Origin: Candidatus Methanophagaceae archaeon
Lineage (GTDB): Archaea; Halobacteriota; Syntropharchaeia; Alkanophagales; Methanospirareceae
Reading direction: 5' to 3'
DNA: 32,000 nt
Assembly: GCA_003194425.1 (NCBI GenBank)
Contig: PQXB01000001.1
Location: 100,444-132,443 of the forward strand
Both the position numbers and the translations under genes were made by a program. Positions within the stretch are counted from its first letter, which is position 1, and the number at the start of each line of letters is the position of its first letter. Under the pieces are notes generated by a model. That model was not told where the DNA came from, searched no databases, and worked only from the letters and a program-made list of their open reading frames with translations. This document shows positions 1 to 32,000 of the stretch, piece by piece.

Positions 1-578
1 CCTGCCAGACTGACGCCACCGTTCGTGCCAACAGGAACTTTTTTTAGCGTTGTGATTAGCCTCGGCTCTCCGCCGTCCGCCTGCCCGATTTCTGTTGAAA
101 ATGTGTCTGCACAGGCGGTAGCGACCGCACCTGAGAAGCCGAGCAGGAAGACGGTCTTTTGAGAGAAGCCGTAAAAAACCGCGAAGACCAGCGGCGACAA
201 GCCGTTGCCAAGCACATTATTTATGTCTCGCATTCCCTTGCTCCCTCCTCCCTTTCCTCCTCCTCCTCCTCCCTTTCCTCCTCCGCTTTCACCGCCTCCT
301 CCTCCGCTTTCACCCCCTCCTCCGCCTTCTGCAACGCCGAGCAGTTCTTTCTTCTCGTACTTGTATTTCGTGACCAAGTTCCCAAAGACGAAGAACGCGA
401 GTAGCAGAAGCAGACCCGCGTAGCCAAACTCGAGCCCCAACGCCAACAAAATCACCACGCCAAGCCCGAGCGTGCCGAGAAACGCGGAGGTGTTTATTTT
501 GCGTTTTAGGTAAGCGTAAAGCACGAGCGAGAACGCTACCAAGACGGTAAGCCCGGTTAGAGTCGCAGTTTCAAACAT
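1..578 (-). CDS. DUF92/TMEM19 (COG1836) family integral membrane protein; C-terminal end lies beyond the window edge
   Basis: Own minus-strand translation from the ATG at 578..576: MFETATLTGLTVLVAFSLVLYAYLKRK...GNLVTKYKYEKK...CADTFSTEIGQADGGEPRLITTLKKVPVGTNGGVSLAG. It stays open to position 1, so it is absent from the ORF track (no stop in window). The start overlaps the upstream gene's stop (ATGTTTGA). It carries a Gly-rich repeat insert, GGGGGESGGGGGESGGGKGGGGGGKGGGSKG. Confidence 0.7.
   Translation of the reverse strand, partial: MFETATLTGLTVLVAFSLVLYAYLKRKINTSAFLGTLGLGVVILLALGLEFGYAGLLLLLAFFVFGNLVTKYKYEKKELLGVAEGGGGGESGGGGGESGGGKGGGGGGKGGGSKGMRDINNVLGNGLSPLVFAVFYGFSQKTVFLLGFSGAVATACADTFSTEIGQADGGEPRLITTLKKVPVGTNGGVSLA
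240..336. repeat. GGN-rich tandem repeats (about 21-bp units) inside the DUF92 gene
   Basis: cctcctccgctttcacc recurs. Encodes GGGGGES x2 and KGGGGGG x2. Confidence 0.8.
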
Positions 579-2115
579 TTTTACACCCCCTCGCAAAAAT
601 CCTGTCAAAAGTCTCTCTCTCAATTTCTTCGAAAAATATCGCCCGTCCGACCTCGCCACGCAGCCGCCTGACCTCGCGTAGTCCCATCGCGCCGAGAACC
701 TCAAGCAGCTGGTTCCGCCACGCACCGACGAGATTTATTATCCGCTGCGCCGCCCACTCGGCGTCCACTTCTTCCAACCCCACCGGACACTTCAGTCCCC
801 GCCCCTTAGCGTTCAGTCCCCCCCCCTTAGCGTTCAGTCCCCGCCCCTTAGCGCACGCTCTGCAGTAGCGGCACTCCAGAGCCAAAAGAAGCGGCAGGTC
901 AACCGCGGTCAAATCAGCACCGCAAATTATTGATTTCGCCACGTGCTCCGCCATTGCGATTCCTCCGCTCACTACGAGCGTTACCTCGTCCCGGATTCTA
1001 CGCTTCACCAAATGTCTGTGAACCTTCAGGGTCAGGTCATTTACAAATAAACTTTTTTCAAAAGTTTGCTGCGAGGTTTGTGCAGCGTTTTTGATCAAAC
1101 TTTTTTTGAAAGTTTGTCCGTTGAGGTCCGCACAAAGGTGAACGACTTCTACGCCTGCGTAGGTCAGTTCTTCCACGATTTCCGCTACTTCCTCGGCGAC
1201 GCTGAAAGGCACTCTCACCGCGACGAGCGTTCCAGGACTTAACCTCTTCGCCTCGCTCACTTCTCTCAAAACGCTTTCTCCACCGCCGTACTCAAATTCC
1301 ACCATTTTGCACACCTTAATCAAATCTTTCAGCGCAGCGTTTTTGGTCAAACTTTTTCTAAAACTTTGCGGCACCAAAAAATCCTTGTAGCCCGCGTTAA
1401 ACCACTCTCCTGCGTCCACAATCATAAAAGTGCCAAGACGAGAGGCAGCCCTCGCCACCGCTTCGTAGACGCTCTTAAACCTACCAAAAGGGAGTGCGTT
1501 AAAATTAAAAATTATCGGAATTGGAACGGTCAGTGTTGGTGGGACAGGAGACGCGATCTTCCCGTTACCGTGGACGTTACCGTGGGTGTTAACGTGGGTG
1601 TTAACGTGGGTGTTAAACTTGAGAGCAGGTAGCTTTCGCCCGACGTCCACTGCGGTGCTGATGTATTCGCGTCCGTGAATCCCGTCCCTCGTGGGTCGCA
1701 CGATTTCTGACATGTCCGTCCACATTGAATCGAAGCCTTCGCCTGAAAACGGTCCTGGGTAGCCCGCGCCAGAGACTGGGATCTTGCCGGTCTCCGCCTG
1801 GTACCAGTTCGTGCTGATTATTTCGGGCGTCCAGTAGGAGTCGCCGAGCAGGGAATATTCTGGGTTTTCACGGATGCTCAACGCCTCTCTCGGACACTCC
1901 TGCACGCAGCGGAAGCAGCCTTTACAGCGGTGTCCTTCGGGTTCTGCCATTTTTCTCGCGTCTTCTTCCCCCCGTTTGTGTACCTCGTAGACGCAAACGC
2001 TGGCACACTTTCCGCAATTTATGCAGCCACTCTCGTCCCGTCTTATCTCAAACTTCCCGATTGGTTTGTAGCGCGGCGGTCTCGGCACGACCGCAACGCT
2101 GTATTTTTTAGGCAT
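571..2115 (-). CDS. Glutamate-synthase-like FMN-domain oxidoreductase with N-terminal 2x[4Fe-4S] ferredoxin domain
   Basis: ORF 571..2154. N-terminal CINCGKCASVC...CKGCFRCVQECP. TDMSEIVRPTRDGIHGRE and VVSGGIAMAEHVAKSIICGADL...ALECRYCRAC...KCPVGL resemble the Glu_synthase FMN domain. The likely true start is the ATG at 2115 (MPKKYSVAV), because the 13 codons upstream are just a palindromic element. Confidence 0.7.
   Translation of the reverse strand: MPKKYSVAVVPRPPRYKPIGKFEIRRDESGCINCGKCASVCVYEVHKRGEEDARKMAEPEGHRCKGCFRCVQECPREALSIRENPEYSLLGDSYWTPEIISTNWYQAETGKIPVSGAGYPGPFSGEGFDSMWTDMSEIVRPTRDGIHGREYISTAVDVGRKLPALKFNTHVNTHVNTHGNVHGNGKIASPVPPTLTVPIPIIFNFNALPFGRFKSVYEAVARAASRLGTFMIVDAGEWFNAGYKDFLVPQSFRKSLTKNAALKDLIKVCKMVEFEYGGGESVLREVSEAKRLSPGTLVAVRVPFSVAEEVAEIVEELTYAGVEVVHLCADLNGQTFKKSLIKNAAQTSQQTFEKSLFVNDLTLKVHRHLVKRRIRDEVTLVVSGGIAMAEHVAKSIICGADLTAVDLPLLLALECRYCRACAKGRGLNAKGGGLNAKGRGLKCPVGLEEVDAEWAAQRIINLVGAWRNQLLEVLGAMGLREVRRLRGEVGRAIFFEEIERETFDRIFARGCKNV
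791..853. repeat. 21 bp x3 tandem repeat inside the GltS-like gene
   Basis: ttcagtccccgccccttagcg x3 (middle unit has 1-2 changes). Encodes GRGLNAK GGGLNAK GRGLK. Confidence 0.95.
1049..1068. repeat. Family-A palindromic element, in-frame in CDS
   Basis: AAACTTTT-TTC-AAAAGTTTG. Translated (minus strand) as QQTFEKSLF. Confidence 0.85.
1082..1116. repeat. Family-A palindromic element (35-bp long form), in-frame in CDS
   Basis: gcagcgtttttgatCAAACTTTttttgAAAGTTTG. Translated as QTFKKSLIKNAA. Confidence 0.9.
1334..1368. repeat. Family-A palindromic element (35-bp long form), in-frame in CDS
   Basis: gcagcgtttttggtCAAACTTTttctaAAACTTTG. Translated as QSFRKSLTKNAA. Confidence 0.9.
1564..1618. 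repeat. 12 bp x4.6 tandem repeat inside the GltS-like gene
   Basis: gttaccgtggac gttaccgtgggt gttaacgtgggt gttaacgtgggt gttaaac. Encodes NTHVNTHVNTHGNVHGN. Confidence 0.95.
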
Positions 2116-2116
2116 T

Positions 2117-2136
2117 AAACTTTTTCTAAAAGTTTG
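2117..2136. repeat. Family-A palindromic element, intercistronic
   Basis: AAACTTTT-TCT-AAAAGTTTG between the stop at 2144 and the ATG at 2115. Confidence 0.85.
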
Positions 2137-2143
2137 ACTAAAA

Positions 2144-4195
2144 CTAATTTTCATAAACGAGCCTCCAGTAGTCTTCGCTCGATTCCAACGCCGCGACGAA
2201 CTCCTTTACCTTCTCCTCCGCCGGCTTGCCAAACCTGTCTTCAAGCAGCTTTTCCAGCTCCGTCCACGCCGCGACGAGGTCAAGGTCGTTCTGACAGACC
2301 TCCCGGCACATCTCACAGTGCGTGCACAAAAAAACCTTGTCCGAGTCGCTTTTCGTTACTTCGCTGCCTGCACCCTTCCCTCTCTCTCTTCTCGTGCCTT
2401 CAAGAAGTTTCTTGGCGAGAAGAAGCTTGTTCTTTGGAATTACTCTCTCCTCGCAGGTAACAAGGTACGCGGGGCAGTTGGCAGCGCAACTCCCACACTT
2501 GACGCAGGAGTAAACCGCTCTTTCAAGCACCGACTCCTCTCTCTGCTCTTTCTTTTTATCTTTCTTTTTAACCTCCTCTTTGGCGGGTAAAAGCAGCGGG
2601 GCAAAGAGCGGCGTAGCCAAAGCCGCAGCACCGACTAACGGTTCGAAGACGAGCGGTTTGAAGACGACTCCGGGGAAGTTCCAGAATTTCGTCCGCACCG
2701 CGAAGAACTTGTTCGGGTTTAAAATCCCCCGCGGGTCGACTTTTTTCTTGTAGGCTTTGAGAGTTTTTAGCGTCGTTCTGCCAAATTTAGCCTTTACGAA
2801 CGGCGTGTTCCAAATTCCGACACCGTAAGGGACGCCGCCGAACTTTAGCCCGAGTCGCGTGAGAGCAGGGACAAGGCTCAGGTGGAGCAGGTAAGTCTTC
2901 GACTCTCGGGCGTCGCACTGGTGCGTTAAAATCAGGAGTGCCTCACCCTCGCCCGTTCCCTTCTGCCCCAAAATGTGTGACTCCGCCTGCAAATCCATTC
3001 CGCACCTCTCTGCCGCCCGCTTCGCTGCTTTAAGAAACGGAACCGCGTTCTCAAGCGGGAGGACGAGTTCACACGCCAGCGGAGTGGGCTTGCTGCCGCT
3101 ACTTCTCTTCATCGGAAAAAGCCGCTCGTGCCAGAGGTAGTTCGCAAGGTGTTCTTCTGCAAGCCTGCCCCGCCGCTGCGTCGCAAACTCGACAAATTTC
3201 GTCGCCTCTTCCTCCTCCTTCTCCTCTTCCTTCCCCTCTTCCTTCCCCTCTTCCTCCTCCCTCTCCTCCTCCCTCTCCTCCTCTCTCTCCTCCTCTCTCT
3301 CCTCCTCCCTCTCTTCCTCCTCCTCAAACTCCACCAACACTGCCTCCTTCACCGCGAACAAATCCTCGCCCAGCACCGCGTTCGCCTCTTCAAGATGCCC
3401 GGCGTCCAAATATTTTATGTGGTAAGGTTTGGGCTTGAAATCCGATTTTACCAAGTCCCGCACAAAATCAAACGCCGCTTCGCAACTCTCAAAATACGCC
3501 AAACGCGGCAGCGACCTTTTCGGCTTCTTTCGCAGTTTCAGGGTCGCAGTCAGAACCAAGCCGAACTGTCCCTCTGTCCCGAAGAACCGCTCAAACTCTG
3601 CTTCGTTTGACTGAAAGGTCTTCACCTCGCCCGACGGGAACAGAACCTCAAGCGACTCCACCTGCTCCTTGAGGTGTCCGAACCTGAAACTTCCTACTCC
3701 GTACCCCCCAGTAGCGACCCAACCGCCGACAGTCGAGAAGAAGCTCGAGGGGTAGGCTCGGAGTGAAAAATCTTCAGACTTCAAAAAGTTCTCGATTTCT
3801 GACCACCTCACGCCTGCTTGGACTTTTAGCGCCCTCCAATTTCCCTCTCTTTCAGATTTCTTTGGTAAAGGTTTCTTTTCTAAAGAAAGGTTTTTCAGGA
3901 GAGAGAAGTCAAGAATGACGCCTTTTACCGTAGGAAGAACGCCGCCGAGCCCGGAAGAAGCCGAGCCTCGTGGGAAGAGTGCCACCCTCTCGGCGTTTGC
4001 GAACCCAACGATTTTTTTTAGTGCGTCAACGCTTTTCGGCTGGACTACGAGTTCCGGAGTAGTCTCAAAGAGCCTGCTTGCGAACGGAACTTCGCCGATG
4101 TCCGTGCTGAAGAGTTCACGCTCGAAGTCGCCCTCCAAAATCCGCCCCTCGTCTCCGACGAGTTCTTTTAGCCTCTCTTTTAACTTCTCCACCAT
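2144..4195 (-). CDS. FAD-linked oxidase (GlcD / D-lactate dehydrogenase-like) fused to a C-terminal 2x[4Fe-4S] (GlpC/HdrD N-terminal-like) domain
   Basis: PCMH-type FAD-binding N-terminus (VVQPKSVDALKKIVGFANAERVALFPRGSASSGLGG). C-terminal CVKCGSCAANCP and CTHCEMCREVC. A long Glu-rich tandem-repeat insert sits mid-protein. Confidence 0.75.
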   Translation of the reverse strand: MVEKLKERLKELVGDEGRILEGDFERELFSTDIGEVPFASRLFETTPELVVQPKSVDALKKIVGFANAERVALFPRGSASSGLGGVLPTVKGVILDFSLLKNLSLEKKPLPKKSEREGNWRALKVQAGVRWSEIENFLKSEDFSLRAYPSSFFSTVGGWVATGGYGVGSFRFGHLKEQVESLEVLFPSGEVKTFQSNEAEFERFFGTEGQFGLVLTATLKLRKKPKRSLPRLAYFESCEAAFDFVRDLVKSDFKPKPYHIKYLDAGHLEEANAVLGEDLFAVKEAVLVEFEEEEEREEEREEEREEEREEEREEEEGKEEGKEEEKEEEEATKFVEFATQRRGRLAEEHLANYLWHERLFPMKRSSGSKPTPLACELVLPLENAVPFLKAAKRAAERCGMDLQAESHILGQKGTGEGEALLILTHQCDARESKTYLLHLSLVPALTRLGLKFGGVPYGVGIWNTPFVKAKFGRTTLKTLKAYKKKVDPRGILNPNKFFAVRTKFWNFPGVVFKPLVFEPLVGAAALATPLFAPLLLPAKEEVKKKDKKKEQREESVLERAVYSCVKCGSCAANCPAYLVTCEERVIPKNKLLLAKKLLEGTRRERGKGAGSEVTKSDSDKVFLCTHCEMCREVCQNDLDLVAAWTELEKLLEDRFGKPAEEKVKEFVAALESSEDYWRLVYEN
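3205..3325. repeat. 12-bp-period GAR-rich repeat tract inside the GlcD-like gene
   Basis: Encodes EEEEEREEEREEEREEEREEEREEEEGKEEGKEEEKEEEE. Confidence 0.9.
3866..3894. repeat. Family-B palindromic element, in-frame in CDS
   Basis: aaaGGTTTCTTTtctAAAGAAAGGttttt. Translated (minus strand) as KNLSLEKKPLP. Confidence 0.8.
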
Positions 4196-4210
4196 AATTT
4201 CCTCTTGCCT

Positions 4211-4741
4211 CTACAATCTAATTTTATTTTCTCTCACCTTTACCCTCACCCGCTTCTTAAGAACCGGAACCAACCGCTTTATTTTTATCTCCTCCTCTTT
4301 CTCTACCTTACACTCGCCAACAGGAAGATCTGGGCATTTTCCGTTCACTTCGTAGACAAAAAACCCCTCTTCGCCGTCGATTGACGCAATAAACTCTCTC
4401 TCGCCTACTTTTTTCATTCTCACACCGGCAACCGTCTGCAGTGCCTCCAAAATGCTCGTTCCCTTCTGAACTTCTACCTCGTGTTCCTCGCTAAAAGGCT
4501 CCAACACCTCGTACAACCGCTCTTTGTTCTTCCTTAACACTCTCAACACGTGCGTCCCGCCAAACTCCTCCCGCTCCACCAACCCCGCCGCCTCCAGAAT
4601 CTTGGCGTGCTTCGCCACAACCGGCACCGAAATGCCCATTTCCCTCGCCAAGCCCGAAATATGAAATTTACGCTGCCCCAAAAGTTTTAACATTTTTTGC
4701 CGCGTTTTACTGCTCAACGCCCTAAATATTTCCTCATTCAT
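4211..4741 (-). CDS. ArsR/SmtB-family winged-helix regulator with a C-terminal beta-grasp-like (possibly DUF4430-like) domain
   Basis: FRALSSKTRQKMLKLLGQRKFHISGLAREMGISVPVVAKHAKILEAAGLV is a typical ArsR HTH. The C-terminal domain assignment is a weak recollection only. Confidence 0.7.
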   Translation of the reverse strand: MNEEIFRALSSKTRQKMLKLLGQRKFHISGLAREMGISVPVVAKHAKILEAAGLVEREEFGGTHVLRVLRKNKERLYEVLEPFSEEHEVEVQKGTSILEALQTVAGVRMKKVGEREFIASIDGEEGFFVYEVNGKCPDLPVGECKVEKEEEIKIKRLVPVLKKRVRVKVRENKIRL

Positions 4742-4750
4742 TTTTCCCTC

Positions 4751-5008
4751 CTACCTCCTTTCCCACCGCACGAGGAAAGCGACTGCTGCTGCTAACAACC
4801 CCGCAACGCCGAAGACCGCCTCGAAACCCGGCTCTTCTGCTGCCTTAGTTTCCGTCTCTCTCGGCTTCGGAGACGCCGTCGCCGCTGGTGTTGGCGTGGA
4901 AGAGGAAGAGGGAGGAGGAGAGGGTTTTAAGGTTGCCGTTGGCGTTGAGGCCGCCGCTGCGCCGAGTGCTAAAATAATAAAAACCGCTGTAAATCTAACA
5001 ATTTTCAT
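4751..5008 (-). CDS. Small secreted protein: signal peptide + Pro/Ser/Thr linker + PGF-CTERM archaeosortase sorting signal
   Basis: N-terminal hydrophobic segment MKIVRFTAVFIILALGAAAA, a PT/S-rich middle, and the C-terminus EEPGFEAVFGVAGLLAAAVAFLVRWERR (PGF + TM helix + basic tail). Confidence 0.6.
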   Translation of the reverse strand: MKIVRFTAVFIILALGAAAASTPTATLKPSPPPSSSSTPTPAATASPKPRETETKAAEEPGFEAVFGVAGLLAAAVAFLVRWERR

Positions 5009-5042
5009 AACTACTTTTTTAATTTCTTAATGTTAAAAGATT

Positions 5043-6698
5043 ATGAAAATTTTGTTGGCAACAGGGAGGAGAGCGGAGGGGGTGGTAAAGAATGCAGTGA
5101 GATCTTTAGACTGCTGCGAGGTTCTTACGCAGGACTTGGGAATTGCCGCCTTCTCGACGCCCAAATCTCTGCGAAACGCACTTGAAAAAAATTTTATTTC
5201 CCCAAAAAATTACGACCTCGTTCTTGTCTCGGGGCTCTGTAAGTCTGATTTTAGCGGTTTAGAGAAAGAGCTCGCCACACCAGTCAGGCTGGGTCCCAGG
5301 CACGCCTACGACCTCGGAGAGGCGTTGCAACTCGCAGGAGCAGGAAAGGGTGTGGAAGCAGGAGAGGGAGAGAGAGAGGGAGTGGGAAAGGGTGAGGGAA
5401 AGGGAGTGGGAGAGGGAGTGGGAGAGGGAGAGAGAGAGGGAGTGGGAAAGGGAGTGAGAGTGGCGTCGTATTTCTCGCCGCTTACGCCTGCGGATTTATT
5501 TTTGGCGGAGAAGAGGCGAGAGAGCGCGAAGAAGCAGTTGGCGGAGTTAGAAAGGAGTGCAAGAGCAGAGTTCAGCGTAAAAGGAGTGAAAATCGGCGGA
5601 GGTGCAAGAATGAAAGTCTGCGCGGAGATTGTGGACGCGACGCTCTTGAGCGAGGAAAAAGTGCAGCGGAGAGCGAGATATTTCGTGGAGTGCGGTGCTG
5701 ACATTCTGGATGTTGGCGTTCATTTGGGTGCGAAGCCGGGCGCGGTGAGGCGGGCGGTAAGAGCGGCTCTTGGCGCCGCCCCCGAAGTCCCTCTCTCGGT
5801 TGACAGTTTAGACGCTGACCTAATTCTCGCAGGCGTCGAAGCCGGCGCCGAGATTGTGCTCAGCCTGAACCGCGAAAACATCGCGAGAGTGGGCAACGAA
5901 GTAGCAGCGAGAGGCGTAGCAGCGGTTGTAGTTCCCGATTTTGACGCACCTCCGAAGAAGAGTAACGAGAGCCTCTTTGAGAACTTAAGGCTGGCGGAGG
6001 AGCACGGCATAAAACGCGTAATCGCCGACCCTGTCTTGAACGCGGTCGGCTACGGAATTGCAGAGTCCCTGCACAACTATTTTCTCTTCAGAGAGCGGGA
6101 CAAAACCACGCCGCTCTTCTTTGGCGTCGGAAATGTCACGGAGTTGTTGGACGCAGACTCGGTGGGCGTGAACGCGGTCTTGGCGGGCGTGGCGTCCGAG
6201 TTGAACGCGGACATTCTTTTTACGCCCGAACACAGCGACAAGGCAAGAGGGAGCGTTAGAGAGTTGCGAGTGGCGTCAGAAATGATGACGCTCTCGAAAG
6301 CACGCTGTGTGGGAGGGGGCGGGAGCGCCCCAAAAGATGTTGGACTCGACCTCTTGGTCTTGAAAGAGAAGCGAAGCCACCCACCAAAGCAACTTCAGGA
6401 CAAAGACGAGCGGGGGGTTGTTCTCGCGAGCGGGGACGAGCAGTGGCGGCTTGACCCCAAGGGGTGCTTTAGAATCGGCGTCTGTGAAGTGGAGGGTAAG
6501 CGGAAAATTTATGCAAAACACACGCCAAGCGGGAGGAAAGTAGTAGGCGGAACTGCGAAGGAGGTTGCAGAAACAATCTTGCGGTTGGGTCTGGTCTCCC
6601 TGCTCGAGCACGCCGCTTACTTGAGTGCTGAGTTGACGAAGGCTGAACTCGCACTGCGGTTGGACAGGAGTTACGAGCAGGACGAGGTGCTATTTTAA
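5043..6698 (+). CDS. Dihydropteroate-synthase-like pterin-binding protein (archaeal MJ0107-type, with extra N- and C-terminal domains)
   Basis: DHPS-like motifs: YFVECGADILDVGV, PLSVDSLDADLILAGVEAGAEIVLSLN, VIADPVLNAVGYG. The C-terminal ~100 aa resemble DUF4346. A Gly/Glu-rich repeat insert lies near aa 100-140. Confidence 0.65.
   Translation: MKILLATGRRAEGVVKNAVRSLDCCEVLTQDLGIAAFSTPKSLRNALEKNFISPKNYDLVLVSGLCKSDFSGLEKELATPVRLGPRHAYDLGEALQLAGAGKGVEAGEGEREGVGKGEGKGVGEGVGEGEREGVGKGVRVASYFSPLTPADLFLAEKRRESAKKQLAELERSARAEFSVKGVKIGGGARMKVCAEIVDATLLSEEKVQRRARYFVECGADILDVGVHLGAKPGAVRRAVRAALGAAPEVPLSVDSLDADLILAGVEAGAEIVLSLNRENIARVGNEVAARGVAAVVVPDFDAPPKKSNESLFENLRLAEEHGIKRVIADPVLNAVGYGIAESLHNYFLFRERDKTTPLFFGVGNVTELLDADSVGVNAVLAGVASELNADILFTPEHSDKARGSVRELRVASEMMTLSKARCVGGGGSAPKDVGLDLLVLKEKRSHPPKQLQDKDERGVVLASGDEQWRLDPKGCFRIGVCEVEGKRKIYAKHTPSGRKVVGGTAKEVAETILRLGLVSLLEHAAYLSAELTKAELALRLDRSYEQDEVLF
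5361..5452. repeat. 60-bp-period repeat with 12-bp subrepeats inside the DHPS-like gene
   Basis: ggagagggagagagagagggagtgggaaaggg occurs at 5361 and 5421. Encodes GEGEREGVGKG..GEGEREGVGKG. Confidence 0.9.
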
Positions 6699-7147
6699 AA
6701 TCTGCCTCTACCTCCACCTCTTCTACCTCCACCTCTGCCACCGCCTCGTCCGCTTCCGACACCTCCAACGCCACTGCCGAGAGCCTGTCCTGAATGAGCC
6801 GGGACAGTCGGAGCCTCTGCTGCTTTATTTAGACCGCCGCTTTTGTACTTCTCGACTACTTCTTTCACCGTGCCGAACGCCCCAGTCGCGATTTTAACGC
6901 CTGCTGCGGAGAGCACTTGAAAAGCGTTAGGACCAACATTCCCTGTAACAAGCACCTCTGCATTTTTATTCACGACTGTCTCCGCTGCCTGTATTCCTGC
7001 TCCTCCGGGTGCGTTAAAGGCTTCGTTTGGCATCGCCTCGAAATCCGTCGTCTCCGAGTCAACGAAGACGAAATATTTGCACCTTCCAAACCTCGGGTCT
7101 ACCTCTGCACTCAAATCCCCCGCTACTGCAGTTACGCATATTTTCAT
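6695..7147 (-). CDS. NifX/NifB-C-terminal-like (dinitrogenase FeMo-cofactor-binding fold, MTH1175-type) protein with an Arg/Gly-rich tail
   Basis: MKICVTA...VDPRFGRCKYFVFVDSET...GGAGIQAAETVVNKNAEVLVTGNVGPNAFQVLSAAGVKI is typical of PF02579-type proteins. The C-terminus is GSGVGGVGSGRGGGRGGGRRGGGRGRF. Confidence 0.75.
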   Translation of the reverse strand: MKICVTAVAGDLSAEVDPRFGRCKYFVFVDSETTDFEAMPNEAFNAPGGAGIQAAETVVNKNAEVLVTGNVGPNAFQVLSAAGVKIATGAFGTVKEVVEKYKSGGLNKAAEAPTVPAHSGQALGSGVGGVGSGRGGGRGGGRRGGGRGRF

Positions 7148-7238
7148 TTTTTCTTTCTCCTTTCCTTTCTCTTCTCCTTTTTCCTCTTTTTCCTGATTTT
7201 TATTTTACCGTGCGTATTTATTTCTTACTACCTCGCTC

Positions 7239-7286
7239 TATAAAATGGTTTATAAAATGGTTTATAAAATGGTTTATAAAATGGTT
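7239..7286. repeat. 12 bp x4 perfect intergenic tandem repeat
   Basis: tataaaatggtt x4. The minus-strand reading is aaccattttata. Confidence 0.95.
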
Positions 7287-7287
7287 T

Positions 7288-7329
7288 AATTTTTAATTTT
7301 TCATTTTTAATTTTTAATTTTTAATTTTT
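7288..7329. repeat. 7 bp x6 tandem repeat spanning the purA stop codon
   Basis: aattttt x6 (one unit is cattttt). Encodes the purA C-terminal EKLKIKN*. Confidence 0.95.
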
Positions 7330-8332
7330 CACCCCGCAAATCCACAATCTCTGAGACCTCGGGACCAGTAGAAATCAACTTCACAGGCACTCGCGTGTCC
7401 TGCTCTACCCGCTGCACGAAATCCCGAACCTCCCTGCTCAACTCGCCGTACTCCCGCACACCCCTGCACGAGGGGTCTAACTTGTCCACGCCGCTAAGAG
7501 CCACTGTAGTCGCGCCGTTAATCATCGCGGAGTAAGCCGCCATTTTTCCGTCCCAAACGCCAATTCGCCGTTTCCTGCCTGTAACCGTGCCAAACTCCTC
7601 GATCTGCAGTTCCGCAGCCTTCGCCTCTGCCATTTGCGTCTCGAACGGACCTTCGCCGACCCGCGTCGGAAACGACTTGAAGACCACGACGACCTCGTCC
7701 ACCCTCGTCGGACCCAGCCCCACATCAGCAGCCATCTGCGAGGCGGTCGTGTCTTTGGAGGTGACGAAAGGGTAAGTGCCGTAGAGCAGAGAAATGCCGA
7801 ACCCTTGCGTGCCTTCCACCAGCACTCCTTTCCCGCGCTCCAACGCCCCGTTTATTTCTGCAGGCACGTCGCAAACAAACTCCTGCAACTCCTCCAAGTC
7901 CTTCGCCTGCCTCGCTGTTCGGAGTGCACGAGCCGCGTTCGCAGGACCGCAGCCGGACCCGGTAGAGCCGATTTTCCCTTTTAAGTGGGCGTTCTTCGTG
8001 TCCTCCTCAATGTGCTGCAGCTCAATTATTCCGCACCGCCTGTCCACGCCGACTCTGCCTTCCAGCCCAAACGAAGCCACCTCTCGCCTTAAAACCCGCG
8101 GGTCAACCAACACCCCAGAGCCGATCAGAAGCCTCGCCGACTCCTGCACAAACCCTGACGGCACCATTCTTAACGCGTACTTCTTCCCCTCAACCTCTAC
8201 TGTGTGTCCTGCGTTTGGTCCTACGCCGCCCCTCGCAACCACCTCGGGCTTGTCGTGCCTTGCGAGGTACGCGATGATTTTTCCCTTTCCCTCGTCCCCA
8301 AAAAAGCCACCTACTAAAATTGTCGCTGGCAT
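7307..8332 (-). CDS. purA: Adenylosuccinate synthetase (short archaeal type)
   Basis: N-terminal [20 protein letters not shown], then GPNAGHTV and [10 protein letters not shown]. Length is 341 aa. Confidence 0.93.
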
Positions 8333-8472
8333 AATTTCTCTCTCTTTTGCGTCCTTAATAAAATGCGCAGTCTCAGCCCTCGACCTCGAAATCCTCTACT
8401 CTCACCGCTCCCTCTCCTCCTCCCTCTTTTTTCTTTCACTCGTTCCTTTTCCTTCGTCCATTTTTTTAAAAT

Positions 8473-9522
8473 ATGAATCCGGAATTAAAAGGGAATGCGG
8501 GAAGAGGAAAAAGGGAGAGAGAAACGGGAAGAGGAAAAAGGGAGAGAGAAAGGGAGAGAGAAAGGGAGAGAGGGAGGAGAGAAGGAGGAGAGAAGGAGGA
8601 GGATTTTGATGTGGTGCTCGTGGGCGATGTGTTCTACGACATTGCCACAACTCCACTCCGCGACTACCCAGAGCGAGACAAGCAGCTGGGCTGCGGATTT
8701 ATGCTCAGCGTGGGCGGTCAAGCCGGGAACTGCGCTGCTGCCTGTGCTTCTTTGGGCTTGAGAACCGCTCTTGTTTGCAAGACCGGAGGGGGCGTGCTTT
8801 CAAAATGGGTAACAGCGGAGTTGCAAAAGTTGGGCGTTCGCTGCTTCGCAGGGAAGGAGAGGTGCGAGAGCAGGAGAGAGGTGGGAATAACGGTGAGCGT
8901 AGCCTTTGAAGACGGTAGCAGGTCGATGCTGACCGAGAGGGGAGCGAATTTGGAGCTTACTGCGGCGGATTTGGATTTCGAACTCCTGAAGAGAACAAGG
9001 TTCTTGGGGCGTGCAGGACACTGGAACACCGAGGGTCTCTTTACCGCAAACAAGAAAATACTGGAGTTCGCAAAGTCCGCAGGGGCTTGCACTGGCGTGG
9101 ATTTGGGCTGGAGTGCTTACCTCGGCTGGACGGCGTCGGCAAGAGAGACCGTCTTTGAGTTCCTGCCTTTTACTGACTTCCTGTTTGTGAACGAGGCGGA
9201 GGTAAAAGGCTTGAGCGGGAAGGCGGAAGGCGGGAAAGCAGGAGGAGGGGAAGCAGGAGGAGGGGGAGGAGAGCGTGAGTTGTTAGAGAGGGGGTGCGGA
9301 AATGTGATTATTCACAGAGGTGCGAAGGGCTCGTCGTGGGTGAGCAGGGATTTTGAGGTGAGCTGCCCCGCGTTTAAAGTGCAGCCGAGACGCCCGACTG
9401 GCGCTGGGGACGTTTTCAACGCGGGTTTTATTTACGCCTTCTTGGCAGGGAAGCAGGCGAAGGAGTGCTTAAGATTCGCTAACTCCTGCGCTGCAAGACA
9501 CTTGACAGGAACTTTTTTTTAA
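8473..9522 (+). CDS. PfkB-family carbohydrate/nucleoside kinase (start uncertain; the first ~45 codons are tandem-repeat sequence)
   Basis: DVVLVGDVFYD... and the C-terminal PTGAGDVFNAGFIYAFLAG motif. The conserved fold seems to begin near 8605-8615 (a GTG candidate). A GGKAGGGEAGGGGGE insert is also present. Confidence 0.8.
   Translation: MNPELKGNAGRGKRERETGRGKRERERERERERGRREGGEKEEDFDVVLVGDVFYDIATTPLRDYPERDKQLGCGFMLSVGGQAGNCAAACASLGLRTALVCKTGGGVLSKWVTAELQKLGVRCFAGKERCESRREVGITVSVAFEDGSRSMLTERGANLELTAADLDFELLKRTRFLGRAGHWNTEGLFTANKKILEFAKSAGACTGVDLGWSAYLGWTASARETVFEFLPFTDFLFVNEAEVKGLSGKAEGGKAGGGEAGGGGGERELLERGCGNVIIHRGAKGSSWVSRDFEVSCPAFKVQPRRPTGAGDVFNAGFIYAFLAGKQAKECLRFANSCAARHLTGTFF
8498..8563. 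repeat. 27 bp x2 plus nested 12-bp repeats at the 5' end of the pfkB-family ORF
   Basis: cgggaagaggaaaaagggagagagaaa x2, then gggagagagaaa. Confidence 0.9.
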
Positions 9523-9547
9523 CTTTTCTTTAGAAAAGAAAACTTTA
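9522..9547. repeat. Family-B palindromic element, begins at the pfkB stop codon
   Basis: aacTTTTCTTTagaAAAGAAAActtt. Confidence 0.75.
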
Positions 9548-9560
9548 CTAAAGAATCTTT

Positions 9561-9589
9561 TTTTTGATCAAACTTTTTCTAAAAGTTTG
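9561..9589. repeat. Family-A palindromic element, intergenic / overlapping the annotated TTG start of pdaD
   Basis: tttttgatCAAACTTTttctaAAAGTTTG. Same long-form left flank as the intragenic copies. Confidence 0.9.
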
Positions 9590-10099
9590 TTGGAGAGGGG
9601 AAAATTGAGACCAAGAGCGTTCTTCGTTACTTCGGGTGTAGGAATTGACAGCGAGCAGGCGAACGCCTTTGACCTCGCTTTATGCGACGCTGGCATCGGA
9701 GAGTGCAACCTGGTCGAGGTCTCCTCGATTCTTCCCGCGGCGGCGGTGGAGACAGAGCGGGAGAGGGAGAAGCTGACACCCGGCGAAATAACTTTCTGCG
9801 TGCTCTCAAGGGCGGACGGTAAGTCAGGCGAGGTCGTCGGCGCTGGGGTGGGCTACGGCTGGATTGGAGGGAGGCGAGAAGGAGAAGGGCAGGAAGAAGA
9901 GAGAGACTTTGGAATTATTTGCGAGCACCACGGTCATTTTCCAACCGCGTTTCTGAATAAAAAAATAGAGGAGAAGTTGCACAAAATGGCTGCGATTCGC
10001 GGTAAAAAAATCGCAGGCACGAAGTTAGAAGCAAAAGCGGTAGAGGTAGCGGACGGTAAATTCGGGTCGGTTGTCGTGGCGCTGGTTTTTGTGTTTTGA
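9587..10099 (+). CDS. pdaD: Pyruvoyl-dependent arginine decarboxylase
   Basis: FFVTSGVGIDSEQANAFDLALCDAGIGECNLVEVSSILP contains the Ser-Ser self-cleavage site context. The ORF-track start is a TTG, so the exact start is uncertain. Confidence 0.88.
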   Translation: MLERGKLRPRAFFVTSGVGIDSEQANAFDLALCDAGIGECNLVEVSSILPAAAVETEREREKLTPGEITFCVLSRADGKSGEVVGAGVGYGWIGGRREGEGQEEERDFGIICEHHGHFPTAFLNKKIEEKLHKMAAIRGKKIAGTKLEAKAVEVADGKFGSVVVALVFVF

Positions 10100-10149
10100 T
10101 TTTGATTTGAATTAAATATCAAAAAAAATAAAAAGACCAGTTGGACTTT

Positions 10150-12909
10150 CTACACAGCAAAATCCAACTGGGCGTAGACCTGCCGGTCTCGGAAATGCTG
10201 CAGCGAGATTGCACTCGAGGGGCAGTAAGAGGCGCAACTCCCGCACCCAATGCAGCCGTCGCCGACCTTCGCAACCTTCTTCGTCTCGCCAACCACGGTC
10301 AGCACGCCGTAAGTAACCACCGGCACCGGCTCCTCTGTCAACTCGATCGCCTCGACCGGACACATTTCCACACACATTCCGCAGCCCGAGCAGATCTCCT
10401 CGTCAACCACCGAGACCACCGCAGGCGTCTCAAGGAAGTCCTTCGCCAACAGCACGCACGCCTTCGCCGCCGCTGCACTGCTCATCGCGAGGCACTCGTC
10501 CAACGCTGCAGGGAAAACCGCCGAGCCGCAGACGAAAACGCCCTCGTTCACGGTTTCAACAGGCGTCAAAACCATCTTCGGCCGTTCCTGCTTCTCCATA
10601 AAAAAGCCGTTCTTGAGCGGGACTTTGAACATTTTGCTCAACCGCTCGTTCTCCTCGGCAGCCAGCATCGGTGCAGCAAGCACGACCAAATCCGGCTTTA
10701 TCTGGACCTCGTCGTTGAAAATCACATCAAAGACCGAGAGGACTCCTCCAGCCCCAACAGCACCTGACTTCAACTCTGGCTTCCGCTTCTCGTCGTACCT
10801 CAAGAACAGCACCCCCTTCTCCCTCGCCTCTTTGTACAACTCTTCCCACTTGCCGTAGGTCTTGATGTCCTGGTAAAGCACGAAGACGCTGGCGTTGGGG
10901 CTCTTCTCTTTCACTTTCAACGCACTCTTAACCACTTCGACGCTGGCGGATTTTGAATTTACCGCCTTTCCGCTTGGCTCGAGGTCTTGAACGAACACGA
11001 CTGTGTTGGCGTTGAAATTGCCTGCCTTCCAGAACTCGTTCACTGTTACCACGCTCTTGTCTTTGCCGTAGCCGAGGTAGCCGTCGGGCACGAACTCCCT
11101 CGCCCCTGTCGCGATCACGCAAGCCCCGAAATCAATTTCATTTTCTGTTCCTGCTCCTGCTCCGTCCCCAGCGACAATTTTCGCCTTGAACGAGCCTGCT
11201 CTTCCGCTGACCGCTTCCTCTCTCGCACTCGTGTAAACCTTTATTCGGTCGTTCTTCTTCACCTTTTCGAGAAGTTGCGTGACCTCGTCCTGACCTTTCA
11301 AATTCCCGCCAAGCTCTGCCTCCTTCTCAACTAAAGCCACCTCGTAGCCCGCGTCTGCAATTCCAAGCGCCGCGTTCAGCCCCGAGACGCCACCGCCGAC
11401 GACAAGCGCCTTCGGCACCACCGGGTAACGCTCGACAGGAATCGCCTCAAGGTACTTCGCCCGCTCTACTGCCATTCCGAGCAGGTCAGCCGCAGCCTCT
11501 GTCGCCCCTTTCTTTCCGTCGCCGCCGCCGTGCACCCACGCACACTGCTCCCTCAGGTTCACGAACTCAAGCAAGTAAGGGTTCAAGCCCGCGTCGGCAC
11601 AGGCGTTCCTGACAATTTCTTCGTACTCTCTCGGCGAGCAGCCAGCAAAGACGACCCTGTTCAGCTTCACCGCCTCGTCCACAATTCCGCTCTCTACCGC
11701 CTCTAAAGTCTCCTTTAGCGTCTTCGTCTCGCCGTTCGCTAAGACGACGCCACGCAGCCCTTTTACTCGCTCCACGACCGCGGGAATGTCGACAGTCTCC
11801 GCGATTTCGCCGTCGCAGCCGCAGATGAAGACGCCAATTCTCGGCTCCGCCTCCTCGCTGACTTCAACGAACTTCCGCTCTGTCTGACCCGGAATCGGCT
11901 CTGTCCGCTCTGAAAGAAGTGCAGCCTTCAGCGCCGCACCGCTTGCCTGCCCCACGCTCTCACGAACTTTCATCGGCGCGGTCGCGGTTCCGCAAGCGAA
12001 GACCCCAGGGACGCTCGTCTCCAGCGGGCTCGTTAGGCTGGTCTCAATGTAGCCGTATTTGTCGGTCTTCACGCCAGTCACCTCTGCGAGCCTGCTCGTC
12101 GTTTTTGACGGCAGCAGACCGACCGCGAGAACCACCAAATCCAACTCTAAAGTGTCAAGCGTGCCTTTCTCTAAATTCTCGTACTTAACAGTCAGAACCC
12201 CGCCTTCGGGAACCACTTCTGGCGTTCGCGACCTAATGTATTTCACGCCGTATTTCTCCTTCAACTCCGCGACCAACTCCTCGTCCTTCCCGAAGACCCG
12301 GACGTCCATAAAAAAGACGAAGACCTCGACCTCTGGGAACCGCTCCTTTACTACCCACGCCTCCTTCGCGGTGTAGGCACAGCACGCAGTCGAGCAAATC
12401 TCGTTCTCTTGGCATCGCGAGCCGACACACTGAATAAACCCAATCCGCTTCACTCGCTTGCCGTCCGAAGGTCGCAGCAGTTCGCCTGTTCCGCTCGCGG
12501 TCGTGCCGCGCAGAATGCCCTCAAAATCTAACGAAGGAACAACATCCGGACTGCCAAACCCGTAGCTCTTCGGAATTTCGTCAAAAACATCGTAGCCCGG
12601 CGCCAGCACCACGCTCTCCACTTCTACTTCCTTACCGCCGCCCGACGCCCCGCCCGAAACTTTCAACTTGAAATTCCCCGCCGAGCCCGACAAACTCTCC
12701 AACTCACTCGAGAGCAGCACTTCAATGTTCGGGTGGTTCTGCACCTCAACAACCTTCGGCGAAAGCCCTGTCTTGCACTCCGCAAGCTCCGCCATTTTTC
12801 CGCCCAACTCCGCGTTCTTCTCTACCAAACAGACCTTGTAGCCCGAGTTTGCGAGGTCAAGAGCCGCGGTCAAGCCTGCCACTCCGCCCCCTACAACTGC
12901 TATTCCCAT
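10150..12909 (-). CDS. hdrA: Heterodisulfide reductase subunit A, unusually long (919 aa): extra N-terminal HdrA-like FAD module fused to a complete HdrA
   Basis: Two GxGxxG sites: VVGGGVAGLTAALDLANSGYKVCLVEK and VVGGGVSGLNAALGIADAGYEVALVEKE. FIQCVGSRC...CSTACC occurs in module 1. The HdrA N-domain follows (RIGVFICGCDGEI...NLREQCAWVH). The C-terminal ferredoxin is CSGCGMCVEMCP...CIGCGSCASYCP. Confidence 0.9.
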   Translation of the reverse strand: MGIAVVGGGVAGLTAALDLANSGYKVCLVEKNAELGGKMAELAECKTGLSPKVVEVQNHPNIEVLLSSELESLSGSAGNFKLKVSGGASGGGKEVEVESVVLAPGYDVFDEIPKSYGFGSPDVVPSLDFEGILRGTTASGTGELLRPSDGKRVKRIGFIQCVGSRCQENEICSTACCAYTAKEAWVVKERFPEVEVFVFFMDVRVFGKDEELVAELKEKYGVKYIRSRTPEVVPEGGVLTVKYENLEKGTLDTLELDLVVLAVGLLPSKTTSRLAEVTGVKTDKYGYIETSLTSPLETSVPGVFACGTATAPMKVRESVGQASGAALKAALLSERTEPIPGQTERKFVEVSEEAEPRIGVFICGCDGEIAETVDIPAVVERVKGLRGVVLANGETKTLKETLEAVESGIVDEAVKLNRVVFAGCSPREYEEIVRNACADAGLNPYLLEFVNLREQCAWVHGGGDGKKGATEAAADLLGMAVERAKYLEAIPVERYPVVPKALVVGGGVSGLNAALGIADAGYEVALVEKEAELGGNLKGQDEVTQLLEKVKKNDRIKVYTSAREEAVSGRAGSFKAKIVAGDGAGAGTENEIDFGACVIATGAREFVPDGYLGYGKDKSVVTVNEFWKAGNFNANTVVFVQDLEPSGKAVNSKSASVEVVKSALKVKEKSPNASVFVLYQDIKTYGKWEELYKEAREKGVLFLRYDEKRKPELKSGAVGAGGVLSVFDVIFNDEVQIKPDLVVLAAPMLAAEENERLSKMFKVPLKNGFFMEKQERPKMVLTPVETVNEGVFVCGSAVFPAALDECLAMSSAAAAKACVLLAKDFLETPAVVSVVDEEICSGCGMCVEMCPVEAIELTEEPVPVVTYGVLTVVGETKKVAKVGDGCIGCGSCASYCPSSAISLQHFRDRQVYAQLDFAV

Positions 12910-12912
12910 TTT

Positions 12913-13779
12913 TTACTTCACCCTCCCAAGAATCTCTTTCGTCTCCACCGCGTTCTTGTTCAGCCCCAGTTTGTTCGGCTCAATTCCGAGTGCGAGACCC
13001 AACAACTGCGTGATGTAAACGACAGGCATTCCGATGGAAATGCCGAGTTCCGCCTCGATGTCAGGCTGCTTCGCGTCGAGCATCATCCCGCACAAAGGGC
13101 AGGCGAGTGCAACGCAGTCCGCACCCGCGTTCTTCGCAGCCTCCAGAACCTTCCTCGCCATCGCAAACGCGATGTCCGCCCTCGTCATCATCAGCGGTCC
13201 GCCGCAGCACAGCGTCTTCGTTTGACTGAACGGAACGCACTCGCCTCCGATCAACTCCACCAACTTGTCCATCAAAACCGGGTCGTCAGGGTCGTCAAAA
13301 GCAGTCGTCGGCGGTCGCCCGATGTAGCAGCCGTAGTACGGCGCAACCTTCAGATTCACCTTCTTCACCACCTTGCTCGACAACTCCGCCTCCCCGATTT
13401 CGTTCATCAAGATATCCAAAATGTGTCTCGCTTTTATCGTTCCCTTGTACTCAAGCGAAGGGTCTATTCCGCGTAATTTCGCACGAAACCCCTCGTCCTC
13501 CTGTAACGCCCTGTTCGCCCGCTCCAAGTTGTAGTAGCAGATGCTGCACGGCGTTACGATGTCCAGCCCTGCCCGCTCTGCGATCGCAAGGTTCCGAGCA
13601 TTCAAGGCGTGCACTAACTTCGGGTCCTCAATCTCCGCGGCACCGCAGCAGTTCCAGTCCTCGACCTCGACCAGCTCAACCCCCAGCTTCTCAAAGACCG
13701 CCTTCGTTGACATTTCCTGCTCCATCGCCGTCGTTTCAGAAGGACACCCAGGATAATACGCAAGTTTTGTAACACTCAT
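12913..13779 (-). CDS. hdrB: Heterodisulfide reductase subunit B (two CCG domains)
   Basis: MSVTKLAYYPGC..., NCCGAAE and LCCGGPLMM. A canonical-looking ATG lies at 13779. The track ORF extends to a GTG at 13899 only by reading through a 15-bp x5 repeat (RRNEG x5). Confidence 0.9.
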   Translation of the reverse strand: MSVTKLAYYPGCPSETTAMEQEMSTKAVFEKLGVELVEVEDWNCCGAAEIEDPKLVHALNARNLAIAERAGLDIVTPCSICYYNLERANRALQEDEGFRAKLRGIDPSLEYKGTIKARHILDILMNEIGEAELSSKVVKKVNLKVAPYYGCYIGRPPTTAFDDPDDPVLMDKLVELIGGECVPFSQTKTLCCGGPLMMTRADIAFAMARKVLEAAKNAGADCVALACPLCGMMLDAKQPDIEAELGISIGMPVVYITQLLGLALGIEPNKLGLNKNAVETKEILGRVK

Positions 13780-13805
13780 TTTACTTCTCTCTCTCCCTCC
13801 CCTCT

Positions 13806-13880
13806 TGCCTTCATTCCTCCTGCCTTCATTTCTCCTGCCTTCATTTCTCCTGCCTTCATTTCTCCTGCCTTCATTCCTCC
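13806..13880. repeat. 15 bp x5 tandem repeat filling the hdrC-hdrB spacer
   Basis: tgccttcatt(c/t)ctcc x5. Confidence 0.95.
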
Positions 13881-13895
13881 TTCTTCCCTTCTCCT

Positions 13896-14498
13896 TCACC
13901 CCTCGGAAAATTCCGCAAAAATCTTCTTCACCACCGCCCTGTCCTTCACTTTCTCCGGGAACATCGCCTTCGGTCCCATTTTTCCCTTCTTGAACATCCG
14001 CATCCCGAAGTCCTTGTAATCCTTTGACATCGTCAGCAACCCCTTAAAGAACGAACCGCCCTCCTTGCCCTTGTAATATTCCATCGCCAGCCCCATATCG
14101 TAGAGCCGTCCGTACTTCGCCAACTGGTGCTCAAAAGCCTTGTCAAAGAGCGGGCGGTGGCTCTCGATTTTCAGCCTCCCCGCTTTCTCCTCTTTCTCTG
14201 CCACTCGTCTTATCGCGGAGAGCAGGTCGGCAATCCGCACATCCTGCGGGCACCGCGCCGTGCAGGTCTGACAAATTAGGCAGATCCACAAGTCCGGGTT
14301 CGACAAGACCTCGTCCCGCATCCCCAACAAACTCATCTGAATGATTTTTCGCGGGTTGTAAGTAGCCACGATTTCAGTGAGCGGGCAGCCCAGGGTGCAG
14401 GTGCTACACTGAAAGCACTTGGTCAGGTTCTCGCCTCCGGGCTCGCTCATTATTTCGTCCTTGAACCCAGAGTCCAATTCCCAGGTTTTTATCGCCAT
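13896..14498 (-). CDS. hdrC: Heterodisulfide reductase subunit C
   Basis: CFQCSTCTLGCP and CLICQTCTARCP. The ATG at 14498 gives MAIKTWELD. The track ORF extends to a GTG at 14585 through a 24-bp x3.4 repeat (GEERRGER x3). Confidence 0.9.
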   Translation of the reverse strand: MAIKTWELDSGFKDEIMSEPGGENLTKCFQCSTCTLGCPLTEIVATYNPRKIIQMSLLGMRDEVLSNPDLWICLICQTCTARCPQDVRIADLLSAIRRVAEKEEKAGRLKIESHRPLFDKAFEHQLAKYGRLYDMGLAMEYYKGKEGGSFFKGLLTMSKDYKDFGMRMFKKGKMGPKAMFPEKVKDRAVVKKIFAEFSEG

Positions 14499-14503
14499 TT
14501 TTT

Positions 14504-14584
14504 CTCCTCGCTCTCCTCTCCTTTCTTCTCCTCGCTCTCCTCTCCTTTCTTCTCCTCGCTCTCCTCTCCTTTCTTCTCCTCGCA
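14504..14584. repeat. 24 bp x3.4 tandem repeat filling the spacer upstream of hdrC
   Basis: ctcctcgctctcctctcctttctt x3 plus a partial unit. Confidence 0.95.
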
Positions 14585-14595
14585 CCTCACACCTC

Positions 14596-15732
14596 TCACC
14601 GCAGTTTCTCCTCTAACTCTTCCTCTTCGTAGGCAGTGAACGGAATCGGCTCTTCTACTTCCTTGCCCGGCGTGTAGTTAAAAATCTCCTGCACCTTCGC
14701 GGTAACCACAGGGTAGAACCTCGTCAGCGGAATGTCCTTCGGGCAGGCGTCCTCGCAGGCACCGCAGCCGACGCAGGTCGCACTGACGTGGTAAACCCGC
14801 GTGAGGTGGTACATCAACTGATTTGTCGGCACGCCGACCGCGCCCCGCAGCGCCGCCAAGTTCAGCAAGTCCCCACCGACAGGGTTCCCAAGCGGCTGCT
14901 CAAAGAAGCACTCCTTGCAGTAGCAGACCGGGCACAGGTCTCGGCAGTTCTTGCAGACAATGCAGTCCCGCAGGAACTCCTCCAACTCCTGCACGCTGCT
15001 CGCAGTTGGAAGTGACTCCCGCTTCTTCCTCGCCGCCTCCGCGATTTTCGCCTTCTCGCCCGCCCGCTCGATGTCTTTCTCCTCCAGCGGCAACTCCAAC
15101 GCCGACAGCGCCTCAACGCCCCTTTCGGTCAGTCCTGCGACCACTACTTTCCCGCCGTCTCCATCTCCTCCGTTCGCCCTAACAAGAGCAATGTCCGCTC
15201 CAGCCTCGTCTGCGAGCCGGTTTTCGCAGATTTCACACGCCTCGCGCACTGCTACTCCCTTACCTTTCAGTTCCTCTGCCTTCGCACCACCAGGTCCAGC
15301 CTCCAGCCAGTCCCCGATTTCGTCCGCGTTGGCGGCGTAGTCCTGGTTCGTGAACGCGCCCGAGCAGTCCGCGCTGACCAGTAGCACGCTCTCCTTGTCC
15401 ATTTGCTTCAGTTTCACCAGTTCCACCGCTGCCCGAATCTCGCACGGCTTCGCTACCAGCCCGACCTTCTCGCCGATTGTCCAGCCCTTCAGAATGTTCG
15501 CCGCGTTCACGCTGAACGAGGGTGCGAAGACCGCCGACGCCGAGACGCCTGCTGCTGTCCCTGCTCCTGCCGAGTCAATTTTGCTTGCGTCCCGCACTAA
15601 AATGTAGGAAACATTTTTTCCCCCTTCCCCCGCTCTCCGCGGCAGAACCAGGCAGTCCACGACCTTGTTCTCGAGCAGTCCCTTGAACAGCCCCGCTAAA
15701 TCCTCGCTCTTCAACTCCGCTCCTTTGCTCAT
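14596..15732 (-). CDS. Fe-S (2x[4Fe-4S]) protein, FrhB/FdhB-like or AsrA/HydB-like putative electron-input subunit of the Hdr module
   Basis: C-terminal CIVCKNCRDLCPVCYCKECFF and CVGCGACEDACP. The start overlaps the mvhD stop (ATGA). Family assignment is by motif memory only. Confidence 0.5.
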   Translation of the reverse strand: MSKGAELKSEDLAGLFKGLLENKVVDCLVLPRRAGEGGKNVSYILVRDASKIDSAGAGTAAGVSASAVFAPSFSVNAANILKGWTIGEKVGLVAKPCEIRAAVELVKLKQMDKESVLLVSADCSGAFTNQDYAANADEIGDWLEAGPGGAKAEELKGKGVAVREACEICENRLADEAGADIALVRANGGDGDGGKVVVAGLTERGVEALSALELPLEEKDIERAGEKAKIAEAARKKRESLPTASSVQELEEFLRDCIVCKNCRDLCPVCYCKECFFEQPLGNPVGGDLLNLAALRGAVGVPTNQLMYHLTRVYHVSATCVGCGACEDACPKDIPLTRFYPVVTAKVQEIFNYTPGKEVEEPIPFTAYEEEELEEKLR

Positions 15733-16166
15733 AAAATCTCACCTCGCAACGGGTTCGGTCCCAACTTCTTTATCTCCTCCGACAGCTCCTTCATCGTCTT
15801 CGCAAACTTCTCGCCCTCGGACGCACTGATCCAGTACGACTTGAAACGGTTGTCCAGCCCGAACTGCTTCAAAATCGTCCGCAGCGCTGCAATTCGCCGC
15901 CGAGCGTAGAAGTTCCCTTTTATGTAGTGGCACTCGCCCGGGTGACACCCGCTAAAGAACGCTCCGTCCGCTCCGTTCAGCAACACCTTGAGCACAAACA
16001 TCGGGTCCAACCTGCCCGAGCACATCAGCCGAATTATCCGTGAGTTTGGTGGGTATTTCTTCCTCGAAGTCCCTGCAAGGTCTGCTGCCGCGTAAGTGCA
16101 CCAATTACAAGTAAACCCGACGATCTTTGGCTCGAATTCCTCTTTCTCTCGCACTTCTTCTCCCAT
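15729..16166 (-). CDS. mvhD: MvhD-type (methyl-viologen-reducing hydrogenase delta subunit) [2Fe-2S] protein
   Basis: KIVGFTCNWCTYAAADLAGTSRKKYPPNSRIIRLMCSGRLDP...FFSGCHPGECHY is the MvhD/FlpD signature. Confidence 0.9.
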   Translation of the reverse strand: MGEEVREKEEFEPKIVGFTCNWCTYAAADLAGTSRKKYPPNSRIIRLMCSGRLDPMFVLKVLLNGADGAFFSGCHPGECHYIKGNFYARRRIAALRTILKQFGLDNRFKSYWISASEGEKFAKTMKELSEEIKKLGPNPLRGEIL

Positions 16167-16274
16167 TTCTCTTTCTCTCCTCTATTTTCCTTCTCCTCTT
16201 CTTCTGCCTTTCCTCTACTTCTCCTTTACTCCTACTTCTCCTCTACTCTTAAAATCTGTCTGCTCTTTTAATCT

Positions 16275-17975
16275 TTATTTCACACTATATAAACTTTGCG
16301 ATTTTTTGCTGTGCTCCAATTTCTCTACCCTAACATCGACGTAGGGCAGATTTCCAGACAGGACACGCACTGTCCCGCCTCCGCTGCCCTCCTCCTGCGT
16401 TACGACTGCGTGTCCGCTCCCCTCACTCCTGCTCCCCTCACTCCTGCTCCCCTCACTCCCGCTCCCCCCTCCCTTGACGGTAGCCGAGCTTTGAGCAAGT
16501 TTTACTGGGTTGCTTGAATTGTCGTTGTGAATGCAGACGAAATTGACGACGACGCCCTCGACCGGTCTGCCCGCGGTGTCGTTCACCCACACGGTTATTT
16601 TCCCTGCTTCGTAGCTGGCGCGGAGTGAGACAGGCGGGTTGAAATTTTGGCTTGCAGGGACAGAAATATTCCCTGAAATTTGGCTTAATTTGGCGACCAT
16701 TCCCGTGTCGTCGGTTACTTTGAGGTCGATTAAGACGGCTTCACCAGGTACTGGATTTATTCCTTCGAGTCCTGCCCGCACCTTCTTTCCTGTCTGGTAG
16801 TGCGCGGTTTCGCCGCCACCCACTCTTGAGTCGTTGTAGTAAACCGTCCAGTTGAACTCAGTGACAAAACCGTCGGGGTCCGGGTCGTAAGATTCCGAAG
16901 CGTCCAGCACCAAAAAATCCCGAAACACTACTCCTAAGTCCTCGGTAACTACCTGCACCCGAGCAACCGGCACCGGCGGTGCGAACGCGTCCGCGAAATT
17001 GCTGCCCAGCCCGGTTATCAAAAGCGTCTCGATTGGGTCAGTGGTCTTGAGGTGCACGGGACTGCCGCCAAAGTCAGTGAGCAAGTTAATCCGCAGGGAA
17101 GCGGTAGAACGCGGCGGCATTGTGTAGGGGTGCGCCCGAGTGAAGACCGCTTTGCCCTTGCTCGTGGGTGAAAAGACCGAGTAAGTGCGTGCAAAGTGGT
17201 TTTTGACTGCGACCTCTTTTAGCGTGGTCTTGCGAATGTTTAGGTTTCGTGCTGCGAGCTCGACCTCGCCCCAGTAGGACGGGTTTGAGAATTTGATGTC
17301 GTCGAGGTAAATTGTAGTGTCGTCGCGTTTTAGTGTGAACCGCAGTTCGCTGAACTCCGACTCAGAGCCGAGGGAGAAGGAGGTTGTGTTTTTCTGCCAC
17401 TTGTTTTTGGCTGGAAAATTTATTGGAACTCTCTCCCCGTTCAGCGAAACCTCGACCACCCCGTCCCCTGCGAGACTGCTCTTTACCCTGAAACTCAACT
17501 CAACCTCCTCCCCGCTGGATTGAAAAGGCACGAAAGATTTGTTAATGAATTCGTCGGCGTCGCCCGTAACTTTGAAGGCATATTTTGATTTTTTCCCCTC
17601 CTCTCCCTCTACCTCGCACGCCTCTCCCCCTACCTCGCACGCAACGACCTCCATCGTTTCGGTCGTGTTGCGCCAGCCGGAGTAAGGGTAGTCCCTGCTG
17701 AGCGTCCAGTAGCAGTTTTGAGTTCCGTAATTTTTGAAGACGCTCACGCCCTCGAAGTCGTCAATGCAGGCTGCAGGGTAGAGTGATATTTTGGTAATCT
17801 CAAGCTCTTCGAGTTCAATCGCGGTCGTGTGACTCTCCTTTTCCGCGATGTCTTGCTGAAGACTTGTAACAATGTACGCGACCGAGGTTGCGGCGGTGAC
17901 CGTGATTATTATGAGCAGCATTGCCCCGACAATCACGCTTGTCCCGCTGGTACCCTTAACGAAAGGGGATTTCAT
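16275..17975 (-). CDS. Surface protein with archaeal class III (type IV pilin-like) signal peptide and a PKD-like domain
   Basis: N-terminus MKSPFVKGTSGTSVIVGAMLLIIITVTAATSVAYIV. Internal LDASESYDPDPDGFVTEFNWTVYYND is PKD-like. A C-terminal GSRSE repeat is present. Confidence 0.55.
   Translation of the reverse strand: MKSPFVKGTSGTSVIVGAMLLIIITVTAATSVAYIVTSLQQDIAEKESHTTAIELEELEITKISLYPAACIDDFEGVSVFKNYGTQNCYWTLSRDYPYSGWRNTTETMEVVACEVGGEACEVEGEEGKKSKYAFKVTGDADEFINKSFVPFQSSGEEVELSFRVKSSLAGDGVVEVSLNGERVPINFPAKNKWQKNTTSFSLGSESEFSELRFTLKRDDTTIYLDDIKFSNPSYWGEVELAARNLNIRKTTLKEVAVKNHFARTYSVFSPTSKGKAVFTRAHPYTMPPRSTASLRINLLTDFGGSPVHLKTTDPIETLLITGLGSNFADAFAPPVPVARVQVVTEDLGVVFRDFLVLDASESYDPDPDGFVTEFNWTVYYNDSRVGGGETAHYQTGKKVRAGLEGINPVPGEAVLIDLKVTDDTGMVAKLSQISGNISVPASQNFNPPVSLRASYEAGKITVWVNDTAGRPVEGVVVNFVCIHNDNSSNPVKLAQSSATVKGGGSGSEGSRSEGSRSEGSGHAVVTQEEGSGGGTVRVLSGNLPYVDVRVEKLEHSKKSQSLYSVK
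16416..16473. repeat. 15 bp x3.8 tandem repeat inside the pilin-like gene
   Basis: gctcccctcactcct x3 plus a partial unit. Encodes GSRSEGSRSEGS. Confidence 0.95.
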
Positions 17976-18004
17976 CTCTCCGATTTTTATCAGAATTTAA
18001 ATAT

Positions 18005-18970
18005 TTATAAATCCTCAACCCTCGACAAATCCCTCGCCGCCTTCTGCACCGCCTCTTCCGAATTCCACCGCTGCCGCCAGCCCATTTTCTTCAGCCGCGA
18101 AGCGTCGAGCATCATAACCGGGACATCGCCTTTCCAGCCCCTTTTACCGCCCGTGAACTTGAATTTCGGTCTCGGGAACGCCCGCATTTCCTCGCAGACA
18201 ATCTCTGCAATCCGCTTTACGCTTACCCTGTCGTCCGTCCCGATGTTGAAAATATTCACGCTCTTGCCCGCACCTGCACCCGCAAACATCGCTTCTACGC
18301 AGTCGTCCACATAAATGTACGACTTCGTCTGCTCGCCGTCGCCCAAGATTTCCAACTCCGCAGGGCTACTCCTTCTTCTTAACTTCTTTATAAAGTCGTA
18401 AATTACGCCGTGCGACGACCGCCTGCCGACGACATTCGCAAACCTGTAAATCCAAGCTCGCATTTCAAAAGTGTGGCAGTAAGAAGCGATTAACGCCTCG
18501 CAGGCAAGTTTTGAGGCACCGTAAAGCGAGATTGGAATCGTGGGGTAGTCCTCAGGCGTGGGCAGTTTCTCGGCGTCGCCGTAAACGGTGGAGGTAGAAG
18601 TGAAAACCAACTGCCGCACCCCTTTCGCCCGCATCGCCTCCAGCACATTGTAAGTCGCGAGGACATTCTGCTCCAAGTGCACCCTCGTGTTCTCGACGCC
18701 GACTCGCACCTCTGGGTTCGCAGCGAGGTGCCAAACCTGCTCTACTCCCTCAAAAAAATCTGTTAAGCCCCCGCTCCCTGCACCTTCCTTACCTTGCAAG
18801 AGGTCGATTTTGTGAAACTGGAAGTTTGCGTTGCTCAGGTGCGGGGCTACGAATTCCTCGTCCCCCGCGCTCAAGTCGTCCAAGACCACAACCTCGTGCC
18901 TCTGCTCCACTAACCTGTCAACCAAATGCGAGCCGATAAATCCCGCCCCGCCGGTTACTAAAATTTTCAT
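18005..18970 (-). CDS. NAD-dependent nucleotide-sugar epimerase/dehydratase (SDR family)
   Basis: MKILVTGGAGFIGSHLVDRL and YGASKLACE (YxxxK). Length is 321 aa. Confidence 0.9.
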   Translation of the reverse strand: MKILVTGGAGFIGSHLVDRLVEQRHEVVVLDDLSAGDEEFVAPHLSNANFQFHKIDLLQGKEGAGSGGLTDFFEGVEQVWHLAANPEVRVGVENTRVHLEQNVLATYNVLEAMRAKGVRQLVFTSTSTVYGDAEKLPTPEDYPTIPISLYGASKLACEALIASYCHTFEMRAWIYRFANVVGRRSSHGVIYDFIKKLRRRSSPAELEILGDGEQTKSYIYVDDCVEAMFAGAGAGKSVNIFNIGTDDRVSVKRIAEIVCEEMRAFPRPKFKFTGGKRGWKGDVPVMMLDASRLKKMGWRQRWNSEEAVQKAARDLSRVEDL

Positions 18971-19198
18971 TGCACTTCTATTTTCTTAACTGTCTTTGTT
19001 ATTTCTGCCGCTACTTCTTCCGCTTTGAGCTTTACTTCTCATTGCCTTGTTTCTTTCGCAGGCACGTACCTCCAATCCGCCCCGTCTTCGCTCACTATTT
19101 TGTAGGTCGTTGTGTTGTTCATCAAGTCGCAGGGGTGGTACTCGGTCTTGTCTGTTCTGATTGAGTCCGTTGGCACTGCTGGTTTGGCTCGCCGCTTA

Positions 19199-19284
19199 CT
19201 TAAACCTTTCTTTAGAAAAGAGAGTTTTATCAAAACAAAAAAATAAAAAGAGGGCTCAGTTGTTGCTGAGCCCCTCGAGTTCGG
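19199..19284. repeat. Copy L of ~85-bp double-hairpin unit (AT-rich palindrome + A-run + GGCTCAGTTGTTGCTGAGCC hairpin)
   Basis: Almost identical to 21093..21177, with a few mismatches or indels by eye. Related to 22195..22275. Confidence 0.85.
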
Positions 19285-19345
19285 AAAGTCTACTTCTGCT
19301 CTCGCTCTCTTTCTCCCACCACGGTCGGTCAGCGCTGCGTCTCAT
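19256..19345 (-). pseudogene. C-terminal remnant of the small secreted-protein family seen intact at 22249..22916
   Basis: Minus-strand translation MRRSADRPWWEKESESRSRLSELEGLSNN* matches the end of the 22249..22602 product (DDRPWWEKSVSSELGLGVELELEGLSNN*). Its ATG overlaps the endonuclease stop. Confidence 0.55.
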
Positions 19346-20175
19346 TTTGTTATTATCAGCACTTTCGCAACCGCCGTGTAGGTCTTTCTCCCAAATGTAA
19401 AAACAATCTCGTCTCCCCTCGAGACCGCCGCCTCATCAAAAAAATCATCAATCTTCTGAAACACGAGACTAAAATCCCGCTTTAACTCCCAACTCCTCTC
19501 AGGCTCGCCCCTCTCCAACAGCACAACAAACAGCCTGTTCTCGGCTCCAAACCTCTGAGCGCCTTGATTCTCGTACATCCAAACCGCTAGCTCTCTCGGA
19601 CTCGCCACTGCGTAATCAGAATCATAATCTCGCGGCAAGTAAGTAACCTTAAGATCAAACGGCTGACCGTCAAAGAAAATGTCAACACCCTTAACATTCT
19701 TGAGCGTGGGAATTACCCTCTGATGAGAACTTATGTGCTCCTCAATCAGCACCGTCGTCCAGTGGTTGAACCAACTGCAAACTACATAATTCGTCACCTC
19801 CTCGTACAGTCCTGCCTCAACATTCCTCAACAAGTTATCGTACCGCACGAACCGCCGCACATATTCTGCCTGTATCTTTCGGTCTAACTGCCCCTGAACC
19901 ACGCCCCACGAGAATGTTTTTACTTTCAATAATTCCCTTCTCAAGTCCTCGTCAGAAATAACAGCCCTTCGCTCCTTAATCCTTTCCGCGTATTTTTGCT
20001 TGATAAACTCGTCAATTAGTTCCTCATTCGGCCGCTCCTCTAATATTTTTTTAATAATCTTTGTCGCAGTGCCTCTCTTCGAAATTCCTAAATTTAGAGC
20101 GAGTATTCTTAATTCGGGCAACCGAATACAACCGAGCTTCAGATTCAAGACCTCTTTTTGACTCAAAAATGGCAT
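19342..20175 (-). CDS. Putative type II restriction endonuclease (PD-(D/E)xK candidate) with N-terminal SAP-like motif
   Basis: Lies 22 bp downstream of the DNA methyltransferase on the same strand. LPELRILALNLGISKRGTATKIIKKILE is SAP-like. GVDIFFDGQPFDLKV fits D...DxK. No family is recognised beyond this. Confidence 0.5.
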   Translation of the reverse strand: MPFLSQKEVLNLKLGCIRLPELRILALNLGISKRGTATKIIKKILEERPNEELIDEFIKQKYAERIKERRAVISDEDLRRELLKVKTFSWGVVQGQLDRKIQAEYVRRFVRYDNLLRNVEAGLYEEVTNYVVCSWFNHWTTVLIEEHISSHQRVIPTLKNVKGVDIFFDGQPFDLKVTYLPRDYDSDYAVASPRELAVWMYENQGAQRFGAENRLFVVLLERGEPERSWELKRDFSLVFQKIDDFFDEAAVSRGDEIVFTFGRKTYTAVAKVLIITK

Positions 20176-20197
20176 AAAAAAACCCTTCTATTTTTCC

Positions 20198-21082
20198 TTA
20201 TTTTTTCTTAAAAATCATAATGTATTCGTGTTTAAAGATGTAAAAACCACCGACCAACGCTCTGTACCGCCACAACTCCTTCTGATTTCTCTTACCTCTC
20301 GTCTCCTCAAAGTTCTTCACAACAATGCTCTTCAGGAGGTAGCCCCGCTTCAAGACCTCCTGCATACAGAAAAAACCAAGAGGCACCCACTCGCTGTTGG
20401 AGTATTTGTCGCCGATGACGAGAGCGAAATACCGCTCTCTCTCCAAGTACGGCGTTACATTCTCCACCACCTCCCCAAACATTTTTAGAAAATCTTGCGT
20501 GGTCGTCGCATTTGAGAGGTCTCGGTCGTCGTCAGAGAATTTAATAATGTCGTGGTAAGGAGGGTGCAGAATTATGAGTTGGACTTGATTTAGGGAGTGC
20601 TTCTCTAAAATGGGTTTTAGGTCTGCTGTCCTGCTGTCGGCTGTAATTATTTCTGTGGTTACAGTGTGCCCAGTGTGCCCGCCGGTGTGGCTGTTAGGTT
20701 CTTTCGCTACCGACGCCTCTGCTTTCTTAACGACCTCTGGATTTAACTCGATTCCGATTCCGTTCCGCCCGAGCCGACGGCACTCAATTAAAGTCGTCCC
20801 GCTACCCAGAAAAGCGTCTAAAACCCAGTCTCCTTTTTTGGTGAATCGGAGCATCATTTGGCGAGGGATTTGAGGGACGAAGTTGCCCCAGTAGCCCGCA
20901 CCCGCAGAATGAGAACCAGAACGGTCCCTCTTGTCAAAGACCCAGAGGCTGTCTGTTATGACTTCGTCGTAGTCCTTCCACCTGAGGAGGTTTAGGTCGT
21001 TGATTTTGGTGGTCTTGACCTCTTCCTTTCGGGTTTGATTTTCCTTAAAAAGAGTCGTCTGCTTGCAGTAGTTGTTTCTCAT
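20198..21082 (-). CDS. N6-adenine or N4-cytosine DNA methyltransferase (PF01555-like sequence blocks in permuted order)
   Basis: The AdoMet motif VLDAFLGSGTTLIECRRLGRNGIGIE precedes the catalytic motif LIILHPPYHDI. Confidence 0.8.
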   Translation of the reverse strand: MRNNYCKQTTLFKENQTRKEEVKTTKINDLNLLRWKDYDEVITDSLWVFDKRDRSGSHSAGAGYWGNFVPQIPRQMMLRFTKKGDWVLDAFLGSGTTLIECRRLGRNGIGIELNPEVVKKAEASVAKEPNSHTGGHTGHTVTTEIITADSRTADLKPILEKHSLNQVQLIILHPPYHDIIKFSDDDRDLSNATTTQDFLKMFGEVVENVTPYLERERYFALVIGDKYSNSEWVPLGFFCMQEVLKRGYLLKSIVVKNFEETRGKRNQKELWRYRALVGGFYIFKHEYIMIFKKK

Positions 21083-21092
21083 TAAAACTTTC

Positions 21093-21177
21093 TTAAAACC
21101 TTTCTTTGAAAAGAAAGTTTTATCAAAACAAAAAAATAAAAAGAAGGCTCAGTTGTTGCTGAGCCCCTCGAGTTCGG
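21093..21177. repeat. Copy M of ~85-bp double-hairpin unit
   Basis: cttaaaacctttctttgaaaagaaagttttatcaaaacaaaaaaataaaaagaaggctcagttgttgctgagcccctcgagttcgg. Homology to the 22.2-23.0 kb region resumes through 21340. Confidence 0.85.
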
Positions 21178-21263
21178 GCACCGCTGCTGCGGTAGCGACC
21201 GCTACGCCACTCAAAAGCACGACCAAAAAGACCTGCCCTACTCCTCTCTTCTGTTTTCGCCAT
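21149..21263 (-). pseudogene. Internally deleted, frame-disrupted copy of the small secreted-protein gene
   Basis: The ATG and first codons (MAKTE) and the upstream 75 bp match 22917..22993. The signal-peptide segment (..VAVATAAAVPEL) joins directly to ..EGLSNN* but is one frame off from the ATG. Confidence 0.55.
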
Positions 21264-21336
21264 TTTTTTCTCCTGCGTTTGTGCTTCTTTTTATTCTTTA
21301 AGAGGGTTAGTAGGTTAGTAGTTAAGCAGGAGAAAA
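21264..21336. promoter_or_regulatory. Duplicate of the divergent promoter/5' region found at 22917..22990
   Basis: About 75 bp, near identical (about 2 mismatches by eye), including gggttagtaggttagtagttaagcaggagaaaaATGA. Identity stops right after the ATGA that includes the start codon. Confidence 0.6.
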
Positions 21337-21504
21337 ATGAAAACAGAGAAAATCTTCGTGGAACTCTCAGAAGACTCCGCGGAAAGAGTAGGGATTAAAG
21401 TTAAAGTAGGGAAAGTGGAGAGCAAAGATTTAGACCGAGTTAGGAAAATTTTATCCAAAGGAACGCCTCTCTCCAAAATTGAAAGGGAGCAGAGGAGAGA
21501 GTAG
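21337..21504 (+). CDS. Small hypothetical ORF (55 aa) placed behind the duplicated idsA promoter/RBS/ATG
   Basis: Own translation: MKTEKIFVELSEDSAERVGIKVKVGKVESKDLDRVRKILSKGTPLSKIEREQRRE*. No family recognised. Confidence 0.3.
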   Translation: MKTEKIFVELSEDSAERVGIKVKVGKVESKDLDRVRKILSKGTPLSKIEREQRRE

Positions 21505-21537
21505 AAAATTCATTTTGATAATATTATTGGTGAGAAA

Positions 21538-21786
21538 ATGGAAGTGGAAGCAAGAATGGATGCAAAAGGCAGGATTGTAATCCCGCAACTTGTTAGAGAG
21601 AAATTAGGAATTAACGAAGGAACGCTCCTCTCAATTGAGGAAAGAGAAGACAGGGTCATTTTAAAACCAAAGAGGGAAAAGGAGAGGAAGAAGAGTAGAA
21701 TAGAGGATTTTTTTGGTCTAAAAGTGGAGAGGACAGGAGAACCAGAATGGGCGACGGCAAAAGAGATAAAGAGTATTTGGGAGTAG
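21538..21786 (+). CDS. vapB: AbrB/SpoVT-fold antitoxin
   Basis: MDAKGRIVIPQLVREKLGINEGTLLSIEEREDRVILKP is the swapped-hairpin AbrB/MazE motif. It overlaps the PIN gene downstream. Confidence 0.8.
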   Translation: MEVEARMDAKGRIVIPQLVREKLGINEGTLLSIEEREDRVILKPKREKERKKSRIEDFFGLKVERTGEPEWATAKEIKSIWE

Positions 21787-22226
21787 ACACAAATGTGTTG
21801 GTGGCTTTCTTGGATAAAGAACATCCAGACAATCCGAAGACAAAAATATTAGCAGCGCATCAATATCTCGCAGTAAATCCAACTATTATCCACGAAGCCT
21901 TTCACACATTGGTTTACAAGCAAAAATGGAAGCGAGAAGATGCAAAAAATATACTGACCGATTACACGGATTTGGATACAATATTATTCTTGAATCAAAC
22001 GAAGGAAATCACAAAATTAGGATTAGAAGTAGGAGTAAAATATAAAATAGGAGGTAGGGACGCTTTGATATTGGCTAACTTCCTTTTTAATTCAGTGGGG
22101 AGGATGATAACATTTGATAAGGAGCTATTAGAGGTTAAGGAGCTCCTGATAAAAGGAAAGAGGTTAGAGATATTTCTACCATCTTTTATCAAAGAAACCT
22201 TTCTTTACAAAAGAAAGCTTTACTAA
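21747..22226 (+). CDS. vapC: PIN-domain ribonuclease toxin
   Basis: LGVDTNVLVAFL (first Asp), IIHEAFH (Glu), GGRDALILANF and ITFDKEL (Asp residues). The start may instead be the TTG at 21777. The last ~12 codons are encoded by a palindromic element. Confidence 0.8.
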   Translation: MGDGKRDKEYLGVDTNVLVAFLDKEHPDNPKTKILAAHQYLAVNPTIIHEAFHTLVYKQKWKREDAKNILTDYTDLDTILFLNQTKEITKLGLEVGVKYKIGGRDALILANFLFNSVGRMITFDKELLEVKELLIKGKRLEIFLPSFIKETFLYKRKLY

Positions 22227-22275
22227 AGAAAAAAAAATAAAAAAGGACTCAGTTGTTGCTGAGCCCCTCAAGTTC
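22195..22275. repeat. Copy R (more diverged) of the double-hairpin unit
   Basis: aaagaaacctttctttacaaaagaaagctttactaaagaaaaaaaaataaaaaaggactcagttgttgctgagcccctcaagttc. Confidence 0.75.
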
Positions 22276-22602
22276 TAGTTCCACTCCAAGTCCAAGTTCG
22301 CTGGAAACACTCTTCTCCCACCACGGTCGGTCGTCGATGAAAAATGTCGCGGTGTCGGTGCCGAGAACCGTGCCTGGCGTTGTCGTTAGGTCGGTCAGGG
22401 TTGCGACGAAGGTGTAGTTGCCGTCGGCGACGAAGTAACTGACTGGGATTTCGAACGGGACGGTCGCAGACCACTGGAACTCGGCTGGCAGCAGGAACGG
22501 CGGGGACTGGTAAATCCGGTCGGTCTCGCCTGCTGGCTCCTCGAGCTCAAGCAGGAACTTCGCTGCCACTGGCATCGTGGCTGTTGCTCTCTCTGAAATC
22601 AA
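22249..22602 (-). CDS. Hypothetical protein, distal ORF of a two-ORF (or frameshifted) secreted-protein locus; conserved C-terminus ELEGLSNN
   Basis: The 117-aa ORF has a TTG start overlapping the upstream stop (GTTTGATT). The stop codon sits in the loop/stem of a conserved hairpin followed by a T-run. Confidence 0.5.
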   Translation of the reverse strand: MISERATATMPVAAKFLLELEEPAGETDRIYQSPPFLLPAEFQWSATVPFEIPVSYFVADGNYTFVATLTDLTTTPGTVLGTDTATFFIDDRPWWEKSVSSELGLGVELELEGLSNN

Positions 22603-22916
22603 ACCTGTCTTTGTTTCGAGGTGTCCACTGCAATTCGTTTCTTCAGCAGTGCGATGCTTTCTCTGACGCCGCTAATTTCGACGCCGATGATGTCGCCTTC
22701 GCCGTCGGTCAGCACCCAACTGTCGCCGGACTTGTCGAAGGTAATTTCGTCGGGCGAGAACACGTCGAAGTTCTGCGGCGGTGCGAGTTCGGGCACCGCT
22801 GCTGCGGTAGCGGTAGCGACCGCTACGGCTGTCGCAAGAAAGACCGCGAACCCCAGCGCTACTCCGCTTCTCCCTCTCTCTCTGCTTCCCTCTCTACTTT
22901 CTTTTGTTTTCGCCAT
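22599..22916 (-). CDS. Hypothetical secreted/membrane-anchored protein, proximal ORF
   Basis: The ATG at 22916 gives MAKTKESREGSRERGRSGVALGFAVFLATAVAVATATAAAVPELAPPQNF... (basic N-region + hydrophobic helix). The 231-aa track ORF upstream of this is a spurious extension across idsA. Confidence 0.55.
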   Translation of the reverse strand: MAKTKESREGSRERGRSGVALGFAVFLATAVAVATATAAAVPELAPPQNFDVFSPDEITFDKSGDSWVLTDGEGDIIGVEISGVRESIALLKKRIAVDTSKQRQV

Positions 22917-22990
22917 TTTTTTGCTCCTGCGTTTGTGCTTCTTTTTATTCTTTAAGTGGGTTAGTAGGTTAGTAGTTAAGCAGGAGAAAA
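22917..22990. promoter_or_regulatory. Divergent intergenic promoter region (idsA rightward, secreted-protein gene leftward)
   Basis: An AT-rich ctttttattctttaag segment (TATA-like on either strand) and an aggag RBS before the idsA ATG. Duplicated at 21264..21336. Confidence 0.5.
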
Positions 22991-24040
22991 ATGAGCCAAA
23001 ACCACGACCTCGGCGACTTCGGCGTCGAGACCTACACGAGCCTCTTCGAAGACGCCTACAAGAAGAACCTGGCGGGCAGGAAGCCGGACACGCTCTACGA
23101 GCCGATTCTTGACCTGCTGGGCAGAGGCGGGAAGAGGTTGCGACCTGCTTTGTGCCTGCTGGCGTGCGAGTTGGTGGGGGGCGAGACCGAGAGGGGGTTG
23201 CCGACTGCGATTTGCATCGAGTTCTTCCACAACTTCTCGCTCGTTCACGACGACATCGAGGACGGCAGCGAGTTGCGGCGCGGCGAGCCGGCACTGCACC
23301 TTAAGTACGGGCTTCCTGTCGCGTTGAACGCAGGCGACGGGCTTTACGCGTTGTGCTACGAGGCGTTGAAGCCGAACAAGGAGTTGCTGGGCGTGGAGCG
23401 TGCGTGGCGGATTTTTGAGGCGGTTGCAGGGCTTTGCGTTGTGCTTGCTGAGGGGCAGGCTGCGGACCTCGAGTTCAAGCAGAAAATGGAAAAGGGCGAG
23501 GTAGAGGTGAGCGAGGCGGAGGTGTTGGAGGTCTTGAGGAAGAAGACTGCGAGGTTGTTTGCGGTCTCGGCAGAGTGCGGTGCTGTTGCTGGCGGAGCGT
23601 CCTACGCGACTGCAGCGGAGTTGGGCAGTGCCTGGGACGACATCGGAATCGCATTCCAAATTAGAGACGACATCCTCAATCTCGTCGGTGAAGAGGCGAA
23701 ATACGGGAAACGGATCGCAGAGGACATTTCCGAAGGAAAGCCCTCCCTACTCCTCGTTAACTGCCTAAAGCAGTGCGAGGCTCGCGAAAGGGCGAAGATT
23801 TACGCCTGCTTTCAGAATTACGACAAAACCAAAATAAAGGAGGTCGTTGCTCTGTTTAGGAAGTACGGGTCAATCGACTACTCAGAGGCGGTGGCGGGGC
23901 GGTACTTGCAGAGTGGAATAAATAAGATAAGAAAAATGAATATAAAAATAAAAAATAAAGACAAAAAAGGAGTAAAGGAAAAAGGAGTAAAGGAGAAAAT
24001 GGTAGCGTTGGCAGAATATTTCGTGAGGAGAGAGAAGTGA
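22991..24040 (+). CDS. idsA: Polyprenyl (geranylgeranyl) diphosphate synthase
   Basis: First Asp-rich motif FHNFSLVHDDIEDGSELRRG and second FQIRDDILN. An AT-rich Lys-rich repeat insert (KGVKEKGVKEK) lies near the C-terminus. Confidence 0.9.
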   Translation: MSQNHDLGDFGVETYTSLFEDAYKKNLAGRKPDTLYEPILDLLGRGGKRLRPALCLLACELVGGETERGLPTAICIEFFHNFSLVHDDIEDGSELRRGEPALHLKYGLPVALNAGDGLYALCYEALKPNKELLGVERAWRIFEAVAGLCVVLAEGQAADLEFKQKMEKGEVEVSEAEVLEVLRKKTARLFAVSAECGAVAGGASYATAAELGSAWDDIGIAFQIRDDILNLVGEEAKYGKRIAEDISEGKPSLLLVNCLKQCEARERAKIYACFQNYDKTKIKEVVALFRKYGSIDYSEAVAGRYLQSGINKIRKMNIKIKNKDKKGVKEKGVKEKMVALAEYFVRREK

Positions 24041-24046
24041 GGTAAA

Positions 24047-24202
24047 ATGGAGCGGAACGAGGAGAAGAGGTTCGGAAGAGGAGCAAACGCTTGCAGGCGG
24101 TGCGGCAGGAGACGAGGGCTGGTTCGCAGGTACGAGATTTACCTCTGCAGGCAGTGCTTTAGAGAGATTGCACGCGAGATAGGATTTAGGAAGTTTAATT
24201 AA
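24047..24202 (+). CDS. rps14: 30S ribosomal protein S14 (uS14, zinc-ribbon type)
   Basis: Own translation (below the ORF-track size cutoff): [51 protein letters not shown]. Confidence 0.9.
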
Positions 24203-24233
24203 ACCTTTCTTTAAAAAAAATCTAAAACAAAAA
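24201..24233. repeat. Degenerate family-B element between rps14 and rps8
   Basis: aaacctttctttaaaaaaaatctaaaacaaaaaagg shares the aaacctttcttt..aaaacaaaaaa left part with 19201 and 21097. Confidence 0.55.
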
Positions 24234-24243
24234 AGGAGAAAAA

Positions 24244-24636
24244 ATGTCGCTAAACGACCCGCTTGCGGACGCTCTTTCACACTTAAAAAACACCGAGAGA
24301 GTAGGGAAAAGGGAATGCACGGTGAAGCCAGCCTCGAGACTGATTGGGAATGTGCTGGGTGTAATGCGAGAAGGCGGTTACATCGAGGAGTTCGAGTTCG
24401 TGGACGACGGAAAAGCAGGGCTCTTCAAGGTCAGGCTTCGTGGCAAAATAAACGACTGCAATGTGATTAAGCCGCGGTTTTATGTTCGGCTCAAGGAGTA
24501 CGAGAAGTGGGAGAAGAGGTTTCTGCCTGCTCGGGATTTTGGAATGCTCGTGGTCACGACTTCGAAGGGAGTGCTGCCGCACGAAAAGGCGATTGAGGCT
24601 GGAGTAGGCGGGCAGTTGCTGGCGTTCGTGTTCTGA
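24244..24636 (+). CDS. rps8: 30S ribosomal protein S8 (uS8)
   Basis: [25 protein letters not shown]...[21 protein letters not shown]...[27 protein letters not shown]. Confidence 0.95.
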
Positions 24637-24641
24637 GTTGG

Positions 24642-24715
24642 GCCTCGGTAGCTCAGCCTGGTTGAGCGATTGATTTGTAATCAATAGGTCGAGGGTTCAA
24701 ATCCCTCCCGGGGCT
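24642..24715 (+). tRNA. tRNA-Thr (anticodon UGU), no encoded CCA
   Basis: Manual cloverleaf. Acceptor GCCTCGG/CCGGGGC (one G-U pair). D arm GCTC-AGCCTGGTT-GAGC. Anticodon arm ATTGA-TTTGTAA-TCAAT. T arm GAGGG-TTCAAAT-CCCTC. Discriminator T. Confidence 0.93.
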
Positions 24716-24726
24716 CTTTTGGTAAT

Positions 24727-24766
24727 TTGAGTTTTGGTCAGGAGAGTTGAGTTTGGGTCAGGAGAG
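24727..24766. repeat. 20-bp direct tandem repeat x2 immediately 3' of tRNA-Thr
   Basis: ttgagttttggtcaggagag / ttgagtttgggtcaggagag (1 mismatch). Confidence 0.9.
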
Positions 24767-24776
24767 GGAGGAAAAA

Positions 24777-25624
24777 ATGGCTAACGAAAAGTCTGAGAAA
24801 ATAACAAGTTACTTAAACAAAGTGTTTTTAGGAGATGTCCTGGAACTTCTGAAAGAGTTGCCAGACAAGTCTGTTGAAATGGTTTACGGCGACCCCGACT
24901 ACAACGTCGGCGTCAAATACGGCGACAAGTCTTACACGAAAACTTTTGACGAGTACACGTTGAGTGGTACGTTGAGTTGGCGAGGGAGTCGCTGCGGGTT
25001 TTGAAGGACACGGGGAACTTGTTTTTGATAAACTACCCCAAGCAGAACGCTTACTTGAGGGTGAGATTTTTGGACGCTGCGTGCTACGAGGTTGCTGACT
25101 ACGCTTGGGTGTACAACACGAATGTGGGACACAGCCCGAAGCGTTTCACTACCGCCCACCGAAGCGTCCTGCACTGCAGAAAGACGAGGAACAACAACTT
25201 CTACAAAGAGAACGTGGCAGTCCCCTACAAGAACCCGACGGACAAGCGGATTTTAAAAAACTTGGCGAACGGGTCAAAAGGTCGTGCACCCTACGACTGG
25301 TTCTACTTCAACTTGGTCAAGAATGTAAGCAGGGAGAAAACCTTTCACGCCTGCCAGATTCCGCAGAAGCTTTCGGAGATGTTGGTAAAGTCTTGCACGC
25401 AGCCTGGCGATGTTGTTCTGATTCTCTTCGGCGGCAGCGGGTCGGAAATAGAAATCTGCAAAGCACTCAAGAGGCATTTTATCTCGGCGGAGATTGACGA
25501 GAAGTACTACGAAATGATTCTCGAGCGGTTGAGGAAGGGGGGAATTGAAGAAAAATACAGGCTGAGACAAAAAAGAGAAGCCAAGAACATTCAAACCCAA
25601 CCCACTCTTTTTGAGAGCGTTTAG
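24777..25624 (+). pseudogene. Beta-class (motif IV before motif I) N4/N6 DNA methyltransferase, interrupted by a frameshift near 24950-24980
   Basis: Frame 1 gives MANEKSEK...VEMVYGDPDYNVG...TFDEY and stops at 25004. Frame 2 is open from 24950 and gives ..VEWYVELARESLRVLKDTGNLFLINY...FHACQIPQKL...VLILFGGSGSEIE. No adjacent endonuclease. Confidence 0.75.
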
Positions 25625-25627
25625 GTT

Positions 25628-26689
25628 TTACCTGACCTCCTGACCTCCTGACCTCCTGACTTCCTGACCTCCTGTCCTCCTGACCTTTGCACCACTCTCT
25701 GCGATTCTGCTCGTTCTCACTTCTCCGAACTCCTTCAGTGCCTCACTCTCGCCGACGAGAAAGACCGCGTCCCCGAGCATTGCGGCACTGGCGACTTTTC
25801 CCTCCGCAGCGACCGCCTCGATCGCGTCACTGCACCGCTCGCTTACCACGCCGCAACGCAACGAGAACCTTCTTGAGACGAGCATAAAATTCTCTAAACT
25901 CGGCTGCCTTACCCGAGCCAGCTCTTTCATCGCTGCCCTGCCCGCCTCGTTTATTCTCCGCCTCAGATTCGCAGAACCGTCCTCCAACTCCTCCAACAAG
26001 ACAGACCTCGTGGATTTCCTTCCGAAGATGACGTAGCTCACTTTCTCCCGGCTGTGTGGTATTTTTTCAATTCTTCCTCCTCCTACAACGCCAGGCTCCT
26101 TTCTCAGCACCACTCCCCCGCCGCCGTACGCCTCTGCAACCACATCGCCCAAGCCTGTGCTGTTCTCTACTTCCGCGAGGTGAGCGACAAAAACCAGCTC
26201 GTTCAGCGTCCTGCCGAGCGAGAAAAGGTCGTTCAACGCCAGAGCAGTGCTGAGCGCACCCGCGCCGCTCGCACCGAACCCGCAGCCGACCGGCACTTCA
26301 AAATCCGTCGCCACGCTAACGGGCTTGTCTCCTACTAAACGCTCGACTACGGATTTGGTGGTCTCTGCCTCCGCCACCGCAACGCCGTTTATTCTTATTT
26401 CTCTTATTTTTCTTCCCGCTCGATTTTTAGTGGAAGAGCTGAGAGCAGCTTCGGTCAGGGTCGCACTGCTCAGGGTCGCACTGCTCAGGGTCGCACTGCT
26501 CAGGGTCGCACTGCTCAGGGTTGCACAAGTCTCACAGCCGGCTTCTAACAGAATTCCACCACCCACCGAGCCTTTCTGGAGCGGATTTTTGTCGTCGTCC
26601 CGAATCTCGAAGAAGCCGGTTAGGTGCGACGGCGAGTAGGCTCTGGCACTTGCACTTGCACTTGCTCTTCTCCTTCTCGGGTTCTGCAT
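25628..26689 (-). CDS. GHMP-family kinase, probably pantoate kinase (archaeal CoA pathway, COG1829)
   Basis: YSPSHLTGFFEI near the N-terminus and the GHMP motif VPVGCGFGASGAGALSTALA. It carries three repeat tracts: ASASAS, ATLSS x5 and a C-terminal tail from an 8-bp repeat. Confidence 0.6.
   Translation of the reverse strand: MQNPRRRRASASASARAYSPSHLTGFFEIRDDDKNPLQKGSVGGGILLEAGCETCATLSSATLSSATLSSATLSSATLTEAALSSSTKNRAGRKIREIRINGVAVAEAETTKSVVERLVGDKPVSVATDFEVPVGCGFGASGAGALSTALALNDLFSLGRTLNELVFVAHLAEVENSTGLGDVVAEAYGGGGVVLRKEPGVVGGGRIEKIPHSREKVSYVIFGRKSTRSVLLEELEDGSANLRRRINEAGRAAMKELARVRQPSLENFMLVSRRFSLRCGVVSERCSDAIEAVAAEGKVASAAMLGDAVFLVGESEALKEFGEVRTSRIAESGAKVRRTGGQEVRRSGGQEVR
25631..25686. repeat. 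8 bp x7 tandem repeat between convergent genes
   Basis: cctgacct x7 (two variant units). Read as the kinase C-terminal tail RRTGGQEVRRSGGQEVRRSGGQEVR*. Confidence 0.95.
26455..26526. repeat. 15 bp x4.8 tandem repeat inside the kinase gene
   Basis: tcagggtcgcactgc x4 plus a partial unit. Encodes ATLSS x5. Confidence 0.95.
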
Positions 26690-26742
26690 TTTCAGTTTTA
26701 AGATTTGATGAAGCTAATATTATTGGTAGAGAGAAAATACAA

Positions 26743-27384
26743 ATGGCGGAACGAACTTGTAGGTGCGGGTTGGAGGGGTTAGAAGGGTTAGAGGGGTTAG
26801 AAAGGTTGGAGACGAGGAAATGCGAGCCAGAGGTGCTGGAGACGGTGGTTGAGATTGCGGTGGGAATTGCGAAGCAGAGTGCAAGCAGCAGGACGAGCAG
26901 GGGCACGCTCTTCGTGATCGGCGACGAAGAAGAGGTCTTGAGGAGGTCAAAGCCCCTGATTTTAGACCCGCTCGCAGAACACTCGAGGGAGGTGAAAAAC
27001 ATAAGAGACGCGGATGTGCAGGGAACGATAAAAGAGCTTGCGAAGTTGGACGGTGCTTTTGTCATCAGCGGCGACGGCTACGTCCTTTCGGCGGCGAGGC
27101 ACATTGAAGCGAGTTCAGAGAATATTGACCTTCCGATGGGTTTTGGCAGCAGGCATATGGCTGCCGCCTCGATTTCCAAAGAGACAGACGCCGTCGCGGT
27201 GGTGGTCTCGGAGAACGACGAGGTGGTGCGAATATTTGACGACGGCGAGCTGGTAGCCGAGATAATTTCGGGAGCGCGGGAGGGTGCGTGGGATTTGGAG
27301 AAAATCAAGCCGCACATAAAGGGAAAATACGAGAAGGTGGTAGAGAAGGACTTGAACTTGACGATGATTTTGAAGCAGAGTTAG
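26743..27384 (+). CDS. Diadenylate cyclase (DAC/DisA_N) domain protein
   Basis: GTLFVIGDEEE, LAKLDGAFVISGDGYVLSAARHI, GFGSRHMAAASISKETDAVAVVVSENDEVVRIF. The ATG at 26743 is preferred, because the longer track ORF overlaps the divergent kinase gene. Confidence 0.75.
   Translation: MAERTCRCGLEGLEGLEGLERLETRKCEPEVLETVVEIAVGIAKQSASSRTSRGTLFVIGDEEEVLRRSKPLILDPLAEHSREVKNIRDADVQGTIKELAKLDGAFVISGDGYVLSAARHIEASSENIDLPMGFGSRHMAAASISKETDAVAVVVSENDEVVRIFDDGELVAEIISGAREGAWDLEKIKPHIKGKYEKVVEKDLNLTMILKQS
26767..26811. repeat. 9 bp x5 tandem repeat inside the DAC gene
   Basis: gggttggag gggttagaa gggttagag gggttagaa aggttggag. Encodes GLEGLEGLEGLERLE. Confidence 0.9.
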
Positions 27385-27406
27385 AGGAGGGATTTTGAGG
27401 GCTTGG

Positions 27407-27757
27407 TCAAGTTATCGGGACAACCACCTTCCTCCGTGCTTTTGGCAGATTTATCTGAAGAATGCCGTTCTTGAAAATAGCGCTGGCTTTTTCAGGCTCT
27501 ACTTGCTCTGGCAGCCTAATCCGTTTCCGAAACGCCTGAAAAGTTATTTTCCGTTGGACGCTTCCCCAATGCTCCCAGCAAATCGCCCTGCTCATCCTCG
27601 CTACCACCTCCACCGTGTCTTTGGTTGTGTTTACCTCCACATCCTCTCTCCTCACTCGTGGCAGGTCAAAAGTAACCAAAAACTCTTCCTCTCTCTCCTC
27701 CACCTCGTACAACGGCTCTAAATTGCCGTCGTACCCCCAAGTCGCCTTCTCAATCAT
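27407..27757 (-). CDS. hsp20: Small heat-shock protein (Hsp20/alpha-crystallin)
   Basis: FLVTFDLPRVRREDVEVNTTKDTVEVVA...RKIRLPEQVEPEKASAIFKNGILQINLPK. Confidence 0.9.
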   Translation of the reverse strand: MIEKATWGYDGNLEPLYEVEEREEEFLVTFDLPRVRREDVEVNTTKDTVEVVARMSRAICWEHWGSVQRKITFQAFRKRIRLPEQVEPEKASAIFKNGILQINLPKARRKVVVPIT

Positions 27758-27780
27758 TCTTCTTACCTCAATTTTTTCTC

Positions 27781-27810
27781 TCCTTCTTCTCTCCTTCTTC
27801 TCTCCTTCTA
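27781..27810. repeat. 11 bp x2.7 intergenic tandem repeat
   Basis: tccttcttctc x2 plus a partial unit, between the hsp20 start and the PAC2 gene end. Confidence 0.85.
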
Positions 27811-27817
27811 ACTCTCT

Positions 27818-28612
27818 CTAACGATACATTATCGGAATGTCCTGCTCCACGCCTTTCTGCATCTCTGGAGCCGAAAGAGCGGTCTGCCGCATTAGGTCCC
27901 GAGCTTTCAGTTTTATCTCCTCCCCCTTCTCCAACAACTCTCCCACATCAATGCCCAAATTTAAAAACTGCTCGAGTGACTCAATCGCCGACGCTGCAGC
28001 ACCTGGGTCAGGATAAACCGGGAAACACTGGGCGAGCAGGGAAATTGCATTCGTTCTTCTCTTGCCGCATTCTCGCAGCATTAACGCGTAAGAACCCGCG
28101 ATAAATCCCTCCTCCAGCACTTCCACCTGCTTCTCCTTCAGCCACCGCACCGCCTCTTCACTGTTCCCCACCGCAAAGACCTCGGGCTTGCTTATTTCAA
28201 TCCTCTTCGCCACCGGCAGCCCTGTTATCGGAATAACAAGCCTTGCACCGATTCTCTTGAACCAATCCGCCAAAGCCCTGGTCAGCGGATAAACAGCGTT
28301 TGGCGGCACTGCAGCCTCTGACAGCACCACTACTACGCTCTCGTTACCGTAAATCCTGAACGGGCTCTTTAGCCTGCCTTCGTGAATTACCATAACCGGC
28401 GGAAACAGGTCAGATTCGATGTAGCCAATTTCTCTGCACTTTTCCTTCTCCGTTCTCATCTCAAGCTTCTCCACGATGTAAGACACTGCAATCGTCCCCA
28501 CTAAACCCACATCCGGCAAGCCCGCCACCACAATCGGATTTTTATACCCCTCGCCCTTATTCCCCTCACCCTCTTCTTCCACTACTCTCACGAGTTCTTC
28601 CATTTTTTTCAT
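27818..28612 (-). CDS. PAC2-family proteasome assembly chaperone
   Basis: NPIVVAGLPDVGLVGTIAVSYIVEKL. The ATG at 28612 (MKKMEEL) avoids the 109-nt overlap with the RFC gene that the longer track ORF implies. Confidence 0.75.
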   Translation of the reverse strand: MKKMEELVRVVEEEGEGNKGEGYKNPIVVAGLPDVGLVGTIAVSYIVEKLEMRTEKEKCREIGYIESDLFPPVMVIHEGRLKSPFRIYGNESVVVVLSEAAVPPNAVYPLTRALADWFKRIGARLVIPITGLPVAKRIEISKPEVFAVGNSEEAVRWLKEKQVEVLEEGFIAGSYALMLRECGKRRTNAISLLAQCFPVYPDPGAAASAIESLEQFLNLGIDVGELLEKGEEIKLKARDLMRQTALSAPEMQKGVEQDIPIMYR

Positions 28613-28629
28613 CGCGATTAAAAAGAAAC

Positions 28630-29739
28630 TCAAAAGAGAAAGTGTGCCAGCAACTCTTCCAAGTGAATGATTGGATTCAAGGAATTGCAGAGTTTGAAAT
28701 CCGCTTCGGCTTCGTGCAGCACGAGTTTGGCGAACCACCGTGCCTCTTCTTCTCCTCGCTCTTCTTCTCCTCGCTCTTCTTCCCCTCGCTCTTCTTCCCC
28801 TCGCTCTTCTTCTCCTTGCCCTTCCCTCGCCAACCGCCTTCGCAACGCCTCGTGCACCTCTGCCAGCACCTCTTTCGCCCCGACCCGCTCGTCTTTTATC
28901 AGAGCCTCCAAGCCCTCCCGCACTTTTTTACGCCTCCCCCTAAACGCCGAATCTAACAACTCCTCTGCCTCCTTTCTCTGAAGAAACGCATTCTGCACCA
29001 CTTCTTTTATTCTGCCCTCGCCGATCGTTTTTGCCTCCGCTGCTGCTGCAGCGGCTGCAGCCGCTTCCAGAATATTTATGCCCGCACCTGCGTCGCCTCT
29101 CGCGAACTGCTTCAGCGTCTTTAAAGCCCCTACTGTAAGTTTTAGCCCCTCTGCTTCGGCGATTTCCGCGAGCAGTGCGTCCAACGCACCGGTCTTGTCC
29201 AAAGCCGTAAAGTGAAGGTTCAAGCACCGCGACCTCACTGCTGGTACGACGCTAGCAGGTTTGGAGGTGGCGAAAATGAACCTGCAGGTTTTGTTGCTCC
29301 GTTCCATCACCCGCCGCAGAGCCTGCTGCAGATTTAGAGGCAGAAGGTCGGCGCTGCTGAAGAAGAGCAATTTGAAACTCGCATTTGCACTTACAGGCGA
29401 CAGCACGGCGTACTCCCGCACCACCGCCTTAAAAATGTCAATCGCAGATTTCTGCTCGTCGTAAAAGAACCTGAACCTCTTCTCCTCTTTCAGCCATTTC
29501 TTCCGCTGCTCAACGAAGTCCGAGCATTCAATGTGTAGCAGGTTTAGGAGGCTCGCGTCGTCGCCGTAAAGCCCCCTCGCCACTGCGTAAACCAGCGAAG
29601 TCTTACCGCTCCCTTTTGGACCCCAAAGCAAGAGGTTCGGGAGGGTCTTTTCCTTGACAAACCCTTTTAACTGCTTCACTACCTCTGCCTGCCCCGCTAT
29701 CTCGTCCAACTGTCTCGGTCGGTATTTTTCAACCCACAT
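28630..29739 (-). CDS. rfcS: Replication factor C small-subunit-like AAA+ clamp-loader protein (divergent)
   Basis: WVEKYRPRQLDEIAGQ, Walker A GPKGSGKT, and the SRC motif VRSRCLNLHF. The Walker B position reads FFSSAD instead of DEAD. An EERGE x4-5 repeat is inserted near the C-terminus. Confidence 0.8.
   Translation of the reverse strand: MWVEKYRPRQLDEIAGQAEVVKQLKGFVKEKTLPNLLLWGPKGSGKTSLVYAVARGLYGDDASLLNLLHIECSDFVEQRKKWLKEEKRFRFFYDEQKSAIDIFKAVVREYAVLSPVSANASFKLLFFSSADLLPLNLQQALRRVMERSNKTCRFIFATSKPASVVPAVRSRCLNLHFTALDKTGALDALLAEIAEAEGLKLTVGALKTLKQFARGDAGAGINILEAAAAAAAAAEAKTIGEGRIKEVVQNAFLQRKEAEELLDSAFRGRRKKVREGLEALIKDERVGAKEVLAEVHEALRRRLAREGQGEEERGEEERGEEERGEEERGEEEARWFAKLVLHEAEADFKLCNSLNPIIHLEELLAHFLF
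28745..28815. repeat. 15 bp x4.7 tandem repeat inside the RFC gene
   Basis: tcgctcttcttc(t/c)cc units. Encodes EERGE repeats. Confidence 0.95.
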
Positions 29740-29824
29740 TTTAAAAATAAACAAGTAAAAAAGTTGTTTTTTAAAGAAAGATTTTTTCTACAAGGGAAAC
29801 AGAGCGAGAAGTAGAGAGAAAGAG

Positions 29825-30721
29825 ATGAAAGAAATAACAGTCATCAGCGGAAAAGGCGGCACAGGAAAGACAACGCTCGTCGCCTCGTTCGCAGCCCTCG
29901 CTGCAGGGAAAACAGTCGTTGCAGATTGCGATGTGGACGCACCCGACCTGCACCTGCTGTTGCACCCGGAAATCGTAAAGAAAGAGGATTTTTTCGGCGT
30001 GAAGGTTGCAGTGCTGGACAAAACGAAATGCGTAGAGTGCGGACTCTGCGAGGAAGCCTGCAGGTTCAACGCCGTCTACAGCAGCGAGGAGCAAGGCTAC
30101 GCGGTCAACCCTGCACGCTGCGAGGGCTGCGGGGCGTGCGTCTTTGTCTGCGCAGCGTACGGGCAGAAGGCACTCGCACTGAAAGAGCGTGTCTCTGGCT
30201 ACGCGTTCGTGTCAAAGACGAGCTACGGCACGATGGCGCATGCGCAGCTAAAAGCCGCGGAAGAGACCTCTGGAAAACTGGTTACAGTTGTCAGAACGAA
30301 CGCACGGCAGGCTGCGGAAGCGGAGGGTTGCGAGCTCGTTCTGATTGACGGCTCGCCGGGTATTGGCTGCCCTGTGATCGCGTCCCTGACTGGCGTGGAC
30401 CTCGCACTTGTCGTTACCGAGCCAACGATGTCAGGGCTGCACGACCTTGAGCGAATCTTGGATGTAACTCGGCATTTCGGGATTGCCTCCGCGGTCTGCA
30501 TCAACAAATACGACATTAACGAGGAGAACAGCCGTAGGATTTCAGAGTTTTGTCAGGAGCGCGGAATTCCGGTGGCTGGAAAAATTCCCTACGACCCCTT
30601 TGTTACCGCAGCGATGGTCGCGGGCTTGCCTGTCGTTGCGTTCTCGGCTGGAGAGGGAGCGGGGCAGGGAGCGGTCGTGAATGCGATAAAAAATGTGTGG
30701 CAGGCTGTAAATTCATGTTAA
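29825..30721 (+). CDS. MinD/ParA-type P-loop ATPase with inserted 2x[4Fe-4S] ferredoxin domain (COG1149-like)
   Basis: ISGKGGTGKTT, CVECGLCEEACRF, CEGCGACVFVCA, then a CobQ/MinD-like C-terminal half. Confidence 0.8.
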   Translation: MKEITVISGKGGTGKTTLVASFAALAAGKTVVADCDVDAPDLHLLLHPEIVKKEDFFGVKVAVLDKTKCVECGLCEEACRFNAVYSSEEQGYAVNPARCEGCGACVFVCAAYGQKALALKERVSGYAFVSKTSYGTMAHAQLKAAEETSGKLVTVVRTNARQAAEAEGCELVLIDGSPGIGCPVIASLTGVDLALVVTEPTMSGLHDLERILDVTRHFGIASAVCINKYDINEENSRRISEFCQERGIPVAGKIPYDPFVTAAMVAGLPVVAFSAGEGAGQGAVVNAIKNVWQAVNSC

Positions 30722-30741
30722 CTACCCTACTCAAAACTACC

Positions 30742-31230
30742 CTACTCAACACCGTACCCCAACTGCACGCACAACTCTCGGCGCTCCTTCTTCTCCTCCT
30801 CGCTCTCTACCCTCGTCGCCGAGGTGCCGTCGACAACGCCAAGCACCGCCCTTCCAAGCCCGGTCTCGGCAACAACAACTTCTAACGGGTTCGCCGACGC
30901 GACGAAAATATTCGCAACCGCGGGGTGCGACTTCAACGCCCCCAGCACATTTATCGGAAACGCGTTCTCCATCAAAATAAAAAAGCAGTGAGAAGCCCCG
31001 ATTTTGAGGCAGTTCTCACTCGCTAACTCTTTCAGTCCTTCGTCGTTCCCTGTAACCCTCGTCAACCGCGGCACCGCCTCGTTCATCGCAACCGCGCACT
31101 TTAGACCCGGCACCGCGGTTAAGAGCGTCCTGAAGAGGTCGTCGCAGGCGAAGACCGTGAAGTTCCCCTGCCCAATTATCACCTGTTTCTCTTCTGGGTT
31201 CTTCACCGCCACCTGCTCGATCTTCATCAT
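30742..31230 (-). CDS. Adenosine-specific-kinase family protein (PF04008 / PAE2307-like)
   Basis: VIIGQGNFTVFACDDLFRTLLTAVPGLKCAVAMNEA...GASHCFFILMENAFPINVLGALKSHPAVANIFVASANPLEVVVAE...GVVDG recalled as this family. Confidence 0.65.
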   Translation of the reverse strand: MMKIEQVAVKNPEEKQVIIGQGNFTVFACDDLFRTLLTAVPGLKCAVAMNEAVPRLTRVTGNDEGLKELASENCLKIGASHCFFILMENAFPINVLGALKSHPAVANIFVASANPLEVVVAETGLGRAVLGVVDGTSATRVESEEEKKERRELCVQLGYGVE

Positions 31231-31294
31231 TTCTCTACCTGTTTTTTCTCTACTTGTTTGTTCTCTTCGCCTCGTTCTCTTTTCCGCCCCTTTT

Positions 31295-31489
31295 TTATTC
31301 CACCTCCATCATACTTATCGCACCTTTCTCGCAGGTGTCTACACAGGTCTCACAGTCCGTACACTCCTCTGCGTTAACCACTGCGTGCTTCTCGTCGCCT
31401 TCGCCCTCTAACGAAATGCACTCCACTGGACACTCCTCTACACAGCTTCCACAGCCGTCGCACTTCTCCAAATCCACTACTGCTGGCAT
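31295..31489 (-). CDS. 2x[4Fe-4S] ferredoxin (64 aa)
   Basis: The ATG at 31489 gives MPAVVDLEKCDGCGSCVEECP...CTDCETCVDTCEKGAI. The 225-aa track ORF upstream of it is an out-of-frame read across elp3. Confidence 0.8.
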   Translation of the reverse strand: MPAVVDLEKCDGCGSCVEECPVECISLEGEGDEKHAVVNAEECTDCETCVDTCEKGAISMMEVE

Positions 31490-31542
31490 TTTTTCTTCAC
31501 TCTCCTTTGTTTGCTTTTTTATTTCTGTCTGTTGTTTTCGTG

Positions 31543-32000
31543 CTATATAAAAGTTGTTATTTTTTCCTGCGAAATATTTTTCACCACAAACGGTCCCTCC
31601 CGCCTGTAGCCGAACCTTGCGTAGTAGTCTCGCACCCCGATCCCGCTCATCACCGCAACTTTCTTGAACCCCGAGTCCTGCGCCAACTCCTCCGCTCTTC
31701 GCAGCAACCGTGCTCCGTAGCCGCGGTGCTGCCAGCTGCCTGCTTTCCGCTCGCCCAGACCCGTCAGTTCCCCGAAGACGTGCAAGTCCCGAACGAGAGC
31801 GGCGTCCCTCAACTCCGCCCGCCGGTGCGGTTTGGACTTGCACTCGAACTCGCTCTCGGACTTGCACGGAAACCGCTTCTCGCACTCGCGGGGAAACCGC
31901 AGCCGCAGGAGAGCCACCAAAATCTCCTTCTCCTCGTCCTCGTAAGACAGGAAATATTCCGTGCCCCCGCAAGCCTCGTAACTCTCGGACAGAAATTTCA
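31543..32000 (-). CDS. elp3: Elp3-family radical-SAM/GNAT tRNA acetyltransferase, C-terminal part (N-terminus beyond window)
   Basis: The frame is open to the window edge: ..SYEACGGTEYFLSYEDEEKEILVALLRLRFP...ALVRDLHVFGE...WQHRGYGARLLRRAEELA...GIGVRDYYARFGY. Confidence 0.85.
   Translation of the reverse strand, partial: KFLSESYEACGGTEYFLSYEDEEKEILVALLRLRFPRECEKRFPCKSESEFECKSKPHRRAELRDAALVRDLHVFGELTGLGERKAGSWQHRGYGARLLRRAEELAQDSGFKKVAVMSGIGVRDYYARFGYRREGPFVVKNISQEKITTFI

Follow-up and report, generated by a model that had tools for sequence, protein, structure and literature searches.

Borgs carry near-perfect tandem repeats both in genes and in the spacers between them, and only units divisible by three (3n) occur within their open reading frames (ORFs) (PMC9879509). 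Their coding strand shows a base bias, the copy number of the repeats changes fast, and the encoded amino-acid repeats are rich in disorder-promoting residues and missing from homologues; a function for the repeats was argued for by the authors who described them (PMC9879509). This pattern has so far been described mainly for giant Borg elements. Here it was found in an ANME-1 chromosome, in a 32-kb stretch of DNA (the window), and the combination of features that an earlier note had likened to that of Borgs held up against the published description (PMC9879509). Under the strict Borg rule, perfect repeats occupy 0.81% of window bases (none in the archaeal background or in shuffled sequences), compared with 0.62% in Borgs and at most 0.01% in Methanoperedens. 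The two systems differ in that the base bias of the window tracts is toward G+A rather than A, that 67% of intergenic units in the window are 3n compared with 14-38% in Borgs, and that window genes lie on both strands whereas Borg replichores are one-stranded.

Proteins encoded in the window are identical to NCBI entries PXF50949..PXF50974, which lie on a 1,187,124-bp contig and are labelled 'MAG: Candidatus Methanophagaceae / Methanophagales archaeon'. The genes include purA, hdrABC-mvhD, the RFC small subunit, pantoate kinase, ribosomal proteins S14 and S8 and tRNA-Thr, with nadC and cdhD to the right of these, and Pfam, NCBIfam and PDB searches confirmed the housekeeping identities first read from the sequence. 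About 22 genes are on the minus strand and 11 on the plus strand, the GC content is 53%, and the pairing of the GlcD-like and GltS-like genes shows synteny with other contigs of ANME-1. The NCBI records, core gene content, genes on both strands and ANME-1 synteny thus agree with the earlier description of an ordinary chromosome, and we assign the window to the main chromosome of an ANME-1 (Methanophagales) archaeon, uncultured and probably thermophilic, from Guaymas/Pescadero hydrothermal sediments. Because this organism is ANME-1 and not Methanoperedens, 'host' here refers to the cell itself, as opposed to an element outside the chromosome. In favour of a giant Borg-like extrachromosomal element, with housekeeping genes captured from its ANME-1 host, the repeat pattern matches that of Borgs, the 1.19-Mb source contig falls in the Borg size range, the surroundings of purA are not syntenic with other ANME-1 genomes and, among the matches listed, there was no species-level match in GTDB representatives. 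We nevertheless consider such an element very improbable, given the two-stranded gene arrangement, the absence of a low-GC signature, the synteny of the GlcD-like/GltS-like pair, a content drawn nearly entirely from core metabolism, replication and translation plus a tRNA, the assignment of the sequence to ANME-1 genomes by NCBI and other binners in several studies, and the failure of protein searches to find a second 'host' copy of the window genes.

Tandem Repeats Finder (TRF) returned 24 merged tracts in the window (score of at least 50, period of at least 4), a density of 7.5 per 10 kb, covering 4.6% of bases. About 20 had been counted previously, and every tract listed then was recovered with its period, exactly or within a few bases, by TRF and a re-run with default parameters. 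The comparison with related and other archaea that had been named as a check gave a far lower background: 80 purA loci from other archaeal species contained 56 tracts in 1.24 Mb (0.45 per 10 kb, median 0), and 20 ANME-1-type loci had 0.47 tracts per 10 kb. Perfect tracts (at least 30 nt and at least 2.5 units) numbered 13 in the window and 4 in the 1.24 Mb of archaeal purA loci; none of 20 dinucleotide shuffles contained any. Density was still 8-10.6 per 10 kb in the 12 kb past the window; judging from the ~46 kb sampled in one genomic region, the repeats presumably extend genome-wide.

Tracts inside genes or at gene ends are given below, with strain differences in brackets (all from TRF unless stated; for tracts longer than ~100 bp, copy numbers in short-read assemblies may be imprecise).

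244..329, minus: 21-bp-unit repeat, GGGGGES GGGGGES, GGGKGGGGGGKGG, in a DUF92 membrane protein; TRF and translation (9 bp shorter in L001, 24 bp shorter in L002)
791..853, minus: 21-bp x3, GRGLNAK GGGLNAK GRGLK, GltS-like protein
1563..1616, minus: 12-bp x4.5, NTHV NTHV NTHG NVHG, GltS-like protein (12 bp shorter in L001 and L002; one unit fewer in strain cluster P0121)
2547..2570, minus: 12-bp x2, KKKDKKK, inside a 10-residue lineage-specific insertion of the GlcD-like protein
3205..3325, minus: 12-bp-unit (also 24, 36) tract of 40 E/R/G/K residues, 100% purine on the sense strand, GlcD-like FAD oxidase (peptide 11 residues shorter in P0001)
5361..5460, plus: 12-bp (also 6, 24), GEGEREGVGKGEGKGVGEGVGEGEREGVGKGV, dihydropteroate-synthase-like protein TIGR00284, with a 60-bp super-period discernible in the peptide (12 bp shorter in L001)
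6707..6736, minus: 15-bp x2 perfect, RGGGR RGGGR, C-terminal tail of the NifX-like protein
7285..7329, minus: 7-bp x6.4, spanning the purA stop codon and encoding the last residues KLKIKN*
9228..9271, plus: 15-bp x2.5, GGKAGGGEAGGGGG, inside PfkB (single copy in L004)
15150..15175, minus: 6-bp micro-repeat, NGGDGDGG, inside the FrhB-like protein; from translation (12 bp shorter in L001 and L003)
16416..16467, minus: 15-bp x3.5, GSEGSRSEGSRSEGS, pilin-like surface protein (30 bp shorter in L003)
17600..17642, minus: 21-bp x2 duplication, ACEVGGE ACEVEGE, pilin-like protein (single copy in L004)
23964..23999, plus: 15-bp x2.3, KGVKE KGVKE K, C-terminal tail of polyprenyl synthetase
25631..25686, minus: 8-bp x7, tail RRTGGQEV RRSGGQEV R, making the 3′ end of the pantoate kinase ORF (24 bp, or three units, shorter in five strain contigs)
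26455..26526, minus: 15-bp x4.8, (ATLSS)5, pantoate kinase (5, 3 or 2 copies among strains)
26646..26669, minus: 6-bp x4, ASASASA, N-terminus of pantoate kinase
26767..26811, plus: 9- and 18-bp, GLE GLE GLE GLE RLE, near the N-terminus of a DacZ-like diadenylate cyclase
28542..28572, minus: 15-bp x2.1, GEGNK GEGY, near the PAC2 N-terminus
28744..28824, minus: 15-bp x5.4, (RGEEE)5, C-terminal domain of the RFC small subunit (5, 4 or 3 copies among strains)

Alignment to orthologues bore out the proposal that the tracts are lineage-specific insertions in all four protein families tested (GlcD-like protein, GltS-like protein, pantoate kinase and RFC small subunit). The tract at 1563..1616 is missing from 18 GltS-like orthologues, and that at 791..853 falls in a loop; at this position other ANME-1 orthologues show either nothing or a palindromic-element peptide. 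The 3205..3325 tract was inserted at an ancestral acidic seed, 'EFEEDDEE', carried there by the orthologues, and 19 orthologues lack the tract itself. Both the 25-residue (ATLSS)5 insertion and the 25631..25686 tail are missing from 13 pantoate kinase orthologues of ANME-1, the former also from PDB 6jbc, and (RGEEE)5 corresponds to a 21-residue gap in the L025 RFC orthologue, lying between residues 269 and 288 of A. fulgidus RFCS (PDB 2chq). The tracts thereby appear to add glycine- and glutamate-rich loops to core enzymes, which are predicted to be floppy, and the G/E/K/R-rich peptides are probably disordered; for the 3205..3325 peptide, AF2 pLDDT was 45-57, compared with 87 and 76 in the flanking blocks of a model that is weak overall. 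One TRF match (2639-2667, VFKPLVFEP) was rejected as an inserted repeat because the segment is conserved.

The following tracts lie in leaders and spacers (all from TRF).

7149..7201, minus: 12-bp polypurine repeat, 5′ leader of the NifX-like gene
7239..7288, minus: 12-bp x4.2 perfect, AACCATTTTATA (sense strand), ~90-140 nt upstream of the NifX-like start, with a TATA-box-like TTTTATA in every unit that may have a promoter role (24 or 31 bp shorter in L001, L002, L003 and L005)
8498..8603, plus: compound 27-, 12-, 11- and 8-bp polypurine, leader or optional N-terminal extension of the PfkB-family kinase
13801..13903, minus: 15-bp x5.4, between hdrC and hdrB, each unit having GGAGG/GGAGA then ATG (44 bp shorter in L002 and L003)
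14498..14600, minus: 24-bp x3.4 perfect, between the frhB-like gene and hdrC (hdrC leader) (24 or 48 bp shorter in L001-L004)
16143..16249, minus: 17-bp (also 12, 28) polypurine repeats, mvhD leader
24727..24766, plus: 20-bp x2 duplication, lying 10 nt 3′ of tRNA-Thr and preceding a DNA methyltransferase gene (other strains have a single copy or, at the same site, a different 15-bp duplication)
27776..27809, minus: 11-bp x3.1 perfect polypurine, GAAGGAGAGAA, hsp20 leader with GGAG in each unit (one additional unit in L089, L093 and L095)
30720..30749, no strand assigned: 15-bp x2 perfect, between the convergent 3′ ends of the CbiA-Fer4 and adenosine-kinase-like genes (3 copies in L094, compound expansion in L092)
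31230..31266, minus: 15-bp x2.5, leader of the adenosine-kinase-like gene

In the long ORF of the PfkB-family kinase the Pfam domain begins at residue 46, and strain differences of -5 and -38 bp at 8498..8603 break the frame, so this region was treated as non-coding. Across every genic tract the ORF stays open. All 19 genic units are divisible by three, compared with 10 of the 15 non-genic units (Fisher p=0.011), and units that are not 3n (7, 8, 11, 17 and 20 bp) were confined to leaders or gene ends. The rule that periods are multiples of three in ORF interiors therefore stood, but its other half, that they are not so at gene ends or between genes, was right only in part, because most non-genic units are 3n too. 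This share is also higher than the third that chance would give (p=0.0085), an excess that is not predicted by a pure model of random generation followed by an ORF filter.

Between the window and contigs 97-99.6% identical to it, 28 of 32 indels fell in tracts, as whole-unit changes spanning 1 to 5 copies, although tracts make up 8% of the sequence compared (binomial p about 7e-27). Alleles of 1, 2, 3, 4 and 5 copies were found among strain contigs. The unit-number polymorphism anticipated by the earlier note was thus observed, and the changes from single copy to five support its suggestion of an active, selection-filtered repeat process. The notion that short-read metagenome assembly falsely produced the tracts, or their differences in copy number, deserves almost no credence, even though runs of N in L001 and L004 coincide exactly with tracts and Borg repeats often end or corrupt contigs according to the Borg authors (PMC9879509): the tracts recur in over 25 contigs, which come from assemblies of different samples in ENA, JGI, NCBI and Logan, identical alternative alleles reappear across pipelines and samples, run SRR6664617 as assembled independently in Logan matches the window copy numbers exactly, most tracts are shorter than a read, and the ORFs are intact.

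We consider it likely that the repeats originate at polypurine seeds in an ANME-1 chromosome, through frequent duplication at microhomologies and slippage during replication, with selection acting as a filter. The lineage would duplicate short segments of 6-30 bp in tandem unusually often, most likely through microhomology-mediated duplication, and slipped-strand mispairing during replication or repair would then add or remove whole units. Within the window, no enzyme or repair defect was identified to account for a raised slippage rate. Within ORFs, selection would let only 3n units survive, in loops and tails tolerant of G/E/K/R-rich peptides, while other units would persist only in leaders, spacers and the extreme 3′ ends of genes.

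Nine or ten tracts lie immediately before start codons, and GGAG is present in 6 of 8 leader units; the hdrB leader combines a Shine-Dalgarno-like motif and ATG in its units with nested upstream ORFs, (MKAGE)n, whose terminal TGA overlaps the hdrB ATG. Together with the TATA-like motif, the 3n enrichment of non-genic units and the Borg authors' preference for function (PMC9879509), these features favour a reading in which the repeats are kept as useful. Leader, TATA-like and mvhD-frhB-hdrCBA intercistronic arrays would then be tunable knobs of transcription or translation, charged glycine-rich loops would be beneficial (e.g. for solubility or interactions at high temperature), and the high density would be due to positive selection acting on mutations that arise at a normal rate, not to an unusual mutation process. 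We regard this as unlikely, as copy numbers vary freely in near-identical strains, down to a single copy and in core enzymes, which fits near-neutral turnover better than tuned optima; moreover, unit sequences differ between all tracts, and the nearest other ANME-1 share the genes and purine-rich leaders without the arrays.

For duplication and slippage, the preferred start sites would be stretches of low complexity with a purine-rich sense strand, seeded by GGAG-rich 5′ leaders and by runs of GAR, AAR, AGR and GGR codons. The sense-strand purine fraction was 0.79-0.83 in tracts compared with 0.576 in the remaining coding sequence, for genes on either strand, in line with what had been noted for most units. 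Other ANME-1 loci are equally purine-skewed without having repeats (Spearman 0.15, p=0.2), indicating that purine loading alone is an insufficient explanation. Roughly one tract in four is not rich in purines, among them (ATLSS)n, NTHV and the TATA-like unit.

Tandem Repeats Finder (TRF), run at default stringency (score ≥50, period ≥4), returned 93 rows for the 32-kb window, which resolved into 24 non-overlapping tracts covering 4.6% of bases; every tract listed in an earlier note made from the sequence alone was found, with the period named there. For a baseline, the region around purA was taken from 80 further species of archaea (ANME-1, Methanomicrobiales, Methanocellales, Archaeoglobi and others; 1.24 Mb); it yielded 56 TRF tracts, with a median of 0 per locus. 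The 20 ANME-1-type loci of this set had 0.47 tracts per 10 kb; values for the closest other ANME-1 found (70-74% protein identity) were 0.5 and 2.3. The earlier note had named a genome-wide density no higher than in typical archaea as grounds for refutation; over the ~46 kb of one genomic region sampled, the window carried 7.5 tracts per 10 kb against 0.45 in the baseline, and density stayed high to the right of the window (8-10.6 per 10 kb). Under the strict rule applied to Borgs, the giant extrachromosomal elements of Methanoperedens (no mismatch, ≥50 nt, ≥3 units), four perfect tracts were detected in the window and none in the 1.24-Mb baseline. When the rule was relaxed to ≥30 nt and ≥2.5 units the counts were 13 and 4, respectively, and each of 20 dinucleotide-preserving shuffles of the window contained 0.

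Three other loci, from Candidatus Methanoxibalbensis ujae (L027, ANME-1c; 320-10756) and Methanomicrobium sp. (L083 and L085), had 3.6-6.1 TRF tracts per 10 kb. They were rejected as instances of the same phenomenon, as their tracts are degenerate, mostly intergenic and of unit length not divisible by 3, with zero perfect tracts; those of L027 are pyrimidine- or purine-rich. Such tracts may represent a milder or older form of the same tendency, for L027 in another thermophilic ANME-1 family.

The repeats are embedded in ordinary cellular gene content, as follows.

Gene content of the window, by region (Pfam, NCBIfam and PDB comparisons)
Left part: DUF92 protein; GltS-like Fe-S protein; GlcD-like FAD oxidase; ArsR regulator; PGF-CTERM protein; dihydropteroate-synthase-like (DHPS-like) protein (TIGR00284); NifX-like protein
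Middle: purA; PfkB-family kinase; pyruvoyl arginine decarboxylase; operon mvhD / frhB-like / hdrC / hdrB / hdrA; pilin-like protein; epimerase
Low-GC stretch: two DNA methyltransferases; MazE/PIN pair
Right part: polyprenyl synthetase; ribosomal proteins S14 and S8; tRNA-Thr; pantoate kinase (PDB 6jbc, E=6e-26); DacZ-like diadenylate cyclase; Hsp20; PAC2; RFC small subunit (PDB 2chq, E=3e-44); MinD-type Fe-S ATPase

Exact-sequence look-up matched the window proteins to NCBI records PXF50949 to PXF50974, which lie on a 1,187,124-bp contig and are labelled 'MAG: Candidatus Methanophagaceae / Methanophagales archaeon'. Near-identical proteins were present in ANME-1 ex4572_4 and in GCA_026133975.1 (363-kb contig), sample names point to Guaymas and Pescadero hydrothermal sediments, and the window PurA is 83-84% identical to that of many ANME-1 genomes. 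Because NCBI labels differ among near-identical records, placement at family level within ANME-1 is uncertain. Rfam and tRNA scans revealed no RNA family or CRISPR array that accounts for any tract.

Borgs are linear elements associated with Methanoperedens; their ends are long terminal inverted repeats, each replichore has virtually all of its genes on a single strand, and their GC content is ~10% below that of the host (Al-Shayeb et al. 2022). In the 32-kb window both strands carry genes, the GC content is 53% and the proteins are of ANME-1 type. Strain contigs reaching 12 kb further right continue with ordinary genes (adenosine-kinase-like gene, ferredoxin, ELP3, nadC, cdhD, methionine aminopeptidase), and the GlcD-like/GltS-like gene pair is syntenic with other ANME-1. 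Gene orientation, GC content, the genes to the right and this synteny together argue that the window is part of a cellular chromosome; it is clearly not on a Borg.

One stretch at ~19300-22650 has a lower GC content (43-47% versus 53%) and contains an N6/N4 DNA methyltransferase, a 277-residue protein for which no family match was found, the MazE/PIN pair and small unknown ORFs. Just to the right of PIN the strains differ, with one 352-residue gene in strain contig L089 and two ~105-residue genes in L090; the stretch is probably a variable restriction-modification and toxin-antitoxin islet. The S14 and S8 genes (24047-24716) stand alone between the polyprenyl synthetase gene and tRNA-Thr(TGT), outside any long spc-type operon, and a second DNA methyltransferase gene follows tRNA-Thr(TGT).

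The repeat units respect reading frames. All 19 genic tracts (those inside ORFs) had unit lengths divisible by 3 (3n; 6, 9, 12, 15 or 21 bp), whereas five of the 15 non-genic tracts, located in leaders, spacers or the last codons of genes, had units of 7, 8, 11, 17 or 20 bp (Fisher p=0.011). This bears out the mod-3 enrichment in ORFs that the earlier note had proposed to check. The other half of its rule, that periods between genes and at gene ends escape the multiple of 3, was only partly right: non-3n units were confined to non-genic positions, but 10 of the 15 non-genic units (67%) were also 3n, above the one third expected by chance (p=0.0085, in a small sample).

Base composition follows the genes. 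On the sense strand, purines made up a fraction of 0.79 of genic tracts, 0.83 of leader tracts and 0.576 of the remaining coding sequence, and the bias was present both in plus-strand genes (DHPS-like, PfkB, polyprenyl synthetase, DacZ) and in minus-strand genes, as the earlier note had observed. Since it is seen on the sense strand of genes in both orientations, the bias tracks transcription or coding and not one DNA strand. G usually equalled or exceeded A (at 3205-3325, A 0.40 and G 0.60). Roughly one tract in four, for example (ATLSS)n, NTHV, ASAS and a TATA-like unit, lacks this richness in purines. A tract lies inside or directly upstream of 22 of the 33 genes, and no two tracts share a unit sequence. 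The encoded peptides, which are presumably translated, comprise 30% G, 24% E, 8% K, 7% R and 6% S; their composition, along with one weak AF2 model, suggests that they are disordered.

No synteny around purA was found with other ANME-1, and orthologue tests therefore drew on protein searches. The GlcD-like protein has 683 residues compared with ~610 in ANME-1 orthologues, and its 40-residue E/R/G/K tract was missing from all 19 other aligned sequences. At this site the orthologues read 'EFEEDDEE', a plausible seed for the tract judging from the alignment, and in the closest strain cluster the tract is 11 residues shorter. An AlphaFold model, poor overall (mean pLDDT 59; 21-sequence alignment), rendered the tract as a low-confidence segment flanked by confident blocks. 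Both repeats of the GltS-like protein were absent in 18 orthologues. In pantoate kinase, (ATLSS)5 forms a 25-residue insertion and a tail encoded by an 8-bp repeat forms an extension, neither being present in any of 13 ANME-1 orthologues or in the solved Thermococcus enzyme. Opposite the (RGEEE)5 tract of the RFC small subunit, the nearest available orthologue (L025) has a gap of 21 residues; in the Archaeoglobus structure the site maps between residues 269 and 288. In all four proteins the tracts are insertions or extensions relative to the orthologues compared, in keeping with the earlier note. A further TRF match, VFKPLVFEP, was discarded as a false positive, being a conserved segment.

Other insertions were noted in these families. 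The RFC small subunit (28630-29739) carries at residues ~62-97, after the Walker A region, a non-repetitive insertion of ~23 residues relative to the Archaeoglobus and Pyrococcus structures. GltS-like orthologues of other ANME-1 have their own variable R/E/G/W-rich insertions, such as EWFKREGNREWGIGNRGHTSH, in a different loop (columns ~265-300 of the GltS-like alignment), and the C-terminus of the GlcD-like protein in other ANME-1 contains a 30-bp repeat in 2-4 copies encoding FQKESFTKET (GlcD-like alignment; locus L100, 9840-9958). Loops that readily take up insertions seem to be a trait shared more widely in ANME-1.

Copy number was compared across >25 contigs with 97.4-99.6% DNA identity to the window; they represent different samples and come from assemblies by ENA, JGI, NCBI and Logan. 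Pairwise alignment over window positions 1-18,500 placed 28 of the 32 indels inside tracts, which make up 8% of the sequence (p ~7e-27), and these indels were changes of whole units. An anchor-based table of the strain contigs showed length variation at ~20 of 32 tracts, the unit-number polymorphism that the earlier note had proposed to look for. Alleles of the RFC small subunit had 5, 4 or 3 copies, those of pantoate kinase 5, 3 or 2, and single-copy alleles were present at four sites. At 24727 the window has a 20-bp duplication, two other contigs have a different 15-bp duplication and the rest are single copy. The share of mismatches within tracts was left out, being inflated by alignment inside repeats and next to N-gaps. 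An assembly artefact might produce such differences, and the scaffold gaps of two assemblies do fall on tracts; however, a separate assembly of run SRR6664617 matched the window's copy numbers at every tract covered, which argues against this explanation.

The strains also differ in the PGF-CTERM ORF (4751-5008, minus strand), where an in-frame segment of 1203 bp (401 codons) is missing from the window at 4937. Six strain contigs (L001, L002, L222-L225) retain this segment and encode a 486-residue PGF-CTERM protein with calcium-binding-like DxDxDG repeats. The deletion joins two short direct repeats coding TPTPTA / TPTATL, and all that remains in the window is the signal peptide and the PGF-CTERM anchor together with a Pro/Thr/Ser linker.

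Taken together, the window displays a Borg-type repeat pattern in a cellular chromosome, with most of the defining features present. In Borgs, perfect head-to-tail units occur in genic and intergenic DNA and are near-absent from ordinary related genomes; ORF repeats are all 3n and yield amino-acid repeats of disorder-promoting residues that homologues lack; and unit numbers evolve rapidly, within populations and between close genomes (PMC9879509). The window likewise has near-perfect repeats in genes and spacers, exclusively 3n genic units, unique unit sequences, a coding-strand base bias, probably disorder-promoting repeats absent from homologues and unit numbers that vary among close relatives. 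Under the strict rule its density is 0.81% of bases, compared with an average of 0.62% in Borgs and at most 0.01% in Methanoperedens (PMC9879509). The likeness to Borgs put forward in the earlier note was therefore upheld for density, genic 3n units, unit-number change and absence from homologues, and failed on the intergenic majority of non-3n units. The non-genic 3n share of 10/15, from a small sample, contrasts with 14-38% in Borg intergenic DNA (PMC9879509), and the bias is towards G+A in a 53% GC genome rather than towards A. Moreover, the tracts hit core enzymes, while Borg repeats are mainly in extracellular or unknown proteins, and they reside in an ANME-1 chromosome rather than a linear extrachromosomal element of Methanoperedens.

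Perfect tandem repeats had been viewed as a Borg signature, 'virtually absent' from hosts, and a Borg-specific mechanism had been suggested. An ANME-1 chromosome with the same pattern at equal or higher density, and with segregating copy-number alleles, indicates that a Borg is not required. It also provides a second, independent system for finding the cause, through comparison of replication and repair genes between repeat-rich and repeat-poor ANME-1. Because the window has genes on both strands, the base bias can be assigned to each gene's sense strand and not to a replichore, whereas in Borgs sense-strand bias is inseparable from replication direction. Prokaryotic core functions, here the clamp loader and pantoate kinase, can evidently bear polymorphic low-complexity loops, and the leaders of a heterodisulfide reductase operon are similarly affected. 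The repeats account for the short-contig assembly of this lineage, and the tracts are usable as strain markers.

Related systems share parts of this pattern. Bacterial contingency loci vary in unit number by slippage and are sited in promoters, leaders and 5' gene ends, where non-3n units switch surface or virulence genes on and off. The window has the same whole-unit variation between strains and the same positions, but its genic units are 3n, in housekeeping genes, and the ORFs are open in all alleles seen, so that the genic arrays switch nothing off. Housekeeping proteins of the eukaryote Plasmodium falciparum carry lineage-specific, compositionally biased and probably disordered loop insertions attributed to slippage in a skewed genome. 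Such insertions in conserved-enzyme loops are common to both; the Plasmodium tracts are N/K-rich, in an AT-rich genome, and mostly degenerate, whereas those of the window are near-perfect and polymorphic at strain level. Ehrlichia ruminantium has a cellular chromosome with active expansion and contraction at many tandem repeats and copy-number differences between strains, as in the window; it is an AT-rich bacterium and obligate intracellular parasite whose repeats are mainly in long non-coding regions (PMC10710844), while the window is gene-dense with half of its tracts in frame within housekeeping genes. Among archaea, satellite-rich Methanosarcina and Methanobrevibacter, of the same broad class as ANME-1, have chromosomes rich in short satellites, of which many are 3n and encode amino-acid repeats (PMC6749651). 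A survey of 142 archaeal genomes recorded at most 89 satellites per Mb (M. vacuolata), with medians of 0-3 (Subirana and Messeguer 2019, PMC6749651), compared with ~750 per Mb in the window, a ratio that is indicative only as detection criteria differ. By TRF criteria rather than the survey's tool, the window lies above the >4 satellites per Mb that define a satellite-rich prokaryotic genome (PMC6749651); polymorphism and core-enzyme insertion were not subjects of that survey. The literature searched yielded no description of tandem repeats in an ANME-1 genome.

The pattern suggests a process in three steps: tracts would arise de novo, again and again, by tandem duplication at sites whose flanks share little or no microhomology, units would be gained or lost by slipped-strand mispairing, and purifying selection would clear frame-breaking events from ORFs. 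The seeds would be mostly polypurine low-complexity DNA, supplied by leaders containing long A+G runs with GGAG motifs and by stretches in which Glu, Lys, Arg and Gly codons follow one another. Purine loading was rejected as a sufficient cause, as other ANME-1 loci are equally skewed and lack the repeats. Thermophily and high GC were likewise rejected, given 0-0.8 tracts per 10 kb in Alkanophaga (L028), ANME-1-THS (L010) and Archaeoglobi (L032, L034).

Two upstream arrays merit description.

13801-13903, minus strand: hdrC-hdrB spacer, each 15-bp unit containing GGAGG or GGAGA and then ATG
7239-7288, unit AACCATTTTATA when read in the sense of the NifX-like gene downstream: perfect 12-bp repeat, 4.2 copies

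The hdrC-hdrB units constitute upstream ORFs nested in one another (MKAGE MKAGE ...), which end at a TGA that overlaps the ATG of hdrB (ATGA), an arrangement that by its sequence might permit translational coupling and that would be altered by the 44-bp shorter spacer of some strains. The second array lines up four TATA-box-like motifs in tandem, 90-140 nt ahead of the NifX-like start codon, in strain-dependent copy number. The 3n excess outside ORFs and the GGAG/ATG arrays upstream of hdrB leave room for a functional component. A stronger version, which we regard as rather unlikely, is that this ANME-1 lineage has a specific repeat-generating activity, or has lost a repeat-suppressing one, as in Borgs; its targeting would be tied to the sense strand that is transcribed, at polypurine leaders and at runs of purine-rich codons, and the cell would have co-opted its output, as evolvable ribosome-binding or promoter arrays for operons of core energy metabolism and as disordered loops for enzymes of replication and cofactor metabolism. 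On this reading the Borg pattern would reflect a cellular process rather than a property of Borg replication machinery, and thermophilic ANME-1 enrichment cultures that already exist would allow the process to be studied.

Separately from the tandem tracts, an AT-rich palindrome, CAAACTTTT-AGA-AAAAGTTTG(ATCAAAA), occurs five times in the window.

~2117-2137, 1349-1369, 1097-1117 and 1049-1069: inside the GltS-like ORF (571-2154, minus strand)
9570-9590: intergenic

The four copies in the GltS-like ORF are in frame, each coding Q(T/S)F(R/K/E)KSL, and the peptide (QTFKKSLIKNA and variants) recurs in other ANME-1 orthologues at different positions and at protein termini (GlcD-like and GltS-like alignments). 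No literature match for the element was found, and contigs of the window's organism were absent from the JGI matches listed for the exact 21-mer. Those matches comprise at least 120 metagenome contigs of 28-48% GC with unrelated flanks, in which the 21-mer is usually followed by ATCAAAA and is mostly intergenic, sometimes within ORFs. It looks like a dispersed element, REP-like or akin to the Rickettsia palindromic element, that tolerates in-frame insertion.

What the first reader, a model, noticed from the sequence alone, without database searches (positions are those of the whole stretch)
1049..2136. Short palindromic AT-rich element (family A) inserted in-frame, stop-free, three times in one conserved enzyme gene; also found intergenically
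The core CAAACTTTT-N3-5-AAAAGTTTG (8-bp arms) occurs at 1049-1068, 1096-1116, 1348-1368, 2117-2136 and 9569-9589. Three copies share a longer 29-35 bp form with the left flank (gcagcg)tttttg(a/g)t: 1082-1116, 1334-1368 and 9561-9589.

The copies at 2117 and 9561 are intergenic. The other three lie inside the GltS-like ORF and are translated in the same frame: QQTFEKSLF, QTFKKSLIKNAA and QSFRKSLTKNAA.

Because the element is palindromic, either orientation yields QTF(S/R)KSL. Two of three frames are stop-free in both orientations.

The element is sharply AT-rich against GC-rich coding sequence, which argues for insertion rather than ancestral sequence. The known precedent is the Rickettsia palindromic elements, which insert in-frame in protein genes. 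I am not aware of an archaeal counterpart.
Basis: partly seen in the sequence, partly recalled or inferred. Interest (0 to 1): 0.75.

Follow-up and report, generated by a model that had tools for sequence, protein, structure and literature searches.

The report
Tiny hairpin repeat translated inside archaeal genes
A 36- or 39-base hairpin-forming repeat is scattered through the genomes of methane-oxidising ANME-1 archaea, and about half of its copies sit in frame inside ordinary enzyme genes, where they most likely add a 12-13-residue loop; this is an apparently undescribed archaeal parallel to the selfish palindromic elements of Rickettsia.

Summary
Five copies of CAAACTTTT-N3-AAAAGTTTG lie at the stated places, against none expected by chance.

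- **Position.** Three copies are in frame in a ferredoxin/FMN glutamate-synthase-like gene (571-2115, minus strand). Two are intergenic.
- **Host.** The genome is an ANME-1 (Methanophagales) archaeon.
- **Element.** The full unit is a hairpin plus the tail ATCAAAA(A)YGCTTCGCAR. It comes in a 36-nt form (QTLRKFDQNASQ) and a 39-nt form (QTF[KR]KSLIKNASQ).
- **Polymorphism.** ANME-1 orthologues carry 0-3 units at four different loops of this gene. Outgroups carry none.
- **Census.** Of 160 copies from other contigs, 68 are in ORFs and 71 are intergenic. Host genes include PurL, GlmS, PheRS-beta, an epimerase and a subtilase.
- **Orientation.** Genic copies are 58:10 in the only stop-free sense frame. 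Intergenic copies show no orientation bias.
- **Composition.** Copies keep GC3 of 0.27 in a gene whose GC3 is 0.62.
- **Mobility.** I found no target-site duplication, no flanking transposase, no bulge-helix-bulge (BHB) splice motif and no Rfam family.

Best reading: a non-autonomous selfish hairpin repeat that survives in genes only where it is translatable. I found no description of it in the papers I could search.

Unexpectedly, the 27-nt hairpin+GATCAAAA core also occurs in repeats of other archaea, including DPANN tRNA introns, and of Clostridia and Aminicenantes.

The parts
571..2115 (-). Host gene: 514-aa protein with an N-terminal 2x[4Fe-4S] ferredoxin domain and a glutamate-synthase-type FMN TIM barrel. 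It sits in a nitrogen-assimilation cluster.
   Evidence: Pfam PF01645 plus Fer4 families. ANME-1 orthologues are 60-98% identical. The AF2 model matches FMN TIM barrels, including GltS 1OFD.
1330..1368 (-). 39-nt unit (site 1): CAAAGTTTTAGAAAAAGTTTG+ACCAAAAACGCTGCGCTG, translated as QSFRKSLTKNAAL (residues 250-262).
   Evidence: Lies between strand 247-251 and helix 260-268; pLDDT 81 against 94-95 for the flanks. The same site holds one unit in L249 and a 36+39 dimer in L001. In L004, L002, L250 and L251 it holds a different, His-rich sequence that matches no element pattern.
1078..1116 (-). 39-nt unit (site 2, first unit): CAAACTTTCAAAAAAAGTTTG+ATCAAAAACGCTGCACAA, translated as QTFKKSLIKNAAQ (residues 334-346).
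   Evidence: Lies in a coil between strand 324-328 and helix 358-371; pLDDT 49-74 against about 95 for the flanks.
1048..1068 (-). Hairpin-only unit (site 2, second unit), with no tail: CAAACTTTTGAAAAAAGTTTA, translated as QTFEKSL (residues 351-357).
   Evidence: The same hairpin-tail-hairpin arrangement is present in L001 and L004. L251 has the hairpin only, L250 one full unit, and L249 none.
2116..2136 (-). Intergenic hairpin-only copy. It fills the spacer between the stop of the FAD-oxidase gene (2144) and the ATG of the host gene (2115), in sense orientation to the operon.
   Evidence: In the 98%-identical cluster P0001, gene callers extend the ORF through it as MKISFSQTFRKSL.
9561..9589 (-). 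Intergenic copy: perfect 21-nt core with a degenerate tail (GATCAAAAAAAA). It lies between pfkB (ends 9522) and pdaD (RBS GGAGAGGGG, TTG at 9606). On the strand transcribed here it presents its T-rich face.

Best explanation
This is a family of very short (36 or 39 nt), non-autonomous, hairpin-forming interspersed repeats. It behaves as selfish or neutral DNA and has colonised ANME-1 (Methanophagales) genomes.

Shown:
- The unit is a 8-9-bp A/T-rich hairpin (C-AAACTTT(T)-purine-rich loop-(A)AAAGTTT-G) followed by a 17-nt tail (ATCAAAA(A)YGCTTCGCAR).
- Copies occur at roughly one per 15-20 kb, between genes and inside many unrelated genes.
- Orthologous sites differ in presence and in copy number.
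- There is no target-site duplication.

Inferred:
- New copies land in either orientation, without regard to genes.
- Inside genes, purifying selection keeps only copies that preserve the frame and avoid stop codons.
- In sense orientation one frame is open. It yields a basic, hydrophilic 12-13-residue peptide, QT[FL][KR]K(SLIKN|FDQN)ASQ, that is tolerated in surface beta-alpha loops.
- The antisense orientation would put T5-T8 tracts, which are archaeal termination signals, and more hydrophobic peptides into the gene. That would explain its rarity.
- Once in place, units multiply or shrink by slippage. This gives tandem 36+39 dimers, hairpin-only remnants and tail-only remnants. The tail-only remnants are explained by deletion between the TCAAA direct repeats at the foot of the hairpin and in the tail.
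- The sequence stays A/T-rich and hairpin-competent either through turnover and gene conversion among copies or through a constraint on the hairpin.

Most speculative step: how copies are made. A hairpin followed by a conserved single-stranded tail, with no duplication of the target, is the layout of substrates of HUH/Y1 single-strand transposases (IS200/IS605 TnpA, RAYT). Templated break repair that copies an ectopic unit would fit the observed loop replacement equally well.
For: - **Significance of the copies.** Five copies against none in shuffles.
- **Polymorphism.** Presence/absence and copy number vary at four loops of one enzyme across seven ANME-1 loci, and the element is absent from outgroups.
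- **Census.** 160 copies: 68 genic, 71 intergenic, 21 at contig ends. Lengths fall in the two classes in 66 of 68 genic and 61 of 71 intergenic copies.
- **Host genes.** PurL in three genomes with different unit counts (one in L007; two or more in L060 and L236), GlmS, PheRS-beta, an epimerase, a subtilase, TraB, DUF2298 and others.
- **Orientation.** Genic copies are 58 sense to 10 antisense (p = 1e-18 against the 1/3 expected from the open frames). After conservative de-duplication the ratio is 23:9 (p = 9e-6). Intergenic copies flanked by co-directional genes split 16:12.
- **Structure.** The inserts map to lower-confidence loops of an otherwise confident TIM barrel.
- **Composition.** GC3 is 0.27 in the elements against 0.62 in the gene. 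Third-position identity to orthologues is 0.66-0.69 in the element for L001 and L004, against 0.51-0.53 in the rest of the gene.
- **Hairpin maintenance.** Twenty perfect-stem variant hairpins, several differing from the canonical stem on both arms, lie next to the tail. Controls gave 0-3 non-canonical hairpins.
- **Deletion derivatives.** Tail-only and hairpin-only remnants occur at orthologous sites.
- **Literature.** The searches found no prior description.
Against: - Translation is inferred and not observed: no proteome or transcript data were available, and no solved structure contains the peptide.
- No mobilising enzyme was found within 2.5 kb of copies or between inverted pairs.
- No clean empty/filled pair between near-identical strains was obtained, so recent mobility is not demonstrated.
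- Retention of an A/T-rich, hairpin-competent sequence at shared sites in lineages that are only about 73% identical could mean the sequence is selected for a function rather than parasitic.
- Intergenic copies already have in-frame lengths, so the multiple-of-three property is not purely a product of selection within genes.
- The census comes from contigs chosen because they contain the element, and it includes the same gene from several samples.
Confidence: 0.65

Rival explanations
1. The element is a structured nucleic-acid signal kept by selection, for example a protein-binding hairpin, a terminator or promoter module, or an RNA stability or processing site. On this view the genic copies are the same signal embedded in coding sequence.
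For: - The hairpin is maintained by paired changes.
- The sequence resists the host's GC pressure at orthologous sites.
- The 27-nt core is conserved across very distant lineages.
- Some copies sit just upstream of start codons or of tRNA position +1.
- The reverse orientation carries T5-T8 tracts.
Against: - Intergenic copies show no preferred orientation or distance relative to neighbouring genes.
- About half of the classifiable copies are inside unrelated ORFs.
- The hairpin is weak, about -6 kcal/mol at 37 C, and is not distinguishable from shuffles on its own.
- No Rfam family matches.
- Copy number at one site varies freely among orthologues.
Confidence: 0.15
2. The element is removed from the mRNA, like an archaeal bulge-helix-bulge intron or another small intron, so the inserts never reach the protein.
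For: - In DPANN archaea the same core lies inside tRNA introns. In L011 the tRNA at 6056-6170 contains the module at 6106-6132. In L033 the tRNA at 691-813 contains the module at 749-775.
- A Micrarchaeota D-loop intron is bounded by two inverted modules.
Against: - The two ends of the ANME-1 unit (CAAAC... and ...GCTTCGCAG) cannot pair to form the 4-bp helix with two 3-nt bulges that the splicing endonuclease needs (sequence inspection; folds).
- Genic copies are restricted to stop-free frames and have in-frame lengths. That restriction would be unnecessary if the RNA were excised.
- Partial units (hairpin only, tail only) are also in frame.
Confidence: 0.05
3. The repeat is selected at the protein level: a short linear motif or linker (QTFKKSLIKNASQ) spread among proteins by recombination. 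The DNA palindrome would be incidental.
For: - The peptide is hydrophilic, conserved and lies in loops.
- Two alternative readings (SLIKN and FDQN) both return to the same frame.
Against: - Intergenic copies with the same DNA are as numerous as genic ones.
- Antisense copies encode unrelated peptides, AKHFDQTFLKFD and LRSVLIKLFKSL.
- Conservation is at the nucleotide level, including third positions and arm complementarity.
- The core occurs in non-coding repeats of other phyla.
Confidence: 0.05
4. The copies are not mobile. They are remnants of local microsatellite-like expansion, or of assembly artefacts, in a genome rich in low-complexity in-frame repeats.
For: - The window is full of other in-frame tandem repeats: EEREEE, NTHV and GRGLNAK.
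- Tandem units and copy-number changes at single sites are common.
Against: - Near-identical units occur at many unlinked loci and in independent assemblies from ENA, JGI and NCBI.
- Dispersed single copies occur in unrelated genes.
- One carrier is an isolate genome, Methanobrevibacter curvatus DSM 11111.
Confidence: 0.03

Closest known systems
Rickettsia palindromic elements (RPE; Ogata et al. 2000, as summarised in PMC10969869)
   Same: - Palindromic interspersed repeats.
- Found between genes and in frame inside many unrelated housekeeping genes.
- Read through as extra peptide segments compatible with the fold of the host protein.
- No associated transposase known.
   Different: - RPEs are about 100-150 bp and encode tens of residues. 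This unit is 36 or 39 nt and encodes 12-13 residues.
- RPEs are confined to Rickettsia, which are obligate intracellular bacteria. This family is in free-living, syntrophic archaea, and its core is shared across domains.
- Here two length classes differ by exactly one codon, and tandem units are common.
- Sequence homology to RPEs was not tested, but the sizes are incompatible.
REP / REPIN elements mobilised by RAYT (Y1 HUH) transposases
   Same: - Imperfect palindromes of 20-40 nt in many copies.
- Non-autonomous, with no target-site duplication.
- Stems preserved by paired changes.
- Occurrence as singlets and as clusters.
   Different: - REPs are extragenic by definition, usually G+C-rich, and carry a conserved GTAG or CGTC tag at one end (PMC3733652).
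- This element is A/T-rich, half of its classifiable copies are intragenic, and it has a 3' tail instead of a 5' tag.
- No RAYT gene was found near it.
- Tandem units are direct, not inverted.
Prokaryotic MITEs with in-frame copies (Correia/NEMIS, ERIC, Coxiella QMITE1)
   Same: Small non-autonomous elements that sometimes fuse in frame with host ORFs.
   Different: - MITEs have terminal inverted repeats at both ends and target-site duplications, and are typically over 100 bp.
- Here there is no target-site duplication and no terminal-repeat architecture.
- The archaeal MITEs listed in PMC10969869 (Sulfolobus, Halobacterium, Haloquadratum, Desulfurococcus) are of that classical type.
Mobile archaeal tRNA introns (intron gain by transposition in Thermoproteales; recalled from memory, not checked here)
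   Same: In DPANN archaea the same hairpin+GATCAAAA core sits in tRNA introns at canonical (37/38), D-loop and T-loop positions, and next to duplicated tRNA 5' fragments.
   Different: The ANME-1 copies in protein genes have no bulge-helix-bulge motif and are constrained as coding sequence. The core also occurs in bacteria, which lack the splicing endonuclease.

Membership tests
Rickettsia palindromic elements (RPE) | Palindromic repeat inserted in frame in unrelated protein-coding genes as well as between genes | tested here: met
   68 genic and 71 intergenic copies. Hosts include GltS-like, PurL, GlmS, PheRS-beta, an epimerase and a subtilase.
Rickettsia palindromic elements (RPE) | Element length about 100-150 bp, belonging to one of the described Rickettsia sequence families | tested here: not met
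   The unit is 36 or 39 nt. The host is an archaeon. Direct comparison with RPE consensus sequences was not possible, as none were on hand.
REP elements / REPINs | Short (20-40 nt) imperfect palindrome present in many copies | tested here: met
   Hairpin with 8-9 bp arms. Density is about one copy per 15-20 kb.
REP elements / REPINs | Extragenic location | tested here: not met
   49% of classifiable copies lie within long ORFs.
REP elements / REPINs | Conserved GTAG or CGTC tetranucleotide at one end, and a cognate RAYT gene flanked by REPs | tested here: inconclusive
   No such tag is present in the consensus. No Y1 or other transposase recurs near copies or lies between inverted pairs. Only 2-20 kb around each copy could be examined, never a whole genome.
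MITE | Terminal inverted repeats at both ends plus a target-site duplication | tested here: not met
   Comparison of filled and empty sites at four loops shows no duplication, and the ancestral loop is replaced. The ends CAAAC... and ...GCTTCGCAG are not inverted repeats.
Archaeal bulge-helix-bulge introns | Two 3-nt bulges separated by a 4-bp helix, formed by the sequences at the two splice sites | tested here: not met
   The ends of the unit are not complementary, and the minimum-free-energy folds show only the internal hairpin. Frame and stop-codon constraints argue for translation.
IS200/IS605-derived palindrome-associated elements | Subterminal hairpins at both ends, insertion 3' of a fixed tetra- or pentanucleotide, and TnpA/TnpB in the genome | tested here: inconclusive
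   There is a single hairpin with a 3' tail. The 5' flanks are often GG(T/A) but not fixed. No TnpA or TnpB was seen nearby. Whole genomes could not be searched.
Glutamate synthase FMN-domain family (the host gene) | PF01645 domain with an FMN TIM-barrel fold | tested here: met
   PF01645 E = 2e-10 in the window protein; the match is weakened by the inserts. The precomputed PF01645 annotation is present in almost all of the listed orthologues. Foldseek matches FMN oxidases and GltS 1OFD and 7MFM.

The most novel reading that the evidence does not exclude
The 27-nt core (C-AAACTTTT-N2-5-AAAAGTTT-G-ATCAAAA) is one cross-domain mobile hairpin module, spread horizontally and served by a conserved but still unidentified trans-acting enzyme. 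It takes different forms depending on what each host tolerates:
- translated loop inserts in ANME-1 enzymes;
- tRNA introns and tRNA-flanking insertions in DPANN archaea;
- composite REP-like arrays in Clostridia and Aminicenantes.

If this is right, it would be a new class of minimal mobile element, and a route by which archaeal tRNA introns and protein loop insertions arise from the same parasite.
Probability: 0.3. Interest if true: 0.85.

Novelty: new variant of a known kind. Interest (0 to 1): 0.72.

Why it matters
- **A new example in archaea.** In-frame selfish DNA in housekeeping genes has so far been a textbook oddity of Rickettsia. Finding a much smaller counterpart across a whole order of environmentally important archaea shows the phenomenon is not tied to reductive intracellular genomes.
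- **A natural experiment.** The unit can be as short as one hairpin, and many enzymes carry a 12-13-residue insert. That offers a way to study loop tolerance in proteins.
- **Practical consequences for ANME-1 work.** The inserts weaken Pfam scores: PF01645 reaches only E = 2e-10 here. They mislead gene callers, as the MKISFSQTFRKSL N-terminal extension shows, and they create variable alignment columns that affect phylogenies.
- **A possible wider family.** The shared core in DPANN tRNA introns and in bacterial repeats, if homologous, links three apparently separate phenomena and points to an unknown mobilising activity.

Tried and rejected
- **Bulge-helix-bulge (BHB) or other RNA-level excision of the genic copies.** Rejected. 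The unit ends are not complementary, and the frame and stop constraints argue against it.
- **A classical MITE.** Rejected. No target-site duplication or terminal inverted repeats appear at four compared sites.
- **A neighbouring transposase.** All-against-all clustering of 1,829 ORFs within 2.5 kb of modules gave only ABC transporters, TPR proteins and the host genes. ORFs between inverted module pairs were ordinary genes.
- **Known RNA families.** Rfam at gathering and at permissive thresholds, on the window and on 18 loci, found nothing but tRNAs.
- **Viral origin.** Only 5 hits in IMG/VR.
- **Peptide search in solved structures.** None found.
- **Peptide search in the 5.8-billion-protein set.** Only 48 candidates, all short fragments; uninformative.
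- **Literal sequence and peptide strings in full-text papers.** Only a coincidental primer turned up.
- **Promoter or terminator role for intergenic copies.** No orientation or distance pattern.
- **Similarity of the tail to Hin/hix half-sites (TTATCAAAAACC), to the IS608 right-end TCAA, and to the bacterial 16S 5' end (AGTTTGATCA).** Noted from memory. Each is too short and A/T-rich to count as evidence, so none is used.
- **First AF2 model, from 24 sequences.** Too poor to use (mean pLDDT 56). Replaced by a model from 83 sequences.
Full report
**1. The observation**

The 21-nt palindrome CAAACTTTTTCTAAAAGTTTG occurs, with at most 3 mismatches, at five places:

| Position | Mismatches |
|---|---|
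| 1048-1068 | 3 |
| 1096-1116 | 2 |
| 1348-1368 | 1 |
| 2116-2136 | 1 |
| 9569-9589 | 0 |

All five have the same orientation, and none of 100 dinucleotide-preserving shuffles gave a match. A looser arm-only pattern adds only one weak extra hit, at 21085.

The first three copies lie in ORF 571..2154 on the minus strand. Every orthologue starts at MPKKY, so the gene is 571..2115. The copy at 2116-2136 then exactly fills the spacer to the upstream gene's stop at 2144. The 9561-9589 copy lies between a PfkB-family kinase gene and the pyruvoyl arginine decarboxylase gene.

**2. Host and gene**

The protein carries a 2x[4Fe-4S] ferredoxin domain and a PF01645 glutamate-synthase FMN domain. Its closest relatives (60-98% identity), where a source names them, are mostly labelled ANME-1 or Methanophagales.

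The neighbouring genes are a FAD-linked oxidase with a C-terminal Fe-S domain in the window, and glnA, further glutamate-synthase-domain genes (PF01645, GATase/GXGXG) and carbamoyl-phosphate synthase in the orthologous loci. This is a nitrogen-assimilation cluster.

An AlphaFold model built on 83 homologues gives a confident FMN-type TIM barrel (mean pLDDT 74.5). It matches glycolate and lactate oxidases and the GltS FMN domain.

**3. What the element is**

Read on the coding strand, and compared across seven orthologous loci and about 120 metagenomic contigs, the unit has two parts:
- a hairpin, C-AAACTTT(T)-purine-rich loop-(A)AAAGTTT-G;
- a tail, ATCAAAA(A)YGCTTCGCAR.

It comes in two lengths that differ by one codon:
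- 36 nt, read as QTLRKFDQNASQ;
- 39 nt, read as QTF[KR]KSLIKNASQ.

The two readings differ because the shorter form lacks one base from each arm of the hairpin and one A in the tail. The reading frame shifts after the first deletion and is restored within the unit.

Tandem 36+39 or 39+36 dimers are common. The window's 1048-1068 copy is the hairpin-only second unit of such a pair.

With the tail included, only one sense frame is free of stops. Two antisense frames are open.

**4. Insertion, not ancestry**

In the alignment of orthologues, the element or pieces of it occupy four different loops in different combinations:
- **Site 0.** One antisense unit in L002 only. The closest empty allele (L251) has cggtttgag where L002 has 42 nt.
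- **Site 1.** One unit in the window and in L249, and a dimer in L001. In L004, L002, L250 and L251 the site holds a different, His-rich sequence that matches no element pattern.
- **Site 2.** None in L249 (RASNSSEPC, which resembles the outgroup loop). Hairpin only in L251. One unit in L250. Hairpin-tail-hairpin in the window, L001 and L004. Two full units in L002.
- **Site 3.** None in L249 or L250. Tail only in L251 (ggtCAAAATGCTCCGCAGccg). One to two units in L001, L004 and L002. In the window this site holds an unrelated GC-rich tandem repeat.

Orthologues labelled Methanocellales or 'Methanomicrobia', and bacterial ones, have none.

There is no target-site duplication. The element tends to replace the original loop rather than add to it. 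The tail-only remnant is what deletion between the TCAAA direct repeats at the foot of the hairpin and in the tail would leave.

In the window, the elements have GC3 of 0.27 in a gene whose GC3 is 0.62. For L001 and L004, third-position identity to the window is higher in the element (0.66-0.69) than in the rest of the gene (0.51-0.53).

**5. Census beyond this gene**

I pooled those with the ANME-type loci already in hand, which gave 160 copies:

| Class | Copies |
|---|---|
| In long ORFs | 68 |
| Intergenic | 71 |
| Too near a contig end to classify | 21 |

Lengths fall in the two classes in 66 of 68 genic and 61 of 71 intergenic copies.

Genic hosts include:
- PurL (three genomes, same site, different unit counts: one in L007, two or more in L060 and L236);
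- GlmS (two copies);
- PheRS-beta;
- an NAD-dependent epimerase;
- a subtilase;
- MG2-domain proteins;
- TraB;
- DUF2298;
- a Tn3 transposase.

Of the genic copies, 58 are in the sense frame and 10 are in the two antisense frames. The open frames alone predict a 1:2 ratio (binomial p = 1e-18). After a conservative merge of similar flanks the ratio is 23:9 (p = 9e-6).

Intergenic copies between co-directional genes split 16 sense to 12 antisense, which is no bias. They show no preferred distance to gene ends. The sense bias is therefore a product of selection inside genes, not of the insertion process. Antisense copies would place T5-T8 tracts, which are archaeal termination signals by established knowledge, and more hydrophobic peptides in the gene.

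Outside the GltS-like gene, the density in loci not chosen for the element is about one copy per 15-20 kb. The gene itself holds 1-5 copies.

**6. Where the inserts sit in the protein**

- **Residues 334-357** (unit plus hairpin-only unit) form a coil between strand 324-328 and helix 358-371. Their pLDDT is 49-74, against about 95 on both sides.
- **Residues 250-262** link strand 247-251 to helix 260-268. Their pLDDT is 81, against 94-95 for the flanks.
- **The unrelated GRGLNAK repeat** at about 424-441 is also of low confidence.

This is what tolerated loop insertions in a beta-alpha barrel should look like. All invariant residues of the family are intact, so the gene is not a pseudogene.

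**7. Mechanism**

*Shown.* The repeat is dispersed and polymorphic. It lacks target-site duplications and has no transposase nearby. Twenty variant hairpins next to the tail have perfectly complementary arms, several with changes on both arms, against 0-3 non-canonical hairpins in controls.

*Rejected.* RNA excision through a bulge-helix-bulge motif does not fit, because the ends cannot pair and coding constraints are visible. Classical MITE transposition does not fit either.

*Inferred.* The element behaves as selfish or neutral DNA filtered by selection, and it grows and shrinks locally by slippage.

*Open.* The copying step is unknown. A hairpin with a conserved 3' single-stranded tail and no duplication resembles substrates of HUH/Y1 single-strand transposases. 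Loop replacement, together with the GTTTGA microhomology at site 0, fits templated break repair equally well.

The hairpin is weak, about -6 kcal/mol as RNA at 37 C. That argues against a strong structural role.

**8. An unexpected wider family**

About 0.4 matches are expected at uniform base composition.

Besides ANME-1-type copies, the same core sits in lineage-specific contexts:
- **Clostridia.** It lies behind G+C-rich hairpins in many gut MAGs. These are truly bacterial loci, carrying UvrC and MnmG.
- **Aminicenantes.** One cold-seep MAG holds more than 25 copies in composite tandem arrays with a spacing of about 133 nt. A tail-like ATCAAAAGCGCT there resembles the ANME-1 tail.
- **Methanosarcinales and 'Methanobacteriota' MAGs.** Units occur in tandem with a 64-nt period.
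- **Methanobrevibacter.** Carriers include an isolate genome.
- **DPANN archaea.** Here the core is tied to tRNA genes:
  - inside introns (L011, L033);
  - as a pair of inverted modules bounding a D-loop intron (L109);
  - as two modules in a T-loop insert (L096);
  - next to repeated tRNA 5' fragments (L038, L072);
  - abutting tRNA position +1 (L029, L119).

Only five hits came from IMG/VR, and no Rfam family matches. Whether this reflects one horizontally spread element is the most novel reading left open.

**9. Comparison and novelty**

Functionally, the closest precedent is the Rickettsia palindromic elements. This unit is a third to a quarter of their size, is archaeal, comes in two in-frame length classes, and shares its core across domains.

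It fails the defining features of REPs (extragenic location, GTAG/CGTC tag), of MITEs (terminal repeats, duplication) and of bulge-helix-bulge introns.

The full-text searches found nothing on it. This includes the two large ANME-1 comparative-genomics papers and a 2024 review of prokaryotic MITEs, which lists no such archaeal case.

I rate it a new variant of a known kind, with interest 0.72.

Noticed in passing
window 3853-3887 (in frame in the FAD-oxidase gene 2144-4195, minus strand); 9521-9555, 19203-19237, 21096-21130 and 22196-22230 (intergenic): A second repeat ('family B'), AAACCTTTCTTT-AGA-AAAGAAAGGTTT, often carries a TTTTGATAAAAC box. It looks like a longer-stem relative of the element studied. 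One copy is translated in frame as KNLSLEKKPLPKKSE. Three copies follow the terminators of three paralogous genes that end ...PELEGLSNN.
   Followed up: partly
window 791-854, 1563-1617 and 3205-3330; also 241-330, 5340-5470, 13790-13900, 14490-14590, 16415-16475 and 28740-28830: The genome is full of in-frame, G+C-rich tandem repeats inside ordinary genes: GRGLNAK x3 and NTHV/NVHG in the GltS-like gene, and EEREEE... in the FAD oxidase. Copy number differs from the 98%-identical cluster P0001. The GRGLNAK repeat occupies the same loop (site 3) that holds the hairpin element in other ANME-1.
   Followed up: partly
L109, L033, L011, L096, L038, L072, L029 and L119 (DPANN genome contigs): The hairpin+GATCAAAA core is built into tRNA genes:
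- 37/38, D-loop and T-loop introns;
- an intron bounded by two inverted modules;
- tRNA 5' fragments repeated upstream of the intact gene, each followed by a module;
- modules abutting tRNA position +1 or the 3' end.
   Followed up: partly
L009, L013, L066, L070 and others (Aminicenantes MAG CSMAG_1899); L108 (Methanobacteriota MAG): Here the core is part of longer composite units in tandem. One type has a spacing of about 133 nt, with three G+C-rich hairpins. The other has a 64-nt period. These arrays are intergenic.
   Followed up: no
L010 7000-7330 (Oscillospiraceae MAG): Two bacterial-type units lie head to head as a roughly 300-nt inverted duplication. The similarity extends about 40 nt beyond the core on the outer sides.
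   Followed up: no
L060 (contig binned as Nitrosotalea sp.); L007, L018 and L069 (binned as Methanosarcinales): These contigs carry the ANME-1-type unit with its full tail, in L007 and L060 inside purL. They may be ANME-1 contigs under coarse or wrong taxonomic labels.
   Followed up: no
window 2116-2154: Automatic gene calls for the near-identical protein cluster P0001 start at an upstream ATG and translate the intergenic copy as MKISFSQTFRKSL. The element is therefore creating a spurious N-terminal extension in public protein sets.
   Followed up: yes

What the first reader, a model, noticed from the sequence alone, without database searches (positions are those of the whole stretch)
19199..22993. 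Cassette-like islet: an R-M pair and a VapBC module are each bracketed by direct copies of the same double-hairpin unit plus decaying copies of one small gene and its promoter
Reading in the minus-strand gene direction, from high to low coordinates:
- Promoter 22917-22990, then the intact two-ORF secreted-protein locus 22916-22249, then unit R 22275-22195.
- vapC-vapB and a 55-aa ORF, in the opposite orientation.
- Promoter copy 21336-21264, then an internally deleted, frame-broken gene copy 21263-21149, then unit M 21177-21093.
- Methyltransferase and endonuclease.
- A 29-codon C-terminal gene remnant 19345-19256, then unit L 19284-19199.

Units L and M are almost identical over about 85 bp. 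The promoter copies differ at about 2 of 75 positions, and identity ends right after the ATGA containing the start codon.

The deleted copy joins ..AAAVPEL to EGLSNN*. A GAACT(C/T)G microhomology is present at both sites in the intact gene.

Both inserted segments look AT-richer than their flanks by eye.

The pattern is what sequential single-crossover (Campbell-type) integration of circular DNA carrying this homologous segment would leave. It is also what a site-specific system using the hairpin unit as its attachment site would leave. Either way the locus acts as a capture site for defence or addiction genes.
Basis: partly seen in the sequence, partly recalled or inferred. Interest (0 to 1): 0.75.

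Follow-up and report, generated by a model that had tools for sequence, protein, structure and literature searches.

The report
Repeat-flanked defence islet in ANME-1
In a methane-oxidising archaeon (ANME-1), a restriction-modification pair and a toxin-antitoxin pair sit between three decaying copies of one surface-protein gene's promoter and terminator ends. This pattern is already known from bacteria, and here it varies between strains through ordinary homologous recombination.

Summary
The repeats are real. Units L, M and R lie at 19195-19284, 21088-21177 and 22188-22277 (L-M 94.5%, L-R and M-R about 80%). The promoter copies at 21263-21340 and 22917-22994 match at 76/78 positions. At least nine other assemblies of the same ANME-1 (Methanophagales) population show the same arrangement.

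The repeats are parts of one gene, not attachment sites. That gene encodes a lineage-specific, hypervariable 391-aa secreted protein, intact in other strains. Each unit is its 3' end, a terminator-like hairpin with a T-run, and an AT palindrome common in this genome's intergenic regions. The "intact two-ORF locus" is itself a pseudogene with a 494-nt deletion, so all three copies are dead here.

The cassettes are a Type II methyltransferase with a probable PD-(D/E)XK nuclease, and a compositionally foreign vapBC.

There is no recombinase in the window. The unit occurs nowhere else in 241 million metagenome records. The one observed presence/absence variant (L026, lacking the 1654-bp vapBC segment) has its crossover in the promoter copy, not the hairpin.

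[quoted passage not shown] This is a new archaeal member of a known kind and of moderate interest.

The parts
18005..18970 (-). Left flank: NAD-dependent sugar epimerase (conserved resident gene)
   Evidence: Pfam Epimerase 1e-50. It occupies the same position in L032 and L049.
19195..19284 (-). Unit L: the last codons of the spX gene (..ELEGLSNN*), a terminator-like hairpin GGGGCTCAGCAACAACTGAGCCC with a T-run, and an AT palindrome
   Evidence: Repeat family D1. Terminator-like site on the minus strand at 19274-19251. 94.5% identical to unit M.
19256..19345 (-). L remnant: the last ~29 codons of an spX copy (..DRPWWEK..LSELEGLSNN*). Homology to copy R starts at about 19337.
   Evidence: ORF list. 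Alignments. The C-terminus resembles that of the distant homolog P0009/L047, KLSELEKLG.
19342..20175 (-). Probable Type II restriction endonuclease (277 aa, full length)
   Evidence: It lies directly downstream of the MTase. It has 438 relatives, with full-length matches such as P0131 at 62%. E145, D165, D174 and K176 are conserved in beta strands. No family or PDB match was found.
20198..21082 (-). Type II N6/N4 DNA methyltransferase. It contains a variable in-frame 9-nt (GHT)n repeat near 20660-20680.
   Evidence: Pfam PF01555 5.7e-24. PADLOC MTase_II 5.6e-129. Repeat-number variation between strains.
21088..21177 (-). Unit M: same make-up as unit L. It ends 5 nt upstream of the MTase start codon.
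   Evidence: plus the sequence.
21149..21263 (-). M remnant: the 5' ~115 nt of an spX copy joined to its last 7 codons by a deletion at the microhomology CCGAACTCG. It is frame-broken.
   Evidence: The deletion is absent in strain L037, whose M copy continues into the gene body.
21263..21340 (.). P': a copy of the 74-nt divergent promoter and RBS region, ending at the ATG of the 55-aa ORF
   Evidence: 76/78 identical to P. R-type and M-type variants are distributed patchily across strains, which indicates gene conversion.
21337..21537 (+). 200-nt leader containing a 55-aa ORF of unknown origin (not part of the conserved vapBC module)
   Evidence: No family match. No homolog lies upstream of vapB in L054 or L056.
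21538..21786 (+). vapB-type antitoxin (AbrB/MazE fold)
   Evidence: Pfam MazE_antitoxin 3.1e-10. TIGR01439 AbrB 4.5e-12.
21747..22226 (+). vapC PIN-domain toxin. Its last ~11 codons read into unit R.
   Evidence: Pfam PIN 2.1e-09. Relatives at 68-80% identity are 146-149 aa long. GC3 is 0.38.
22188..22277 (-). Unit R: the terminator end of gene copy R (about 80% identical to units L and M)
22249..22916 (-). Copy R of spX. Here it is a pseudogene split into 105-aa and 117-aa ORFs by a ~494-nt deletion (22571/22576) and a small frameshifting deletion near 22610. In other strains it is an intact 391-392-aa secreted protein.
   Evidence: The gene is found only in ANME-1. A low-confidence model (pLDDT 60) shows a lectin/ConA-like beta-sandwich plus an Ig-like domain.
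22917..22994 (.). P: the resident divergent promoter and RBS region between spX and idsA
22991..24040 (+). Right flank: idsA (polyprenyl synthase). idsA-S14-S8 synteny is conserved across ANME-1.
   Evidence: Pfam 1.5e-63. Synteny in L002-L017.

Best explanation
This is a strain-variable defence and addiction islet in an ANME-1 (Methanophagales) chromosome. It lies between an epimerase gene and idsA.

Origin of the repeats. The resident gene at this site, called spX here, encodes a lineage-specific, fast-evolving 391-aa secreted protein that may be lectin-like. It is transcribed divergently from idsA from a 74-nt shared promoter (P). It ends in a hairpin with a T-run, followed by an AT palindrome of a type common between genes in this genome.

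How the cassettes arrived. Two foreign modules were inserted with long duplications of spX sequence: a Type II methyltransferase with a probable nuclease, and a vapBC pair with a 200-nt leader. About 150 nt (gene 3' end plus terminator unit) was duplicated around the R-M pair. Essentially the whole spX segment, from unit to promoter, was duplicated around vapBC.

The most likely route is a single homologous crossover (Campbell type) with circular or foreign DNA that already carried spX-derived sequence. The outcome matches what bacterial genomics calls 'insertion with long target duplication'.

Consequences. Each promoterless cassette sits within 0-5 nt of a duplicated resident promoter element, P' for vapBC and the unit M palindrome for the R-M pair. 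The resident genes keep their own copies.

Later history. The repeats have since behaved as ordinary homologous DNA. The promoter copies exchange patches by gene conversion. A crossover between P and P' removes the 1654-bp vapBC segment (variant L026). The redundant spX copies decay by microhomology-mediated deletions. In the window strain all three copies are dead.

What is shown and what is inferred. Shown: the anatomy, the origin of the repeats, the strain polymorphisms, the absence of a recombinase and the absence of other unit copies. Inferred: the original insertion mechanism, promoter use, and nuclease activity.
For: - Repeats and their identities.
- The repeats are parts of one gene. 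Intact 391-392-aa alleles in L033, L034 and L035 align across copy R.
- Terminator-like hairpins on the gene strand.
- The AT palindrome is found in other intergenic regions.
- The M copy was once long, as L037 shows.
- L-M 94.5% against R about 80%, and very uneven R-M divergence (promoter 97%, signal-peptide region about 70%, gene body about 97%). This fits recombination among diverged alleles.
- Mosaic allele P0003.
- vapBC is a mobile two-gene module found in other contexts in other lineages (L054, L056-59). It has foreign composition here.
- Cassette borders lie at the start and stop codons.
- Deletion variant L026, with its crossover in the promoter.
- Patchy sharing of P and P' variants between strains.
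- No recombinase.
- The unit is found only at this locus.
- Known precedent in bacteria, and ANME-1 hotspots enriched in R-M and TA genes: PMC2853133 and PMC13385816.
Against: - No allele lacking the R-M pair was found, and no sister genome with a single spX next to idsA. The ancestral empty site was therefore never seen.
- The ~60% identical spX homologs lie at a different locus.
- The Campbell model needs a donor circle that already holds spX sequence next to the cassette. It therefore explains spread, not first origin.
- The left ends of the two duplications coincide within about 7 nt, at the AT palindrome. Plain homologous integration does not predict this. It hints at a preferred break or junction site.
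- L026 is a single contig that ends inside the unit. It has not been confirmed at read level.
- No transcription data support the promoter roles.
Confidence: 0.6

Rival explanations
1. In-situ replicative error (template switching of the MMBIR type, or 'insertion with long target duplication' in the strict non-homologous sense). A replication or repair end left the chromosome at the idsA ATG (or at the unit border) and copied a foreign cassette. It then re-entered upstream and re-copied spX. The two flanking copies were therefore identical at birth and were later made mosaic by allelic recombination.
For: - Cassette borders are extremely tight: ATGA at P'/orf55, 5 nt before the MTase ATG, at the REase stop, and at the last vapC codons.
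- Short shared motifs lie at the junctions.
- No donor circle has to be assumed.
- The same pattern is known in bacteria without mobility genes (PMC2853133).
Against: - Copies R and M differ by about 20-30% in the unit and signal-peptide region but only about 3% elsewhere. This needs extra recombination steps.
- No source locus with matching junction microhomology was found.
- vapBC relatives share homology only inside the genes.
Confidence: 0.2
2. An old tandem array of three spX paralogs, each with its own promoter and terminator. The R-M pair and vapBC were later inserted independently, or substituted resident sequence, and the extra paralogs decayed.
For: - The M copy was once long (L037).
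- Copies are diverged in parts.
- The locus also accepts insertions without any flanking duplication. In group-2 strains a 1268-nt EVE-like segment replaces the adjoining ends of the REase and MTase genes.
Against: - Both cassettes sit exactly where repeat homology ends, with no leftover of the original inter-copy junction.
- No tandem spX arrays are seen in any relative. Homologs in L042-L048 are single copies.
- The L copy has no promoter and no 5' part in any strain seen.
Confidence: 0.15
3. Site-specific cassette capture. The double-hairpin unit is an attachment site (att or attC-like) used by a recombinase encoded elsewhere in the genome.
For: - All three units share a perfectly conserved 22-nt hairpin core (pattern).
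- The left borders of the unit copies coincide within about 7 nt.
Against: - No integrase, transposase or IntI domain in 32 kb.
- The unit is found only at this locus in 241 million metagenome records, including the metagenomes that hold this population.
- The viral collection gave only a chance hit.
- Homology extends far beyond the hairpin into the coding sequence and promoter.
- The observed crossover (L026) lies in the promoter, not the unit.
- The hairpin is a plain terminator-like stem with a T-run.
- No Rfam match.
- The cassettes point in opposite directions.
Confidence: 0.05

Closest known systems
R-M 'insertion with long target duplication' (Nobusato et al. 2000, from my own knowledge; Furuta, Abe and Kobayashi 2010, PMC2853133, read)
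   Same: - A small R-M unit with no mobility genes, flanked by direct repeats longer than 30 bp that are copies of resident sequence unique in the genome.
- The repeat overlaps the 3' end of a resident gene, as in their H. influenzae cases.
- The insert has deviant GC.
- The repeats can later mediate amplification or loss.
   Different: - This case is in an archaeon. Furuta et al. state that no archaeal case survived their screen.
- Two successive cassettes are involved, one of which is a toxin-antitoxin pair rather than an R-M system.
- One duplication spans a whole gene with its promoter.
- No empty site for the R-M pair was found.
Campbell-type integration by homologous recombination (for example Hfr formation through shared IS copies, or pop-in/pop-out of suicide vectors); general knowledge
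   Same: - The insert is bracketed by direct copies of the shared homologous segment.
- The reverse crossover removes the insert together with one copy, as in L026.
   Different: - No donor replicon is known.
- The implied circles (about 1.65 kb and about 1.9 kb) carry no replication gene.
Highly variable genomic hotspots of ANME-1 (Zhou et al. 2026, PMC13385816)
   Same: - The same clade.
- Strain-level insertions and deletions enriched in R-M and type II toxin-antitoxin genes.
   Different: [quoted passage not shown] The words 'direct repeat', 'homologous recombination' and 'VapC' do not occur in its main text.
- The present locus adds a mechanistic signature: long direct repeats, gene conversion and a repeat-delimited deletion.
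Minimal mobile elements of Neisseria (Saunders and Snyder; general knowledge)
   Same: - Conserved flanking genes with different small cassettes between them in different strains. The cassettes are often R-M genes.
- Exchange is by homologous recombination.
   Different: Minimal mobile elements do not involve duplication of the flank. Natural transformation is not known for ANME-1.
Tandem accretion of integrase-less elements at repeated att sites (CIMEs; tycheposon islands of Prochlorococcus; general knowledge)
   Same: Arrays of cargo segments separated by repeated partial copies of a resident gene's 3' end, with decaying copies.
   Different: Those repeats are att sites made by tyrosine or serine recombinases. 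Here there is no recombinase, the duplications have unequal extents, and the crossover lies outside the unit.

Membership tests
R-M insertion with long target duplication (criteria of Furuta et al. 2010) | The inserted segment contains both an M and an R gene homolog | tested here: inconclusive
   M is clear. R is probable only: conserved D..D-x-K in beta strands and 438 relatives, but no named family or fold match.
R-M insertion with long target duplication (criteria of Furuta et al. 2010) | Insert shorter than 20 kb, with flanking direct repeats longer than 30 bp | tested here: met
   The insert spans 19342-21087, about 1.75 kb. The repeats are 90 nt at 94.5% identity, extending to about 150 nt with the coding remnant.
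R-M insertion with long target duplication (criteria of Furuta et al. 2010) | No linked mobility genes, and the repeat is not a multi-copy element | tested here: met
   No recombinase domains in the window. The unit is found only at this locus.
R-M insertion with long target duplication (criteria of Furuta et al. 2010) | A related genome has the repeat once and lacks the insert (empty site) | tested here: not met
   No R-M-free allele was found among the contigs recovered. Search capacity was limited. For the vapBC segment, a one-copy allele does exist (L026).
Site-specific integrative element (att sites plus integrase) | A tyrosine or serine recombinase in or next to the element | tested here: not met
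   Pfam scans of the window ORFs and precomputed Pfam hits for the neighbouring genes.
Site-specific integrative element (att sites plus integrase) | Recombination confined to a short common core in the att repeats | tested here: not met
   The crossover in L026 lies in the promoter and start-codon region, about 100 nt or more from the unit. The duplicated segments have different lengths.
Integron-like cassette array | IntI integrase, attI, and attC sites with the characteristic imperfect palindrome; cassettes in one orientation | tested here: not met
   No IntI. The unit is a 7-11-bp stem with a T-run. vapBC is oriented opposite to the R-M pair.
Dispersed repeat element (MITE or REP type) | Many copies spread over the genome | tested here: not met
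   The 22-mer core occurs only at this locus. Only the AT palindrome sub-motif is widespread.
Type II toxin-antitoxin system VapBC | A PIN-domain toxin preceded by an overlapping small DNA-binding antitoxin gene | tested here: met
   PIN 2.1e-09 and MazE/AbrB 3.1e-10. The genes overlap by 40 nt. Activity was not tested.
Type II restriction-modification system | A separate MTase and REase in one operon; the MTase has N6/N4 motifs; the REase has a nuclease fold | tested here: inconclusive
   The MTase criterion is met. The genes are 22 nt apart on the same strand. The REase fold could not be matched.

The most novel reading that the evidence does not exclude
The promoter and terminator ends of spX may act as portable homology arms of an integrase-free cassette platform. 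Small circles made of a cassette plus an spX segment would loop out by homologous recombination. L026 would be the reciprocal product of such an event. The circles would pass between ANME-1 cells and re-integrate at spX, always landing behind a duplicated resident promoter. This would be a recombination-only functional analogue of an integron. The AT palindrome at the unit border would be the preferred junction site.
Probability: 0.1. Interest if true: 0.65.

Novelty: new member of a known kind. Interest (0 to 1): 0.38.

Why it matters
ANME-1 archaea are uncultured and control methane flux from marine sediments. How their genomes acquire and lose defence genes is known only statistically, as hotspots of structural variants (PMC13385816).

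This locus gives a concrete, base-level example of gain and loss:
- An R-M pair and a vapBC module inserted with long duplications of a resident gene's ends.
- Active gene conversion between the copies.
- A repeat-delimited deletion allele.
- A second strain group in which the R-M genes were knocked out by an EVE-like nuclease insertion.

It extends 'insertion with long target duplication' to an archaeon and to a toxin-antitoxin cassette. Until now that pattern had been documented only in bacteria and only for R-M systems.

It is not a new type of mobile element.

Tried and rejected
- **GTDB synteny.** idsA-S14-S8 is conserved in ANME-1 MAGs. These are only about 70% identical, and the sequence upstream of idsA is unrelated. 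No informative empty site was found.
- **Unit and promoter searches in IMG/VR.** The unit gave one chance hit (L029) and the promoter gave none.
- **REase and VapC relatives on viral contigs.** None found.
- **REase against plasmids, PDB sequences, Pfam, NCBIfam and PADLOC.** No match. A high-confidence AF2 model (pLDDT 93) gave no significant PDB fold match.
- **Exact look-up of the window REase.** Not on record.
- **Rfam on 18-25 kb.** Only tRNA-Thr was found.
- **geneB alone as a protein query.** It looked like an orphan. The full 391-aa allele then found ANME-1 homologs at about 60% identity. These are single-copy at a different locus, with a different C-terminus and no unit.
- **vapBC next to a polyprenyl synthase in L056-59.** This looked like conserved synteny. 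However, that synthase is a 30% identical paralog and the intervening gene is unrelated.
- **Rejected readings.** An att or attC site, a MITE, and an assembly artefact.
- **L026 as the ancestral state.** This is less parsimonious than a secondary deletion. L026 carries the same M-copy deletion junction as the vapBC-containing strains, whereas L037 has vapBC with an undeleted M copy.

Full report
**Observation**

The region contains three direct copies of a ~90-nt unit: L at 19195-19284, M at 21088-21177 and R at 22188-22277. It also contains two copies of a 78-nt promoter segment, at 21263-21340 and 22917-22994. With gaps allowed, L and M are 94.5% identical, L-R 81% and M-R 80%. The promoter copies match at 76 of 78 positions. 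A 32-mer from the unit is expected zero times in shuffled sequence.

- An N6/N4 methyltransferase (Pfam 5.7e-24; PADLOC MTase_II 5.6e-129).
- A 277-aa partner gene.
- A 55-aa ORF.
- An AbrB/MazE-type antitoxin.
- A PIN-domain toxin.

The M copy joins ..AAAVPEL to EGLSNN*. The L copy is a 29-codon 3' remnant. Both inserts are AT-richer than their flanks. GC3 is 0.38-0.46 for the vapBC segment and 0.53-0.60 for the R-M genes, against 0.62-0.74 for the flanking genes.

**Source organism and reality of the arrangement**

The idsA protein has its best relatives, at 64-75% identity, in Methanophagales (ANME-1) MAGs. They share the idsA-S14-S8 gene order.

A scan of 241 million metagenome records with the 22-nt hairpin core returned only three contigs. 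All three are this same locus at about 98% identity. Looking up the exact VapC protein and its 98% variant returned a dozen more contigs of the same population from JGI, ENA, NCBI and Logan assemblies. L027, L028/L050, L032, L033, L034, L035, L036, L049 and L051 are colinear with the window across the repeats. The structure is therefore not an assembly artefact.

**What the repeats are**

In strains L033, L034 and L035, the gene next to idsA is a single 391-392-aa ORF. It has a charged N-terminus and a hydrophobic signal or anchor segment. I call it spX.

Relative to these alleles, the window's 'gene A plus gene B' has a ~494-nt internal deletion at 22571/22576 and a small frameshifting deletion near 22610. 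All three copies are dead in this strain.

spX homologs exist only in ANME-1. The ~60% identical ones are single-copy at another locus, between an aminotransferase and a GATase gene. They have a different C-terminus and no unit. Allele P0003 is mosaic, with a diverged central part. A low-confidence model (pLDDT 60) suggests a lectin/ConA-like beta-sandwich plus an Ig-like domain. This is a hint only.

Each unit is therefore made of three parts:
- The last codons of spX.
- A stem-loop followed by a T-run. The terminator scan flags this on the gene strand in all three units.
- An AT-rich palindrome.

That palindrome is not specific to the unit. Close variants occur in other intergenic regions of the window, near 1034, 1082, 1334, 2102, 3853, 9521, 9555 and 24191. 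It is probably a generic promoter-associated or terminator-associated motif.

The 78-nt repeat is the complete divergent promoter and RBS region between spX and idsA.

**The cassettes**

*The R-M pair.* The methyltransferase is certain. The 277-aa protein has 438 relatives, and full-length ones show that the window copy is complete. An alignment shows invariant D165, D174, K176 and nearly invariant E145 in a beta-sheet core, as in PD-(D/E)XK nucleases. No named family, PDB sequence or PDB fold matched. It remains a probable, unproven restriction enzyme.

*The vapBC module.* VapC relatives at 68-80% identity in other Methanophagales and Syntrophoarchaeum are 146-149 aa long. The window protein is 159 aa because it reads about 11 codons into unit R. 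Nucleotide homology to those loci covers only 21545-22174, that is vapB and vapC. The module sits in unrelated contexts elsewhere: between cfbD-like and cfbE genes in L054, and next to an aminotransferase in L056-59. vapBC is therefore a mobile two-gene module. The 200-nt leader with the 55-aa ORF is not part of it.

*Cassette borders.* The borders are very tight. P' ends at the ATG of the 55-aa ORF. Unit M ends 5 nt before the MTase ATG. spX homology resumes within about 5-10 nt of the REase stop codon. Unit R starts at the last codons of vapC.

**Strain variation**

Probing all the contigs gives four states:
- **Group 1:** window, L027, L028/L050 and L049, with L051 matching where its contig covers the locus. 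The R-M pair is intact and copy R carries the 494-nt deletion.
- **Group 2:** L032 and L034, with L033, L035 and L036 matching where their contigs cover the locus. Copy R is intact. Window positions 19925-20270 (the REase N-terminus and the MTase C-terminus) are replaced by 1268 nt. That segment encodes a 343-aa protein and a 75-aa protein. The 343-aa protein has a weak EVE match and a C-terminal PADLOC PDC-S02/NucS-like nuclease match. No flanking repeats accompany this insertion.
- **L037:** the M copy is not deleted at the AAAVPEL|EGLSNN junction. It continues into a gene body about 97% identical to R alleles. The M copy was therefore once long.
- **L026:** this contig is 98.6% identical to the window over 8 kb on the idsA side. 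It runs idsA, then an R-type promoter, then the M-type remnant including the M deletion junction, then the unit. It thus lacks exactly the 1654-bp segment that holds copy R, unit R, vapBC and P'. The switch from R-type to M-type markers falls in a ~30-nt interval around the spX start codon.

L026 shares the M deletion with vapBC-carrying strains, while L037 carries vapBC with an undeleted M copy. L026 is therefore most simply read as a secondary loss by recombination between P and P'.

R-type and M-type variants are distributed patchily in P and P' across strains. The window has the most similar pair, with 4 differing alignment columns against 8-27 in the other strains compared. This indicates gene conversion between the copies.

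**Mechanism**

A site-specific system using the hairpin is not supported, for these reasons:
- No recombinase domain occurs in the 32-kb window.
- The unit exists only at this locus.
- The duplicated segments have different extents.
- The one observed crossover lies in the promoter.
- The hairpin is a plain terminator.
- Rfam finds nothing.

A pre-existing tandem array of spX paralogs is unlikely. Both cassettes sit exactly where repeat homology ends, and no relative shows tandem copies.

The pattern is a cassette with no mobility gene, bracketed by long direct copies of unique resident sequence that overlaps a gene's 3' end. This is what Kobayashi's group described in bacteria as R-M 'insertion with long target duplication'. 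Their screen retained no archaeal case (PMC2853133).

Two routes could produce this pattern.
- **Campbell-type single crossover** with DNA that already carried spX sequence. I prefer this route. It explains the very uneven divergence between copies, and it explains why L and M form one allele type while R forms another.
- **Replicative template switching.**

Campbell integration explains spread rather than first origin. The left ends of the two duplications also coincide within about 7 nt at the AT palindrome, which neither route explains. A single integration of a ~3.9-kb circle carrying R-M, an spX copy and vapBC would also reproduce the 'L similar to M, R different' pattern. This is speculation.

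One functional consequence is inferred and not shown. Each promoterless cassette lies directly behind a duplicated resident promoter element, while idsA and the epimerase operon keep their own.

**Comparison with what is known, and verdict**

ANME-1 strain-level structural variants are already reported to be enriched in R-M and type II TA genes (PMC13385816). The main text of that paper does not contain the terms 'direct repeat' or 'homologous recombination'.

The present locus is a well-resolved archaeal example of a known bacterial pattern, extended to a toxin-antitoxin cassette. It shows direct evidence of ongoing homologous exchange between the repeats.

It is real and tidy, and of moderate interest. 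It is not a new kind of element.

Noticed in passing
window 24747-25624 (next to tRNA-Thr at 24642-24716): A second N6/N4 DNA methyltransferase, with no visible nuclease partner, lies just after S8 and tRNA-Thr. It is frameshifted in the window by a 2-nt insertion (AC at 24955-24956). It is an intact 281-aa gene in L032, L033 and L049.
   Followed up: partly
L032 3220-4488 and L034 815-2083 (replacing window 19925-20270): In a second strain group, a 1268-nt segment replaces the REase N-terminus and the MTase C-terminus. It encodes a 343-aa protein and a 75-aa protein. The 343-aa protein has a weak EVE-domain match and a C-terminal PADLOC PDC-S02/NucS-like nuclease match. A possible modification-dependent nuclease may thus have knocked out the Type II system. 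No flanking repeats are present.
   Followed up: partly
window about 20655-20680 (inside the MTase gene): An in-frame 9-nt repeat, CAGTGTGCC, encodes (GHT)n. It varies from 2 copies in the window to 5 in L032 and 6 in L028.
   Followed up: partly
window 1034-1116, 1334-1368, 2102-2136, 3853-3893, 9521-9589, 24191-24220: An AT-rich palindromic motif recurs in many intergenic regions. Its forms are AAAC(C/T)TTTCTTTAGAAAAGAAAG(G/T)TTT and AAACTTTTTCTAAAAGTTTG. It is probably a generic promoter-associated or terminator-associated element of this genome, and it forms the 'second hairpin' of the units.
   Followed up: partly
window 22917-22994 (and its copy at 21263-21340): The divergent promoter region has inverted ends: CATTTTTTT(C/G)CTCCTGC ... 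GCAGGAGAAAAATG. Both outward-facing genes therefore share the same RBS and start context (pair I5).
   Followed up: no
L028 about 4364-4401 and the R promoter of L028, L049 and L051: One strain group has a ~79-nt tandem duplication in the 5' end of spX copy R. It also has a 9-nt deletion plus several substitutions in promoter P, while P' is unchanged.
   Followed up: partly
L047 1-330: A more distant spX homolog (P0009, 69% identical) is 5'-truncated. It abuts an ORF whose C-terminus looks like that of a type II antitoxin (..KLPEHATWDDLMYELYVKKKLAVALKAAEE). This may be another association of this gene family with addiction modules.
   Followed up: no
window 222-344, 3186-3371, 5325-5471, 13787-13905, 14488-14611, 16414-16475, 26438-26526, 28727-28832: Many coding regions carry short in-frame tandem repeats (9-24-nt periods, rich in CT or GA) that encode low-complexity acidic or Gly/Ser tracts.
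   Followed up: no
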